A DNA stretch of 64,000 nucleotides from assembly GCA_044222185.1 (NCBI GenBank), contig JBGANV010000002.1, forward strand, positions 704,001-768,000, given 5' to 3'. This document shows, one piece after another, positions 1-64,000 of this stretch. Within the stretch, counting starts at the first letter, position 1; every line of letters starts with the position of its first letter. A program made the position numbers and the translations under genes. The stretch is from Planctomycetota bacterium. GTDB lineage: Bacteria; Planctomycetota; GCA-002687715; CAIWVZ01. The notes beneath the pieces were generated by a model that saw only the letters and a program-made list of their open reading frames with translations, was not told the DNA's origin and did no database searches.

Positions 1-812
1 GCGATGGACTGGGTCTTCGCGTTCCCGACCTCGAGCTTGCATGCGTGGTCGTAGCAGCACGGCGTCGCGCGGCCGTCGTAGTAGACGCTGAGGGTCTTGT
101 AGAGCATCCGGCAGGGCTTGCGCGGCGCGCTCGGCGTCGGTGCCGGGCGGCACGACGGGTCGGCGATCGACATCGTTCCGGCCCACGTCACGACGGAGCA
201 GACGAAGATCTCGTCGTGAGGCCCCAGGTAACCGTTCCACTCCGCGCGGAAGCGGTCCATCGTGGCCATCACGGGATCGGACCCGACGACGCTGAGGATG
301 ATCGCCGGGCGCGGCAGCCCACGTGCGTCACGCAACTCGAACAGCCGCTTCGTTCCGGCGACGACTTCCTCGTACGAGGCGTTCTTTCGTGCGGCCTCGA
401 AGATGTCCTTGTCGGCGCCGTCGATGCTGACGATCACGACTGCCGTGGAGGAGTCGATGAGCGCGCGGATGTTCTCGTCGGTCAGTTTCGTGCCGTTCGT
501 GATCACGCACGGATAGCGGACGCCCACCGCCTGCAGGTGGTGGAGGATCTCGCGGAAGTGGGGGTTGAGGAACGGCTCGCCGAACCCCTGCGGATAGAAG
601 ATGATCTCGTGTCCCGCGGCTTCGGCTGCACACCGCTTCAGCATCTCCAGATCCACGTGTCCGTAGCCTCGACCGGACTCGAGGCGAGGACACATGGGGC
701 ATTCCAGATTGCATGCGTTCGTCGTCTCGACGGCGAACCGCAGCGGGAAGGGGCCGGGCTCCCGGTCCCGGAACATGCGATCGAAGAACAGCGAGTAGGG
801 CTTCTCTGCCAT
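1..812 (-). CDS. Radical SAM protein with SPASM/twitch-type C-terminal region (3' end outside window)
   Basis: Manual translation from ATG at 812: MAEKPYSLFF...ETTNACNLECPMCPR (CxxxCxxC), GFGEPFLNP, ITNGT, VSIDGA, then KPCRMLYKTLSVYYDGRATPCCYD...VGNAKTQSI. No stop before position 1, so it is absent from the ORF track. Confidence 0.9.
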   Translation of the reverse strand, partial: MAEKPYSLFFDRMFRDREPGPFPLRFAVETTNACNLECPMCPRLESGRGYGHVDLEMLKRCAAEAAGHEIIFYPQGFGEPFLNPHFREILHHLQAVGVRYPCVITNGTKLTDENIRALIDSSTAVVIVSIDGADKDIFEAARKNASYEEVVAGTKRLFELRDARGLPRPAIILSVVGSDPVMATMDRFRAEWNGYLGPHDEIFVCSVVTWAGTMSIADPSCRPAPTPSAPRKPCRMLYKTLSVYYDGRATPCCYDHACKLEVGNAKTQSI

Positions 813-1156
813 GGAAGTTCTCGGCCTGCGAACTCGCGCCGAACCGGGTTCCTCGTGCTGGCTCTCGCGGCCACGTCTCCGGACCGTCGAACGAGCGCGC
901 CCGCCATTCCCCGATCGGTCGCATACGGGGGCCGCCATCCCGCTTCCCCCGAGGAGGCCTATCGCCCGACGAATCCGTGCCGGCCACGCTCGGCTCGGCA
1001 GTATCGAGGCGGTCCCACCGACCGTCAACCCCGGTCCCGGTTTCCACGCGCCGTCGCCTGAGGCGCGACCGAGGACCTGCGGGCGGCAACCGAGTCGATC
1101 GGCCGCCATCGTCCGTCCGCACCCGGCCGTCGGGCAGCGAAAAAAACCGCGCTGGA

Positions 1157-1196
1157 TTCATGAAACGACGCTCTCGCGTGAAGGGCCTTCGTCGAC
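1157..1196 (+). promoter_or_regulatory. Conserved upstream element, copy 1 (TTCATGAAA-N10-GCGTGAAGRGCCTTCGTC)
   Basis: Same motif and spacing as 3688..3727; each lies ~120 bp upstream of a paralogous gene. Confidence 0.6.
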
Positions 1197-1279
1197 GGAC
1201 CGGTCGATCGGTGCATTCCGCTGGAGCGGGATGCGCTCGGCCGGCACCGGATCACGGAATTCGATCACGGAGACATTCC

Positions 1280-3559
1280 ATGGAATCACGCGCATGGCGC
1301 CGAGTGCTCACCCTGCTTCCGTTCGTTCTCGCTTCCGTCCTCGCGCAGGACGTGAAGACCGGTTCGTCCGCCCCGATCCCCGCGGGCGTCGGCCCGGAGA
1401 CGATCGCCGTGGCTGGCGCGTCCTCATCGCAGGTGGCGGCGAAGACGAAGCCTCCCTCCGCCGTCACGCCGCAGATGCCCGTGCTCGATCGCGTGCTGTT
1501 CGATCAGGTCGACATGACCCTCTGGGCAGCATCCCGGAACTTCAAGGTCGGGTTCGGTCCGGACGGCGCGACGTTCGTCCCGGCCCTGGGACTCGTGGCT
1601 CCAACCAACATGCCCGTGACGTTCCGGCTGTCGGGGATCACCGCCGGCGGTCGCACGATGCCCGTCGGGGAGACGGTCGCGCCTGCGCGCATGGGCGACC
1701 GCGTCACCTTCGATCGCGGCGTGGCGCGGGAGGTCTACGACCTTCGGCTGGAAGGGGTCGAACAGTCGTTCGTCCTCTCGAGGCCGCTCGGCGTCGGTGA
1801 CCACGCCGTCCACGTCGGATTCGACACCGCGCTCGCGGCGACCGTCGCCACGGATGGCATCGCTTTCGAGTCCACCTACGGAGGCGTCCACTACGGCCGC
1901 GCGACGGCCATCGATGCCGCGGGTCGGTCGCTCGCGCTGGAAGCGTCGATCGTCGATCACGAGATCGTGATCGTCGTTCCCGCCGCGTTCCTCGAGAAGG
2001 CAACCTGGCCGGTGACCATCGACCCTCTCGTGTCGACGATGAACATCGACGCGAGCGGCACGCCGTACGTGAATCCGGACGTCGCCTACGACGCAACTTC
2101 CCAGCGCTACGCCGTCGTCGCAGAACAGGTCTACGCGCAGACCGATCGCGACATGTACGCCTGGATCTGCAACTCGGCCGGGAACGTGATCGCCGGCTCG
2201 TTCACGGTGATCGACGCCTCGACGACGAACTGGACCCACCCGAGCATCGCCTTCAAGCGCATCGGAGCCCAGTTCCTCGTCGTCGCGGAGCGCGGCATCG
2301 CTCCGGCGAGGCAGATCTGGGGGCGCGAGTTCACGTCGAGCGTTCCCTCCGTCATCGGCAGCCAGTTCGCCATCAGCGGCAACGAAACCGGTGACAAGTG
2401 CAACCCGGTCGTCGGCGGCGATCCGAGCGCGGCACCTCCCACCTACTACTGCGTCGCGTGGCAGCGCAACTACACGTTGACCGACTTCGACATCCACTCC
2501 CGCATCGTCACCGACACGGCAGGCATGCACTCGGCCGTGCTCACCGTCTCGAACGGAACCGAGGCGGACGAGCGCCCGGCGATCTCGAAGTCGAACGGCA
2601 TGGGTGGTGTGTACGACCAGGTCTGGACGATCGCGTGGCAGCGTTCGCTGACGTGGCACCACGACATCATCGGCTGCCAGGTGAATTGGAATGGCACGAC
2701 CGTCAGCAATCAGTTTGCGATCTCGACCTCGGCGGCCGACACGACGATTCCGTCGGTGTCCGCCATCACCGATCCGTCGCTTGGCCCGACCAGCTACCTG
2801 GTGGCGTACGAGGTCTTCGGGCAGCACAACACGGTCGGCTTCTCGGTGATGCAGGGGCAGACCTACGTCGGTGGCGCCATCGACCTCGCGCAGGTGGAGG
2901 GCGTCGGATCCATCGATCGCCGCCTCCCCACGGCGACCTGTACGGGCGCCACGTTCACGATCGCCTACGCGGAGTTGTGGAATCCGAACTCGGCCGACTA
3001 CGACCTCTACGCGACGACGCTCAACGTCGTCGGCGGAACCACGTTCTCGACCAGTGAAGCGCATGCGCTGCTCCTCGGATCGACGGCGATCGAGACGCGT
3101 CCGCGGATCACCTCGGTTCACGACGCCGGCGAAGTGGGGATTCGGACGAAGGTCGTGTGCGAGGCCGGCCCTGCGCCGAGTGCGGTCGTGTCGGCGATGT
3201 ACGACGCCCGCGCGGCCGTCGGCGGCGTGACGAGCCTCGCGACCGGATGCCAGAACCTGGGGCTGTCCTTCGTGGGGCAGCCGATCCTGGGCCAGCCCGT
3301 CTCGGTGACGCTCGTCAACCCGGGCGCCCATCCGCTGATCGTCGTCGGCGCGCCCATCTGGCCCATGGCTTTGTGCGGTGGGTGCAGTCTCGGCGTCGAC
3401 ATCTTCAACAACCCGCTCGTGTTCCAGGTGCCGTCCGTCAGCGTCGTCGTCCCGGGCGACGGGGCGCTGGTCGGCGCCACCGTCGCGATCCAGGGCGCCG
3501 ACGGGATCGGCGCCTGCGGATACCGCGTCACCGACACGGTCTGGGTGACCATCATGTGA
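1280..3559 (+). CDS. Secreted repeat (probable beta-propeller) protein with shared C-terminal module, paralog 1
   Basis: Start reassigned to MESRAWRR (CGGAGA upstream); signal peptide LLPFVLASVLAQ; N-terminal domain ending WPVTIDP; ~55-60 aa repeats (NPDVAY, HPSIAF, NPVVGG, RPAISK, IPSVSA); ends VPGDGALVGATVAIQGAD...RVTDTVWVTIM. Confidence 0.8.
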   Translation: MESRAWRRVLTLLPFVLASVLAQDVKTGSSAPIPAGVGPETIAVAGASSSQVAAKTKPPSAVTPQMPVLDRVLFDQVDMTLWAASRNFKVGFGPDGATFVPALGLVAPTNMPVTFRLSGITAGGRTMPVGETVAPARMGDRVTFDRGVAREVYDLRLEGVEQSFVLSRPLGVGDHAVHVGFDTALAATVATDGIAFESTYGGVHYGRATAIDAAGRSLALEASIVDHEIVIVVPAAFLEKATWPVTIDPLVSTMNIDASGTPYVNPDVAYDATSQRYAVVAEQVYAQTDRDMYAWICNSAGNVIAGSFTVIDASTTNWTHPSIAFKRIGAQFLVVAERGIAPARQIWGREFTSSVPSVIGSQFAISGNETGDKCNPVVGGDPSAAPPTYYCVAWQRNYTLTDFDIHSRIVTDTAGMHSAVLTVSNGTEADERPAISKSNGMGGVYDQVWTIAWQRSLTWHHDIIGCQVNWNGTTVSNQFAISTSAADTTIPSVSAITDPSLGPTSYLVAYEVFGQHNTVGFSVMQGQTYVGGAIDLAQVEGVGSIDRRLPTATCTGATFTIAYAELWNPNSADYDLYATTLNVVGGTTFSTSEAHALLLGSTAIETRPRITSVHDAGEVGIRTKVVCEAGPAPSAVVSAMYDARAAVGGVTSLATGCQNLGLSFVGQPILGQPVSVTLVNPGAHPLIVVGAPIWPMALCGGCSLGVDIFNNPLVFQVPSVSVVVPGDGALVGATVAIQGADGIGACGYRVTDTVWVTIM

Positions 3560-3687
3560 CGCGACGGATGCAGCGGGGTCTCCGCCGGCGCCTCCACGTC
3601 GGCGCGCAGCCTCCAGCGTCGAACGGCCGGGCCCGCGCCCGGCCGCCGGCATTTCGGGAGTGACCGGCTTCCAGGGTCGATCCCGAT

Positions 3688-3727
3688 TTCATGAAAACGC
3701 GATCCGGCGTGAAGAGCCTTCGTCAAC
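3688..3727 (+). promoter_or_regulatory. Conserved upstream element, copy 2
   Basis: TTCATGAAAACGCGATCCGGCGTGAAGAGCCTTCGTCAAC aligns without gaps to 1157..1196. Confidence 0.6.
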
Positions 3728-3806
3728 CCCCGTCACACGCACCGCCAGGAGGCGATGCTCGACCGGACGGGGCAGCGCTTTCTTGCATTCGCCACGGAGG
3801 TCCGCC

Positions 3807-6077
3807 ATGGAGTTCGCACGCTTCCTTCGCGCAGCCGCGCTCATCCCGTTCGTTCTCGCAGTCGTGCCCGCGCAAGACGTCAAGAGTGCTGAGGGGGAGC
3901 CTGCCACCGCAGGGATCGGCCCGGGCGACGCGCCGGCCGATCGGATCCCATCACACCCCGGCGCACGTCCCACGTCGGATTCGATCCTCCGAGCGATCCG
4001 CCTCGACCGTGTTCTCTACGACGTCGGCGAAGGCAAGCTCTGGGCCGTCGGGAACGACTACAAGATGGCGTTCGATGCGGAGGGAGCGTCGTTCATCCCG
4101 AAGCTCGGGCAGCTCGCGCCCACGAACACGCCCGTCACGTTCCGGCTCGCCCGCGCAACGATCGGCGGAGTGCCCATCGCGCTCGATGATGCCGTTCCGG
4201 CGACGCGCGACCGGGATCGGATCCGTTACTCTCGCGGGGACATCACCGAAGCGTACGACCTGCGTCTCGACGGCGCGGAGCAATCGTTCGTGCTCGAGCG
4301 TCCGCTCGGGGGAGGGGACTGCGTCCTTCACGTCCAGGCAACGACCTCGCTCGCAGGCCGGGCCGAATCCGGCGGGATCTCGTTCGACGGACCCTACGGC
4401 AGCGTTCGCTACGGAGCCGCGACGGCGATCGACGCCCGTGGCGGCCTGCGCAGCCTCGCAATGGAACTCGCCGATGGCGAAATCCGCATCCTGGTTCCGG
4501 GCGACTTCCTGGAGCACGCGCAATGGCCCGTCGTCGTCGACCCGCTCGTCACGACCGGGACGTCCGTGGGGGGATCCGACTTGTTCAACCCGGACGTCGC
4601 GTTCGAACCGGCGGCCGGCATGTTCGGCGTGGTCGCCGAAACGGCGTTCTCGGCCACCGACCACGACGTGCTCGCCTGGCTTCTCTATTCCACGGGCGCG
4701 ACCCTGCTCGGTGCGTCGACCGTGATCGAGGCGGGTGTCTCGAACTGGTCACACCCCAAGGTGGGCGCCAAGAACCTCGGCGCGCAGCTCCTCATCGTGG
4801 CCGAAGTGGGGCTCGCTCCGTCGCGCCAGATCTGGGGCCGGACCATGTTCACTTCCATTCCGACGAACCCCGGGACGCCATTCCAGATCAGCGCGAACGA
4901 GGGCGGCGACAAGGTGAACCCCGTGGTGGGCGGCGACCCGAGCTCGGCGCCTCCGACGTATTACTGCGTCGCCTGGCAACGCATCTTCTCGGCGACCGAC
5001 GACGACATCCACGTCCGAATCATCACGGAGGCGGGAACTCCGCACACCGCCGTGATCGCCGTGTCGAACGGATCCGAGCGTGACCAGGTCCCCGCGATCT
5101 CGAAGTCCGACGGAAACGGCCCCGCGAGCGGCCAGGCCTGGAATCTCGTGTGGCAGCGCGAGATGAGCGGCCACCACGACATCGTCATGAAGCAGGTGAG
5201 CTGGAACGGGTCCACCGTCAGCCCGCTCATCTCCGTCGCGACCACGGGAAGCGACACCGTGAATCCCACCGTCACCGGCTTCACCGACGTGGCGCTCGGG
5301 GCCCCGCGGTTCCTCGTCGCGTTCGAGGTGACGGGCGCCACGCGACGGATCGGGCTGGCGCTGATGCAAGGCCAGTCGTACGTCATCGGGACGAGCGACA
5401 TCAGCGGTGTCGAAGGGGTTCCCGCACTCGACCGCCGACATCCGGCGGTGACCTGCACCGGCGGTCGCTTCGTCCTCACCTATGCGGAGCAGACGTATGC
5501 CGGGTCGACGAACTACGACGTGTTCGCGACGACGATCGACTCGCTCGGAGCGAGCGCCTACTCGATTCCCGAAGGACACGTGCCCGTGATCTTCGGCGCA
5601 CTTCAGTCCGACGACCTGCCGAACGTCGCGTCGCGGTTCGACGGCGGAATCCGCTCCGTCGAGACCCTGATCGTCGGGCAAAGAGGCACGGCGACGCACG
5701 ACCTCGGCTCGGCGCATTATGACGGCATGGGAACGATCGGCGGATTCACGACCGTGGCGACGGGCTGCGGGGGACTCGGCATCACGGCGACAGGCACTCC
5801 CGCACTCGGTCAGCCCGTCTCCTTCCTGCTCTCGGCCGCCCAGACGAATCCGATCATCGTCCTCGGGTTGCCGCTCGCTCCGACCACGCTCTGCAGCAGC
5901 TGCAAGCTCGGCGTCGATCTCGTGAACAACCCGATCGTGATCCCCGGAGTGGCGCTGGCCGGATTCATCCCGCCGGACGGCGGCCTCGTCGGAGTGACGC
6001 TCGCCGTTCAGGGCGCCGACGCCACCGGCTCGTGTGGCTACCGCGTCACCCCGACGGTACGCGTCGCGATCCGCTGA
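3807..6077 (+). CDS. Secreted repeat protein with shared C-terminal module, paralog 2 (tandem duplicate)
   Basis: Start MEFARFLR after GGAGG; collinear with 1280..3559 (YDLRLDGAEQSFVL, NPVVGGDPSSAPPTYYCVAWQR, QGADATGSCGYRVT). Confidence 0.8.
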   Translation: MEFARFLRAAALIPFVLAVVPAQDVKSAEGEPATAGIGPGDAPADRIPSHPGARPTSDSILRAIRLDRVLYDVGEGKLWAVGNDYKMAFDAEGASFIPKLGQLAPTNTPVTFRLARATIGGVPIALDDAVPATRDRDRIRYSRGDITEAYDLRLDGAEQSFVLERPLGGGDCVLHVQATTSLAGRAESGGISFDGPYGSVRYGAATAIDARGGLRSLAMELADGEIRILVPGDFLEHAQWPVVVDPLVTTGTSVGGSDLFNPDVAFEPAAGMFGVVAETAFSATDHDVLAWLLYSTGATLLGASTVIEAGVSNWSHPKVGAKNLGAQLLIVAEVGLAPSRQIWGRTMFTSIPTNPGTPFQISANEGGDKVNPVVGGDPSSAPPTYYCVAWQRIFSATDDDIHVRIITEAGTPHTAVIAVSNGSERDQVPAISKSDGNGPASGQAWNLVWQREMSGHHDIVMKQVSWNGSTVSPLISVATTGSDTVNPTVTGFTDVALGAPRFLVAFEVTGATRRIGLALMQGQSYVIGTSDISGVEGVPALDRRHPAVTCTGGRFVLTYAEQTYAGSTNYDVFATTIDSLGASAYSIPEGHVPVIFGALQSDDLPNVASRFDGGIRSVETLIVGQRGTATHDLGSAHYDGMGTIGGFTTVATGCGGLGITATGTPALGQPVSFLLSAAQTNPIIVLGLPLAPTTLCSSCKLGVDLVNNPIVIPGVALAGFIPPDGGLVGVTLAVQGADATGSCGYRVTPTVRVAIR

Positions 6078-6187
6078 GGTCCTGCCGCCGCGCGGAGCAC
6101 TGCGGCGGGCCGAACTCGCGGGATCCGTGCAGCCGCGACCGCCGGCACGGGTACCGTCGGCGCCACCGAGCCCACGGTCGTTCCTCC

Positions 6188-9100
6188 TCAGTCCTCGCTC
6201 GTCCGCGGGTCCGGCTCCCGATGGTGGAGCGGAGCCGCGGGGGCGATCGTCGGAGTGGCGCCGCCCGCGATCGGCGGCGGCGCGCTCCGCTCGTCGCGCG
6301 TCACGAGCGGTGTCTCGGGATAGAGGTGGACGTCCTGGCGGGGGAACGGGATCTCGATCCCTTGCGCACGGAACGCGAGGTCCAAGGCGAAGAGCAGCTC
6401 GCTCTTCACCTTCGCGCCGTTCGTCGACAGTCGAAGCCAGTAGCGCAGTTCGAAGTCGAGCGAGCTGGCGCCGAACCCGACGAAGAACACGTCATACGCC
6501 GGGTGTCTCAGCACGAGCGTGTGCTTCTCGACGATCCCCATGACGATCGTGCGGAACTTGGCCACGTCCGTCCCGTAGGCGACGCCGATGGGCAGGGTGG
6601 CACGGATGGTCGGAGTGCCGGCGGACCAGTTGCTCACCTTCGTCGAGATGAGGTCGCGGTTCGGGACGATGAGGCCCGTGTTCTCGGGCGTCATCACGGT
6701 CGTCGAGCGCATGTTGATGCGATCGACCCGACCCACGACTCCGTCGACGGAGATGGTGTCGCCGACCTTCAACGGCCGTTCGACGAGCAGGATGATCCCG
6801 CTGACGAAGTTGTTGATGATCTCCTGCAGACCGAAGCCGACGCCGACGCCCAACGCGCCGATGAACCAACCGATCTGCGTCGCGTCGACGCGCAGCTGGC
6901 CACCGAGGACCAGGATGCCGAAGAGTGCGATCAACGTGTACGTGGCGAGCGTCACGATCGTGTACTGCAACCCGCGATCGAGGCGAGTCCTCGGCAGGAG
7001 CACGAAGCGGAGGAGATCCCGGTTGAGCCGGATGATGAACACGGCGAGCGCCGTGGTGATGACCGCGTTGACGACGTTGCCGAGGGTCAGGTTCGGCGAG
7101 ATCCAATTCATCTTCTGATCGAAGGCGGCGTCCCACCCGGCGCCCGTGAGTCCCCAGTGATCCAACGTGAACCACACGGCCGGGCCATACACGGCGAGCT
7201 TGATCGCCAGTCGCCGGATGCGATCGCCGAGGTGCGCGCGTCCCCGTGCGAGGAACTCGGCTTCGTCGAGTCCCAGGTCGAGCTCCGGCCGCTCGACCGG
7301 CGGCGTTCCGCGGAAGAACAGGCGAGCGAGCCAGCCCGCCGCGATCCACGCCGCGAGCAGCCAGCCCGCCGTCGTCAGGAAGCGATCGAGGAAATAGCGC
7401 GCCGCGACGCGATACGAGAGGCTGTGGAGCACCATCAGGTAGATGACGGCGCCGACGATGGACGGGTAGGCGACGAGAACCAGCGCCTTGAACGACAACG
7501 CCGCGTCGCTCTCGCCCTTGAACAGCGACATCAACACCGAGGGCCTGGCCATGACGGACAGGATGATCAGCGAGCTGAGCACCGTGTTGATGAGCCACAA
7601 GAGCTCGACGATGCCGGGATTGCGGGCTCGGTATGGCGTCACGGTCAGGAGCAACGCGACGGGCACGATCACGACCCAGACGCGCAGCAAGAGGACGATG
7701 GTCCCGTGGCAGAGGCGCGCGATGCGGTCCCGCGTCGGGAGCAGGCGCGGGGCCTTCTCGTCGGCGCCGAACAAGAGGTCGAGAAGCGTGCGGGCAAGCC
7801 GGAATGCGAAGGGTGTGCCGCAGAGTATGGCCACGACCTTGATCGTCGCCTCGTTCGCTCCAGCGAGCGCTGGCAACGCCACGCCGGCGAACGCGATGAC
7901 GAGCGTGATCTCCGTGCTTCGCACGAGATAGGTCAGGATGTGGCGGATGCCGCCGAACACGCCCTTCTCGGCCCACTCCTTGTCGTCGAACGAGTAGGTC
8001 TTGGAGGAGAAGTGATGGGCCGCGATCGCGAGGCCGATCACGGCGGCGAGCGCGAGAGCGAGCTTCACGATCTCGGAGACGCGTCCCTCGGACACTCGGC
8101 TCGTGAAGTAGTCGCGCACTCCACCGATGGATCCGATGGCGGCGCGCTGAACGACTTCCGAGATGGACTTGGAGTCCTCGAACGCCTGCCGGATCGACTC
8201 GATCGAGATGTCGCTCTCGTCGCGGGTCCACCGAAGTGCGCGCTGGTATCGGATCAGGTTCTTCTCGGCGTCCGCACGCGTCGCTCCGAGCGTCTTGCCC
8301 GCGACCGTGAGCAGGTTCGTCAGTCCTTGGAGCTTCTCCAGCCGCGCTGCCGCCGCGGCGCGAAGGTCGGTCGCGAGCTGGTCCCAGGCTCTCGGGTTGG
8401 CCGCGTCCCGGGTCTCCGGCGTGTCGGGTTTCGCGTCCGCGGGGGGTGCGCCCCGCTTGCGATCGTTCTCGACCTGCTCGACGAGGAGGTCGGGTCGTAG
8501 GGCCTGTGCCGCGCGCAGCTGCTCCCGCGTCTCCAGGAGGAGTTTGCGCAGCTCCTCCTGGAGCTGGTGCATTCGGTCACGGGTCGCTTCCCTCACCTCG
8601 ATGATGACGGTCAACCCGCGGACCGTTCCGGACGTCACATCCTCGATGGCGTGCGCGCCGCTGTCGACCTCGTCGAACGACCGCTTGTCCGAGTCCGCCT
8701 CGTCCTTCGCGACGGCGATCTCTCCACCGACGCCCACGCGCGCATCCCACACCTTGCGCGCCTTGTCGAGCCGCGTGGCCTCCACGCGCAGGTTTGCGAG
8801 CAGGCGCTTGTCCAGCCAGTACGGCTGTGCCCACGGCGGAAGGGTCGCGAGCAGGACGTCGAGCGTGGATTGCTCCGTCAAGACGCGCTGGAGCCGCGAT
8901 TCATAGGCCTGGTCCAGAAGAACGCCCGTCTTGCGGCGCCGAGCGTCCCAGGTGCGGAGCTTCTGGTCCTCGTAGTCGACCCTGAGGTCCGCGGCCCGCA
9001 GGCGCGCCTCGCGGTTCTTGCCGATGGCGTGGCTCCAACGGTCGACCTCCGCCTGGAACCGGGCGACGCGGATCTTCTGGAGAAACACCTTCTCCTGGAC

Positions 9101-9778
9101 GAGCCGCAAGATCTCTCCGTCAGCTCCACCGGTGAGAGCGGCCTTCGCGTCGCTCTCGGCGCCTTCCAGGTCTTTCCTCGCCTCGGCGAGACTCTGCTCG
9201 GCTTCCGCCGGCTTCGCCTGGGCGGAATCCAGGTCGGACTTCAGGTCGTCGCGGTCTTTGCTGCACTTCTCGCGATATTTCCGGACGGCTTCGACTGCCG
9301 CCTCGGCCGTCGCACGTTCGCGTTGAAGGCGCTCCTCGGCGTCGTCCGCCGTCGGATCGGGCAGACCGATTGGGTCCAGTTCTTGCTGTTTGCGGATCGC
9401 GATCTGCTTTTCGAACTCGATGGCATCACTGAGCGCCTTGGTCGATGCGGCTGCATTGAGCAGCAGCGTTGCCCTGACGTCCACGAGTGCCTGAAGGTTC
9501 TTGACCTGGCTCTTCAGCGTCTCGATCAGGTCGGCCCTGGTTCCTGAGAACTCCTCCGTCTGCTTCTGATCCGAGACCTCGATGGTCCATCGGAGGCTCT
9601 GAAGCAGGCGATCCACATCGGCTTGCGCCGCTGGGATGACCCGGCGGTCGGCGGGCTCGAGCGGTCGCGTGTCCTGCGCATGTAAAGACGATGCAACGAC
9701 AAGAAGACCCATCGCGAACCAGATCGTTCTGCGGGGAGTCAAAGGCTGCGTGGTGATTACGGCAAGCGTTTTGAGCAT
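6188..9778 (-). CDS. Large MscS-family (MscK-like) mechanosensitive channel
   Basis: Signal peptide, long coiled-coil region, many TM helices, then MscS core GALGVGVGFGLQEIINNFVSGIILLVERPLKVGD...IGVAYGTD...GIEIPFPRQDVH. Start moved to MLKTL. Confidence 0.9.
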   Translation of the reverse strand: MLKTLAVITTQPLTPRRTIWFAMGLLVVASSLHAQDTRPLEPADRRVIPAAQADVDRLLQSLRWTIEVSDQKQTEEFSGTRADLIETLKSQVKNLQALVDVRATLLLNAAASTKALSDAIEFEKQIAIRKQQELDPIGLPDPTADDAEERLQRERATAEAAVEAVRKYREKCSKDRDDLKSDLDSAQAKPAEAEQSLAEARKDLEGAESDAKAALTGGADGEILRLVQEKVFLQKIRVARFQAEVDRWSHAIGKNREARLRAADLRVDYEDQKLRTWDARRRKTGVLLDQAYESRLQRVLTEQSTLDVLLATLPPWAQPYWLDKRLLANLRVEATRLDKARKVWDARVGVGGEIAVAKDEADSDKRSFDEVDSGAHAIEDVTSGTVRGLTVIIEVREATRDRMHQLQEELRKLLLETREQLRAAQALRPDLLVEQVENDRKRGAPPADAKPDTPETRDAANPRAWDQLATDLRAAAAARLEKLQGLTNLLTVAGKTLGATRADAEKNLIRYQRALRWTRDESDISIESIRQAFEDSKSISEVVQRAAIGSIGGVRDYFTSRVSEGRVSEIVKLALALAAVIGLAIAAHHFSSKTYSFDDKEWAEKGVFGGIRHILTYLVRSTEITLVIAFAGVALPALAGANEATIKVVAILCGTPFAFRLARTLLDLLFGADEKAPRLLPTRDRIARLCHGTIVLLLRVWVVIVPVALLLTVTPYRARNPGIVELLWLINTVLSSLIILSVMARPSVLMSLFKGESDAALSFKALVLVAYPSIVGAVIYLMVLHSLSYRVAARYFLDRFLTTAGWLLAAWIAAGWLARLFFRGTPPVERPELDLGLDEAEFLARGRAHLGDRIRRLAIKLAVYGPAVWFTLDHWGLTGAGWDAAFDQKMNWISPNLTLGNVVNAVITTALAVFIIRLNRDLLRFVLLPRTRLDRGLQYTIVTLATYTLIALFGILVLGGQLRVDATQIGWFIGALGVGVGFGLQEIINNFVSGIILLVERPLKVGDTISVDGVVGRVDRINMRSTTVMTPENTGLIVPNRDLISTKVSNWSAGTPTIRATLPIGVAYGTDVAKFRTIVMGIVEKHTLVLRHPAYDVFFVGFGASSLDFELRYWLRLSTNGAKVKSELLFALDLAFRAQGIEIPFPRQDVHLYPETPLVTRDERSAPPPIAGGATPTIAPAAPLHHREPDPRTSED

Positions 9779-9959
9779 GGCGCGACTTGGGGGTTCGGCA
9801 CGGCTCCGACGTGCGGAAAAGCTCGCGATCGTAGCAGCGCCTTCTCGTTGGCCGGGAACCACCGACTGCCCCGCAGTTGGTGCGGGTCGTCCGGGGTTCC
9901 TGCCGTTGGTCATCTCGACAGAGGGAAATCCGTCCGGCGCTCGTATGGGAGGACTTGCG

Positions 9960-11057
9960 TTGAACGACCCCATGCGCTGGAGCAGTCAATGGAAGACCTG
10001 GCTTCTGAGTGCCGCGTTCTGGCTCGGCATCGGGACCGTGTTCTGCGTCCAGAACTACTACGCGTTCGACGAGGTCCGTGCCCGATCGCTGTCGCGACTG
10101 GCCTACGACACGCTGATGACGTGGTTGCCCGTCGCGCTTCTCACGCCGCCCGTGTTCGATCTCTGCACTCTGTTCCCGCTCGGAATCGCACGGCGTCGCA
10201 ACCTGATTGTCATGGTGGCAGGAGGTCTCGCGTTCGTTCTCCTTCATCCGTTGTTGCGGCTGGGGCTGTCGAACGTCTTCGACTTCGAGCCGGGCTCCCT
10301 TTCTGAATACCCGACGTCGGTTGCCAGCAACTGGTCCTTCCTGCTGTTCCGCTATGGAACGATCCTGGGCGTCGCCCAGGCCGTCGCCTACGGGCGGAGT
10401 TTGCGCGAGCGGGACCGCGAGGCCGCGGAATTGCGTCGGGAGGTGGTGGAGGCCCAACTCGCTGCGTTGAAGATGCAACTCCAGCCCCATTTCCTGTTCA
10501 ACACGCTCCAGGCGATCAGCGTCTTCGCCCGCCGCGATCCCGACGAGGCCGCGCGAATGATCGCTCTTCTCGGAGACTTGCTCCGGCGCACCCTCGACGA
10601 CCGTAGTCGTCAGGTGGTCCCATTACGTGAAGAGTTGGATTTCCTGCGGATCTACCTGGAGATCCAGCGGGTGCGGTTCCAGGACCGCATGAAGGTCGAC
10701 TTCGCCGTCGCGGACGACACGCTCGACTGCCTCGTGCCCAACCTCGTTCTCCAGCCCCTCGCGGAGAATGCCGTCCGGCATGGGATCGAGTCTCGCGCGG
10801 GCGTCGGAACGATCGAGATCCGGGCCGAGAGATCCGGCGAATGGCTGACCCTCGGCGTCATCGACGACGGCGAAGGCGTCAAGAACTCATCGAACACGTT
10901 CGCGCGCGAAGGTGTGGGCCTTGGCAACACGCGCGAACGGTTAAGGAAGCTGTACGGCGATGCACAGGAGCTGAAACTCACGCCCTCCCCGACGGGCGGT
11001 GTTGCGGCGACGGTGCGTCTGAAAGTGGCCGTCGGCATGGCGGAGCAAGGGTCATGA
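9960..11057 (+). CDS. LytS/YehU-family membrane sensor histidine kinase
   Basis: N-terminal TM segments; EAQLAALKMQLQPHFLFNTL, LQPLAENAVRHG, DDGEG, GVGLGNTRERL. TTG start after GGAGGA (ATG 9972 is an alternative). Confidence 0.93.
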   Translation: MNDPMRWSSQWKTWLLSAAFWLGIGTVFCVQNYYAFDEVRARSLSRLAYDTLMTWLPVALLTPPVFDLCTLFPLGIARRRNLIVMVAGGLAFVLLHPLLRLGLSNVFDFEPGSLSEYPTSVASNWSFLLFRYGTILGVAQAVAYGRSLRERDREAAELRREVVEAQLAALKMQLQPHFLFNTLQAISVFARRDPDEAARMIALLGDLLRRTLDDRSRQVVPLREELDFLRIYLEIQRVRFQDRMKVDFAVADDTLDCLVPNLVLQPLAENAVRHGIESRAGVGTIEIRAERSGEWLTLGVIDDGEGVKNSSNTFAREGVGLGNTRERLRKLYGDAQELKLTPSPTGGVAATVRLKVAVGMAEQGS

Positions 11058-11839
11058 TCAACGACAAGAAGCCGATTGATGTGTTGGTGGCGGACGACGA
11101 ACCTGCCGTCCGTCAGGGCATCCGAGAGTTTCTCTCGGAGGAGGCCGGGATCGGGGCGGTGCACGAGGCGACGGACGGAGCGCGGGCGGCGGAGACGATC
11201 CGCACGGTCCGACCCGAACTCGTGTTTCTCGACGTGCAGATGCCCGCGATGTCGGGATTCGACGTACTCGCGCAGTTGCCCGAGCGCGAGTTGCCCACGG
11301 TCGTGTTCGTCACGGCCTACGAGCAGTACGCGCTGAAGGCATTCGACGCGCACGCCGTCGACTACCTGCTGAAGCCCTTCGATCGCCAGCGTTTCCACGT
11401 GGCGTTCGAGCGCGCGCAGCGGCAGGTCGCGTTCCGGCGCCGGGGCGAGAGCGGCGACGTGGCGCTCGCGGGCCTGCTCTCCCAGGTGCGCATGCGCGGG
11501 AAGGCGGCCGAGCGGTTCGTCGTCAAGGAGCAGGAGCGCATCCTCCTCGTTCCCGTCAACGACATCGAGTGGATCGAGGCCTCGGGCAACTACGTCCATC
11601 TCCACCACCGCCGCGGCATGCACCTCGTGCGTGACACGCTCACGCATGTCGAGCAGACGCTCGACCCGCACGAGTTCGTGCGGATCCACCGCTCCGCCAT
11701 CGTCCGCATCAGCTCCGTGAGCGAACTCGAGCGACAATCATCCGGCGATTTCCTCGTTCGCCTCTCGAGCGGCCGCGAGCTCACGCTCAGCCGCAATTTC
11801 CGGCGGGCGTTCGAAGATCGGATCGGCCGGGCGCTCTAG
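11054..11839 (+). CDS. LytTR-family response regulator
   Basis: VADDE, FLDVQMP, FVTAY, DYLLKPF, FVRIHRSAIV; ATGA overlap with the kinase stop. Confidence 0.95.
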   Translation: MINDKKPIDVLVADDEPAVRQGIREFLSEEAGIGAVHEATDGARAAETIRTVRPELVFLDVQMPAMSGFDVLAQLPERELPTVVFVTAYEQYALKAFDAHAVDYLLKPFDRQRFHVAFERAQRQVAFRRRGESGDVALAGLLSQVRMRGKAAERFVVKEQERILLVPVNDIEWIEASGNYVHLHHRRGMHLVRDTLTHVEQTLDPHEFVRIHRSAIVRISSVSELERQSSGDFLVRLSSGRELTLSRNFRRAFEDRIGRAL

Positions 11840-11907
11840 ACTCCGCCCGAATACCGTCGGGGACACGAACGCCTCACGATCCAGGGACCTGGGCTCATGG
11901 CATGAAT

Positions 11908-11942
11908 TGGCGGTGACGCCCGTCGTCACCGCCAGTTTTTTT
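11908..11942 (+). terminator. Intrinsic terminator after the LytS/LytTR operon
   Basis: Perfect 11-bp stem TGGCGGTGACG / CGTCACCGCCA, 5-nt loop, then G and T7. Confidence 0.8.
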
Positions 11943-12732
11943 CCGGCGCCAGAGCGCGCCAACGCGATGTCCGCGGACGTCCTACCGCGTCCAGCTGATC
12001 AACGGGCGCGCGCGTCTCGACCGACGATACGCCGCGGCGATTTCCGGCCCGAAAGACGTTGGGGAGCCGAGGAAGCCCAGGCGGGCGACCCTCGGCATCG
12101 ACGGGTGATTCGTCGTCGAGTGCGTGCCGCACCACCGTCGACCGCGTGACGGCGCGGTGAATGCCGGCGGTTCCTCCTCGCAGGCCCCGCAGTCTCGCCT
12201 CGATCTGCACGGAGGACCCAGCGCTCAGGTGCAGACACGGTCCGGCCGGATCGGCGCAGCCTCCAACCGCCACGAATTCCGACGGCAATCCGCTCGACTC
12301 ACGGCAACGCCGAACGATCGCGTCGCGTGAGCCATAGGCGAACGTCCGGGTTGCCGCGTGTGCAAACGCGCATCGGGATTCGACGAACGACGCGGGCGCA
12401 CTCGGCCTGCCCTGGAAGGCTCGTGCGCGTGTCGGGATCGGCTGGGAGTTCGCCGGTCTGATGCACTCCTCGCCTCGCGGCTTTTTTTGTCCGGCGCCGT
12501 GTCCGGTTGCGGACCCGAGACCCAAGGATGCCCAATCCCGCGTTGGTTTGAGGGTGCGGGTTGTCCGCATCGCGGGAGAGACGTTCCCCTCACAGGGGTC
12601 CGTCGCCTGGCTGGCGGTCGAATCGAACGCGGTGTGCAAAGCGCCCGGGCCACGGAGTCGCCCGAGGATCGATCGCCGCTCCGTGGGCATCCTCGAACGT
12701 CGAGTTGGTTTCACTGCATGGAGGGTCGTTCG

Positions 12733-15700
12733 ATGTTCAGTCGATCGAATCCGGTTCGTTCTCATCAGTCGGTGTGGAGGCCTTTGTGGATCGCCGCCTT
12801 GTTGTGCCTGGCTCCATCTGCAGGTGCCCAGACGTCGGCGGTGGTGCTGAGTTCCCCCGCAGACGGAGCGCGCGTGAACGGCACGGTGATACTCCGAGCG
12901 GCTGCCACCGTTGACGTCACGTCCGTGACGTTCTCGTTCAGCGGCCCGACCGTGATTCCTCCGGTGACGGCGACGACTCGGCCGTTCTCATGGGATTGGA
13001 ATACGACAGGGTTGAGCGGCACCTACGTCGTGACCGTTGCGCCGGCCTCCGGCGCCATGCCGCCGGCGCATTCCGCCTCGATCACGGTCGATTGGGGGAT
13101 CCCGGCGAACCCACCCCAGCCGGTCGCCGGGCCGTCCGACCCGGGAACGGTCGCAATCCTCAACACGGGGCTGGAGCTGTCCCGAACGGTGGTCGCTGGC
13201 ACGGTCGTGCGCATCCCGATCCGCGCAGCGAACCCCCGCAATCGCGAGGTGACGTACTCGATGGTGCAGACCCAGGGCCCTGCGGTGGCCTGGGCGTCCA
13301 TCGATTCGGCATCGGGCGTGTTCCGGTTCGCCACCGCGAAGAACGACTCCACCGCCGGCTCATTCACGTTTGCCGTCACGGTCAAGGAGCTCACGACCTA
13401 CACGAACCCGACCTGGAGCAGTGCGACCGCGAACGTGACGGTCCAGGTGCTGCCGCGGCAGAACTCCGATGGGCCCATCATTCGCGTCATCGAGAAGAAC
13501 CAGGCCGTCAATAGCCAGCCGGACTACAAGTTCCTCACGGTGGAGGAGGCCATCGAGGTCGTGCGAGCGTTGAACTCGCAGCTGTTCGTGGATGTGGAGC
13601 GCCTGAACATGGGCGCGGCAACTCCCGACCCGACGGTCGCAAGGGCGATGGATCCGCCGGCCCCGCCGGGATTGACCGTCAATGCTCCGACGATTCTCGC
13701 GCAGACGTTCCCGACCAATGGCTTCCCTTATTACGGGTCCGGCGGCAATGCGCTCTACAAGCGCTACCGGCTGCGCCCGTTCGGCGACAACTACGCGCCC
13801 GTCACGATGGCCTCGTGCACGCTGTCCGCGACCGAGACGGTGACGGTCAACGGAACGCCCACCGTGTTCACCTCGGAGGCGGTGGTGAGGATGTCCGTGT
13901 CCAATGACTTCGAGAACCTCAACTACCAGAACCCGATGCTCGACGAGCACATCCACGTGATGACGAAGGTCAACGGCGCGAGCCTCTGGTCCACGTCGGC
14001 AGGAACCTACGGCCTTCAGCCGAAGCCGCTCATCACGATCCAAGGGACGGTCGACCTGAGCTGCGAGTTCATGAAGAACAACAATGCGCTGTTCTCCACC
14101 AGCCCCTCGGCGACGAATCGCATCCCGGACACCATTCGGGTCGAGTACAGGGCGAACGACGTCCCGATCTCGCCCGCGTGCGACCCGTTCGTCGCGTACA
14201 CCTGGGATACCACGACGCTGGCGAGCGTCCTTTCGCCGCAAGTCCCGACGGATGTGATCGCGCTGACGGCGCACGTGGTCCACGCGAGTTCGACCGACCC
14301 GAGCTTCGATGCGCGGTGGTTCGATCACCGTTGGCATCCGCGGCAGCTGTGCGTCGCGGTCGTCGGCATCGACAACGACACCTCGCGGATCCCCGCGGCA
14401 CCGTTCAGCTACGAGAGCCGGGAGACCTCCAACCGTTTCGACAGCTTCGCATACGGTGGGAACCTCCCGTCGCCGTCGGGTCTTGCTTCGACGTTCCCGA
14501 CGTCGCCGACGTTGATTCCGCCGGCCTCGAATCCGAACGACATGCTGACGGCTTCGAACTGGACGCTGGACCCCCTCGTTCAGGCGACGAACAAGCTCTA
14601 TCAGCCGGAGCCTCACCTGTATCGCTCGGTGAACGGGCACCCCGTGGCGGCCTGGCACATCATGAGCCGCCCGGGAAGCACGTCGGAGGCATCGCGGCTG
14701 ATGCACGACTACGCGGATTTCTGGGGCGGCCCGCGAGGATCGAGCTCCGTGTCACCCTACGCCACCTACATCCCGTCGCCGTGGGACAGGAGCTGGTACG
14801 CCATCGACATCAGCGGGCGCTTCTTGAAGCTCTGGGAGGACGGGAGCGTGACGACGATCGCCGGCTACGTGAATCACGTGTCTGGCAACAACCAGCCGCC
14901 GCTCCTCCCCATGTACTGGTTGTTCGAGTCGCAGATCGCGGGCCTCCCGACCTACAACGCTGCGAAGTCCTACAGGCAGAACTTCCTCGACGACTCCAAG
15001 GATCTCGTGGGGACGTTCACCGTCACGACTCCGCTCGGGACCAACAACGCGGCGGTGTTCAACACGCCCAACGACGTCGCCGCCGACCCCAATGAACTCG
15101 GAGTCTTCTACGTCGCGGATTCGGGCAACAACCGGATCGCGAAGGTCGTGCTGGGGTCGCACCTTCAGGGGGTCGTGACGACTCTGGTCGGCGACCCGGT
15201 TGGCTCCTTGGGCGCGGGACAGGTCCCGGCCGCTGGCTTTGCCGACGACCTCGACGGATCGGCCAACGGACTCGTCGCGAGCTTCAACAACCCGTATTCA
15301 CTCGCGTTCGGGCTGGATGGGAAGCTCTACGTGGCCGACAAGGGCAACAAGGCGATCCGTCGCATCGACGTCTCGACGCTCGTCGTCGATACGGTGCTTC
15401 AGACTCACGGCGGTGTCTCGCGTACGACGATCAACGCGGGATGGTCGGGTACGGCCCCGGTCATGTGGCCGACGAACTCGGCCCTCGGAGCGGGCCAGGT
15501 TCCCGTGGCATCCGCCGTGTTGGACTCGCCCACGTGCATCCGTCGAGACTCGCACGGGTACCTGGTGTTCGCGGAGGACGGGACGCGCGCCGTTCGGCGA
15601 CTGAACGTGGGCGGCGGCTGGGTCGAGACCGTTTGCTGGCTGGGCGCCAACAGCAATCCCGACTGGTTGTGGCTCGACGTCGATCGCAATCAGATGGTCG

Positions 15701-16650
15701 GACCGTTGAACGACATCCTGATCGCACAGGCCGTCGGCTTCGGATCGAACACGCGGTTCCATCGGATTCCGATGGAGGACGCGACGCGGACGCCGACCGT
15801 GTTCCTCGGCAGCGCCGGCGCGAACACGTTCCTCACCGGGCCCGCCACGGCCATCGTCGGGGACGCGAAGGGTCACTATCCGTGGGCCATCGCCATCGAC
15901 GACGAGGAGCCGAAAGTCATCACGTCCGGTTACGGGACGGTCGGCCCGATCGTCGCGCGCCGCAAGCTCAGCACGGAGCCGTCGCTCACCAACGACGTGG
16001 CGCGTTACACGAATGGCGAGTTCATGATGCGTTGGGGAACGGTTCGCGGGTTCCCGCGTCATTCGCGCCCGGCATTCGCCTCACTGCATGGGTTGACCGG
16101 TCACAGCCGCCTCGGACCGAGCGTGGTCAACTTCGACGACGTGGTGACCAGCCTCGGAACGTCGGGTGATGCGTCCATCGCGGCATTCGTCCAGGGCGAT
16201 CCGAACACGCCCGGCGACGGTGGCATGTCGGGGAGCGTGCTGCGCCCCGAGATCAGCGGTCGGGACCTCGTCGACCTGACCTACTACATCAAGCGCCAGA
16301 CGGCGCTCGGGCACACGGGACCGATAACGATCGCCCCCACCTCGTTCGAAACGAAGGCCCCGGAGATCAACAACGTCGCGATCTACCGTGTCGCCGACGC
16401 CTACTTGTCGCCCGATCCGGACCCGGCCTATGACGACCTCATCGTCACCTGGCATACGCCCGAGCCCACGGTCGGGTGCGTCGCCTTGGGGCAGATGGAG
16501 TGCGACTACCTCGGCCGCTTCTTCGACATCGAGAACCAGGCTGCCACCGTCCACTCGTCCATCGTGAGGCGCGTGAAATCGGACCGAACCTACACGATCA
16601 CGATTCTCGCGAGGGATGCGGCGGGCAACATGACGAAGCGGCGCTTCTGA
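12733..16650 (+). CDS. Large secreted protein: Ig-like/cadherin-like domains, NHL repeats, C-terminal FN3-like domain
   Basis: GGAGGG before ATG 12733; signal peptide ...LLCLAPSAGAQ; LSSPADGARVNGTV (bacterial Ig-like); NHL repeats FNTPNDVAAD...YVADSGNNRI and FNNPYSLAFGLDGKLYVADKGNKAIRRID; ends TYTITILARDAAGN. Confidence 0.8.
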   Translation: MFSRSNPVRSHQSVWRPLWIAALLCLAPSAGAQTSAVVLSSPADGARVNGTVILRAAATVDVTSVTFSFSGPTVIPPVTATTRPFSWDWNTTGLSGTYVVTVAPASGAMPPAHSASITVDWGIPANPPQPVAGPSDPGTVAILNTGLELSRTVVAGTVVRIPIRAANPRNREVTYSMVQTQGPAVAWASIDSASGVFRFATAKNDSTAGSFTFAVTVKELTTYTNPTWSSATANVTVQVLPRQNSDGPIIRVIEKNQAVNSQPDYKFLTVEEAIEVVRALNSQLFVDVERLNMGAATPDPTVARAMDPPAPPGLTVNAPTILAQTFPTNGFPYYGSGGNALYKRYRLRPFGDNYAPVTMASCTLSATETVTVNGTPTVFTSEAVVRMSVSNDFENLNYQNPMLDEHIHVMTKVNGASLWSTSAGTYGLQPKPLITIQGTVDLSCEFMKNNNALFSTSPSATNRIPDTIRVEYRANDVPISPACDPFVAYTWDTTTLASVLSPQVPTDVIALTAHVVHASSTDPSFDARWFDHRWHPRQLCVAVVGIDNDTSRIPAAPFSYESRETSNRFDSFAYGGNLPSPSGLASTFPTSPTLIPPASNPNDMLTASNWTLDPLVQATNKLYQPEPHLYRSVNGHPVAAWHIMSRPGSTSEASRLMHDYADFWGGPRGSSSVSPYATYIPSPWDRSWYAIDISGRFLKLWEDGSVTTIAGYVNHVSGNNQPPLLPMYWLFESQIAGLPTYNAAKSYRQNFLDDSKDLVGTFTVTTPLGTNNAAVFNTPNDVAADPNELGVFYVADSGNNRIAKVVLGSHLQGVVTTLVGDPVGSLGAGQVPAAGFADDLDGSANGLVASFNNPYSLAFGLDGKLYVADKGNKAIRRIDVSTLVVDTVLQTHGGVSRTTINAGWSGTAPVMWPTNSALGAGQVPVASAVLDSPTCIRRDSHGYLVFAEDGTRAVRRLNVGGGWVETVCWLGANSNPDWLWLDVDRNQMVGPLNDILIAQAVGFGSNTRFHRIPMEDATRTPTVFLGSAGANTFLTGPATAIVGDAKGHYPWAIAIDDEEPKVITSGYGTVGPIVARRKLSTEPSLTNDVARYTNGEFMMRWGTVRGFPRHSRPAFASLHGLTGHSRLGPSVVNFDDVVTSLGTSGDASIAAFVQGDPNTPGDGGMSGSVLRPEISGRDLVDLTYYIKRQTALGHTGPITIAPTSFETKAPEINNVAIYRVADAYLSPDPDPAYDDLIVTWHTPEPTVGCVALGQMECDYLGRFFDIENQAATVHSSIVRRVKSDRTYTITILARDAAGNMTKRRF

Positions 16651-16796
16651 CCGCCATTTCTGACGACGCTCGCCAGGATCCGAATCGCTTCATGCCGCCC
16701 CGGATCACGAGCCGTCACCGCCGCGGTTCAGGTTGCGACGGCGGCGCGGGCGTCGCCGGCCCGTTGCGCGGTGCGTTCCGACGCGCACGGCCGGCC

Positions 16797-18314
16797 TCAC
16801 CGCGGGCCTGCCCGTGCGACGCGGGATAGGTTCTGCTCGGCGTGTGGGCCGTCGGTTCGGACGAACACGAGGGTGGTGCCGGATGAATCGACGAATGCGG
16901 GAAGCCAGCGCTTCCCCCATTCGTCGCGTGGGAGGAACCCGGCCGGCATGACGAGGATCTCCACGTCACGCCGAGTGAACACCTCTTCACGGTGAGGGCC
17001 TTGGACCTCGTCGACCCACTCGGCGGCGAGTGCACGCCCGAAGAAGGTGACCCGGCCATCCGTCGCGGTGCGGAACCGTGGAGCGAGCTTCCACGCGAGG
17101 TATCCACCCCACTTCGGCGGATGGCCCAGGTTGCCCGCGAGTTTGGACTTCGCGAGGTAGTCCGCCGCTTCGACCGGGTAGGGCGGAATGTCCGCGGACG
17201 TCAGATACGCGGCACCGACGATGCGCGTCTGGCCGCCGATTGCGTGCAGCCGCACCATCGGCGACGCCGTCACGAGCACCGCGGCGGCGACGCCGATCGA
17301 AGGCGCAACCCAGCGGAGCCGTATTGCCGGCGCACCGTCACCGCCAACTTCGCTCGTGAAGACACGAAGTCCATGCGTCAACGGGATCACGAGCATGAAG
17401 AGGAACCGGACGGCGGTCGCTGCCAGGAGTGCCGCGGCCAGCGGACACGCCCAACCCAGGACAACCTCGCACCGTTCCCGGGTCGTCGCGGCTCTCCGGA
17501 GGTCGAACGCCAGCGCGGCGATCGACGACATCGTGATGGCGCCGACGACGACCCACTCCACGCGGAATTCGGCGAACGGCCGCTCCCACAGCCGCTGCCA
17601 CTCCGGGATCAGCGGACGAAGCGGCGTCGTATCGGACGTGAAGGCGAGGAGGCCCCGGGGGCCGTCGAAGGAGAGGCACAGTCCGGCGACGACGCAGATC
17701 GCGGCGCCGAGGCGGCGCAGGAGCGCGCGCCGATCGAGCGTCGGCGCATGGGCGAGAGCCAGGATCCCCCCAGCCAAGGCACCGGGGTGGAGATTCACCC
17801 AGACGGACGCCAGCGCAAACAGCGACGCGAATCGTCGCGGACTCGGATCCCGGTCGACCCCGTCGAGCTGCCGGACCAGCACGGGAACGAGGGCGAGTGT
17901 GAACAGGTCCGGTCGCAGGCGGAAACGGGCCTCGGCCAGCGCCGCGAACGCAGCGACGGCGAGGGATGCCGCCGCGAGGCTGCCGGTGCGATCGCGGGCC
18001 CACCGCCACAACGCGCCAGCGCCCAGGGCCAGTACCAACCCGGCGAGAACGCGAATCGCCACCATCCCCCCGAAGCGGTACGCGATGGCGAAGATCGCAT
18101 CCGACAGCCAGGCCTGCCGATCGGGCGCGTGGTCGACGGGCAGATGCGTGAACGGGTCGGCCGCGGGGAATCCGCCCGTCTGGACCAGGCCCTGGCCCTG
18201 GGCCAGGTGCCAATGGAAGTCCATGTCGACCGTGGAAGTCGAGCCCAGGGCGAAGGCGCCCACCAGTACGGTCCACGCGAGCGTGCGGGCGAGCGGCGTG
18301 GAGGGCATTGCCAT
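16797..18314 (-). CDS. Polytopic membrane protein, probable GT-C fold glycosyltransferase
   Basis: DMDFHWHLAQG...DPFTH...WLSD after the first TM helix; RLRPDLF, WVNLHPG, IPEW, WGGYLAW, DGR motifs; many TM segments. Confidence 0.65.
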   Translation of the reverse strand: MAMPSTPLARTLAWTVLVGAFALGSTSTVDMDFHWHLAQGQGLVQTGGFPAADPFTHLPVDHAPDRQAWLSDAIFAIAYRFGGMVAIRVLAGLVLALGAGALWRWARDRTGSLAAASLAVAAFAALAEARFRLRPDLFTLALVPVLVRQLDGVDRDPSPRRFASLFALASVWVNLHPGALAGGILALAHAPTLDRRALLRRLGAAICVVAGLCLSFDGPRGLLAFTSDTTPLRPLIPEWQRLWERPFAEFRVEWVVVGAITMSSIAALAFDLRRAATTRERCEVVLGWACPLAAALLAATAVRFLFMLVIPLTHGLRVFTSEVGGDGAPAIRLRWVAPSIGVAAAVLVTASPMVRLHAIGGQTRIVGAAYLTSADIPPYPVEAADYLAKSKLAGNLGHPPKWGGYLAWKLAPRFRTATDGRVTFFGRALAAEWVDEVQGPHREEVFTRRDVEILVMPAGFLPRDEWGKRWLPAFVDSSGTTLVFVRTDGPHAEQNLSRVARAGPR

Positions 18315-18320
18315 GGCGGG

Positions 18321-18326
18321 AGCCTA
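18321..18326 (-). promoter_or_regulatory. Putative -10 box of a leaderless transcript
   Basis: TAGGCT 6 nt before ATG 18314; no SD sequence. Confidence 0.4.
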
Positions 18327-18648
18327 CGAAACCCCTACCCATGGCTCAGGGCGCGGGCCATGGCGAGCGCCTGGATCGGACGACGCCGGGTGAGGCGGGG
18401 TGTCCGCCCAGCTTGCCGCATGTTTGGCACACGGATATAGTCCGCCGAACTTGACGGAAGTCCGTCCGTGTGACGGCCGCGCGTCGCGTCCTGCGACGCC
18501 TGCTTCAAGAAGATCTGCGGCCGATCGCTGGAAGACTGATTCCCCCGGACTGGTGTTGCGGCATTGCGCCCTTCCACTGGCTGGCGGGAGGACAGGTTTC
18601 GGTAGCCGTAAGCCCTTGCGGGCCCGGCGCAACGGAAAGGAAGTTGCT

Positions 18649-18918
18649 GTGAAGGTTACGAAGGAACGCAAAGTCCAGGTCGTCACTGAAAACCGCACCC
18701 ACGACCGCGACACGGGGTCGCCGGAAGTGCAGGTCGCGTTGATCACGGAGCGGATCCGCCACCTGACGGAGCATCTCAAGGGCCACGTGAAGGATCACGC
18801 CTCACGCCGCGGCCTCCTCATGCTCGTCGGCAAGCGCACCAAGCTCCTCAAGTACCTGCGGGCCGTGAGCCCGTCCCGGTACAGCGCGGTCGTCGAGCGC
18901 CACGGTCTCCGCCGCTGA
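18649..18918 (+). CDS. rpsO: 30S ribosomal protein S15
   Basis: GTG start, 89 aa; DTGSPEVQVALITERIRHLTEHL...KDHASRRGLLMLVGKR; directly upstream of pnp. Confidence 0.98.
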   Translation: MKVTKERKVQVVTENRTHDRDTGSPEVQVALITERIRHLTEHLKGHVKDHASRRGLLMLVGKRTKLLKYLRAVSPSRYSAVVERHGLRR

Positions 18919-18990
18919 TGCGCGCGAGCTGCCCAAGTCCGGTTTCGCCACACGCGCCGGTCGGCCGCCGCCACTCCATTCAGGTGAATC

Positions 18991-21513
18991 ATGCAATACG
19001 CGAAAGTTGAAAGAACGATCGCGGGCCGCACTCTGTCCTTCGAGACAGGGCGCATCGCCCGCCAGGCCGCAGGCTCGGTGTTCGCCAAGATGGGCGACAC
19101 GTGCGTGCTGTCGGCCGTCACGACGTCATCGCCCCGCGAGGGCATCGACTTCTTCCCGCTGACGGTCGAGTACCGGGAGAAGGTCTACGCTGCCGGCAAG
19201 TTCCCGGGCGGCTTCATCAAGCGCGAGGGTCGTCCGACCAACAAGGAGATCCTCACCTGCCGCCTGATCGATCGCCCGATCCGGCCGCTCTTCCCCGAGG
19301 AGTTCAAGAACGAGCTCCAGATCTTCGCGACCGTCATGTCGGTCGACAAAGAGAACGAGCCGGACGTCATCGCGATGAACGCGTCGTTCATGGCGCTCTG
19401 GCTGACCCAGACGCCGTTCCGCGGCCCCATCGGCGCCGTGCGCGTCTGCCGCATCGAGGGCAAGTTCGTCGCGTTCCCCACGCCGGAGCAGGTCAACCTC
19501 TCCGACATGGAGGTCGTGGTGGCTGCCTCGCGTGACGCGATCCTGATGGTCGAAGCCGGTGCGACGGAAGCGAGCGAGGCCGACGTCCTCGCGGCGCTCG
19601 AATTCGGCCAGCACGCCATCGACGAGATCATCGCGTTGATGGAGGACCTCCGCGAGCAGGCTCAGCCCGAGCCGTGTGATTGGAGCCCGCCCGAGGCGGA
19701 CATCCCGGACGTCTACGAGCGCGCCAAGCGCAACTACAAGAGCCTCCTGCGCCAGGCCTACATGACGCAGGGCAAGCACGCACGCGCCGAAGCCGTCGAG
19801 GACGTGAAGAAGGCGGCCATCGCTGCACTCGTCCCGGCCGACAGCGACGAGCGCGCGGATCTCACCAAGTGGGTGAAGAAGGCGCTCACGGACCTCGAGT
19901 ACGAGCTGGTTCGCCAGATGATCCTCGAGGGCAAGCGAGTCGACGGGCGTGGTCAGCGCGACATCCGCCCGATCACGATCGAGGCCGGCGTCCTTCCGCG
20001 CACGCACGGCTCAGCCATGTTCACCCGTGGCGAGACCCAGGCGATCGTGGTGACGACGCTCGGCACGACGCGCGATCAGCAGATCGTCGACGGCCTCATC
20101 GAGGAGTACTCGAAGAAGTTCGACCTCCAGTACAACTTCCCGCCGTTCTCGACGGGCGAAGTGAAGCCGATCCGGGGAACGAGCCGTCGCGAGATCGGCC
20201 ACGGCAACCTGGCCGAGCGCGCGCTCATCCCTGTCATCCCGGCCGACACCGAATTCCCCTACACGCTGCGCGTCGTCAGCGAAGTCACGGAGAGCAACGG
20301 GTCGTCGTCGATGGCGACCGTCTGCGGCGCGACGCTCTCGCTGATGGATGCGGGCTGCCCGATCCGTCAACCGGTCGCCGGCATCGCCATGGGTCTGATC
20401 AAGGAAGGCGAGCAGGTCGCCATCCTCTCGGACATCCTCGGTACCGAAGACCACCTCGGTGACATGGACTTCAAGGTCGCCGGCACGGGCCGTGGCATCA
20501 CGGCCGTGCAGATGGACATCAAGATCGGCGGCATCACGAAGGACGTGATGCGCCGCGCGCTCGAGCAGGCCCGCGAAGGCCGGCTGCACATCCTGCGCAA
20601 GATGCTCGAGGCCATGCCGCGTCCACGGCGCGAGATCAGCCAGTACGCTCCGCGCCTCCTCGTCGTGAAGATCGCGCCCGACAAGATCGGTCTGCTGATC
20701 GGACCGGGCGGCAAGATGATCAAGAAGATCCAGGAGGAGACCGGCGCGGTCATCGAGATCAACGACGACGGCACGGTCAACATCGCCAGCTACGACCCGG
20801 CAGGTGCCGAGGCTGCACGCCAGCAGATCCAACTGCTGACGGCCGAGGTCGAAGTCGGCAAGGTGTACGACGGCCGCGTCGTGTCGATCAAGGACTTCGG
20901 CGCGTTCATCGAAGTGCTGCCCGGGCAGGAAGGCCTCTGCCACGTCTCCGAGCTCTCCGACAGCTTCGTCAACGCCGTGACCGACGTGGTGAAGGTCGGC
21001 GACATGGTCAAGGTGAAGGTCCTCCTTCGCGACGACCAGGGCCGGCTCAAGCTGTCGATCAAGGCCGTCGCGGGCGGCGACGGCGGTGGGCCCGGCGGGC
21101 CCTCGGGCGGTGGACGTCCCGACCGAGGCGACCGCGGTCCGCGCGAGGATCGCGGGTTCCGTGGTGATCGCGGCGACCGTGGCCCCCGTGAGGGCCGGCC
21201 TCCGCGCGAAGATCGCGGCCCCCGCGACGATCGTGGCGATCGGCCCCCGCGCGATGCGCGAGGCCCGCGTGAGGATCGCGGCGAGCGGCCGGCTCCGCCG
21301 CGCGAGGATCGGCCGCCGCGGGAGGATCGAGCTCCCCGCGAGGACCGGCCGCCGCGCGAAGACCGCGGCGAGTCCCGTGGCTTCAGTCGCGGCCCGCGCC
21401 GCGACCGCGGCGACGGCCCGCGCCCGCCGCGCGAAGGCGACGCTCCCGGCGGTCGGGATGCTGACGCTCCTCCGCCGCGCCGCGTCGATGACGACGTCGA
21501 TCTGATGTTCTGA
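18991..21513 (+). CDS. pnp: Polyribonucleotide nucleotidyltransferase with long low-complexity C-terminal tail
   Basis: DFFPLTVEYRE, FTRGETQ, RREIGHG, ESNGSSSMA, DHLGDMDFKVAG; KH (IGPGGK) and S1 (FGAFIEVLPGQEGLCHVSEL) domains. Confidence 0.98.
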   Translation: MQYAKVERTIAGRTLSFETGRIARQAAGSVFAKMGDTCVLSAVTTSSPREGIDFFPLTVEYREKVYAAGKFPGGFIKREGRPTNKEILTCRLIDRPIRPLFPEEFKNELQIFATVMSVDKENEPDVIAMNASFMALWLTQTPFRGPIGAVRVCRIEGKFVAFPTPEQVNLSDMEVVVAASRDAILMVEAGATEASEADVLAALEFGQHAIDEIIALMEDLREQAQPEPCDWSPPEADIPDVYERAKRNYKSLLRQAYMTQGKHARAEAVEDVKKAAIAALVPADSDERADLTKWVKKALTDLEYELVRQMILEGKRVDGRGQRDIRPITIEAGVLPRTHGSAMFTRGETQAIVVTTLGTTRDQQIVDGLIEEYSKKFDLQYNFPPFSTGEVKPIRGTSRREIGHGNLAERALIPVIPADTEFPYTLRVVSEVTESNGSSSMATVCGATLSLMDAGCPIRQPVAGIAMGLIKEGEQVAILSDILGTEDHLGDMDFKVAGTGRGITAVQMDIKIGGITKDVMRRALEQAREGRLHILRKMLEAMPRPRREISQYAPRLLVVKIAPDKIGLLIGPGGKMIKKIQEETGAVIEINDDGTVNIASYDPAGAEAARQQIQLLTAEVEVGKVYDGRVVSIKDFGAFIEVLPGQEGLCHVSELSDSFVNAVTDVVKVGDMVKVKVLLRDDQGRLKLSIKAVAGGDGGGPGGPSGGGRPDRGDRGPREDRGFRGDRGDRGPREGRPPREDRGPRDDRGDRPPRDARGPREDRGERPAPPREDRPPREDRAPREDRPPREDRGESRGFSRGPRRDRGDGPRPPREGDAPGGRDADAPPPRRVDDDVDLMF
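21073..21510 (+). repeat. Coding low-complexity repeat (R-E-D-R-x-P / R-G-D-R units) in the PNPase tail
   Basis: Degenerate 6-aa units such as PPREDR PPREDR APREDR PPREDR. Confidence 0.85.
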
Positions 21514-21526
21514 TCGGACCGCCGCC

Positions 21527-21551
21527 GCGCGCGACGACCTCCGTCGCGCGC
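21527..21551. terminator. GC-rich hairpin between convergent pnp and hybrid kinase genes
   Basis: GCGCGCGACG-ACCTC-CGTCGCGCGC; no U-tract. Confidence 0.35.
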
Positions 21552-21579
21552 CGGCCGCCGCGCGGAATTCCGCCGGCCC

Positions 21580-24171
21580 TCACGGTGCGCCGTCGAGGAC
21601 GTCGCGCACCTTGCGCGCGAGGCCCGACGGCGTGAACGGCTTCGGAAGGAATGCCTCCGTGGCCGTTTCGACCCCGCGCCGCACGATCGCGTCGTCCATG
21701 TAGCCGCTCATGTAGAGCACCTTGATCGACGGGCGTGTCTCCAAGATGGCATCGGCGAGCGCGCGCCCCCCGATTTGCGGCATGACCACGTCGGTCACCA
21801 GGAGATCGATGGGATGCGGGTGTGTCCGCGCGATGCGCACGGCGTCGGGCGCTGATGCGGCCTCCAGCACCACGTAGCCGCGCGAAGCGAGAGCCGAACA
21901 CGTCAAGCGGCGGACGCCATCTTCATCCTCCACTACGAGCACGGTCTCCGATCCCTGCGGCATCGTGCGCACGGTCGTTGCCGCCGGAGCGCCCAGGGCA
22001 TCCTGGACCGTCGGGAGGAAGACCGAGAATGCCGTCCCGCGCCCCGGAGCGCTCTGGACGGTGATGTTCCCGCCGGCTTGCCGCACGATCCCGTAGACGG
22101 TGGCGAGCCCGAGCCCCGTTCCCTTGCCGACGGCCTTCGTCGTGAAGAACGGCTCGAAGACGCGGTTTCTCACGGCTTCGCTCATTCCGGCCCCGGTGTC
22201 CGCGACCATGAGGCGGACGTAGGCTCCGGGCTTCAGGTCTCCGAACTCCGAGTCGCCGGGCGCGATCGCGACTTGGGTCGTTTCCATCGTCAGGCGCCCA
22301 CCGTCGGGCATGGCGTCGCGGGCGTTCAGGGCCAGGTTCATGATGACGCGTTCGAGTTGTCCCGGGTCGATGCGGACGGCCGCGCGACTCGGAGACAGGT
22401 TCGTGACGAGGTTCACGTCCTCTTCGATGAGTCGACGGAGCATGCGACTCGTGGACGAGATCGCCTCGTTCAGGTCGACCACCTTGGGCTCGACGATGGA
22501 CTTGCGGCTGAACGCGAGGAGCTGTCCCGTCAGCCCGGCGGCGCGCTCGCCGGCCGTGAGGATGGCGACCAGCGCCTCGTGTCGAGGATCCTGCACGGGC
22601 ACGTCGTGAAGGAGGAGATGTGCGTTTCCGTTGATGATCGTGAGGAGGTTGTTGAAGTCGTGAGCGACGCCGCTGGCCAGTTGCCCGATCGCTTCCAGCT
22701 TCTGCGAGTGCTGGAGCCGCTCCTTGCTCCGAAGCAGCTCGTTCAGGACCTCGTCACGCTCGATGGCGAGCCCGGCGAGCTTCGCCGCGTCGCCCAGGAT
22801 CCGGAGTGACCCCACGACGGGATCTCCCGGCGTGGCGCGGTAGAGGGCGAACGTCCCGAGGACGCGGTCGTCGCGAGCGGTGTCGGCGCGATCAGTGCCC
22901 CAGCTCTCGTCGTGCCGAGGATCGGTCGATGCCCATCGGGGTGTGGGCGAGCCGTCGATGGGGTCGGGTTCCGACGGTTGGCGCGGCGCCGTCGAGCCGG
23001 CGGCGAAGATCGGGATCGAGAGGCAAGAGCGCAGATGATGCTGCATCGCGATGCCGCGGTAGTCGTCCCACAACGGATCGGCGGCGATGTCCGTGACGAC
23101 GACGACCTCGCGCCGGAACGCAGCCGTTCCGCAGGACCCCGAGCGTGCACCGATGGGAACCCCGTCGACGGCTGCGTTGTAGGAACTCGGGAGCGACGCG
23201 CCTGCGCCGAACCGCAGGGTGTCGTTGTCCCGATCACGGATCAGGATCGAGCACAGTGCGCCTGGAAGCTGGCGTTCGACGAGGCGCACCACTTCCTCGA
23301 GCACGCTGTGCAGGTCGGCGCCAGAAGCGATCCGAGCGAGAACGTCGTTCTGGCCGACGAGGACGTGCCGCGCCCGGACGATCTCCGTGATGTCCGTGTG
23401 GGACACGACTACGCTCGAGCCGCATTCGCCCAGCGGTGTCACCGCCAAGGCGAACCAGAGCGTGCCCTGCTCGGATTCCAACGGGTATTCGAGGGTGAAC
23501 GACGGCCGCCGGCTCCGCAACACGTCCGAGATGCCCTCGAGGGCGGCCGACCATGGCGTCGACCCGGCGTGGGCACGACGCCGACAGATCTCCAGGTAGT
23601 TGTCCCCGAGAGAACCGTTCGACGGGACTCCATTCACGCTGGCCGAGCGCTCCCACGCCTTGTTGGCCGCCGTGATGACACCGTCGCGGTCGACGACCGC
23701 CACTTGCGCCGCCATGGAGTCGAGGACGTCGCGCTCGAACTCCTCCTTGGCGGTCAGTGCCGCCTCGGCGCGCGCACGGTCCGAGATATCGCGCGAGACG
23801 CCGAGTATGCCGATGGTCCTTCCGGTGTCGTCACAGATCCGACGAACGCGCGCATCGATCCAGACGCGGCTGCCGTCCTTTCGAAAGTCCAAGTAAGGAC
23901 CCTCGAATTCGGCCCCTCGTCCACGGCTCGCCATCTGTTCCTCGATCCACGCGCGCTCGCTCTGCGGAAACCGATCGGCATACTTTCGGCCGATCATCTC
24001 GTCTGCCGTCCAGCCGAAGAGCCGCGCGGCGCCATCGTTCCAATACGTGACGATGCCGTCCGTGTCCGTCACGATGACCGCGTCCCACAGATGGGCGAGG
24101 ATGACGGGATCCGGAATGGAGTGCGATTCTCGTCGTCGCCCGCGCTCCGTGCCTCGATGTTGCTGTGCCAT
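21580..24171 (-). CDS. Hybrid sensor histidine kinase (PAS-PAS-GAF-HisKA-HATPase-REC)
   Basis: [20 protein letters not shown] (GAF), [48 protein letters not shown] / TDVVMP / LPKPF. Start moved to MAQQH. Confidence 0.93.
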
Positions 24172-24643
24172 CCCGAACTCCGATGAAATCGGATGCGGCA
24201 GTGGCTCACCCTGACACCACCGTCGCCCTCTGGAGCACCATCGCGCTGCCGCGCCCATCACGGCAGCGACCACCTGTCAGATCATCGACCGGATCGACCG
24301 CCAAGGGCGCCATCAAGACGACGCGGCGTCGATCGCGAAACCCGGCGCGGTCCCGTTCCTCGCGGGTACCCTACCAGCCTCTTATTAGCGACTGCCGGAA
24401 CAATCTAGTTGCGCCCGAGGGCGCAGATGCGCACTTCGCCGAGGTCGGTAGTGCTGCCACCCTCAGCACAGACCCTCGAGAAATGCGCTGGCGCCGCACT
24501 GGCTTCGCTCATCGACGCGCTCACGGCGGCGCGTCCGCTCCCCTCGGTTGCAGCGAGCCACGGTGTCGCAGGCACTTGGCGCGATGAAGGGCGAGAAATC
24601 GGAGATTCCCCAAAATCCCTCTCGCGCTTTGCGGATGCGTCCC

Positions 24644-24649
24644 TATACT
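24644..24649 (+). promoter_or_regulatory. Putative -10 box (TATACT) of the cold-shock gene
   Basis: Near-consensus hexamer ~160 nt upstream of the ATG, consistent with the long 5' UTRs of csp genes. Confidence 0.4.
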
Positions 24650-24809
24650 GTCGACCCGGTGGCGACGGATGTGCGTCGAGAAACCAGCACAACAGCCTCC
24701 CGGCGGCTTGGAGTACTAAGTCGATGGCGCGCAGCGGTAAGCAGCGACTGCGGGTCATCGCGAGACGACTCTGGACGGGAGCGAGGCGACTGAGGGTCCA
24801 GGGACTGCC

Positions 24810-25037
24810 ATGCCGACCGGCCGCGTGAAATGGTTTGACAACCGAAAAGGCTACGGCTTCATCGAGCAGGACACGGGCGAAGACGTCTTCGTTCACTACT
24901 CGTCCATCAAGACCGACGGATTCCGCACGCTGAATGACGGCGAGATGGTCCGATTCGAGGTCATCCAAGGCCCGAAGGGTCTCCTGGCGCGCAACGTCGC
25001 GCGGCTCGAGGGTGGCGAGGCGCAAGCGCAGCAGTAG
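24810..25037 (+). CDS. Cold-shock domain protein (CspA family)
   Basis: [37 protein letters not shown]. Confidence 0.97.
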
Positions 25038-25173
25038 CGCCGCCGTAGCGGGTTGACGCGCTCCCAGTGGGACGACCGTTCCACGTGCGGGCGGATTCCT
25101 TGGTGGGGTGCCGCCCCAGCCTTAGATTGCCCCGCTTTCCATTCGAACCCGCCATCGCACCGGGGAGTCCCTC

Positions 25174-27531
25174 ATGCCCTCCAACAAGGCGCGCCCGTCG
25201 CCGACCGTCGCTGAACTCCGCCCCGCGTTTCCGCACTGGGAGAAGATCAAGGATGTGATCGACCAGTGCCTCGACCTGACCCTGAACCACAGACAGAGCG
25301 GGCATCCCGGAGGGTCGCGCAGCAAGGTCCACGCGCTCGTGACGACGCTGCTGTCGGGAGCCATGCGCTGGGACATCCGGGAACCGGGCAAACGGTTTGC
25401 GGACCGCTTCGTGCTCGTCGCCGGGCACGTCAATCCGCTCGTGTACGCCACGTTGGCGGTGCTCAATGACGCCATGGCGATCCGCCATCAGCGAACGGGC
25501 GACAAACGCTTCCTGGTGAACCGCTTCGAGGAGTTCGCACTCCTTCCGAAGCACCTCCTCGACCTGCGCCGCAACGGCGGATTGCCGGGGCACGCCGAGA
25601 TGGAAGGGCGGACGCTCTTCTTCAAGTTCAACACCGGCCCGTCTGGGCACGGTTCGCCCGCCGCGGCCGGTGAGGCGGCGGCGTTGAAGCTGGCCGGTTG
25701 TCCCGAGGTGAAGGTGTTCGCGTTCGAAGGCGAGGGCGGCCACACGACGGGCGCCACGCACGAGACGAAGAACTCCGCCTGGGGGCTGGGCCTCGAGAAC
25801 CTCGTCTACGTGCTCGACTGGAACGACTGGGGCATCGACCCCAATCCGTGCTCGTCGGTCGTCCCCGGTACGCCGGACGTCTGGTTCAAGTCCTACGGCT
25901 GGAAGGTCGCGGGCGCGGAGCAGGGGAGCGAGTGGGAAAGCGTGGCGACGGCATTCCATGACGCCTTGTTCACGCCCAATCCCGAGAAGCTCCCCCAATG
26001 CGTGTGGGTGAAGACCATCAAGGGACGGGGTTACGGCGTCACGGGATACAAGTCGCACGGCAAGTCGCACGACCGCAATTCCGACGCTTTCTGGGCCACG
26101 AAGAAGGAGTTCGCGGACAAGTACGGCGTCACGTTCGACTCGTTCGGAAAGCCCGATCCGAAGGACGCAGCGGAGGCGCGGCGCCAGACGGCGGCCAATC
26201 TCGAGGTCGCTCTGTCGGTGATCCGCAACGACGAAGCGTGCCTGAATTACCTGACCGACCGGCTGGTCGAACTCGGCGACTCGGTGCCGCAGGAGATCGC
26301 CACCTGCCGCGTGACGGGGACGAAGGACCCGTCCACGGACCCCGTGATCACCGACTACCGCAACTACCCCGCGTCGCTGTTCGCGAAACCTGGTGAGAAG
26401 GCAGCGAACGGAAAAGGCTTCGCCACGTTCGGCGCGTGGCTCAACGCCCACGGCCGGCAGCATTACGGCCGCCCGCTCGTCATCGCCTGCTCCGCCGATC
26501 TCGCCGAGTCGACGAACATCGCGGGGTTTTCCAAGGACTTCGAGGGTGTGAAGGGCTTCGGCTGGTACGACCGCAACAAGAACGTCGAGGGATCACTCCT
26601 CCCTCAACAGATCACCGAGTTCACGAACGCGGGGATCATGGTCGGGCTCGCCACGGTCAACTTCTCCAACACCCCCTACGAGAACTACTGCGGGTTCTGG
26701 GGCGCGTGCTCCACGTACGGGTCGTTCTCGTACCTGAAGTACGGCCCCATGCGGCTCTTCTCCCAGCTCGCGCAGGACAGCGATCTGAAGGTCGGGAAGG
26801 TGATCTGGGTCGCGGGACACTCGGGGCCCGAGACGGCGGAGGACAGCCGCACGCACTTCGGGATCTTCGCGCCCGGAGTGACGCAGCTGTTCCCCGACGG
26901 GCACGTCATCAACATCTACCCCTACGAGCACAACGAGGTCGCCCCGCTGCTCGGCGCGGCCATCGCCAGTGGCGCGCCCATCATCGCGCTGCATCTCACG
27001 CGGCCGCCGATCAACATCCCCGATCGGGCGAAGCTGGGCATGCCGTCGCATCTCGAGGCCGCGCGCGGCGCCTACGTCATGCGCGACTACCGCAAGGATC
27101 AGCCACGGGGCGGGTGCCTCTTCGTACAGGGAACGTCCACCACGTCCGAGCTGGTGAAGTTGATCGAGCAAGGCACGCTCGATCAGGAGAAGCTGAACGT
27201 GAAGATCGTGGCGACGCCCAGCTACGACCTCTTCCGTCGTCAATCCGAGGAGTATCGACGCAGCGTCGTCTCCGAACAGGACATGGCGGATTCGACCGTG
27301 CTCTCGAACTGCGGTCGCCGGCTCATGTACGACTGGATCGCGAACGCCGCGGCCGCCGAGTACGCCATGACTCCCGACTGGGACGATCGCTGGCGCACGG
27401 GCGGCTCGGTCGACGAGATCATCGACGAGTCGCACCTGAATGCGAAGTGGATCCTCGCAGGACTGAAGCGGTTCGTCGGCGATCGGCAGAAGCGCCTCGA
27501 TCGCCTGCGCGCGGCGATTCCGGCGTCGTAG
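25174..27531 (+). CDS. Transketolase-family TPP enzyme (divergent)
   Basis: SGHPGGS, DRFVLVAGH, GLPGHAE, NTGPSGHG, GEGG...DWND, KTIKGRG, SADLAES, ITEF, EDSRTH. Confidence 0.85.
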   Translation: MPSNKARPSPTVAELRPAFPHWEKIKDVIDQCLDLTLNHRQSGHPGGSRSKVHALVTTLLSGAMRWDIREPGKRFADRFVLVAGHVNPLVYATLAVLNDAMAIRHQRTGDKRFLVNRFEEFALLPKHLLDLRRNGGLPGHAEMEGRTLFFKFNTGPSGHGSPAAAGEAAALKLAGCPEVKVFAFEGEGGHTTGATHETKNSAWGLGLENLVYVLDWNDWGIDPNPCSSVVPGTPDVWFKSYGWKVAGAEQGSEWESVATAFHDALFTPNPEKLPQCVWVKTIKGRGYGVTGYKSHGKSHDRNSDAFWATKKEFADKYGVTFDSFGKPDPKDAAEARRQTAANLEVALSVIRNDEACLNYLTDRLVELGDSVPQEIATCRVTGTKDPSTDPVITDYRNYPASLFAKPGEKAANGKGFATFGAWLNAHGRQHYGRPLVIACSADLAESTNIAGFSKDFEGVKGFGWYDRNKNVEGSLLPQQITEFTNAGIMVGLATVNFSNTPYENYCGFWGACSTYGSFSYLKYGPMRLFSQLAQDSDLKVGKVIWVAGHSGPETAEDSRTHFGIFAPGVTQLFPDGHVINIYPYEHNEVAPLLGAAIASGAPIIALHLTRPPINIPDRAKLGMPSHLEAARGAYVMRDYRKDQPRGGCLFVQGTSTTSELVKLIEQGTLDQEKLNVKIVATPSYDLFRRQSEEYRRSVVSEQDMADSTVLSNCGRRLMYDWIANAAAAEYAMTPDWDDRWRTGGSVDEIIDESHLNAKWILAGLKRFVGDRQKRLDRLRAAIPAS

Positions 27532-27564
27532 TGAGGCGGCGCGCGGAGCGGGGCGCTCTGCGCG

Positions 27565-30189
27565 TCAACCGCCGGTGAGGGCCCGCACCGGCCGCGCACC
27601 CGTGACGCCATTCGCGGTCGACGGGCTCAACGCGTTGCGATGGGACGACCGCGTCCGCATCGTCGAATCCATGAGGCTGCCGCCGCGAGCGACACGCAGT
27701 TCCTGGATCGCATCGCGGATGAGTCCGTCGCCATCGCGGAAGCCGTTGGCGTAATTTCCCAGACGATCCTCGCACCACTCGGCCACGTTGCCGTACACGT
27801 GGTGCAGCCCGAACGGATTCGCCCGGAGGCTGTTGATCGGCGCATAGCGCGGGAAGCCGTCGTCGAAGTCCGGCCAGTCCATCGTCTCTCGCCAGGTCGC
27901 GCCGGCGCGCTTGGCCGAGAGATCGGCGATGTTGACGCTGCCTCGCAACGACTCGCGCTCCCGTCCCGTCCACCACGGCGAGTCCGTGTCGCCACGCGCG
28001 GCGTATTCCCACTGAGCCTCGGTGGGGAGTTTGAGTCCGAGATGGGGGAGAGTCAGGCGACACGCCACGTGGGAGGCCCAGCCCAAGGGCGACAGCGTCT
28101 CTCCCATGTTGACCGTGAGCTTGGGGATCTCGATCGCGTGAGGGTTCGGGTCATGCTCGGTCGCCCGTGCCCACTGATCGAGAGACATCTCGAACTTGGA
28201 GATGAAGAACGGGTCGAGCCGCACGCGTGTCACCGGCGATTCCGTCTCGGCGGCCTGGCCGTCGAATCTCGCTTCGAATTCGTCTGCGGCCTGAGCGCCG
28301 ATGCGTGTCTCGCCTCCCGGCAGGAGCACGAGGACGATCCCCGTCGATTCCGTGATCGGGAGCGTGCCGTCTGCCGTCCGGGTGGGAATCGGACCGACGT
28401 GGGTACGCAGGTGCAGGAACTCCTGCAGCTTCGATGCCGGGTTTGCTCCCAGCGGCACGAGGCCGACCTGCGGAACGAGCTTCAGTCCGCGAAAGCGAGG
28501 ATCCGCGGCCACTTCGCGAGCGCACCGCTCCCACGCCTCGCGGTGGTCGTCGATGGAGCGGCGTTGGAGCGCGGCCGCGAACTCCATGCGTTCTTCGATG
28601 CTGGTGAGCGTCCCGGTGGCCGTCGTCATGGCGCTCAGGTCGTCGACGAGTTTCGCCAGCAGGTCGTGCTCCCATTGTTCCGCCGTGGTTCCGAATCGGG
28701 GTGGCGCCGTGGACGTCGCTGGATCCCACCGTGCCCGCTTGCGCAGGTCGTTCAGCGTCGCGACGTGCATCCCCAGCCGCGTGAGGAGCGAGCGGGCCTC
28801 GTCGCGCCACGCCGTGAGGGCCGGAAGCTGGGGAGGCTCCGCCGGCCAGAGATCCGCGGCGCGCGCGACGAGCTGGTCGACGAGCTTCTGATCGGAGAGC
28901 CGCTGGAGCTTCTCGAGCGCGACGGTCTTGGCTGCGGCTTCGTCGACCGCGAGACTGGCGACGTGGTTGGCCCGGTTGCGCTCGGAGATCGCGAAACACA
29001 GACCGGTGACGAGCGAGACCAGCGCGAGCCCGGCCATCGTCACGGCGGCGAGATGGCGCCGAACGAACTTCCGCGCTCGGTACACGGCGCTGGGGGGCCG
29101 CGCCAGGATGGGCTCGTTCGCCAGCGCGCGGCGGATGTCAGCGGCCAGTTCGGAGGCGGTGGCGTAGCGCTGCTCCTTGTCCTTTTCGATGGCGCGTGCG
29201 GCGATCGTCTCGACGTCTCCGCGGAGCGCCGGATCCACGAGTCCGAGGCGCGGAGCCTCGTGGTCGCGGATCGCCGTCAAGGCGTCGAAGATCGCAATCC
29301 CCGTGACGGCGTGCGGCGGCTTGCCGGCGAGGAGTTCGTAGAGCATCACGCCGATGGCGTAGACGTCCGTTCGCGTATCGACGGCGTGCGGGTCCCCGAG
29401 CGTCTGCTCCGGACTCATGTAGGCGAGCGTGCCGAGGATCTCGCCGGCGGTGGTCGAGAGCGTGGCGATCCCCAGCTCCTTCTCGTGGAACCGTGCGACG
29501 CCGAAGTCGAGGATCTTGACCTGACCCGCGCGATCCACGAGGACGTTCGCCGGTTTGAGGTCCCGGTGGACCACGCCGCGCTGGTGTGCGTGCGCGATGG
29601 CGTCGCAGATCGAGGCGATGAGCTCGAGCCTCGCGCGGAGGCCGAGCTGCGCAGCTCGTGCGGCTTCCGTGAGCGGCACGCCGTCGATCAGCTCCATGGC
29701 GAAATAGGGGACGTCTCCGGACGCGGTCGGGTGAAGCCCGGCCTCGTACACGTGCGCGATGCCCGGATGGTTGAGGATCCCGAGGACCTCGGCCTCGAGC
29801 GCGAATCGGTGACGGAGGGCCGCCGACCCGAGGCCGCTCCGCATCATCTTCAGCGCGACGCTGCGGTTCGGGTGCTCCTGCCGAGCCTCATACACCGTCC
29901 CCATGCCACCGGAGGCGACGACGCGAACGACCGTGAACGGGCCCACGAGGGTCCCCGGCTCGAGGACGGCGCCGTGCGCATCCGAGAGGGGGGGCGACTC
30001 CGGTCGCAGGGCGCAGAACGTGTCGTCGTCCGCGTCCTCGTCCAGCAGGGCGCGCAACTCGCGCTCGGTGTCGGGCTGCTTCGCGCGCAGCTCCTCGAGC
30101 CACGCCGCGCGATCCTCGGGGTCGAGACCGCGGGCCGTATGGAAGAGCGCTTCGAGGCGCTGGAACTCGTCTCTGCGGGACTGGTTCAA
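27565..30189 (-). CDS. Ser/Thr protein kinase with TM helix and C-terminal FGE-sulfatase-fold domain
   Basis: GGMGTVY, VALK, HRDLKPAN, DFG, YMSPEQ; later LPTEAQWEYAAR, NPFGLHHVYGNVAEWC, RGGS. TTG start overlaps the ECF stop (TTGA). Confidence 0.92.
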   Translation of the reverse strand: MNQSRRDEFQRLEALFHTARGLDPEDRAAWLEELRAKQPDTERELRALLDEDADDDTFCALRPESPPLSDAHGAVLEPGTLVGPFTVVRVVASGGMGTVYEARQEHPNRSVALKMMRSGLGSAALRHRFALEAEVLGILNHPGIAHVYEAGLHPTASGDVPYFAMELIDGVPLTEAARAAQLGLRARLELIASICDAIAHAHQRGVVHRDLKPANVLVDRAGQVKILDFGVARFHEKELGIATLSTTAGEILGTLAYMSPEQTLGDPHAVDTRTDVYAIGVMLYELLAGKPPHAVTGIAIFDALTAIRDHEAPRLGLVDPALRGDVETIAARAIEKDKEQRYATASELAADIRRALANEPILARPPSAVYRARKFVRRHLAAVTMAGLALVSLVTGLCFAISERNRANHVASLAVDEAAAKTVALEKLQRLSDQKLVDQLVARAADLWPAEPPQLPALTAWRDEARSLLTRLGMHVATLNDLRKRARWDPATSTAPPRFGTTAEQWEHDLLAKLVDDLSAMTTATGTLTSIEERMEFAAALQRRSIDDHREAWERCAREVAADPRFRGLKLVPQVGLVPLGANPASKLQEFLHLRTHVGPIPTRTADGTLPITESTGIVLVLLPGGETRIGAQAADEFEARFDGQAAETESPVTRVRLDPFFISKFEMSLDQWARATEHDPNPHAIEIPKLTVNMGETLSPLGWASHVACRLTLPHLGLKLPTEAQWEYAARGDTDSPWWTGRERESLRGSVNIADLSAKRAGATWRETMDWPDFDDGFPRYAPINSLRANPFGLHHVYGNVAEWCEDRLGNYANGFRDGDGLIRDAIQELRVARGGSLMDSTMRTRSSHRNALSPSTANGVTGARPVRALTGG

Positions 30190-30764
30190 GGCGTGGGTTC
30201 GGTGCGCAGTCGCGACTTGAGCCACGATCGGGCGAAGCTCCAGTCGGCCTTGACCGTCGCGGGCGAGATGTCGAGGGCGCGTGCCGCCTCCTCCACGCTG
30301 AGCCCCGCGTAGTACCGGAGCAGGACCACGTCGTGCTTGCGGCGGTCGAGCGTCTCCAGCTCGGGGAGGAGTTCCTCGAGTGCGAGGACTTCATCCCACT
30401 GGGTTTTCTGGGGCTGACTCACGCCCGTGAGCGGGACGCGCTCCCGGTCGCCACCGTGCTTGCCGCGACGCGCCTTGCGGGCCCGCTCCACGAGGATGCG
30501 CCGCATGGCGCGCGCAGCCGACCCGAAGAAATGCGACCGGTGTTCCCAAGGGGTCGGGTGCGGCCCCATGAGTCGCACCCATGCCTCATGCACGAGGGCC
30601 GTCGGCTCGATCGTCTGGTCGCTGCCTTCGCGCGCGAGGTGGCGCCGCGCCAGGCTTCGAAGCGTCTCGTAGATGAGGGGGAGCACTTCGTCCGCGGCGG
30701 CGGCGTCGCCATTCCCGGCGGCTTTCAAGAGTTCGGTCAGACCTTCGCGATCGGGCAGGTTCAT
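30186..30764 (-). CDS. ECF sigma factor, kinase-associated (ECF43 / TIGR02999-like)
   Basis: LLKAAGNGD, TIEPTALVHEAWVRL, AARAMRRILVERAR..KHGG, LRYYAGLSVEE, TVKADWSFARSWL. Confidence 0.92.
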   Translation of the reverse strand: MNLPDREGLTELLKAAGNGDAAAADEVLPLIYETLRSLARRHLAREGSDQTIEPTALVHEAWVRLMGPHPTPWEHRSHFFGSAARAMRRILVERARKARRGKHGGDRERVPLTGVSQPQKTQWDEVLALEELLPELETLDRRKHDVVLLRYYAGLSVEEAARALDISPATVKADWSFARSWLKSRLRTEPTP

Positions 30765-30991
30765 GCGACTGCATGAAGCTTAGCCCACGCTGCGACGGCC
30801 GGCAGGCGCGCCCCATTCGCCCTCCCAGGGGCCGTGCGGTTTCGCGTCGGCGTCAAGGCGATGGGCGCCGAGACGGAGCGCGAGCAGCCTCGGACCTGCG
30901 TCGTGGCCCGGGAAACGCGCGCTTCGACGACGGTCGCGACCGCCGTCGGGCGATGGGCCCGGCGATTGCTTCTGTCGCGGAGAGTGCCTCC

Positions 30992-31831
30992 ATGATCCAC
31001 CGCCTCATGACCACGTTGACCCTCGCCCTGGTGCTCGGGCCGCTCCTTCGGGCCGACGAACTGCATCTGAAGGATGGCCGCGTGTTCGAGGGCAAGGTCG
31101 TGTCGCGCACCGATCGGGAGCTCGTCTTCCGCACCCGTACCAGCGAGATCACCTTCGAGCTCTCCCGGGTGGATCACGTCGTGCCGAAGACGACCGTCTT
31201 CGACGCGTACGCCGAGAGGACGGCGCGGCCCCTCTCGGTTCCCGAGCGGGAGGTCCTCGCGCAGTGGTGCAAGGACCAACGGCTCACCCGCGAGTGGCGC
31301 ACCGAGCTCGACAAGATCCTCGCCGTCGATCCCGACAACGCATTCGTCCACGACGAGCGGGGCGAGGTCCGGGTGGAGGGGCGATGGCTGCCGCGCGATC
31401 AGGCCATGCCCAAGCTCGGTTACGTGAAACGCGCAGGGAAGTGGGTCACCACCGCCGAGGCCAGAAAGATCGATGCGGCCGACGCGGAGAAGAAGCGCCT
31501 CGCCGCGTTGCAGCGGCGGCTGAACGATCTGGTGTCGGCTCTCTTCGACGAGTCGCAGGCCGCGTCGGACGCGGCGCTCGTTCGCCTCTTCGACATCGCG
31601 AAGAAGGAGGACATCGCTGGCCTCGATGACGTCGTGCGTGCGCTGCACTCGGCTGCCAGGCGCGTGCGCACGGGCGCCGACGTGCTCACGGAAGTGCGAT
31701 TGCAGGACACGAAACTCCTCGGCATCGAGAAGCGTCAGGTGAGCCTCGCGAGCGGAACTCCCGTGACGATCGAGTTGCCGCGCACGCGCAGCGTGAGCCT
31801 CGGCACGACGGTGATCATTCCCGCGCGGTGA
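30992..31831 (+). CDS. Secreted hypothetical protein with secretin-like C-terminal beta-hairpin
   Basis: GGAG upstream; signal peptide then DELHLKDGRVFEGKV; LAQWC...DPDN...GRWL module; ends SLASGTPVTIELPRTRSVSLGTTVIIPAR. Confidence 0.7.
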   Translation: MIHRLMTTLTLALVLGPLLRADELHLKDGRVFEGKVVSRTDRELVFRTRTSEITFELSRVDHVVPKTTVFDAYAERTARPLSVPEREVLAQWCKDQRLTREWRTELDKILAVDPDNAFVHDERGEVRVEGRWLPRDQAMPKLGYVKRAGKWVTTAEARKIDAADAEKKRLAALQRRLNDLVSALFDESQAASDAALVRLFDIAKKEDIAGLDDVVRALHSAARRVRTGADVLTEVRLQDTKLLGIEKRQVSLASGTPVTIELPRTRSVSLGTTVIIPAR

Positions 31832-32379
31832 TCGCGTCGAACCTTCGCGAGACCTCGTGCGATGGGGGACGTCCCACGTGTGTCGCCGGTGTGGCCCACG
31901 CGTGGTTCGTCTCGACCTGGTCCGTAGAGATGATCCTGCTGCGTCACACCGGCGACGTCATGTCTGCGCAGCGTGGTGATGCCGACACCCGATGAACGCC
32001 GGCGTCCTTCGCCACGTGGCCGTCGCTCCGGCGCGTCACCATGTGCCGGTTGCCTGCTGCGACGGCGACGTCGCTGCGCGCCCTCATCAGTGCGTGCTCG
32101 TTGCACTCACGGAACCACGCATATCCTGAAGCCACGACCGACCGGGATCGGAGGCGAACGAGCGAGACGCGGTCGCCCGGGTTCGTCGTGGCGGGGAACC
32201 CGCGCATCCACCTGAGCGCTACCCCGCAGTAACCCCGAGGGGACGACTGCCCGGGGACGGGAAATCAGCCCCGCCGCGACGAGTGCAGGCAATCGATGCC
32301 CCGCGCGGGCGGACCGGGCCAGCGGAACAGGGTTTGCAAAGGCCTCGTGCGCGATCCCGCGCGAGGCTCGGAGTCATCC

Positions 32380-33561
32380 ATGCGAATCTCAACTCTCGCC
32401 GTGGCGGTGTGGTCTCTCGCGGCACTCGTCCACGCCCAGTCGATCACCGTCTCGCCATCGGTCGTCAACCCGGGGACGACGCTCACCGCCGTCGTCTCGG
32501 GGACGCCGACGGTGCCCCTCCATCTCAACGGCACGCGCGCATTCCTGCTGACGGCGACGGGGGATCTCGTCACCCCGCGCTTCAAGCAGGGTCATACGAC
32601 CACCTTCACGGCAACCGGACCCCCGGGCGAGACGGCGCAGCTTCAGGTCCCGGCTTCCGGGCCCGGGTCTACCGGATCTCACGTCCTCTTCGTGCCGAAT
32701 TCGACGACGATCTCGGGGCCGTCGGGACCGCCCGGCTTCGCTGGCCTCGCCGCGCGGATCGACGTGGGGGCGCCAACTCCCGGATTCCCCGCGCTGCACC
32801 CGTTTCCCATCAATCTGGTGTCCGGCTTCGGCTCCTATGCGACGTTCGGCCTGTCGATCCTCGGACCCGCAGAGTGGTGCTTCGCGAACACGTCGCCCGT
32901 CCCGATCACGCTCGGGCCAACCGACGTCGCGCGCGTGTTCGTCCCAGGCGGTACGGCGCCGCTCGTCACGACCTCGCTCACGGGGATCACGATTCCCCCT
33001 TCGCAGGTGATCTCCTTCGTGATCATCGGAGCGGCGTTGCCCGCGGCGCCCTACACGGTCCAGATCGACTGGCTCGATCCGTTCGTGGGAGCGGCGTCGG
33101 TGCGCACGGGAATCCGCGGATCGAACCTGGGGTTCGGTGCCGATCTTCACCTCCCCGCGGGGCGCACCGTGGCGCCGGGCGGATCGCTCGACGTGTACGC
33201 CGACATCCCGGCCCTCTCCGGCGCGCCCAGCTTCTTCCTTCTCGTGGGATACCAACCGGGATCGACCACCGTTCCGGGCGGGGCGGTGGTCCCACTGGTG
33301 CCTGACGAACTCGTGCTCGCATCGCTCGCAGGTTCGCTGGCGCCCTACCTCCCAGGAGCGTCGGGTACTGCGGTGCCGTTCGGTCCTGCGTGTGCGGGCT
33401 ACTGCGGACCGGGAACCATCGCGACGAGTCTGGCGAGCGGGATCTCCGTGACGCACCCTGGCCCCGTGGCTTCCGGCCTCGTGCTCAGACTCGCGCTCGT
33501 CGCGTTCGTCGCGCCGGGCCAGTGGATCCCGACGCAGGGTCAGGAGATCACGCTCTTGTGA
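32380..33561 (+). CDS. Secreted beta-rich protein with (divergent) shared C-terminal module
   Basis: GGAG upstream; signal peptide MRISTLAVAVWSLAALVHAQ; ends VTHPGPVASGLVLRLALVAF...PTQGQEITLL. Confidence 0.75.
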   Translation: MRISTLAVAVWSLAALVHAQSITVSPSVVNPGTTLTAVVSGTPTVPLHLNGTRAFLLTATGDLVTPRFKQGHTTTFTATGPPGETAQLQVPASGPGSTGSHVLFVPNSTTISGPSGPPGFAGLAARIDVGAPTPGFPALHPFPINLVSGFGSYATFGLSILGPAEWCFANTSPVPITLGPTDVARVFVPGGTAPLVTTSLTGITIPPSQVISFVIIGAALPAAPYTVQIDWLDPFVGAASVRTGIRGSNLGFGADLHLPAGRTVAPGGSLDVYADIPALSGAPSFFLLVGYQPGSTTVPGGAVVPLVPDELVLASLAGSLAPYLPGASGTAVPFGPACAGYCGPGTIATSLASGISVTHPGPVASGLVLRLALVAFVAPGQWIPTQGQEITLL

Positions 33562-33675
33562 CCGCGCGCAGCCGCTCGTCCGCGTGGTGTTCCGAACTCG
33601 CGCGGGCGGGCCTCCCACGTGCGTCGCTGGCCCGCCGCGCCAGCGACGTCATGGCAGGGTGTGGGCGCCGCGCGA

Positions 33676-35550
33676 TCAGGGGACGAAGACCGTCGTCTCG
33701 GGGTTCGACATGCGGAGTCCGCCGGCGATCGTGGGGTCGGACACGACCGCTTGAAGCGTGATGGTCGCTCCCGTGGGGACCGTCGCCGGGACGAGAATCG
33801 TCTCCAGCCCTTCGCCGTTCGAGTTCGCGATCCCGGAAGGACCACCGGCGAAGCCGTTCACGATGAAGATCGGCGACGCGCTGAGATTCAGGTTGATCAG
33901 GCCGGGGCCGACGGCAATCCCGGGCGACGACGCGATCCCGACCGCGATCGCATAAGGCGAGTTGGCGTGCGCCGTCACGCCGGGGAACACGGGGATGCCC
34001 ACGCGCACCGGGCGCGGCGCCGCGGTCCCGAATCCGGCGCGGCCAGCCCAGTTGTTGATCCGCAACGTGGCGCCGCAGTCCGGTGGTTGTGCGCCAGGCG
34101 TGTTGGGCCCGTTCTGCACGTACAAGCGAGCCTGATCGGCGATCTCGTCCGTCGCGATGATGTCCACGTCGCCATCCCGGTCCAGGTCGACCAGGGTCGT
34201 GCACGAGCCCGCGGAGGTCGACGGCAGCGTCGTCGGCGGACCGAACGCCCCGGCACCGGTGTTGAATCGCACAGTGTAGTTCGACGATCCGTAGTTCGAC
34301 ACCACGCAATCGAGGTCGCCATCGCCGTCGAGATCGGCGAGGTCCACCGCGGCCGGGAGGTTTCCCACGCCGAAGGTCGTGGCTGCGCCCAGACTCCCGG
34401 CGCCATTGCCGAGCATCACGCCGAGCGTGTTCGTTCCGCGGTTGGCGGTGACGACGTCCACGTTCCCGTCACCATTCAGATCGCCCGTGGCGTTCTGGAA
34501 CGGCCCGCCGCCGCACGCGCGTGTCACGCTGATCGTGAACCCGCCAGCTCCGTTCCCGAGCAGGACCGTGACGCTGCCCGAGCCGAGGTTGCCGACGAAG
34601 AGGTCCGGTTTGCCATCGTTGTTGGCGTCGGCGACGGAGACGTTGTCCGGGCTCACGCCGCCACTGGAGATGCTCAGAAGCTGCGTGAAGGCGCCCGTGC
34701 CGTCGTTGGCGAAGGGGATGATGGCGGAGTTGTTCGCGGCGACGACGTCCTGGTCGCCGTCGCCATCGAAGTCGAGCACCGCGACACCGTGCGTGTACCC
34801 GCCAGTCGGGTACGTGACCGGTGGCAGGAATCCGCCGGAGCCGTTGCCCAGGTAGATGGAGATCGCTCCGCCGCCCTGATTCCCCGTCACGAGATCCATC
34901 CAGCCGTCGCCGTTGAAGTCACCGCCCTCGTTCGGACTGGGCTCTTGTCCGGGCGCCGGGACGATGGTCATGGGGCCGAACGTTCCACAACCGTCGTTGT
35001 GGAGCACGCGGATGTCGTGCGCGACTTCGTTCGGGGCCGTGATGTCCGGGCTGCCGTCGCGATCCACGTCGCCGCCGAATACGCCGTAGGTCGCGATCAG
35101 ACCTTCTCCTGGCTGTCGCAGCGCGATGGTCTGCTGAAGCGAGAATGCCGCCGTGCCTGGAGCCGGCCGGCCCCAGAAGTGCGAGAAGAATCCGCCCGTC
35201 AGCGCGGCTCCCGTGGCCGAGTGCACTGACGATGCGACGCGCACCGTGACGTTTTCGCCCGGGAAGTACGGTCGCGCCGGTTGGAAGACGACGTGATTGC
35301 TGCCGGGGCCGACGGTGAGCGTGCCGGAGACGTCGCCGCTCCAGCGGCCCGCGACCTTGATCGATGCGGACGTCACGGTCGCCGGATTGACGGCCGCGCT
35401 GAAAGTCAGTTCGACGGGATCGGCCGTCGACGAGAGGTTCGAGTTTCGGCTCGGCGTCACGGCGGTGACGGCAAATGATTGGGCGATGGCCGCTTGGATC
35501 GCCAGGAGGCTGATCGCAACCGAAGCCAGGTAGGGTCGTGGCGTGGACAT
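33676..35550 (-). CDS. Secreted FG-GAP/VCBS repeat protein with N-terminal Ig-like domain and shared C-terminal module
   Basis: Start moved to MSTPRP (GGAGAG upstream); VELTFSAAVNPATV; seven repeats (GDVDRDGSPDI, GDFNGDGWMDL, LDFDGDGDQDV, ADANNDGKPDL, GDLNGDGNVDV, ADLDGDGDLDC, VDLDRDGDVDI); ends VPATVPTGATITLQAVVSDP...GLRMSNPETTVFVP. Confidence 0.9.
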   Translation of the reverse strand: MSTPRPYLASVAISLLAIQAAIAQSFAVTAVTPSRNSNLSSTADPVELTFSAAVNPATVTSASIKVAGRWSGDVSGTLTVGPGSNHVVFQPARPYFPGENVTVRVASSVHSATGAALTGGFFSHFWGRPAPGTAAFSLQQTIALRQPGEGLIATYGVFGGDVDRDGSPDITAPNEVAHDIRVLHNDGCGTFGPMTIVPAPGQEPSPNEGGDFNGDGWMDLVTGNQGGGAISIYLGNGSGGFLPPVTYPTGGYTHGVAVLDFDGDGDQDVVAANNSAIIPFANDGTGAFTQLLSISSGGVSPDNVSVADANNDGKPDLFVGNLGSGSVTVLLGNGAGGFTISVTRACGGGPFQNATGDLNGDGNVDVVTANRGTNTLGVMLGNGAGSLGAATTFGVGNLPAAVDLADLDGDGDLDCVVSNYGSSNYTVRFNTGAGAFGPPTTLPSTSAGSCTTLVDLDRDGDVDIIATDEIADQARLYVQNGPNTPGAQPPDCGATLRINNWAGRAGFGTAAPRPVRVGIPVFPGVTAHANSPYAIAVGIASSPGIAVGPGLINLNLSASPIFIVNGFAGGPSGIANSNGEGLETILVPATVPTGATITLQAVVSDPTIAGGLRMSNPETTVFVP

Positions 35551-35663
35551 GGGCTCTCCGAGATCTCCGTTCCGAGGGGCTGGACGTAGTTCTATAGACA
35601 ACGGAGAGCCGCGTGGGGCGGCCTGCTCGGGTGGCAGGCCTCGCGTCGCGACCGACCGGCCTC

Positions 35664-38600
35664 TCACGTCGGCGCCAGCGTGGCTGGCGACGGCGCCGCC
35701 GCATCTTCCGGGATCGCGTAGGCCGTGAAGCTCGCATCGAGATCGTCCAGGTCCGCCGGACGCGGCCGGGCCGCCAGGATCAGGCGCGCGAGCAACGTGT
35801 CGAGCGCCGTCCGGTTGGTCACGGCCACCGGAACGAGTCTCGAAACGAACCGCACCTTCTCCGCCGGAGTGAACGCCTTCGCCGCGAGAACCCGCGAGGC
35901 GAAGAACGACGCGAGCAACGGAGCCCACCGCGGATCGGGCACCCGGACCGTCGATCCGTCCGGCAGGTCCGCATCCGGCGCGCCGACCTCGGGGTTCACT
36001 CGCTGCCAGTCGGGCAGGCGCCACTGGTACGCGCGGGCCAACGCTTCCAACGAGCGTGCTGCCAGCAACCACGCCGGGAGCCGGCTCGTCGGGTTGACGA
36101 CGCGACGTTTGGCGTACGTCTCGCCGACTTTGTGCTGTGCGCAGAATTCCATGGCCTGCGGATCCCGGATGAAGCGGTCCATCGTCGCGGGAAGCCACGT
36201 GTCGCCCTTCAGCGCCAGCGGCCACCAGATGTCCACGAGCGCGTGGACGCGGCTGACGGTGCGCGCACAGAACACCAGGTCCTGGACGTTGTGCGCCGCG
36301 CCGAACACGGACCGGAGCACGGGGTCGATGATCCCGGGAGGCGCGCCGCAGATCGCGAGCGTCTCGGCGACGAGCAGATTCGCCGGAGCCTGGAACCCCG
36401 CGTATCCCGTGGGGATCTTGAACGCCTTCTCGGCGAGCGCCCCGGCAGGCTCGTTCAGCACGAGTTGACGAACCTCCGCCAGCGCGCAGAGCGTGCGTCG
36501 ATGTTCGCCCCAGGAGTCGCCGCGCCCCCGCTCGCGTGCGAGCCCGCCGAGGGCCTCGAGTGCCTGCGTCTGCATGGCTTCGAGGAGGCCTCGCGCTCCG
36601 GGGTCGACCGCGGCGCGGCACCCGACGACGGTGATCGGCCCCGCCGACCCGAACTCCCGTCCGGCCCCGGCCAGCGCCGCCGCGAGGATTGGCTTCGCCA
36701 TGTCTCGGACCCAGTCCTGGCTCTTGTGGCGCGCGACGGCGAGGAGGATCTCCCACAGCGATCCGTTGCGGTAGACCCGATACGCGTTCGCGGAATGCAG
36801 CGCGACGTAGTCCCGCAGCTTCGCGTCACCGACCTGCGGATTCAGCTCTGCGAAGGCGACGAGCTTGGGCGCATCGAACTCGGCCTGGTAGCGCGTGCCC
36901 TCGACGTCGCGGTGTCCGCGGGCCGGTGGCGGCGCCGATTGATCCCAGAGCATGGACGGATTGACGCGCTCGTCGTCGCCGCCGCCGACGCGGTTGAAGA
37001 TCTCGTTGATCGTGTCCTCGCCGACGGGCTCGGCGATCGGCTGCACGATGGGAGCGCGTTTCTCGAATGCCGCGTTCACGCGCTCGGCGAGGCGCGCCGG
37101 ACGTTGCGCCGTCTTGCGCAGGGCGTCGGCCGTCACCGGATCCTTCGCGTGACCCAGCCACGCGATCACCAGTCGAGCTGCGTCCTGCCAGTCGACGTCC
37201 GCCTCGTAGAGCTGGAGTTCCTTGACGGCTTGTGCGACCTGTCCCTCCTCCGCGAGACGGAAGATGCGGTTCGCATCCAGCCGAGTGCGGCGGAACGTCG
37301 TGAGGCCCAGTGCCAGCCGGGCGACGTGCCCCACGGACGCGCTCGATCCCGATCCCGCGACTGCGGCGAGGGCCGAGCGCAACGTCGTGTCGACTCCGAA
37401 CGGATCGTCGATGCGCGCCTCGGTGATCTGCGTGTCGAGGCAGAAGCGAGCGATGCGCTCGTGCCACGTCGCCTTCTCGGGCGCTGGGACCACCTTCGCG
37501 ACTTCGCAGAGATGGTGACCGAGGTGTGTGAGCGCGTAGGGCCGCACGGTGAACCGATCGGCCTCGAACGTGGCGAAGAGTCCGTCCGCGAGGAGGCGGT
37601 GGCCGTCGACGACGGCGACCGCATACGGACCCCCTCGAGCCGTCTCGTCAGCGAACCACTCGCTCAAGGAGCTGTGGAAGATGGTGTGACGCGGTGTCGG
37701 GCCAGTCGTGGATCGCAGGTAGGAACTCACCGTGCGGAGCCGTGCAGCCAAATCCTTCGGTGCCGCGATCGCGGTGGCGGCAGACAGCTCCTCCGTCGCC
37801 AGCGGTTCCTGCGCCGCGCACAGAGCGGCGAAGATCGGACGCACCGAGGCCCAGGCTGCCGGATCGGCGAACTGCCGATCGAAGAAGAGGCGATATTGCT
37901 GGCGAAGCCCGGGCGGCAGCTTCCCCAGGTCGTCCACGCCGATGAGCTTCCGCTCGAGGCCGGCGAGCGTCTGTTCGGCGTACAGGAAATTGCCGTCGGC
38001 TGCGTCGGCGATCTTGCTCACGCACCACTCGGTCGTCTGGCCGCTCGCGGCGACGAGTTGCGCCAGGCCCGGCGTCGTGAGGCGCGCGTGTGCCAGAGCG
38101 CGAAGGTCGGTGGCGTTCTGCGTTCCGCTGGCCTCGAGAACCAGGGGATTGATGCCTGCGAACGACTCGAGCAGCGGTTTCTCCGGGCGGCTCGTTGCGA
38201 TCACCGTGAGCCACGACGGAAGACGGTCGAGTCGTTCTGCGACGAGGCTGGCGATGGTGGGTTTGCCCTCGATCGCACCGCGCAGAGATTCGTCGAGAGC
38301 GTCGACGATGATCGTCCACGCGCCCGGCGCGGGAGCTCCGACGGTCGCGAGCGCGGCGAGGATGCCCTCGTCGAACGCGCTCGCGGGGTCGTCGTTGCAC
38401 GCGCGTTCGGAGAGGACGTCACGGTAGGGCGACTGCTGGACGATCGCCTCGTACGCTGGATGTCGACTGGCGATGAGGCCCGCGAGGCTGCGCACGAAGC
38501 GGCTCGGGTTGACCGTCTCCGGCGTCGCGGACTGACAGCAGTGGAAGCCGAGGACGCGGCCGTCGGGATTGCGGTGGACGGACTCGGCGACGATGGCCGT

Positions 38601-39236
38601 CTTGCCCGTGCCCGGACCGCCGACGATCAAGATCGCAGGTTGAGCCCGCTTTCGGATCTGGTCGTCGATCTCCTGGAACAGCCACTCGCGGCCGGTGAAT
38701 CCGGCGCGCTTCTGATCCAGGTAGTCCCCGAAGTCCCACGGAGAGAGCTGGTCTGGCGTGGCACGGTTGCCCCACTTGCCGGTGAGGACGGCGTCGAGGC
38801 CCTCGAGGATGCGTTTGAGTCCCGCTGCATACGCCGTCGGGTCCTTCCACTTCGTGAGGTCGACGTAGTCGAGGCGGAAGATCTCGAAGGGCGGCGTGCA
38901 AGGGATCGCCATCACCGGGAGGATGGGTTTCCTCGCCTGGAACCGCGCCCAGGAGATTTCGTCGAGGCAGACGCTGTCCGTCGTGGACGTGCCGTCGCCG
39001 CGAGTGCGCACGGACGACGGCGTGAGGATCGCGAGAACTGCATCGGTTTCGTTCAACGCTCGGGCAAGTTGCTCGGCCCAGGCGCGGCCCGTGCGGATCT
39101 CGGCGCGATCCTTCCAGGGTTCGTAGTGCGCGAGCGGGTCCAGTGCGTGCGTGGCGAGGTCCTTGGCGAGCTGGTCGGCGAGTCCGCTGGCGTCGGAGCG
39201 CCCGTAGCTGACGAACACCTTCTTCGAGGCTGTCAC
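35664..39236 (-). CDS. TIR-domain STAND (NACHT-like) NTPase with LysM-like C-terminal segment
   Basis: TIR: KVFVSYGRSD...WKD...IRTGRAW...VLAILTPSS...VCLDEI...KPILPV. NTPase: FTGREWLF, Walker A GGPGTGKT, Walker B IIVDALDE, ATSRP, GNFLYA, LPPGL, IFHSSLSEWF. GTG start with GGAG upstream (ATG 39260 is an alternative). Confidence 0.88.
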   Translation of the reverse strand: MTASKKVFVSYGRSDASGLADQLAKDLATHALDPLAHYEPWKDRAEIRTGRAWAEQLARALNETDAVLAILTPSSVRTRGDGTSTTDSVCLDEISWARFQARKPILPVMAIPCTPPFEIFRLDYVDLTKWKDPTAYAAGLKRILEGLDAVLTGKWGNRATPDQLSPWDFGDYLDQKRAGFTGREWLFQEIDDQIRKRAQPAILIVGGPGTGKTAIVAESVHRNPDGRVLGFHCCQSATPETVNPSRFVRSLAGLIASRHPAYEAIVQQSPYRDVLSERACNDDPASAFDEGILAALATVGAPAPGAWTIIVDALDESLRGAIEGKPTIASLVAERLDRLPSWLTVIATSRPEKPLLESFAGINPLVLEASGTQNATDLRALAHARLTTPGLAQLVAASGQTTEWCVSKIADAADGNFLYAEQTLAGLERKLIGVDDLGKLPPGLRQQYRLFFDRQFADPAAWASVRPIFAALCAAQEPLATEELSAATAIAAPKDLAARLRTVSSYLRSTTGPTPRHTIFHSSLSEWFADETARGGPYAVAVVDGHRLLADGLFATFEADRFTVRPYALTHLGHHLCEVAKVVPAPEKATWHERIARFCLDTQITEARIDDPFGVDTTLRSALAAVAGSGSSASVGHVARLALGLTTFRRTRLDANRIFRLAEEGQVAQAVKELQLYEADVDWQDAARLVIAWLGHAKDPVTADALRKTAQRPARLAERVNAAFEKRAPIVQPIAEPVGEDTINEIFNRVGGGDDERVNPSMLWDQSAPPPARGHRDVEGTRYQAEFDAPKLVAFAELNPQVGDAKLRDYVALHSANAYRVYRNGSLWEILLAVARHKSQDWVRDMAKPILAAALAGAGREFGSAGPITVVGCRAAVDPGARGLLEAMQTQALEALGGLARERGRGDSWGEHRRTLCALAEVRQLVLNEPAGALAEKAFKIPTGYAGFQAPANLLVAETLAICGAPPGIIDPVLRSVFGAAHNVQDLVFCARTVSRVHALVDIWWPLALKGDTWLPATMDRFIRDPQAMEFCAQHKVGETYAKRRVVNPTSRLPAWLLAARSLEALARAYQWRLPDWQRVNPEVGAPDADLPDGSTVRVPDPRWAPLLASFFASRVLAAKAFTPAEKVRFVSRLVPVAVTNRTALDTLLARLILAARPRPADLDDLDASFTAYAIPEDAAAPSPATLAPT

Positions 39237-39456
39237 GTTCCCGTCTCCGTCTGCATCCATCCCACCGCAGGTACCCCACGATCGAGCGGGCCCTCGTCTG
39301 TGGCGCGCAGTGTGCCACAGGCGTGCGATCGCCGCTTCGTGAGGTGAGGATTCTGTGGCCCTGGGGCGACACGGCACGCGGCCGACGCGCCTCGAGTCGA
39401 CGTCGCGGGTGTTGCGGGCGCGGAAGTCGTTCTGTCGACGGGCGCTGCCGTCGGCA

Positions 39457-39462
39457 TACAAT
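39457..39462 (+). promoter_or_regulatory. Putative -10 box of a leaderless transcript
   Basis: TACAAT 7 nt before ATG 39470; no SD sequence. Confidence 0.45.
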
Positions 39463-39469
39463 CCGCGCC

Positions 39470-41551
39470 ATGTCTCGGGCGGAGTGCATTCGGTGGGGCG
39501 TCGTTCTGACCGCAGTGGCCGCGCTCGGCGTGGTCGCCGCGCGGCTGGGCCTTCCGAGCGACGCTGCGCAAGCCGTGGCGGGCCGCGGAGACGCCGGCAC
39601 ATCCGCTCCCCCTGACGTGGTGGCGTCGACGGATGGACACGGAGGGCACCACGACGCATCCCCGGACACGATCGTGCGGCCCGTTCCGTTCTCACCGGAG
39701 CCCGCTGACTCGCTCGAAGACGTTCCGGTCGTCCCTGCGGAAAGCGAAGGGACTCGGGTGCGCGTCGTCGACGGCTCCACCGGCGCACCCGTCGCGGGCG
39801 CCGACGTGTATTGGGTCCCGCCGGAACACGATGCAAGCGGCACCGACGCGTTTCGTCCGGAGTTGCTCGACGGGCCACCGTCACCAGGCACGCGGCACTA
39901 CCGGACGGACGGAAGCGGCATGACGACGGTCCCGTGGAGTTCGGAGCGGGTATCGCTGTTTGCACGCTTGGGCGATCTCGGCGCGGTTGGCCTCAGTTGG
40001 GCACGAGATGGCGAGGTCGTCACGATGACGCTCGAGTCCGTGATCAGGCTCCGCATCCTCGCCGAAGACTCCACGGGAGCGCCGGTCCGCTGGGCCGACT
40101 TGACGATGGACTCGCCCGCGCCCTGGGATGCGCGTCATCACTCCGTCGCGACGACCATGCCGCCGGATGGGATCGCCACGTTCGTCGACCTCGCTCCGCT
40201 GCTTGCGGTGAGCGGCGCGCTCGCGGCGGTTTCACGCCCATCGGTTCGCGGGGATTCCTGGACCATCGGCACCGTCCTCGGCGGTCCCATCGTGAACGGG
40301 AGCGCCGTCGATCCCCGGCAATTGGCGACGCACGTGCATTCAGTGCGGCTGGGCCCCGTCGGCGCGATCGAGGGGCGGCTCGTGACGCGCGACGGCACAC
40401 CGATTCCCGGCCCTGCATTCGTTTCCGCCGCTCGCGTCGACCCGGCACGCGCTTCGACGGGAGTGATCTACCGCCGCGCTCCCCAGTGCGGTGCGTTCCG
40501 CATCGGGGCCGTTCCGCTGAATTCCGTGCTGTCGATCACGGCACGCCTGCCGGGTCGATACGAGCAAGCGACGACGATCGTCGGGCCGACGTCCGGTGGC
40601 GAGGTGGTCGCGGCCGCGATCGTGGTGGGCGACGAATTCCTGCGCATCCGAGGCAAGCTCGTCGATGATCACGGGCATGCGATCGCCCAGGACGCGCGCG
40701 TGGTTGCCACACTGGAGGCGTCGGATGGCGCCCGGTTGCCGGAGCTCGAGACCCAGATGAAACCTGATGGCGTCTTCGAGATCGAGGTGCCGTTCCGCCT
40801 GAGGATCCGACCCGCGGTGCTGAGATTCGCCATCGCACAGAAGGGCCCCGCGCCGCCTTGGTCGGGCCAGGTGGGCTTCCCGGATCCGGCTCCGTTGCAC
40901 GTCGTCGACGTGCGCACCGTCGTTCTGGAAGTCCCAGACCTGATCGCCTCCGGAGTGGTCGTCGATCAAGAGGGAAGACACGTCCCGGGTGTGCGGGTCG
41001 TGCTCCAAGCTGCGGCACCCTCCACCGATCCCGGCGACGATTCAGGCGAAGAGGACTTCAAGTGGACCGATCTCTCCTGGACGACGGGCGCTGACGGCAC
41101 GTTCTTCGCGTTCGGCAAACCGCCGGAGGGTCATCTGGCGTTCGGGTGTGCAGGTGGCGGATTCATCCAGGTCACCTCCACGCCATTCACACGCGGAGAC
41201 CGCGGCGTGCGATTGGTCGTCGACGCGACGTCGACGATCGGCGGTCGCATCGAACTCCCGCCAGGAGTCGCGTCGAGTGACGTGACGGTCACCGCCACGT
41301 ACGGCGGCGCGTCGGTGACCGATCGCGCGGCGATCATCCCATTGAGGTTGGCGGCCGACGGCACGTTCCGCCGCGAGAATCTCGCGCCGACGTCCGTGCA
41401 TCTTCAGTTGACGGTGAGAGGCGCGCACTCGAACCTCTCGCGCGAGTTGGGGACCTTCCCTCTCGCCGTCGACGCCGTGATCGAGCCGCCCGAGCTGAAC
41501 CCGCTGGTTCTCGCCGAACCTGCTCCCGGCGGGGCCGACCGCACGCGTTGA
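39470..41551 (+). CDS. Membrane-anchored protein with carboxypeptidase-regulatory-like beta-sandwich repeats
   Basis: N-terminal hydrophobic anchor; repeats RVVDGSTGAPVAGADV, GRLVTRDGTPIPG, GKLVDDHGHAI, GVVVDQEGRHVPGVRV...TTGADGTF. Confidence 0.75.
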   Translation: MSRAECIRWGVVLTAVAALGVVAARLGLPSDAAQAVAGRGDAGTSAPPDVVASTDGHGGHHDASPDTIVRPVPFSPEPADSLEDVPVVPAESEGTRVRVVDGSTGAPVAGADVYWVPPEHDASGTDAFRPELLDGPPSPGTRHYRTDGSGMTTVPWSSERVSLFARLGDLGAVGLSWARDGEVVTMTLESVIRLRILAEDSTGAPVRWADLTMDSPAPWDARHHSVATTMPPDGIATFVDLAPLLAVSGALAAVSRPSVRGDSWTIGTVLGGPIVNGSAVDPRQLATHVHSVRLGPVGAIEGRLVTRDGTPIPGPAFVSAARVDPARASTGVIYRRAPQCGAFRIGAVPLNSVLSITARLPGRYEQATTIVGPTSGGEVVAAAIVVGDEFLRIRGKLVDDHGHAIAQDARVVATLEASDGARLPELETQMKPDGVFEIEVPFRLRIRPAVLRFAIAQKGPAPPWSGQVGFPDPAPLHVVDVRTVVLEVPDLIASGVVVDQEGRHVPGVRVVLQAAAPSTDPGDDSGEEDFKWTDLSWTTGADGTFFAFGKPPEGHLAFGCAGGGFIQVTSTPFTRGDRGVRLVVDATSTIGGRIELPPGVASSDVTVTATYGGASVTDRAAIIPLRLAADGTFRRENLAPTSVHLQLTVRGAHSNLSRELGTFPLAVDAVIEPPELNPLVLAEPAPGGADRTR

Positions 41552-41681
41552 CCTGAGATGCCGTTTGAGTCGTCGGCCGTCAGGTCCGGCTCGATCTCAC
41601 GCGCGCCGCCCGGCGCCGACGCCGTCCGCAGAGCCGTGCGCTCTCGTTCGGGGGATGCGTCGTCAGCACTGCGTCCATGGA

Positions 41682-42648
41682 ATGTTCGGCATGCGTCGCG
41701 GCAGGCTCATTCACCGTGGGTACGTCATCGTCACGGTCGCTGCCGTGCTCGGAATCGGGGTTTCTCTGCTCGTGAATTCGAGGCAACCCGTCGCGCCATC
41801 GCGGTCTCACGTTCCCAGCTCTGCGAAGAGCGCGAGCGACGACGCCCAGGTTTCCGTACGGATACAGCCTCCTGTTCGGACATCGACCTTCGAAGGGGCA
41901 CCGTCAGGGGCGATCGCAGACCTCGCGCTGTCTGCACCGCATCCCAACGGAATCCGCATCCGCGTCGTATCGGGCGCGACGATGTATTCGCGCGCATGAC
42001 CGATGCGTCGTGCGTCGCCACGAGATCGTCGTTGCCGGACGTGTCGTCGATGCCGCAGGGCGGCCGGTTCCTGGGATTCGTTTGTGGGAGAACGTCGCGC
42101 GGCAGACCTCCGATCCCGCGGACGCGAGCACGTTCGTCCTGACGGGAGCGACGACCGAAACGGATGCCAACGGCGAGTTCCGAATCTGCCGCCGAGCGAC
42201 AGCCCAGCAGCGAGCAACTGGGTGGTTCGCGCTCACCTGGGCGGGAGCCGGTTTCACGCACGCGCAGCCCCGTTCGTTCGTGCACGGGCAGCGCGACGTC
42301 ACGATCACGCTGGAAGAAATGGCCACCTTCTCGGGTCGGGTGGCGTTCCCTCGTGGTGTCCGAGCGCGCGACGTCACGCTCGAGCTCTTCTACTCGACGC
42401 CGCGTCAGGACGATCGGCGCCCCGCAGCGATCGGCGTTCCACTGGACGACGATGGCCATTTCGCCGTCGAACGACTCGCGCCGACGACGGCATCGCTCGT
42501 TGCCGTCGTGACCGGTACCGACGGCGAGGCGTACCGGACCATCGACGGAATTCGGCTCGTAGCCGGAGGTTCGACGTCGGATTCGCGCCTCTCGCCTTTG
42601 ACGCTCAGCGAGCGTCGGGCGGAATCCGGACCGAGTCGCGAGCGGTGA
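41682..42648 (+). pseudogene. Internally deleted, frameshifted paralog of 39470..41551
   Basis: 5' part (anchor, GIRIRVVSGAT) stops at 41999; a different frame (42010..42648) encodes IVVAGRVVDAAGRPVPG...GFTHAQPRSFVHGQRDV...GRVAFPRGV, matching the C-terminal part of the upstream gene. Confidence 0.6.
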
Positions 42649-42813
42649 GTGGCCGGCCCGCCGGCGCAGATTCCAAACCGGGAGAGCAGCTTTGAATCTC
42701 GAGCCTGAGACGACTCCGGAACACCCATTCCGGTAATCTTGCGCGCTCTCGCGACACCATGCGGTCAACGGAATTCCGCGGTGCGCGGTCTTGAGTCAGT
42801 GGAGGCTCGTCGA

Positions 42814-44586
42814 ATGTCGGCAGGGATGAAACTCGTCGTGGCCGTGGTGTGGGCCATCGTCGGTGTGCGAGAGCTCGCGGCTCAGGCCCAGGGCGGAATC
42901 GGCGGCGTCATCCTGCCGCCGCCGGAAGTGGGGAACTGCATCTCCGACGCCGACCAGCTGCGCGTCCAGGCTCAGCTGATGAACGTGTCGGCCGGCCCCG
43001 ACACCGCACCCGGGACGTTCATCACCTACCCGCAGGCAGGGTCGCTCGGCGAGGACCTCTTCATCGGCGCCTACCTCGACCACGACCCGAGCCCGGGCGT
43101 GCTCGACTGGCACTGCACGGATTACACCTACGACACGCACCTGGGCGCCGACTCGGAGATCCGCAGCTTCGGCGAGCAGCTGATCGGCGTGCCCATCTTC
43201 GCGGCGGCCGACGGCACGGTCGTCGGCACGGACGACGGCCATCCCGACATGAACACCGTGTGGGCCGGCCAGCCCTCCAACTACGTCATCGTCGACCACG
43301 GCGGCGGACGCCTGGGCTACTACTGGCACATGCGCAACGGCAGCGTGGCCGTGTCCATGGGGCAGGTCGTGAAGGCCGGCCAGCAACTGGGGGAGACGGG
43401 CTCCAGCGGCAACAGCGGCGGCCCGCACCTCCACTTCGAGGTCCACGACGCGGGCGTTCCCGTGGACCCGTGGGCCGGTGCGTGCCGCCCCGGCGGCTCC
43501 TTGTGGAAGCAGCAGACGCCGTGGACCGGAGGGCCTGTCGGCTTGCGGGACTTCGGCGTCTGCCGCACGAATCCCGGTTCCTCCGGCTACCCCTTCGCGT
43601 CGCCTCACGATCCTCAGTGGGTCACGTCCGACCCATCCATCTTCTTCTGGGGGCTCATCGCGAACCTCCCGGTCAGCTCCACGTACCGCGTGACGTTCAT
43701 CCGCCCGGACAACTCCATCTCGTATGCCACGCCCACGTTCCCCATCGGCAACACGACGGTGTGGCCGCGCGCCTGGGTGTGGTGGAACTGGAACATCTTC
43801 GACATGCACACGATCACGGGCACGTGGACCATCCGCCTCGAACTGAACGGCGTGGTCGTCGTGAATGCACCCGTCTCGGTCGTCAACGCGGTCACGCCCG
43901 GGTTCAACCGCGCGCCGTCGCCCATCACCGCGACGATCCTGCCGGCGGCTCCCACCGCGGCCGATCCGCTGGTCTGCCGCGTCCAGCAGGACCTCCTCCT
44001 CGACGACCTCGACTGGGACATCGTTCGCTTCACCTACACGTGGCGCGTGAACGGGACGATCGTGCGCACGCGGACGTCCGCGGGACGCACCGACATGATC
44101 CCGCACCACCTGGCACCTCCGGGCGCCACGGTCACCTGCACGGTCACGCCCTCCGACGGCGTGGCGAACGGGGCGACCGTCGTCGCGACGACGACGATCC
44201 GCACGCTCGGCGTCTTCCCGCAGCAGGTGTCCGCGGCGACCGGAGGCACGATCTGCTTCACCGTGGACATGGGACCCGCACAGGCCGGAGCGACCTACCT
44301 CTTGGGCGGCTCCTACACCGGGACGTCGCCGGGCATCGTCGCGTCACCGACGGTCACGATCCCGCTCGTGTACGACGGCCTCACGGACTTCCTCGTGTTC
44401 CATCCGAACACCCCGCCGTACGCAGGTACGCTCGGCGTGTTGAGCCCGCAGGGCGCGGCCGCCCCGACGCTGAGCCTGCCGCCGCTGCCGCCCGCATACG
44501 TCGGTCTCACGATCCACCACGCGGCGTTCATCGCCGGGGCGCCATGGGCGGCCACGAACGCCGCGTCGTTCGTGACGGCGCCCTGA
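42814..44586 (+). CDS. Secreted M23-family metallopeptidase with shared C-terminal module
   Basis: GGAGG upstream; signal peptide; HLGAD (HxxxD), AAADGTVV, YWHM, GSSGNSGGPHLHFEV (HxH); ends LPPLPPAYVGLTIHHAAF...ATNAASFVTAP. Confidence 0.9.
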   Translation: MSAGMKLVVAVVWAIVGVRELAAQAQGGIGGVILPPPEVGNCISDADQLRVQAQLMNVSAGPDTAPGTFITYPQAGSLGEDLFIGAYLDHDPSPGVLDWHCTDYTYDTHLGADSEIRSFGEQLIGVPIFAAADGTVVGTDDGHPDMNTVWAGQPSNYVIVDHGGGRLGYYWHMRNGSVAVSMGQVVKAGQQLGETGSSGNSGGPHLHFEVHDAGVPVDPWAGACRPGGSLWKQQTPWTGGPVGLRDFGVCRTNPGSSGYPFASPHDPQWVTSDPSIFFWGLIANLPVSSTYRVTFIRPDNSISYATPTFPIGNTTVWPRAWVWWNWNIFDMHTITGTWTIRLELNGVVVVNAPVSVVNAVTPGFNRAPSPITATILPAAPTAADPLVCRVQQDLLLDDLDWDIVRFTYTWRVNGTIVRTRTSAGRTDMIPHHLAPPGATVTCTVTPSDGVANGATVVATTTIRTLGVFPQQVSAATGGTICFTVDMGPAQAGATYLLGGSYTGTSPGIVASPTVTIPLVYDGLTDFLVFHPNTPPYAGTLGVLSPQGAAAPTLSLPPLPPAYVGLTIHHAAFIAGAPWAATNAASFVTAP

Positions 44587-44596
44587 TCGCCTCCCG

Positions 44597-47212
44597 TCAG
44601 CGTCGTTCGAGGAAGTCGAGGAGCTTCGCCTGCGCGTTCCGGTTCTTGTCCTGGAACGCACCGCGGATCGCGTCCTTTTCCCGCGTCGTGAGGTGCCAGG
44701 AGAGCGGGGGAGTCTGCGTGAGTCCCTCGGGGACGAACCGGAAGAACTCGATCTGGCCCTTCAGGTGACGTGCCACGAGGTCGCGCTCGATTTCCGCGCG
44801 CACGAGCTGCGTCCGCCGCCAGGTGGCGAGGAGGAGATCCAACGGCCCGAGGAGCGCATTCCGCCAGGCATCGACCTGCCCGGCGTCCGCCGTGGTCGGA
44901 GGTGCATCCGGAAACGATTGGATCTGCACGACGGCGATTCGCGGCGGCTCGGCGACGTCGAGCGTCCGCAGAAGCCAGTCCAGGACGGTCGCTACCCCGT
45001 AGTTGTCGAAGTAGCCACCGTCGCCGACGTAATAGCCGGGCGCGATCGGATCGACGCGGCCCTCCTCGACGCGCGCGGCGCGCGACAGCGGCGAGACGTA
45101 GGGGAACGATGCCGACAGCCGCGCCGCCGTGACGATGGCGATGTCGCTCGCGCGCCCGAACACGCGGAAGAAGTTCGGTGCGCGGCCCAGATCCGACTCG
45201 CTGCTCGTCAAGTCGATCGTCGAGAGCATCAGCCTCTGACCCTTGAGCTCGAGTTCGTGGACCCCGCCCAGCGTGGCGTTGAACACGACGGGCGGTATGC
45301 GGCCGGACTTCGTCTCGGTCACCCAGTCGCCCAGCGTGGCATCCAGCGGAGGATCCACGCCGTCGCCGTCGCCGGTGAACTGTCGCTGCCACGACCGTTC
45401 CAGGGCGATGCCGCGGTCCATCTGCAGATCGACGAGCCAACGCAGCGGCATGGCGGGTCGGCGGATGTCCTTGAACACCGTCGCCCATCCCACGGCATTC
45501 AGGCTCGAGCGCATGGCGACTTCGCGCACGCGTTTGCGCGCCGCGGGAGTCAGCGATGACGAATCACGCCCGCGCCTGCGCAGCGCTTCCACGTAATACA
45601 TCGCCCCGACGCTCCCACCGGACACGGAGCTCAACAGTGCGAGCCGCGGAGCGAATCTGGGAATCGCATCGAGTTCGGTGAGGACCTCTGCGGTCCATCC
45701 CGCCGCCTGGATTCCTCCACCGGCCGTGCACACGACGACGACCGTCGGTTGTCTCGAGATCCCTTCGTCTTTCGCGCGCGCGGCGAGCGTGGTTGCGACC
45801 GTGGGTAGTTCGATGGCCTCGCGTCGAGCCTCGCTCGTCAGGAAGAAGTAATGCGTCGAGTGGCTCGAGATTCCGGACACGAGCGTCCACAGGAGGACGG
45901 CAAGCAGCAGGGGAAACCGCGCACGATCGAGGAAGAAAGACAGCCCCGAGAGTGTCGCGATCACGAGAGTCGCGAGGAACAACACCGCGGCGAGGGTAGG
46001 GAAGGAGTCCACTCCCGCACCGTCAGGAACCAGGAAGTTGCCGGCGATGAACGCGGCACCGAGCACGGACCAGGCCGCGGCGGCGCCTCGGTGCCCTGGA
46101 AGGAGCCCGCCCTCGGGACTCCAGTACCCGGCCCAGATCCAGGCGAGCGGTCGCGGACTCTGCGGGGCCTGGGGCGGCGCTTCCGGCGCCGGAGCCTCGT
46201 CCGCAGCGCGGCCCAGCACGGCGCGCTGAACCGAGATGACCAGCCCGATGGAGACGACTACCCCGAGCGACGTGATCACCGGCGCGAATCCGTCGAAGGT
46301 CGGTCCGTCGACGTGCATCATCCCCACGAAGGGGACGGAGAGTGCGACGGCGACCACGAATTGCACCAGGTCCTGCGATCGGCGCGGCCGGATCTCGTGA
46401 AGAGACGGCCAGGGCAACCGTGGGACCGAGAACCGGCTTGGCGCGTACCGCGCCGTGAGCAACGCGTTCGAGACGCACGTGATCGCCGCGAGTCCCAGCG
46501 CGAGGCCGCAGACGAAGAGATGCGCCCGGGACGGTAGCGCCATGACGCCGGCGGAGATCGCGGCGCCTCCCATCACCGCGGGAATGAGCACGAGGAAGAG
46601 CGCCCCGCTCGAAGGCACGCGGACGACCGCCGTCCACGCGAGCGCGTCGCCGAGCGAGTCCGCGACTGGGCGCCATTCGCGACGGAGCCATCGGGCTGCG
46701 GGGACGACCATGGTGATCGCGACCCACGCGAGCAGGAGCGCGAACTTGAGCGAAGCGGTGACTCCGACGATCGGCGGCACGAAACCGGGCGGCGGTGAGT
46801 CGCTCGTCGCGATCCAGAGCGCCACGTCCTCGACGACGTCGCAACCGGCGGCCAGGAGGATCAGCCGCGAAAGCGCGTTCACCGTCACGGGTCGCCAGCC
46901 GGAGCGTTCACCGCGTCGGCGCGTCACCCACAGCAGGCAGGTGGCGTATAGCGCGATGAATGGCAGGTCGTAGGCGAGGCTGCTCCGAACGAGGCGTGCC
47001 GTGGCGCCACGCACGTCCTGCGTGCGGTCGGCCTTCGGATCGAGCCGCGCCTCGAGCGCACCTGTCGAGAAGACGAATTCGAAATCGACGATGCTCCTGG
47101 CATCGCCGCCGTGGCGGCCGCAGTGACGGGCGATCTCGCCGTCGATGCAGCGCATCCACGCAGCGAGGCACAACAGGCCGACGCCGCAAACCAGCACCCG
47201 CCGTGACGTCAT
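44597..47212 (-). CDS. Polytopic membrane protein with C-terminal patatin/cPLA2-like phospholipase domain
   Basis: Many TM helices, then AGGGIQAA, SSVSGGS (nucleophile Ser), ARLSASFPYVSP, DGGYFDNYG. Confidence 0.8.
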   Translation of the reverse strand: MTSRRVLVCGVGLLCLAAWMRCIDGEIARHCGRHGGDARSIVDFEFVFSTGALEARLDPKADRTQDVRGATARLVRSSLAYDLPFIALYATCLLWVTRRRGERSGWRPVTVNALSRLILLAAGCDVVEDVALWIATSDSPPPGFVPPIVGVTASLKFALLLAWVAITMVVPAARWLRREWRPVADSLGDALAWTAVVRVPSSGALFLVLIPAVMGGAAISAGVMALPSRAHLFVCGLALGLAAITCVSNALLTARYAPSRFSVPRLPWPSLHEIRPRRSQDLVQFVVAVALSVPFVGMMHVDGPTFDGFAPVITSLGVVVSIGLVISVQRAVLGRAADEAPAPEAPPQAPQSPRPLAWIWAGYWSPEGGLLPGHRGAAAAWSVLGAAFIAGNFLVPDGAGVDSFPTLAAVLFLATLVIATLSGLSFFLDRARFPLLLAVLLWTLVSGISSHSTHYFFLTSEARREAIELPTVATTLAARAKDEGISRQPTVVVVCTAGGGIQAAGWTAEVLTELDAIPRFAPRLALLSSVSGGSVGAMYYVEALRRRGRDSSSLTPAARKRVREVAMRSSLNAVGWATVFKDIRRPAMPLRWLVDLQMDRGIALERSWQRQFTGDGDGVDPPLDATLGDWVTETKSGRIPPVVFNATLGGVHELELKGQRLMLSTIDLTSSESDLGRAPNFFRVFGRASDIAIVTAARLSASFPYVSPLSRAARVEEGRVDPIAPGYYVGDGGYFDNYGVATVLDWLLRTLDVAEPPRIAVVQIQSFPDAPPTTADAGQVDAWRNALLGPLDLLLATWRRTQLVRAEIERDLVARHLKGQIEFFRFVPEGLTQTPPLSWHLTTREKDAIRGAFQDKNRNAQAKLLDFLERR

Positions 47213-47260
47213 GCGAAGGTCCCCCACCGTGACGCGCCCGCTGCCGTGCGATTCCTGCGC

Positions 47261-48211
47261 TCAACGCCCTTTCATCCGCACCAGTTCGGCCTCTGCCGCG
47301 ATGTGCCCGAACGCAGGCCAGTTCTCGCTGGACACGATCTCCTCGAAGATCTCACGCGCGCCATCGCGATCGCCGCCGAGCAACTTCCAGATTCCGACGC
47401 CGTAGGCGAGGGTCGCGAACGCGTTGGCGTCAGCGGAAGCCCGCGCCCCTGCCAGGACGGCGTTCGGTGATTCCTCGCCGCGAAACATCAGGAGGAGGCG
47501 CTGGTAGGCGTGATTCTCGACGAGCTGCATGTCCCGACTGATCGGCGGGAGCAGCGCGCCCGCATCGACGGCATGATTCGCACGTCGCAGCGCCAGGTAG
47601 AGCCAGTAGCTCTCCGAGCACCAGCGATCGTCGTTCGTCGCCGACTCCAATGCCTCGCGAAACACGACGGCCGCACGCTCGAACTCTCCACGCAAGTAGT
47701 AGGCGAGTCCCAGGTGATAGCGGATGTTCGATTGCAACGTCCCGATTGGAACGTTCGACGCGTTGGGCAGCCCGTCGGGTTCGACTTCGTCCGGCGTTCC
47801 GGCGACCAGCCCCCGCGCCTTCTCCAGGTCGACGATGGCGTCGCTGAACCGTCGCACGGTGATGTAGCGATGACCCCGGTGCCGCAGCAGCGCGGCCGAG
47901 TCGGGATGCCTGCCGAGCGTCTTCGTGTAGACGGCGATGGCCTCCTGGAAACGGCCGACGTATGCGAGGCGGCGTCCGACCCAGATCTGCGCTTCGACGT
48001 CGTCAGGTCGACTCGCGGCGCGCGACTCGGCGGCTTCGTACTGCTCGAGACGGCGCGTGTGCACGCCGGGGTCGAGGGGCGGCGCCACGAGCTCATCCCC
48101 GAGCAGCGATCTGGCCTGTACGCGCGGGCGATCCTCGGCCGAGCGGCAACCCGCCACGATCAGTACGAGCAGCACGCCGACCACACGGTTCCCGCACGTT
48201 CGCATTCCCAT
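47261..48211 (-). CDS. TPR-repeat lipoprotein
   Basis: Lipobox LIVAGC; TPR-like helices (VGRFQEAIAVY, YHLGLAYYLRGEFERA). Confidence 0.8.
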   Translation of the reverse strand: MGMRTCGNRVVGVLLVLIVAGCRSAEDRPRVQARSLLGDELVAPPLDPGVHTRRLEQYEAAESRAASRPDDVEAQIWVGRRLAYVGRFQEAIAVYTKTLGRHPDSAALLRHRGHRYITVRRFSDAIVDLEKARGLVAGTPDEVEPDGLPNASNVPIGTLQSNIRYHLGLAYYLRGEFERAAVVFREALESATNDDRWCSESYWLYLALRRANHAVDAGALLPPISRDMQLVENHAYQRLLLMFRGEESPNAVLAGARASADANAFATLAYGVGIWKLLGGDRDGAREIFEEIVSSENWPAFGHIAAEAELVRMKGR

Positions 48212-48291
48212 CGCGATCTCCGGCGCCCAGTGTGCGGCGGGGAAACGGGGGCGGCAAGTCGTCCGGGTTCACGGCCGGAGCCGCGGCGCAG

Positions 48292-50052
48292 TCATCGCGT
48301 CTTCGTCACGAGGGACAAATCGCGAGTGAGGCCCTCGAGACGCAGCACGTCTTCACGGTCGTGCGGATTCTCCGAGACGAGCACCTCCGCGACCGCGTGG
48401 GCGCGGCGCAGGAACTCCTCGGCGTGGTCGTACGACTTCGCGGCCATGTGCCCACGGGCGACGACCTCGCAGGCACTCACGAGCAGTCGCGTGAGATCGG
48501 TCTTCACGAGCGCGCCTCGGATCGCGTACTGACAGGCGCTGATCGCGCTCCGGCCGTGTGCGATGGCGAGTTCGGACTGCCCGAGCGCCAGATGGATGCG
48601 GGCCAGGCGGTAATGCGCACCGGCGACGTCGCTCTGCATGGCCGGGTTGCCGCCGTGCTCGTGGATGTACCCGCGATAGAGCGCGGCCGCCGAGTCGAGC
48701 GTGAGCTGGGCCTGGGCGTCGGACTCGGTTCCGGATTCGGTCGATGCGGCGGCCCGTGTGACGAGCCGGTCGAGGACGTCCTGGTTTCGGCGGAGCGTTG
48801 CCTCGGTACGTCGTTGCTCGGCTTCGGCCGACGTGCGCGCGCAGGTCGCCTCCAACGCCTTGAGCTCGGCACCCTTCAGCAGGTGCGTGGTCAAGTGCAG
48901 GGAGATCGTGAGGAAGATGAACAGGAACGACAGCCCCACGGCGACCGCCGGATTGCGGGCTGCCCAGCGACGTCCGCGGACGAGAGGGCCAGCGGGTTGC
49001 GCGAGGATCGCGCGGCCTTCGCGCACGCGCTGGAGCTCGTCGGCGAAGTCCGCCGCCGACTGGTATCGACGCCACGTGTCCTTCTCGAGCGCAGTTGCGA
49101 TGACCAGTGACAGTTCACGCGGCACCGCAGCGTTGACCTTGTGTGCGGCCTGCGGTTCCGTCACTTGAATCGCCTTCACGAGGCCCTCGCGCGTCGGAGC
49201 GTTGAACGGCCGGGCGAGCGTGACGAATTCGTAGAGGGTGACGCCGAGGGACCATACGTCGGTGCGCCGGTCGAGGCGTGACGTCTCGCCGCGGACCTGC
49301 TCCGGCGACATGTACGCCGGAGTGCCGAACATCTCTCCCGTTGCGGTGAGCGTCGCGGCATCCTCGTTCGTGTCGGATGCCAGGCCGAAGTCCAGGATCA
49401 CGGGCTGACCGTCGTTTGCGACGAGGATGTTGCCGGGTTTGATGTCGCGGTGGACGAACCCCGCGTTGTGGGCCACGTGGAGTGCGCGCGCCGCATCTTC
49501 GATCAGGCGGATGGCGTCGTGGATCGACTCGCGCGTGCTCGGGAGCGATGCCGGTCGCCGGCCGCGAGTCGACGGGGCACGCGGCCGTGTCTTGGCCGCG
49601 TGTGACGACCCTTCGCTGAACGCACCGGCATCGGTCAATCGCGATGAGGGCGTGATCGACGAGGGCGTCACTCGGACGGTGTCGTCACCGTCCTTGGCGC
49701 GACGAATCCGCGCAGCAAGCGTCTCGCCCTCCACGTACTTCATGGCGATGTATGGGATGTCACCCACGACGCCGGAGTCGTAGACGGTGCAGATCCCGGG
49801 GTGATCGATGCGCGCCGTCACCTGGGCCTCGCGCTCGAACCGGCCGCGGCAGACGGCGTCCGTGATCGCGCGACGCGAGAGCACCTTCAGCGCGACACGG
49901 CGTTGCTTCACGATGTCGTCGGCGAGGTAGACGACGCCTTGCCCGCCGCGACCCAGTTCGCGGATGACGTAGTACCGATCGGCCCACAGCGGGATGGACG
50001 TCGGAACCTCGCTCGCAACGTCGTGGCTGGATTTGGAGAGAATCTCTGGCAC
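48292..50052 (-). CDS. Ser/Thr protein kinase with TM helix and short helical C-terminus (start uncertain)
   Basis: LGRGGQGVVY, VALK, HRDIKPGN, DFGLA, GTPAYMSPEQ, DVWSLG. Confidence 0.88.
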   Translation of the reverse strand: MPEILSKSSHDVASEVPTSIPLWADRYYVIRELGRGGQGVVYLADDIVKQRRVALKVLSRRAITDAVCRGRFEREAQVTARIDHPGICTVYDSGVVGDIPYIAMKYVEGETLAARIRRAKDGDDTVRVTPSSITPSSRLTDAGAFSEGSSHAAKTRPRAPSTRGRRPASLPSTRESIHDAIRLIEDAARALHVAHNAGFVHRDIKPGNILVANDGQPVILDFGLASDTNEDAATLTATGEMFGTPAYMSPEQVRGETSRLDRRTDVWSLGVTLYEFVTLARPFNAPTREGLVKAIQVTEPQAAHKVNAAVPRELSLVIATALEKDTWRRYQSAADFADELQRVREGRAILAQPAGPLVRGRRWAARNPAVAVGLSFLFIFLTISLHLTTHLLKGAELKALEATCARTSAEAEQRRTEATLRRNQDVLDRLVTRAAASTESGTESDAQAQLTLDSAAALYRGYIHEHGGNPAMQSDVAGAHYRLARIHLALGQSELAIAHGRSAISACQYAIRGALVKTDLTRLLVSACEVVARGHMAAKSYDHAEEFLRRAHAVAEVLVSENPHDREDVLRLEGLTRDLSLVTKTR

Positions 50053-50293
50053 GGAGAAAGCCGCCTGGACACGGGCGCACGGGGCGTGGGTTTCGAAGTC
50101 CCACACGCAGGTACGCGGACGCCTGACGCTGGTCTCTTTCGTCGCTTTCCGTGAATCGCTTGAGTCTCGAAAGAAAGGCCGAACTGTGCCGCCCCGGCCC
50201 GGATTCGCCCGCTGCGCGCCTGGGAAAATGCGCGGGTTCGGGACGGATGTGGGCTTGCTTCCGAACACGCGTCCGCCGATGCTGGCGCCCCTC

Positions 50294-51664
50294 ATGGATC
50301 AGATGAACGACCAAGGCCGCCCGGCGGGACACGATGAAGTGACGCGCGTGCTCGGCTTCAAGGACGTCGCGAGCATCGTGATCTCGGCGATCATCGGCGT
50401 CGGCGTGTTCTTCACGCCGGCGAAGGTTGCGGACCGTGCGCATGACGGCGGCTGGGCGATCCTCGCATGGCTCGTCGGCGCCGGCATGGCGATCCTGGGA
50501 GGCCTCACGTTCGCCGAACTGGGCACGTCGATGCCGAGCACCGGTGGGCAGTTCGTCGTCCTTTCGAGGGCGTTCGGGCGCAACATCGGCTTCGTCTACG
50601 TGGCGACGGTCTCGAGCACGGTCGTCGCTGGAGCGCTGGGGATCCTTGCGATCGTGGCGGCCGAGCTCATCCTCGGCAGTGCGGGGGTGACGGTGACGGG
50701 TGCGAACCTCACGGGGCTCGCGCTCGTCCTCCTCGGCGTGATCTTCGCGATCAACATGGCAGGCGTGCGCGTGAGTGCGGGGTTCCTGCGGTGCAACGCG
50801 GGATTGAAGCTCGCCATGCTCGTCGGATTGATCGGGATCGGGCTCTTCAGCGGGCGACCGATGGCGCCGGCGGCGTTCAGCCTGGAACACGCACCCGGGT
50901 TCGGCGGATTCTGCTACGCGACGGTTCCCGTCCTATTCGCCTATGGCGGTTGGGAGCAGGCGCTGTGGACGGGAGGGGAGGTCCGGCGCCCCGAGCGGAA
51001 CGTCGTCCTCGGCATCTTCACGGGCGTGGCCGTCGTCGTCGTCGTGTACCTCGGACTGAACACGTCGTTGCTCTATCTCTTGGGACCCGGCGGCGTATCC
51101 CAGGACAACCGGGTGACCGCGCGGGCCGTCGAGCTCGTCGTCCCGTCACTCGCGCGCTGGGTATCGCTTGCCGTCGCGGCGTCCGCGCTGGGTACGGTGC
51201 ACGCCATCATGATGACCGCTCCGAGGCAGATCGCCGCGCTCGCGACCGAAGGGCTCGCCCCCGCGGCACTCGGTCGGTTCTCACCGCGCACCGGCACGCC
51301 CGGCGCGGCGACGACCGTGGTGTTTCTCATCGCCGTGGCATTGGTCGTCGGTGCGGGCAAGGACGGCGTCGACCGCCTCCTCGATGCGGTCGGTTGCGTC
51401 AACTGGCTCTTCTTCGGAATGACCGGGCTCGCGGTGGTGATCCTCCGCAAGCGTCTTCCGAACCTGAGCCGACCCTATCGCGTGCCGGGTTATCCGGTGA
51501 CGCCGATCGTCTTTGCGTCGCTCGCGTTCGTGGCCGCTGCGAGCCCGTTCTTCGAACCCGCGGGACGCACGCCGGCAGCCCTCGCTCTCGGGCTCGTTCT
51601 CACGCTGGCGCTCCTGGCCCGTTTGTTGATAAAGACTCCTGCTGTTTCCGACGTGCGTTCCTGA
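50294..51664 (+). CDS. APC-family amino acid permease
   Basis: IIGVGVFFTP, FAELGTSMPSTGG, FAYGGWE, EVRRPERN, RPYRVPGYP; many TM helices. Confidence 0.92.
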   Translation: MDQMNDQGRPAGHDEVTRVLGFKDVASIVISAIIGVGVFFTPAKVADRAHDGGWAILAWLVGAGMAILGGLTFAELGTSMPSTGGQFVVLSRAFGRNIGFVYVATVSSTVVAGALGILAIVAAELILGSAGVTVTGANLTGLALVLLGVIFAINMAGVRVSAGFLRCNAGLKLAMLVGLIGIGLFSGRPMAPAAFSLEHAPGFGGFCYATVPVLFAYGGWEQALWTGGEVRRPERNVVLGIFTGVAVVVVVYLGLNTSLLYLLGPGGVSQDNRVTARAVELVVPSLARWVSLAVAASALGTVHAIMMTAPRQIAALATEGLAPAALGRFSPRTGTPGAATTVVFLIAVALVVGAGKDGVDRLLDAVGCVNWLFFGMTGLAVVILRKRLPNLSRPYRVPGYPVTPIVFASLAFVAAASPFFEPAGRTPAALALGLVLTLALLARLLIKTPAVSDVRS

Positions 51665-51679
51665 CCAAGGTCGATTCCG

Positions 51680-52015
51680 ATGGTGCACGAGTCGATACAC
51701 GATGGCGGCAACCCGATGACGTCTCCGACGACGGAGGCGGAAGTCGGGACGTACACGTCGGTCGCGCCGAACTGGAAGGTCATCTACCACAACGATGACT
51801 ACACGACGTTCGAGTTCGTGACGCAGACTCTCATCCGTTTCTTTCACTACGACCTGGGGCGGGCGGTCGACCTGACGAACGAGGTTCACTTCACCGGCGC
51901 CGCCGTCGTCGCCGTGCTCCCCTTCGAGGATGCCGAGTTCAAACGCGACCAGGTGATCAGCGTCGCCCGCGGCGCCGGTTTCCCGCTCAGCGTGACGATC
52001 GAGCCGGACGCGTAG
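51680..52015 (+). CDS. clpS: ATP-dependent Clp protease adaptor ClpS
   Basis: WKVIYHNDDYTTFEFV...EVHFTGAAVV...GFPL; true start may be 51716. Confidence 0.92.
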   Translation: MVHESIHDGGNPMTSPTTEAEVGTYTSVAPNWKVIYHNDDYTTFEFVTQTLIRFFHYDLGRAVDLTNEVHFTGAAVVAVLPFEDAEFKRDQVISVARGAGFPLSVTIEPDA

Positions 52016-52178
52016 GCGGGTCCGTGCGAGGCCGCGCTCGCGGAGGCCCTGCACATCGGCGTCGGCGTGCCGACGCACGACGCCCGCGCCGAGGCTCGCG
52101 TTCACCCGTGCCCAGGTCCGGCACGCCGCCCCCGGGTCCGCGCGGCGTCCGGGTCCACGCGACCGCACGCAGCCGCCC

Positions 52179-52226
52179 AAAAAAAAACCGCGCCGCCGAG
52201 GCGCAGGCGCACCTCGGCGGTCGCGG
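52179..52226 (-). terminator. Intrinsic terminator for the minus-strand IPT/TIG gene
   Basis: A10 followed by stem CCGCG-CCGCCGAGG ... CCTCGGCGG-T-CGCGG on the + strand, i.e. hairpin plus T-tract on the minus strand. Confidence 0.75.
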
Positions 52227-52308
52227 CTCCGAACTCGGGCACCCATGGCGCTCGAATTCGTGGGTCAGGATTGGACTCGAAAACTCCCTCCAATCTCCTG
52301 ATCCCTGT

Positions 52309-55194
52309 TCAGAGTTCCACGAGTCCCGGCCAGGTGAGCCGGAGACCGAGCGATACGTTCGGATCGAGCACGACGGCCTGGACCGCGGCATGAATGCCGA
52401 GCGGTGGCGTCGGCAGCATCATCGGCCCGAAGCGCGCCGTACCGCCTGGCGCCGTCGCGTAGGGATCCGGCATCGTCGAGCAGCTGCCGAACGGTCCGCC
52501 GAAGATGCTGATCCCGTCGCAAAGCACGAATGCAAAGGGTGAGAACCCGCGAAGCAGATACGCGCTAGCAGTGGAGTAGGGGTCCGGGATGAGGACCGGG
52601 CCGTTGTTCTGCACGTCGAGCATCAAGGTGAAGGGTTGGCCGATCGGACAGCCGTCGAGCACGATCGTGCTGAGCGAACCTGGGACCGTGACGGCCGGGT
52701 CCGTGCGGATCGTGCCGGCGTTGCTCAGCTGCCCCGGCGCCGACTCGATCTTCACGGCAACGGCATTCGAGGGCGCCAGCGGTCCGTTCATGACGGTGAT
52801 GGTCAACGCACCGATCTGTGTCGCATCTGCGAACGGCGGCGCCACCCGCAACGAAAGAAATGTGGCCTGTTGAGAGACGAGGGTCAATCCGGCCACCGCC
52901 ATCGATGTGGAGACGAACGTGCCGTTGACGACCACGCCGAATCCGGGTGTGTTCAGCGCGAAGCCGGTACCGAACAGGAGTACGTCGTACGAACCGGATC
53001 CGACGACGAGCGGCACGTGCGACGTCGGCTGGTGCGATTGGATCTGCGGAGGACGAACCTCGAAGGTCAGCGGCACGGGAGATTCGAGCGCACAATCGAA
53101 CGGCGGCGATTGCCGTGCCGTGAGGATGAGCTGACCCGGACGCGCGAGCAGTTCCGGCGGAAGAACCAGTTGAAGCCCCGTTGGGCCGAGGAAGTTCGGC
53201 GAGATCTCCGTGACCTGATTGCCGTCCCAGACGTCGATGACCGACATGTAGTCGAAGTTCGTCCCGGTGATCGTCAGCGCGGCCGAGGACTGCCCGGCCG
53301 CGGCGCCAGACGGCACGACCGCCGAGAGCGTGGGAGTCGCCGAGACCGCGAGCACCGCGGGCTCCCAGCTGATTCCGCCGCCCGGACCCGGATTCACCAC
53401 GTTCGCATAGCGCTCGCCGATCGTCGCAAGCGTCCCCGCGGGCGCGGTGAATCGAATGAGCCCTTGGTGCACGAACGTCACGGACGAACCGGCAATCACC
53501 TGCCCCGCGAACGTCACATGACATCCTGCGACGAAGCCGCTGCCATGAATGTCGAACTGGGCCGGGCTCGCGTTCATGAGTACGCACGGTGGATCCACGT
53601 AGGACGGATAAGGCTCCGGATTGAGAATCGTGAACGTCTGACACGCGTTGCCGCCACCGGAAGGAGCGTTCACGACACACAGCGAGTGGTTGCCTGCAGT
53701 CGTCACGTCGGTTTCGGTCAGTTGGACCTGCAGCTGGCCAGACCCCATGTAGAGAAACGCATGCGCGACGCCGTCCCAGGTGACGGCCGAGTCGGGCCAG
53801 AATCCAGCGCCCGTGATCGTGATGACCGGAGGCGGATAGCCGACGGTAGTCGAGGTCGGGCTGATCGACGCGATGCTCGGAACGGTGTTGTTGACCGTGA
53901 AGGTCAGCGGTGACGTCGTTCCGCCGCCGGGGACGGGCGTCGTCGCGCGGATCGTGAGGGTTCCTGGAAGTGCCAGGTCGAACGGGCCGAGCGGAGTCGT
54001 CAGCTCGGTTGCCGAGACGAACGTCGTCGGCCGGATGTTGCCGTTGACCGTGACGTACGACGCGGGCACGAAGCCGCCGCCGAAGACGTGCAGCGTCGGA
54101 GGTGAGCTGCCGCGGACCCCGCTCGCTGGGAGAAGCCCGCTCGTGGTCGGGATCGGATAGATCACGTTGATGAAGCCGGGCGCCGATTGTGGAGTCCCCG
54201 GGTTCACCAGGGCGATCGCCAGGGTGCCGACGGTCGTGAAGTTGACCGCGGGCAGCGTCACGTTGTATTGGTTCGGGTTCACGTAGCTTCCCACGAGGCT
54301 CGTCGTTGCACCGTTTCGCGTGACGTTCACGGTCGTCCCGGGGGTGAAGTTCGCGCCGATCAACGTGAGCGGGAGCGCGCCTGCGCCGTACGACACCGTG
54401 GTTGGTACCCCTGACGTGAGGGTTGGTTGCAGAGAACCGGTTCTGACGATGCTCAGATCGTAGGTGTCGTTGGGTTGCGTCGTGACCGGTCGATCCTGGT
54501 ACACGATGAGCCCGTACCAGCCGAGAGTCGTGAGCTGCACGTTGACTGGGTTCGTCACGGTGCTCCCGAGGGCGACGTAGTCGTAACGCGTCTGCCACGC
54601 ACCGCTCGGCTGCGGCTGGTGCAGGCGCCACCGCATCGGTGACGAGGATGCGATGCTGATCCTGTAGGCGCCGACTTCGGTCACGTTGAACTTGAACAAC
54701 CGGCCGATCGACATCGACGCGCCGGTCGACGTCGATCCGCCGTTCCAGTTCAACCCCGCATAGGACGTGCCGACGACGAGCGTATTGTTGCCGTCACTCG
54801 AATAGGTGTGCCGGACGTACGCCGGGGATGGCCCGGCGAATCGGATGAAGCTCCCCGACATGTGGGTCGGGAGTCCGTGGATGCCGTCGCTGATGATGTA
54901 GTCGTACCGGTTGTCGAGGTCGTCCGAGATCACGTTGGCGATGGAGATGTCCCAGTCGCTCGCTGGAGACGTCAGGTTCTTGTTGACGATTCCAACGGCG
55001 TTCCATTGGTCATCCACATAACCGGAGAGCTGGAAGCAACGCTCCGTCGTCGTCGCCGTCGTGACCTCCGTGGCGGTCGACGCTGGAAGCGTGATGGTAG
55101 AACCGGAGCACTGGGCGCGAACGCAGCACGCAGCAGTGATGAGAGTCACGGCAAGGCGAACTGAGAGTGCGCGACGGGGTATCCCGAATGTCAT
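52309..55194 (-). CDS. Secreted IPT/TIG-repeat protein with shared C-terminal module
   Basis: GGAGG upstream; signal peptide; repeats PTLTS..P / LTLIGANF, PSIASISP / ITITGAGF, PTLSAVVP / LTITGTNF; ends LPTPPLGIHAAVQAVVLDP...GLRLTWPGLVEL. Confidence 0.85.
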   Translation of the reverse strand: MTFGIPRRALSVRLAVTLITAACCVRAQCSGSTITLPASTATEVTTATTTERCFQLSGYVDDQWNAVGIVNKNLTSPASDWDISIANVISDDLDNRYDYIISDGIHGLPTHMSGSFIRFAGPSPAYVRHTYSSDGNNTLVVGTSYAGLNWNGGSTSTGASMSIGRLFKFNVTEVGAYRISIASSSPMRWRLHQPQPSGAWQTRYDYVALGSTVTNPVNVQLTTLGWYGLIVYQDRPVTTQPNDTYDLSIVRTGSLQPTLTSGVPTTVSYGAGALPLTLIGANFTPGTTVNVTRNGATTSLVGSYVNPNQYNVTLPAVNFTTVGTLAIALVNPGTPQSAPGFINVIYPIPTTSGLLPASGVRGSSPPTLHVFGGGFVPASYVTVNGNIRPTTFVSATELTTPLGPFDLALPGTLTIRATTPVPGGGTTSPLTFTVNNTVPSIASISPTSTTVGYPPPVITITGAGFWPDSAVTWDGVAHAFLYMGSGQLQVQLTETDVTTAGNHSLCVVNAPSGGGNACQTFTILNPEPYPSYVDPPCVLMNASPAQFDIHGSGFVAGCHVTFAGQVIAGSSVTFVHQGLIRFTAPAGTLATIGERYANVVNPGPGGGISWEPAVLAVSATPTLSAVVPSGAAAGQSSAALTITGTNFDYMSVIDVWDGNQVTEISPNFLGPTGLQLVLPPELLARPGQLILTARQSPPFDCALESPVPLTFEVRPPQIQSHQPTSHVPLVVGSGSYDVLLFGTGFALNTPGFGVVVNGTFVSTSMAVAGLTLVSQQATFLSLRVAPPFADATQIGALTITVMNGPLAPSNAVAVKIESAPGQLSNAGTIRTDPAVTVPGSLSTIVLDGCPIGQPFTLMLDVQNNGPVLIPDPYSTASAYLLRGFSPFAFVLCDGISIFGGPFGSCSTMPDPYATAPGGTARFGPMMLPTPPLGIHAAVQAVVLDPNVSLGLRLTWPGLVEL

Positions 55195-55442
55195 GGCTAT
55201 GCCTCCGATGGGAACGAACGTGTGATTTCGACGATGCTGGGGTCGGCAGATCGTTGGGCCGGCCGCCGGTTCGCGAGCCGCCTCGGGCGAGCTCGATCGA
55301 CCGTCGGCGATCCTTCCGCTGAGACACTCATCGCGGTCCCGAGCGACGTGTTTCGCGGCATGACGGAAATCGCCGACGACGAAACCGCGGCGCGGCGAAA
55401 ACCGGTGAACGCGGCGCGCGCTACGATTCCTGCCGAAATCAC

Positions 55443-56567
55443 ATGAGCGAGCCGACGAAAACCGTCACGAGCCGCGCGTGGCGCTGGATCCTCTCCGCCG
55501 CCCTGTTGTCCTGCGTGGTCGCAGGCGTCGCGCGCCATTCCGGTGCCGAGCCCGAGACCGACGTGGCGGCGGGCCGTCGCGAACGGGAAGCCGCCGATCC
55601 GCCCTCGGGGCCATCGCCCTTGCCGTCTCCACGCCAGGAACTCGTCGATGGCATGGTTCACCTGGCCGGCGGGACATTCACGATGGGATCGGACGGCCCC
55701 GGTTCTCGCTCAGACGAGCGGCCCCCTCACCAGGTGCGAGTCCATGCGTTCTGGATCGACCGCACGGAGGTGACGAATGCCCAGTTCCGGCGTTTCGTCG
55801 AAGCGACGCATTACGTGACGACGGCCGAGCGGGCACCAGAGTGGGAGGAGCTCCGCAAGCAGGTTCCGGAGGGCACGGCCAAACCGCCCGATGAGATGCT
55901 CAAGCCAGGTGCGTTGGTGTTCCGCGCGCCCGATCATCCCGTGCCGCTCGACGATCCATCGGCCTGGTGGATCTGGACCATCGGTGCGGACTGGCGCCAT
56001 CCATCGGGGCCGGAGACTTCGATCGAGGGCAAGGAGAATCACCCGGTCGTGCAGGTCTCGTGGGACGACGCCGTGGCGTTCGCGACGTGGGCCGGCAAGC
56101 GGTTGCCTACGGAAGCCGAATGGGAGTTCGCCGCTCGCGGCGGGCTCGACGGCGAACCGTTCACCTGGGGTCGCGCCACCGATTCGACCTTCCGAGCCAA
56201 CCTGTGGAACGGCGCGTTCCCGTACCGCAACACGAAGGTCGACGGTCACGAGACGTCGGCCCCCGTGGGCACGTTCGCACCCAACGGATTCGGGCTCGTC
56301 GACATGGCCGGGAACGTCTGGGAGTGGTGCGCCGACTGGTACCGCCAGGACACCTACGGCCTTGCCCAAGACGCCGTCATCGACGATCCGCGCGGCCCCG
56401 AGTCGAGCTTCGACCCGACGGAGCCGACGGCGAAGAAGAGGGTCATGCGCGGCGGGTCGTTCCTCTGCCACGACTCCTATTGCACGGGATATCGGGTCAG
56501 CGCGCGGATGAAGTCCACGCCCGACTCGAGCCTGATGCACGTGGGCTTCCGCTGCGTGCGGGATTGA
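55443..56567 (+). CDS. Formylglycine-generating enzyme family protein, exported or membrane-anchored
   Basis: FTMGSD, EVTNAQF, HPVVQVSWDDA, RLPTEAEWEFAARGG, DMAGNVWEW, RGGSFLCHDSYC (Cys pair retained), GFRCV. Confidence 0.93.
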   Translation: MSEPTKTVTSRAWRWILSAALLSCVVAGVARHSGAEPETDVAAGRREREAADPPSGPSPLPSPRQELVDGMVHLAGGTFTMGSDGPGSRSDERPPHQVRVHAFWIDRTEVTNAQFRRFVEATHYVTTAERAPEWEELRKQVPEGTAKPPDEMLKPGALVFRAPDHPVPLDDPSAWWIWTIGADWRHPSGPETSIEGKENHPVVQVSWDDAVAFATWAGKRLPTEAEWEFAARGGLDGEPFTWGRATDSTFRANLWNGAFPYRNTKVDGHETSAPVGTFAPNGFGLVDMAGNVWEWCADWYRQDTYGLAQDAVIDDPRGPESSFDPTEPTAKKRVMRGGSFLCHDSYCTGYRVSARMKSTPDSSLMHVGFRCVRD

Positions 56568-56588
56568 GCGGCCCGCGGGCCGCGATCA

Positions 56589-57359
56589 TCACAGGCCGAC
56601 GGCGTGGAATCCGTTGTCCACGAAGAGAGTCTCGCCGGTGACGCCGCGCGAGAGGTCGGAGAGGAAGAAGAGCGCCGCATCGGCGACCTCGGCAACCTCG
56701 ATGTTGTCGCGCATCGGCGTCTTGTCGGCGACGATGTCGAGGACCTGGGAGAAACCGGAGATGGCGGCCGCCGCCAGGGTTTTGATGGGTCCTGCGGAGA
56801 TCGCGTTCACGCGGTGCCCCTTGGGACCGACGTCGACTGAGAGGTAGCGGACGCACGCTTCGAGCGCCGCCTTCGCCACACCCATCACGTTGTAGTGCGG
56901 GATGACCCGCTCAGACCCGATGTAGGTCAACGTGAGGAAGCTCCCGCGGCGACCTTCCATCAGCGGCACGGCGCGTTTTGCGAGCGAGACGAGCGAGTAG
57001 GCCGACACGTTCAGCGCCACCTGGAAACCATCGGCGGTGGTGGCCATGAACTCTCCGTCGAGTTCCTCCTTCTTTGCGAACGCCAGCGCATGAACGACGA
57101 AGTCGAGGTGATGCTTGTGCTTCTGGATCCAGGTGAACAGGTCATCGACCTGGGATTCCTGGGTGACGTCGCAGGGCAGGAGGTGAGGGTGATGCGGCAG
57201 CTCCGCCGCCAACGCCGCCACGTTCTCCTTCAGACGCTCGTTCTGATAGGTCAGCACGAGGTGCGCGCCTTCTTCGGCCGCGCGCTTGGCGATGCCCCAG
57301 GCGATGCTTCGCTTGTTGGCGACGCCGAGGATCACACCGGTCTTTCCCTTCAGCAGCAT
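56589..57359 (-). CDS. fabI: Enoyl-ACP reductase
   Basis: GVANKRSIAWGIA, SAYSL, YNVMGVAKAALE, RVNAISAGPIKTLA, VDNG. Confidence 0.96.
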   Translation of the reverse strand: MLLKGKTGVILGVANKRSIAWGIAKRAAEEGAHLVLTYQNERLKENVAALAAELPHHPHLLPCDVTQESQVDDLFTWIQKHKHHLDFVVHALAFAKKEELDGEFMATTADGFQVALNVSAYSLVSLAKRAVPLMEGRRGSFLTLTYIGSERVIPHYNVMGVAKAALEACVRYLSVDVGPKGHRVNAISAGPIKTLAAAAISGFSQVLDIVADKTPMRDNIEVAEVADAALFFLSDLSRGVTGETLFVDNGFHAVGL

Positions 57360-57578
57360 GAATCGCTCCTCCCGCAGTGCCGCTCCGGGCGCGGGGCCGG
57401 GAAGGTTACCGGCGCGACCTCCCTGGATCGAGGGGGCGTCGGCGAGCGGCCTCGATGATCGTTTCCCGAAACCCCGGTTCGGGTTCGGGACCGATGAGCG
57501 GAATTCTCAACGCCCCTTGGACCCGGGTGTACAGTGCCGCCGGTTTGCGCTGAGCCAGAAGACTCAAGGAGAAGAACC

Positions 57579-58052
57579 ATGCGAAGGAACCCCCTTCTTG
57601 CTGCGTCGTTCCTGCTCGTCGTCTTTGCGTCCGGTGCGTTCGGACAAAGCGTGGAACTGGGAGTTCAGAGCTGCCGACTGATCGACCTCACTCCGACGGA
57701 CAGCTTCACGCTGGGTGCCACGAGCTCATTCATGGTCGATGCGGGAGTCCCCGGCCTGGAGGGCTACTTCGTCACCGTGTGGCAGGAATATGCGCCGTGG
57801 GACAACCTCGTACATTCGATTCCAGGGATCGGCGGAGGGCTGTTCATCAATGAGCACCGCCCCTATCACATCTTCCTGCAAGGCGGCCCCATGACGGGCG
57901 GTGCGAACCCAGGCCAGTCGGTGACGATGCAGTTCACCTGGCCGACGACACCAAGCCTTCTGGGCGCGCAATTCGTGGTGCAGGGCTACGTCGTCAACTG
58001 GAATTCCACCCAACAGAACTTCACGACCGCGCTCGTCGGCACGATTCGCTGA
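57579..58052 (+). CDS. Small secreted protein consisting essentially of the shared C-terminal module
   Basis: AAGGAG upstream; signal peptide ...VFASGAFGQ; ends FTWPTTPSLLGAQFVVQGYVVN...NFTTALVGTIR. Confidence 0.8.
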   Translation: MRRNPLLAASFLLVVFASGAFGQSVELGVQSCRLIDLTPTDSFTLGATSSFMVDAGVPGLEGYFVTVWQEYAPWDNLVHSIPGIGGGLFINEHRPYHIFLQGGPMTGGANPGQSVTMQFTWPTTPSLLGAQFVVQGYVVNWNSTQQNFTTALVGTIR

Positions 58053-58175
58053 TCGGTCCGCGCCTGTCGCGGTTTCGCTCGGGCCCGCATCGCGAGTCCG
58101 TTCGTGGCCTCGGAAGGGGTCGGTCCGACCGAGGCGTGGTGCGAAAGATCCAGCGCCTCACGGGGAAGACGGGAA

Positions 58176-58397
58176 ATGCCGATCCGTTCGCTCGGTGTGG
58201 CCCGCGGCCCCGCGGTCGCGGCGCTCGTTTTGACAGCGATCGCCTGCGGGCAGCTTTCCAGTGAACCGCGCGGGATCGGCGGCACGTTCTGATTCGATTC
58301 GGCGCTGAGCCGCCCCAACCGCCTCGTGCGGGTCGCCGCCGGCACCACGGCCTACGGCGTCCTGTTGACGGCAGCGTTCACGTTGATCGGGCAGTAG
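58176..58397 (+). pseudogene. Possible remnant of a secreted-protein gene
   Basis: Signal-peptide-like AVAALVLTAIACGQ, in-frame TGA at 58290, then ...YGVLLTAAFTLIGQ* in the same frame. Confidence 0.25.
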
Positions 58398-58450
58398 GCT
58401 CGGCGGCGCACGTTGCGACGCGCGTGCCGACGCCTGGCCGGCGGCCGCGC

Positions 58451-61400
58451 TCAGTCGTGCGGTGCGCTCGCCTTCACACGGGTCATGACCGCGCGTCGCC
58501 GGGACGCGAGGTCTGCTGGCAGGTCCTGGTCGATGGCGTCATCCCGCATCAACCGCAGGTCGTGGTCGATCCGCAGGAGTCGAAGGACGAGGCGCATGTC
58601 GTCATCGCCGAGGACGGCGTCCTCGACGCGCCGCACGACCGAGTCGAACTCGTCGACTACGAGTTGAACGGCCGTGACGCGCAGTGCCGCGCGCTCGCTG
58701 CCGTCTTCGAGTTCCGCGGCTCGCAGCGCCGCCTTCGCCGCCGAGATCCGCACGGCCTCCGACAGGCTCAGGGCGAGCGAGGGATCCTTCGATAGCGCCT
58801 GTTGCATCAGGGCCAGGCCAAGACGGTAGTGCCCGCGCCGCCGCGCCACCTCGCCGTAAAAGAGACACTCCCGCGCGGGGCCGACGTCGAATTCCCGGCT
58901 GAGGTAGCGCTCGAAGCGGTCGACGAGAGGCACGATCGCCTCGCAGGCCTTCTTGCTGGCGGCGGCCGAGGCGAACCCGGGGTTGCCGTTCGCGAGCGCG
59001 AGTGCACGCGTGAACATCTCTACGGCTTCGCGCGGCTGGCCTTGGGCATCGAGGGCCATGCCGAGGTTGGCGAACGCCTCCGCGAAATCGGGTTTGATCC
59101 GCAACGCTTCGCGGGCGTGCTTCTCGGCGAGCGCATCGTCGGAGCGTGCATGAGCGATGCGCGAGGCGGTGTTGTGGATCTCGGCCGCGCCAGGAGCCAG
59201 TTCGGCGGCCCTGCGGGATGCGATCTCGGCTTCCTCGATCCGGTCCTGATCGCACAGCAGGATCGCCAGGTTGTTCCACGTGTTGGGGAACCGCGGGTCG
59301 TGCTGCGCGGCGAGCTTGTATTCGCGGATGGCGCCGGCGACGTCCCCTCGTGCCTTGAGGAGGTTGGCGAGGTTGTTGTGGGCGCCGGCGCGCTTGGGCT
59401 CGATCACGAGGCAGTCGCGGTAGGCCTGCTCGGCCTCCTCGCGCCGACCGGCCCGCGTGAGCGAGTAGGCCAGATCGAAGCGGATGCTCGCGTCCGTCGC
59501 CTCCTCCTTGCAGAGCTGCGTCAGGATGCCGACGGCTTCGTCGAACCGGCCCTTCTCCGTCAAGGCTCCGGCCTTGACCCTCGCCACCTGTACGCGAATC
59601 GCTGGATCGCCCTCGGCCTTCGCGATGGCTTCGAGGCACCGATCCGGATCGATCACGCGGTACATCACCGCGATCCAGAGGTTCGACCGTACGTCGTCGG
59701 GGAAGCGCGAGCGGATGACGCCTTCGAACTGGGTCGCGCTGTCCTGATCGCCCGCGACGTCGATCAGCGTCGCCATGGCGTAGTAATAGACCGCCCTGCG
59801 CCCGCCCGCGGCGAAGCAATGCTGCATGAACACGATGCCGTCCTTCGGCGAGAGGCCCCCCGTACCGGGGCGGTTGCCGAAAGTCGAGTTGGCGAGCAGG
59901 AACAGCGCCAATGGATCGGCCGGCCCCTGCTGCGGGGTTCGGAGGGCGTCCGCCTCGGCTTTGCGGCCGGCTCGTTCGAGGACGAGGATGCGTGCGATGC
60001 GCAGGCCGTTCGCTCGACCCTCCAGTTCGCGGCGCGAATCCAGGAGCGCGAGCGCCTCGCCTGCCCGATCCTGCGCCACGAGCGTCAGGGCGATGCCGCA
60101 GAGCATTTCCGGATCGTCGGCGTCGACCTCCTGTGCGGCGCGAAACTCCTTGAGCGCCGCGTCGTACGCCTGGGTGGTGAGGTGCAGATACCCACGTTCG
60201 ACGAAACGATCGACCCGGTCGGCCTTCTCCCGTTCCCTCGCAAGTTCCATGTCGGCGCGGATCGACGGCCACCGGGCGGCGAAGAATCCGCTGGCAGCCG
60301 CGACGACGAGCAACAGCGAGAGGAACGCGGCTCGCATGGGCTCGCGCGTGACCCAACGCCTCAGGCGAAGGATCGGCCCGATGGGGCGGGCGAGGATGGG
60401 CTCGCGCCCGCGGATCCGCCGCAGATCCTCCGCGAGATCGGCGGCGGTCTGATACCGGCGGTTCCGATCGCGCTCGATCGCGGTGAGGATCACGAGGCGA
60501 AGGTCGGCGGGGATTGCCGGGTTCAGCGCGCGTGGATCCGAGGGCCGCCCCGCGAGAACCGCCTGATAGAGGCCCTCGCGCGTTGGAGCCTCGAACGGCC
60601 GGCGCGACGTCAGCGTCTCGAAGAGGGTGACTCCGAGCGCGTAGACGTCGGAACGGCGGTCGGCCAGGTGCGGAGGCGTCTCCAACTGCTCGGGCGCGAT
60701 GTACGCGGGCGTGCCGAACACGTCGCCGGTGCGCGTGCGCGCCAGGGTGTCCGCGTCCACGTCGCGCGCGAGGCCGAAGTCGAGGATCACGGGCGTTCCG
60801 TCCGTCGCGATCATGATGTTCGCTGGCTTGAGATCGCGATGGATGATCCCGCCTTCGTGCGCAGCGTGTACGGCGCGAGCGACGGTTTCGATGATCTCGA
60901 CCTGGCGGAAGAGATCGTCTCGTCGCGTCGCCGGGGTGCTGCCTGATTGCTCGCGGCGCGTCGACGGCGCCGCGGCACGTTCGCGCTCGCGTGCAATCCG
61001 CGACGCGAGCGACTCGCCCTCGACGAAGCGCATCACGATGAAAGGCGTCCCGTTCTCCGAGCCGGTTTCGTGAATCGTGCAGATGTTCGGGTGGCTGAGG
61101 CGCGAGGCCAGCTCGGCTTCTCGGCGGAAACGATCGATCTGATCGCTGGGTGCGGCGCCGAAGCCCCGCAGGAGCTTGATTGCCACGTTGCGGTGCAGGC
61201 GTGTGTCCTCCGCGAGGTAGACCTCGCCTTGACCGCCCCGCCCGATCTCACGGAGCAGGGCGTAGGGGCCCAGGTTGCCGAGTGGGCCGACGCCCGCAGG
61301 CGTGACCTCTCCTGCGTTGGTCGCCTCGTCACCCAGCTCGGCGAACGCGCGCGCGATGGCGGCCTCGTGGCCCGGAAAACACGCGAGATACTCGGCGAGA

Positions 61401-61492
61401 GGCCGTTCCGCGCCGCGCGTCCGGTCCTCCGCGACCTGCCGGAGGAAGGCGGCGACGAACGCGTCCGAGTCGTCTGCCGAATGATCGATCAT
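58451..61492 (-). CDS. Ser/Thr protein kinase with TM helix and TPR array
   Basis: IGRGGQGEVY, VAIK, HRDLKPAN, DFGLA, YIAPEQ; TPRs (AHNNLANLL, TWNNLAILL, AFANLGMAL). Start moved to MIDHS. Confidence 0.93.
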   Translation of the reverse strand: MIDHSADDSDAFVAAFLRQVAEDRTRGAERPLAEYLACFPGHEAAIARAFAELGDEATNAGEVTPAGVGPLGNLGPYALLREIGRGGQGEVYLAEDTRLHRNVAIKLLRGFGAAPSDQIDRFRREAELASRLSHPNICTIHETGSENGTPFIVMRFVEGESLASRIARERERAAAPSTRREQSGSTPATRRDDLFRQVEIIETVARAVHAAHEGGIIHRDLKPANIMIATDGTPVILDFGLARDVDADTLARTRTGDVFGTPAYIAPEQLETPPHLADRRSDVYALGVTLFETLTSRRPFEAPTREGLYQAVLAGRPSDPRALNPAIPADLRLVILTAIERDRNRRYQTAADLAEDLRRIRGREPILARPIGPILRLRRWVTREPMRAAFLSLLLVVAAASGFFAARWPSIRADMELAREREKADRVDRFVERGYLHLTTQAYDAALKEFRAAQEVDADDPEMLCGIALTLVAQDRAGEALALLDSRRELEGRANGLRIARILVLERAGRKAEADALRTPQQGPADPLALFLLANSTFGNRPGTGGLSPKDGIVFMQHCFAAGGRRAVYYYAMATLIDVAGDQDSATQFEGVIRSRFPDDVRSNLWIAVMYRVIDPDRCLEAIAKAEGDPAIRVQVARVKAGALTEKGRFDEAVGILTQLCKEEATDASIRFDLAYSLTRAGRREEAEQAYRDCLVIEPKRAGAHNNLANLLKARGDVAGAIREYKLAAQHDPRFPNTWNNLAILLCDQDRIEEAEIASRRAAELAPGAAEIHNTASRIAHARSDDALAEKHAREALRIKPDFAEAFANLGMALDAQGQPREAVEMFTRALALANGNPGFASAAASKKACEAIVPLVDRFERYLSREFDVGPARECLFYGEVARRRGHYRLGLALMQQALSKDPSLALSLSEAVRISAAKAALRAAELEDGSERAALRVTAVQLVVDEFDSVVRRVEDAVLGDDDMRLVLRLLRIDHDLRLMRDDAIDQDLPADLASRRRAVMTRVKASAPHD

Positions 61493-61500
61493 GGCGGGAC

Positions 61501-61506
61501 ATGATA
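61501..61506 (-). promoter_or_regulatory. Putative -10 box of a leaderless transcript
   Basis: TATCAT 8 nt before ATG 61492; no SD sequence. Confidence 0.45.
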
Positions 61507-61557
61507 GTCTCGCGCGACGTCGATCGCCCGAAGGCCGATAGCGTCCGATGAGCAAAG

Positions 61558-62211
61558 ATGAACCGCGCCGCTGATTCAGACCCGGACACGGGTGATGACA
61601 TGACGACCATGCACGTGAGGCGTGCCGTCGGCGGCGACCTGACGAGCCTTGGCTGGGTCGTGTCGCGGCTCGCGCCGCTTCTCATGGCACAGGCGAGCTG
61701 GAGACTGGGGCCGTCGCTGCGCAGGTACTACGACCCCGAGGATCTGGTGAGCGATGCGTGGGCCGTGACGCTGCCGAGGCTCTCGACGCTGCCCATGCGC
61801 GACGGCCGGATCAGTCCCGTGCTCCTGCGGTTCCTGTCGACGGCTCTGGTGAACCGCGTCAACAACCTGGCGAAGAAACACCTCCGGCGCGGTCGCGGAA
61901 ATGCCGATCCTCCATCGACCGACGACTCCGAAGGTGACATCCTCGCTGCAATCCCCGCCGACGCATCCGGCGTCGTCACGGCCGCGGTGAAGCGGGAAGT
62001 TCGCAGCCAGGTCATCACGTGCATCGACGAACTGGACCCCGTCGACCGCGAGATCCTGATGCTTCGCGGGATCGAGCAGCGCACGCCGCAGACCGTCGCG
62101 CAGCTTCTCGGGTTGACGACGGACGCAGTCGGCATGCGCTTCCATCGGGCGCTCAAGCGGCTGCGCGAGCGGCTCCCTGGATCCGTCTTCGACGACCTGC
62201 CGGCCGCCTGA
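61558..62211 (+). CDS. ECF sigma factor, divergent from the kinase gene
   Basis: RLGPSLRRYYDPEDLVSDAW (region 2); LDPVDREILMLRGIE...VAQLLG...RFHRALKRLRE (region 4). Confidence 0.9.
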   Translation: MNRAADSDPDTGDDMTTMHVRRAVGGDLTSLGWVVSRLAPLLMAQASWRLGPSLRRYYDPEDLVSDAWAVTLPRLSTLPMRDGRISPVLLRFLSTALVNRVNNLAKKHLRRGRGNADPPSTDDSEGDILAAIPADASGVVTAAVKREVRSQVITCIDELDPVDREILMLRGIEQRTPQTVAQLLGLTTDAVGMRFHRALKRLRERLPGSVFDDLPAA

Positions 62212-62278
62212 CCGCGCTCGCCCGCGGCTACGCTCGCAGCCGCATTGCGTGCGCGCGGACCGTTCGGAGAATCGAGCC

Positions 62279-63313
62279 ATGAAGTTTCAGGACTACTACG
62301 AGGTGCTCGGGGTCCCGCGAACGGCCACGACGGACGAGATCAAGGCGGCGTACCGCAAGCTCGCGATGAAGTGGCACCCCGACCGGTACAAGGGCACCGA
62401 CAAGAAGGGCGCCGAGGACACCTTCAAGCGGATGAACGAGGCGTACGAGGTTCTCTCCGACCCCGAGAAGCGCAAGAAGTTCGACGCGTTCGGCGAGCAT
62501 TGGCGCCACGGGGAGGACTTCACTCCTCCGCCCGGTGCGCGCGGGCAGCGCATGTCCCAGGAAGAGTTCGAACAGATGTTCGGCGGCGGCGACTTCTCCG
62601 ACTTCTTCACGTCGATCTTCGGCGGCGGGGCCGGCGGTGGCGGGCGACGAACGGGGCGTGGCGGGGCGCGTCGTTCCCAGCCCCGTCCGCCCGCGGACGA
62701 CGGTGACGTGCGCGCCGAACTGGCCGTCGGAATCGGCGACGCGATCCGCGGCGGCAAGCATCAGTTCCGGATCGAGGCGCCGTCGATGTGCGCCCGCTGC
62801 TCGGGTTCCGGAGTTTCGGCGCGAGGGCGTTGTCCCGCGTGCGGCGGGATGGGCCAGACCTCCCAGTCGCGAACCGTCGAAGTCGCGATCCCCAAGGGCA
62901 CGGCCGACGGCGCCCAGCTGCGATTGCGCGGACTCGGCAACCCGTCCGAGGACGGCACGCCCGGGGATCTCTATCTGAACATCCGCCTCGTCGCCGACGA
63001 CGACTACCGCATGCGCGGGGACGACATCGAAGCGGACGTCCCGATCACGCCGTGGGAGGCGATCGAGGGGACGCGAGTCGACGTCCGCACGCCGTCCGGT
63101 CTCGTGACCCTGACGATCCCGCCTGGGACGAAGGCCGGGGCACGGTTGCGCATCCGCGGAATGGGCCTGGACGGTGCGCGCAAGCCTGCCGGCGACTTCT
63201 TCGCCGTCGTGCGATTGGCGTTGCCGGAGACGCTCACACCTCGACAACGTGAGCTGTTGGTCGAGGCGGGGCGGGCATCGAAGGGCGGGGCTGCCGGCGG
63301 CGCACGCGAGTAG
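62279..63313 (+). CDS. DnaJ-class chaperone (CbpA-like)
   Basis: DYYEVLGV, WHPD, EAYEVLSDPEKR, FSDFF; two CxxCxGxG motifs; GDLYL; PWEA. Confidence 0.93.
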   Translation: MKFQDYYEVLGVPRTATTDEIKAAYRKLAMKWHPDRYKGTDKKGAEDTFKRMNEAYEVLSDPEKRKKFDAFGEHWRHGEDFTPPPGARGQRMSQEEFEQMFGGGDFSDFFTSIFGGGAGGGGRRTGRGGARRSQPRPPADDGDVRAELAVGIGDAIRGGKHQFRIEAPSMCARCSGSGVSARGRCPACGGMGQTSQSRTVEVAIPKGTADGAQLRLRGLGNPSEDGTPGDLYLNIRLVADDDYRMRGDDIEADVPITPWEAIEGTRVDVRTPSGLVTLTIPPGTKAGARLRIRGMGLDGARKPAGDFFAVVRLALPETLTPRQRELLVEAGRASKGGAAGGARE

Positions 63314-63316
63314 TCA

Positions 63317-63970
63317 TCAGGCGCGGGCGTAGACTCGCTGCGCGCCGAAGCCGAACGCCACCAGATCCCCGGACCGCTCCAGGTCGACGAACGCTCGCCG
63401 CGCGCGCTGAACGCCCACGTTGTTGGCCTTGGCGAAGGCCGCGACGGTGGCGTCTCCGCCGGGCCGGTCGGACTTGCGGGTGCGCTGTTCGACCCAGGCG
63501 AGCACGCGCCGTTCCAAGGCATCCTTCGGCCCCGCTCGACCCGAGTGACCCCGAAGGGCCTTCAGCGTGGCGCCACTCGCCGTGCGGTTGCTCGATCCGA
63601 CGCGGACGACGATCTCTCGTGTCCCGTCGTCGTGCAGCACGACGTGAGGCCGATGACCGGAGAGCGGAACCCACGCGCAGATCACGGGGAGCCCGTCGAT
63701 GCGGAGGACGTCCACGTCGATCCGCGCGGGCGGCTCCACGTACCGCTCCGCGATCGCTCGGATGTGCATCGCCGTTTCCGACACCCGCCCCGCGCCGACG
63801 ACGCGCCCCTTGTCGTCGACGCCGACGAGCAGCAGGCCGCCCCGTGTGTTCGCGAAGGCACAGATCGTGCGCGCGGCCTTATCATCGCGAGGCAGCCCGC
63901 TCTTGAATTCGAGCGCGCGGCCCTCGCCGTCTTCCAGGAGCGATCGGATCTGCTGTTCGGTGAATCCCAC
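63317..63970 (-). CDS. Schlafen / AlbA_2 domain protein with putative C-terminal winged helix
   Basis: GEGRALEFKS, ICAFANTRGGLLLVGVDDKG..VG, VRVGSSNRTA. Confidence 0.85.
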   Translation of the reverse strand: MGFTEQQIRSLLEDGEGRALEFKSGLPRDDKAARTICAFANTRGGLLLVGVDDKGRVVGAGRVSETAMHIRAIAERYVEPPARIDVDVLRIDGLPVICAWVPLSGHRPHVVLHDDGTREIVVRVGSSNRTASGATLKALRGHSGRAGPKDALERRVLAWVEQRTRKSDRPGGDATVAAFAKANNVGVQRARRAFVDLERSGDLVAFGFGAQRVYARA

Positions 63971-64000
63971 GAGAGTCGGGCCAGAGCGTAGCCCGCGACC

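Follow-up and report, generated by a model that had tools for sequence, protein, structure and literature searches.

Six of seven secreted proteins encoded in a 64-kb window of a Planctomycetota genome (the whole stretch of DNA analyzed here) end, as judged by profile comparisons, in copies of one domain, with a similarity far beyond chance, and the tail of the seventh, protein C, is probably a member of one of its subfamilies. The original prediction had proposed a shared C-terminal module on secreted proteins; the analysis confirmed it for six of the seven and made it probable for C, and the claim turned out to have understated the case. We regard it as an evenly balanced proposition that the domain is a localization (anchoring or docking) module holding varied cargo at one common cell-surface site.

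Six, probably seven, secreted proteins with related tails

All seven predicted ORFs were found with their signal-peptide starts (1280, 3807, 32380, 42814 and 57579 on the forward strand, 35550 and 55194 on the reverse strand), and all 14 tail peptides quoted in support of the prediction were located at the genes and strands given for them.

Gene A, 1280..3559, + strand: signal peptide, ~600-aa cargo without family, canonical-type tail domain at about 3167-3556
Gene B, 3807..6077, + strand: paralogue of A; canonical-type tail domain at about 5733-6074
Gene C, 32380..33561, + strand: signal peptide, beta-rich cargo without family; probable diverged E-type tail at about 33142-33558
Gene D, 33676..35550, - strand: signal peptide, Big_5, FG-GAP repeats; D-type tail domain at about 33685-34077
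Gene E, 42814..44586, + strand: signal peptide, M23 peptidase, middle part without assignment; E-type tail without Gln at about 44185-44583
Gene F, 52309..55194, - strand: signal peptide, five choice-of-anchor Z (IPT/TIG-like) repeats; F-type tail at about 52312-52725
Gene G, 57579..58052, + strand: signal peptide and domain alone (about 57639-58049), no cargo

The predicted cargo types were mostly right, holding for D (Big_5 and FG-GAP in Pfam), E (Peptidase_M23 in Pfam), F (NCBIfam choice-of-anchor Z, NF058597, five repeats, 240.1 bits against a curated cut-off of 30, E = 1.1e-72) and the cargo-less G, while the cargos of A, B and C had no family match in Pfam or NCBIfam. Protein G has three paralogues elsewhere in the genome (E = 1e-22 to 3e-26), and C has none.

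The A and B tails share 47% identity over their last 140 residues, and pairwise tail identity outside this pair is 16-24%. A canonical HMM of 161 states, built from 126 C-terminal paralogues of the same genome, recognized the B tail (residues 729-841 of the 842-aa ORF) at E = 1.2e-9 and the G tail at E = 2e-10 among 61,510 ORFs; the A tail, scored alone, reached 35.2 bits. Subfamily profiles collected within the genome for the D-type (25 members), E-type (49) and F-type (43) tails aligned with the canonical profile in hhalign over ~100 columns each, with probabilities of 97.8% (E = 9e-13), 98.6% (E = 6e-16) and 96.8% (E = 2.9e-10), respectively, and the HMMs of their own subfamilies scored D at E = 5.8e-27, E at E = 6.7e-29 and F at E = 2.4e-37. 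The D tail sequence alone reached a probability of 72% against domain alignment A3. In hhalign the C tail aligned weakly, at a probability of 58% (E = 1e-4), with 99 columns of the E-type profile, interrupted by a 15-residue insert, and it matched none of the canonical, D-type and F-type profiles, which makes it a probable E-type member. The second subtype that had been postulated, lacking the Gln and bearing P-L-V-x-D, is real and corresponds to the E-type subfamily (55 ORFs at E < 1e-3). The shared tail itself stood, but its size had to be corrected to 110-130 residues, beyond the ~40-residue tail first noticed.

It is scarcely credible that the tails resemble each other through chance or composition, as Gly/Ala/Pro/Thr-rich beta-strands of a 67% GC genome. 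The low identity (16-24%) between pairs other than A/B and the lack of a significant canonical-profile match for C would agree with such an origin, but six of the seven tails are significant by HMM and profile-profile scores, a metagenomic library holds 24,797 cluster representatives of the domain at E <= 1e-3 (4,848 of them at E <= 1e-10), and the B tail yields a confident fold model (pLDDT 91.2). Judging from these comparisons, we consider chance likeness refuted for every tail except that of C.

Predicted fold and absence of known families

The domain consensus reads [FY]G.GC ... P.LG ... GC.LylD ... tD..G.a.l.l.IPnDPaL.G....QA.v.D ... lSNal.l.lG. As the original prediction had observed in setting the tails apart from PEP-CTERM and LPXTG signals, they contain no TM segment, hydrophobic helix or basic end. 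Its expectation that existing Pfam and NCBIfam sorting-domain models would not match held as well, since no model covered the tail in the seven proteins or in 41 members at E <= 1. A search of PDB sequences with domain alignment A2 (hmmsearch) gave 0 matches at E <= 1, and no description of the domain was found in a literature search covering titles and the openings of abstracts.

The AlphaFold model of the B tail (pLDDT 91.2, pTM 0.80) has ten strands, and a model of the G tail, based on 41 sequences, reached a pLDDT of 65.7 with generic structural matches only. When the B-tail model was compared with 48,161 chains in VIA-align, no match reached Z >= 8; the best were generic Ig-like domains (Z 6-7.3), with CBM56 and accessory domains of glycosidases near Z 6, and no T9SS tail appeared among the 50 matches listed, which excludes nothing. 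The best Foldseek match had E = 0.016 and TM <= 0.41. A homodimer prediction for two B-tail domains (residues 18-130, alignment A3) gave a score of 0.00 and a mark of 0.42, which speaks neither for nor against a dimer. We take six of the tails, and probably that of C, to be copies of a single, so far undescribed Ig-like beta-sandwich with disulfides, 110-130 residues long.

Genomic abundance and placement of the domain

The canonical HMM matched 201 ORFs, and its union with the three subfamilies comprises 287 ORFs in the 7.1-Mb genome, an estimated one in roughly 20 genes at an assumed ~5,500 genes. The domain ends within 10 residues of the C-terminus in 218 of these ORFs and 11-30 residues from it in 24 more (242 within 30 residues), and the stop codon follows 0-2 residues past the last model position in 143 of 169 canonical C-terminal copies, 73 of which 169 have Gly as the penultimate residue. 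This exact chain end need not have been selected; it could be the legacy of a 3' cassette that brought a stop codon along. By a crude heuristic, a signal-peptide-like start lies upstream in 166/201 canonical ORFs, compared with 189/400 control ORFs, and such a start with [AGS]-Q in 144/201, compared with 95/400.

A genome scan had been expected to return many matches, of which most would be terminal and most would have a signal peptide (166/201 by the crude heuristic), and it did so. The further claim that the domain is strictly C-terminal failed: 45 of the 287 copies (16%) lie more than 30 residues from the C-terminus, either internally or just behind the signal peptide, N-terminal and internal copies retain the conserved loop motif, and stand-alone (cargo-less) and triple-tandem forms are present. 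A quick FastTree phylogeny of the 287 domains requires at least 25 position changes (mean 40.6, range 36-43 with shuffled labels), and terminal position is therefore no fixed requirement.

Distribution among genomes and metagenomes

The domain is present in 23/23 genomes of the class, with 16-150 matches each, and in 39/201 genomes of a phylum-wide sample, in which families are almost all-or-none; none of five spot-checked genomes of other groups carries it. The best 150 metagenomic matches all end 0-7 residues from the C-terminus, and matches in the ESM Atlas fall in Planctomycetota clusters only. Homologue searches with P0021 and with alignment A3 returned three proteins each, one of them named 'hypothetical protein', and a related-locus search with one domain sequence returned no relatives.

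Among 80 full-length metagenomic members, the cargo families identified with Pfam were FG-GAP (12), Kelch (8), RCC1 (3), Ig (2) and M10 (2), together with trypsin, LamG and others, and 45 members had no Pfam family. Further cargo families came from NCBIfam, namely choice-of-anchor X or Q (3) and the ELWxxDGT (8) and HAF (4) repeats; none of the models extended over the tail. At least 35 of the 80 cargos are of the propeller-repeat type (FG-GAP, Kelch, RCC1, ELWxxDGT, HAF). Also borne out was the picture of a beta-rich terminal domain that is confined to certain lineages and carried by Sec-exported proteins with varied cargo.

Neighboring genes and other sorting signals

No translocon candidate lies within the 64-kb window, in agreement with the original prediction. 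Searches of the 94%-complete genome for SprA/Sov and PorV (TIGR04189, NF033710) gave no match, with SprA silent in all control genomes and PorV giving one match in them, below the cut-off. Ser/Thr kinases (58/135) and ECF sigma factors (21/60) are enriched near domain genes relative to a 27% background, and the enriched neighbors are either regulators or form no consistent operon, with no candidate translocon, partner or receptor among them. AcrB-type pumps were considered as a partner (6 of a family of 7, BLAST union) and attributed to chance, as they lie in no consistent order or orientation relative to the domain genes. Of the proposed export or surface-anchoring domain, the lineage restriction stands and anchoring is favored, while no secretion machinery was identified in these searches.

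No rival C-terminal sorting family was observed in the genome, either with the PEP-CTERM model TIGR02595, which was silent in the control too, or in a regex scan, in whose 41 TM-plus-basic C-termini no motif recurred. Glutaminyl cyclase (PF05096) had no match, nor had DUF1559 (PF07596), whose control was silent. Exosortase (PF09721) was discarded as a complement of the domain, its presence (9/26 domain-positive and 6/15 domain-negative genomes) not being complementary to it, an observation that speaks against docking.

Part of the cargo of A and B is shared by two proteins of domain-negative Planctomycetota genomes (E = 7e-18 and 5e-15), distant and partial relatives that end in a Cys, a TM helix and an Arg-rich tail. 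One of them passes the MYXO-CTERM model TIGR03901 (20-22.6 bits, cut-off 20), and the other falls below the cut-off of 20 (15.5-17.7 bits). It is these two distant, partial cargo matches that may point to an alternative anchor. Some F-cargo homologues are labeled 'TIGR03437 family' by one source, and no T9SS or PEP-CTERM Pfam families occur among the 120 F-cargo homologues listed.

Comparison with known systems

The T9SS type A CTD (TIGR04183, Por_Secre_tail) of Bacteroidota and relatives resembles the domain in combining a Sec signal and varied cargo with a small C-terminal Ig-like beta-sandwich, the fold class of the B-tail model here, in its tens to hundreds of copies per genome, and in a chain that stops after the last strand (20 aligned control tails end ...KKMILLK-stop). 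It differs in that TIGR04183, which gave 111 matches in a Melioribacteraceae genome used as positive control, matched neither the seven proteins (E <= 0.1) nor 41 members (E <= 1) nor anything in the whole genome, and in that the 20 tails aligned with the four domain profiles at hhalign probabilities of at most 0.8%. The T9SS CTD spans about 75-90 residues, compared with 110-130 here, where conserved Cys pairs are found; 16% of copies here are non-terminal, and SprA and PorV were not matched (SprA control silent). The PEP-CTERM (TIGR02595), MYXO-CTERM (TIGR03901) and GlyGly-CTERM signals are found at the same position on similar cargo (HAF, choice-of-anchor, FG-GAP), but signals of the exosortase, myxosortase and rhombosortase type consist of a ~30-residue motif followed by a TM helix and a basic end, and are cleaved by an enzyme within the membrane, whereas the domain described here appears to be folded and soluble, with no TM segment.

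SLH domains and dockerins are folded modules found on many exoproteins, mostly terminal, functional at either end and very high in copy number in some genomes. The domain shares with them the appended folded module, the mostly terminal position on many exoproteins and the high copy number; it differs in lacking a Pfam match (seven proteins; 41 members, E <= 1), in its predicted all-beta Ig-like sandwich and, compared with dockerins, in having no known cohesin-like partner. TIGR03437, which we take to be the Solibacter uncharacterized C-terminal domain, is likewise common to many secreted proteins of one lineage, but its NCBIfam model matched neither the seven proteins nor the 41 members at E <= 1.

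Possible functions of the domain

The domain could be a true outer-membrane export signal, a folded C-terminal domain read by a T9SS-like translocon and maybe cleaved later. Such a signal would account for the placement of 84% of copies within 30 residues of the C-terminus, with the chain ending precisely after the last strand, for the signal peptides and diverse cargo, the Ig-like fold, the near all-or-none distribution by family, the consistently terminal best 150 metagenomic matches (0-7 residues from the end) and a T9SS-like density (287 in 7.1 Mb, compared with 111 TIGR04183 matches in the 3.3-Mb Melioribacteraceae genome). We nevertheless consider it unlikely, given the 45/287 internal or N-terminal copies that keep the motif, the cargo-less and triple-tandem forms, hhalign probabilities for T9SS type A tails that, at <= 0.8%, equal those of a reversed control, the lack of SprA/PorV matches in the genome (SprA control silent), and the lack of a translocon candidate in the window or among enriched neighbors. 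Because of the non-terminal copies, a docking or anchoring module fits better than a T9SS-like export signal. The domain might also, though this is doubtful, be an Ig-like module of ordinary structural or ligand-binding function (e.g., glycan- or substrate-binding, or propeller-flanking) that has no common partner and was spread by duplication, as a 3' cassette with its own stop codon. The generic Ig-like fold matches (among them, near Z 6, CBM56 and accessory domains of glycosidases) would suit it, as would the propeller-type repeats in at least 35/80 cargos, the acceptance of N-terminal, internal and tandem placement (at least 25 position changes in the phylogeny), and the failure to find machinery. 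Against it stand the conservation of the same loop and Gln across unrelated cargo and without any cargo, a terminal bias (84%) far above that usual for Ig-like spacer domains, the estimated frequency of roughly 1 in 20 genes (at ~5,500 genes), a near all-or-none phyletic distribution with tens of copies wherever present, and cargo relatives elsewhere that bear sorting signals at the same position.

The localization module, to which we give even weight, would operate on proteins exported by Sec, whose folded domain would then bind one common cell-envelope partner via the conserved P-x-D-P-x-L-x-G ... Q loop and strand. Docking of this kind would keep very different cargo (beta-propellers, peptidases, Ig/TIG arrays, lectin-like domains) in one place, the domain taking the part of the PEP-CTERM, MYXO-CTERM or T9SS tails of other lineages. 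It would be closer to SLH and dockerin docking than to a threaded export signal and, since a folded module docks, the domain could also work directly after the signal peptide. A large, mostly terminal family on exported proteins with diverse cargo, its near all-or-none distribution and the motif kept away from the terminus speak for docking, as do the MYXO-CTERM-type tails of partial cargo relatives elsewhere, an F cargo that is a curated 'choice-of-anchor' domain, and the absence of a rival C-terminal sorting family from the genome searches. Speaking against it, no partner, receptor or machinery was found among the neighbors searched, 16% of copies are non-terminal, and about half of the identifiable cargo consists of beta-propeller repeats, beside which a structural role is conceivable.

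More tentatively, the domain may be the address tag of a new Planctomycetota sorting or surface-display system that directs ~290 proteins (~1/20 genes) to a dedicated envelope receptor or translocon, a counterpart of T9SS and exosortase made from unrelated parts. About 25,000 clusters (50% identity) in public data carry the domain with no Pfam or NCBIfam model, their proteins being annotated as hypothetical, and a curated model would label tens of thousands of proteins at once. The non-terminal copies narrow the mechanism towards folded-module docking. Through pull-downs and phylogenetic profiling, a curated model would also offer a handle on a new receptor in the envelope or a new secretion route; the envelope biology of the phylum is poorly understood. 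If the domain is a localization tag, the surface and secreted proteins of entire Planctomycetota lineages, most of them uncultured, are those that carry it.

Seven exported proteins with a probable common C-terminal domain

The domain described here is a beta-sandwich tail of 110-130 residues shared by six, and probably by all, of seven exported proteins of the window, hereafter referred to as A to G:

1280..3559 (+): protein A
3807..6077 (+): protein B
32380..33561 (+): protein C
33676..35550 (-): protein D, Big_5 and FG-GAP cargo
42814..44586 (+): protein E, Peptidase_M23 cargo
52309..55194 (-): protein F, cargo of five NCBIfam 'choice-of-anchor Z' repeats
57579..58052 (+): protein G, signal peptide and domain alone

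Translation confirmed the seven ORFs, with each start followed by a basic stretch, a hydrophobic stretch and A/G-Q, and all 14 tail peptides quoted in the original prediction were located at the genes to which it had assigned them. Pfam and NCBIfam scans bore out the cargo named there for D, E and F; they assigned no family to A, B, C or G, and no model covered the tail of any of the seven proteins at E <= 0.1. Since plain pairwise identity over the last 140 residues (MAFFT) is 47% between A and B and only 16-24% among the other pairs, profiles were needed to make the case for a common domain.

The signal peptides of all seven proteins (window positions 1280, 3807, 32380, 35550 on the minus strand, 42814, 55194 on the minus strand and 57579) end in A/G followed by Gln, which is therefore the likely N-terminal residue of the mature proteins, an arrangement resembling the 'Q-rule' of Bacteroidota; a search for glutaminyl cyclase PF05096 returned no match. 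Of 201 domain ORFs genome-wide, 166 (144 with [AGS]-Q) have a signal-like start ahead of the domain, versus 189 of 400 controls (95 with [AGS]-Q), figures in which only the contrast is informative, as the signal-peptide rule is crude and permissive. The conserved Cys pairs of the domain would be consistent with an extracytoplasmic location.

A large domain family in the genome

The genome (7.08 Mb, 67% GC, 16 contigs; the window is C6:704001-768000) was searched as 61,510 six-frame ORFs. Iterative search seeded with the F tail reached 60 matches, D included, by the third profile round and converged on 142 domains in 141 ORFs. Trained on the final 150 residues of 126 C-terminal members, a canonical HMM (161 states, ~130 matched) identified 201 ORFs at E < 1e-3, B (1.2e-9) and G (2e-10) among them; A, scored alone, reached 35.2 bits. 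The domain consensus reads [FY]G.GC ... P.LG ... GC.LylD ... tD..G.a.l.l.IPnDPaL.G....QA.v.D ... lSNal.l.lG, with its G, P, P, G and Q positions kept in 82-92% of members.

Diverged subfamilies headed by D, E and F comprise 25, 49 and 43 collected members, and align to the canonical profile over ~100 columns with hhalign probabilities of 97.8, 98.6 and 96.8%, respectively. The E type, without the Gln and with a P-L-x-x-D motif, corresponds to the second subtype originally proposed. Protein C, which has no paralogue in this genome, aligns only with the E-type profile (hhalign probability 58%, E 1e-4), the alignment containing an insert with Cys, and is, on this profile match, a probable member of the family. 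The four profiles combined retrieve 287 ORFs, about one per 25 kb, so the seven domain genes within 64 kb are slightly more than expected (Poisson P about 0.017).

Fold and relation to known sorting signals

The domain matched no established family: 41 members scanned singly gave no consistent Pfam or NCBIfam match at E <= 1, the tails of 80 full-length metagenomic members were covered by no model of either collection, and a profile search of PDB sequences returned zero matches at E <= 1. TIGR04183, the T9SS type A tail, has no match in this genome and 111 in the Melioribacteraceae genome used as positive control; 20 of these control tails, aligned and compared with the four domain profiles, reached probabilities of at most 0.8%, like the reversed control. 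The PorV model had no match in the genome, nor did DUF1559, whose control was silent; the lack of matches to SprA and PEP-CTERM models is weak evidence, since their controls were silent as well. A scan for TM-plus-basic C-termini produced 41 ORFs with no common motif; a rival tail family of this kind is absent from the genome.

Structure prediction yielded a model of the G tail with pLDDT 65.7 (41 sequences) and one of the B tail with pLDDT 91.2 and pTM 0.80 (65 sequences), the latter with ten strands across residues 20-128. In the PDB, the best Foldseek match had E 0.016 and TM <= 0.41, and none of 48,161 chains reached Z >= 8 in VIA-align, where the top rows (Z 6-7.3) were Ig-like domains of receptors, glycosidase accessory domains and CBM56. 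As modelled, the fold is a generic Ig-like sandwich that provides no functional lead.

Position within proteins

The domain ends within 10 residues of the C-terminus in 218 of the 287 ORFs, 11-30 residues from it in 24, and further in in 45. Canonical terminal copies mostly stop 0-2 residues past the last model position (143/169); their penultimate residue is Gly in 73 of 169, and P, F, Y, L and Q are enriched as the last. The non-terminal copies are genuine, not artefacts, and retain the conserved loop motif. Their layouts comprise a signal peptide and domain followed by a Kelch propeller (in several proteins) or another propeller, a signal peptide with a D-type domain and a NIDO-like module of ~240 residues, and the following loci:

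C15:351518-359000 (-): three of the Kelch-type genes, adjacent to one another, each encoding a signal peptide, an N-terminal domain and a Kelch-like propeller
C6:335673-336992 (-) and C1:1324421-1325803 (-): two proteins of ~440 aa, each with a signal peptide and three tandem domains joined by poly-Pro linkers

A quick FastTree built from the 287 domains, which is weak given such short domains, requires at least 25 changes between terminal and internal position, against a mean of 40.6 (range 36-43) for shuffled labels; internal copies are therefore clustered, yet do not form one old branch.

Distribution, cargo and alternative anchors

Against 50%-identity cluster representatives, the domain profile gave 24,797 matches at E <= 1e-3 and 4,848 at E <= 1e-10, the match ending 0-7 residues from the C-terminus in all 150 representatives listed; the closest ESM Atlas clusters are mostly from Planctomycetota. 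The window's class is represented in the collection by just 23 species genomes, each of them positive, with 16-150 matches. An even sample of the phylum contains matches at E <= 1e-5 in 39 of 201 genomes; presence is nearly all-or-none by family, and most positive genomes have at least 20 matches. Several of the positive genomes are closed, or nearly so. Matches were absent from five genomes of other groups (Brocadia, Gemmatimonadales, Myxococcaceae, Binatia and Melioribacteraceae).

Cargo is diverse. Among 80 members, Pfam identified FG-GAP (12), Kelch (8), RCC1 (3), Ig (2), matrixin (2) and DUF3466 (2), as well as trypsin, LamG, MopE, GEVED, LTD and a galactose-binding-like domain once each, leaving 45 with cargo of no Pfam family; NCBIfam identified ELWxxDGT repeats (8), HAF repeats (4), choice-of-anchor X (2), choice-of-anchor Q (1) and DNRLRE (1). 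Several of these families bear PEP-CTERM or T9SS tails elsewhere.

The 553-residue cargo of A and B occurs in 18 of the 201 phylum-sample genomes. A/B-type tails were recognizable by eye at 12 of 30 such loci examined in domain-positive genomes, and in a quick HMM scan only 2 of the 30 reached threshold. Six domain-negative genomes contain partial matches to this cargo within larger proteins. Six ORFs were taken from five of these genomes and five recovered. Two of them, belonging to two genomes of the phylum, terminate in a Cys-containing motif, a TM helix and an Arg-rich tail:

L184:1577-1756 (-): MYXO-CTERM-type tail on a large protein sharing part of the A/B cargo
L187:3302-3481 (+): MYXO-CTERM-type tail on a large protein sharing part of the A/B cargo

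One of the two passes the MYXO-CTERM model TIGR03901 (20-22.6 bits, cut-off 20) and the other scores 15.5-17.7 bits; of the remaining three ORFs, one lacks such a tail, one is cut by a contig end and one is apparently in the wrong frame. In these two distant cases a known sorting signal stands at the place that the domain occupies in this lineage.

Genomic neighbourhood

The other genes of the window are housekeeping and signalling genes. Genome-wide, Ser/Thr kinases (58/135) and ECF sigma factors (21/60) are enriched at distances of up to three genes from a domain gene (background 27%), as are a few small families. AcrB pumps occur near domain genes (6/7) in an inconsistent arrangement and were rejected as candidates; exosortase presence is not complementary to that of the domain. 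Several further genes of the window were annotated:

6188-9973 (-): 1261-aa protein with a C-terminal MscS-type mechanosensitive channel, its first ~1000 residues without a family
27565-30764 (-): Ser/Thr protein kinase gene adjoining an ECF-type sigma factor gene, the kinase fused with an FGE-sulfatase domain
35664-39965 (-): 1433-aa protein directly upstream of gene D, with TIR_2, NPHP3_N/AAA_16 NTPase and TANC1-like winged helix, a layout resembling that of STAND-type defence or signalling proteins
58451-62211: Ser/Thr protein kinase gene adjoining an ECF-type sigma factor gene
63317-64000 (-): Schlafen AlbA_2 ORF (E 6e-20), cut by the window end

A proposed shared localisation module

Literature searches brought up no title or abstract opening that describes this domain. 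New here are its subfamily structure, its copy count in this genome and its non-terminal copies, together with the negative T9SS-tail profile comparison, supported by a positive control, and the occurrence of MYXO-CTERM-type tails on relatives of the cargo.

An alternative, which we consider less likely, is that the domain has a purely structural or ligand-binding role and has spread as a 3' cassette. A shared localisation module, of inferred function, partner and location, is favoured by the large size of the family and its bias towards the C-terminus, by the variety of its cargo, by a conserved and exposed-looking motif that persists whether or not cargo is present, by a nearly all-or-none occurrence, and by the known sorting signals that relatives carry at the corresponding position. 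The non-terminal, stand-alone and tandem copies suggest that the domain would more likely act by docking as a folded module, in the manner of SLH or dockerin, than by serving as a threaded export signal of the T9SS kind.
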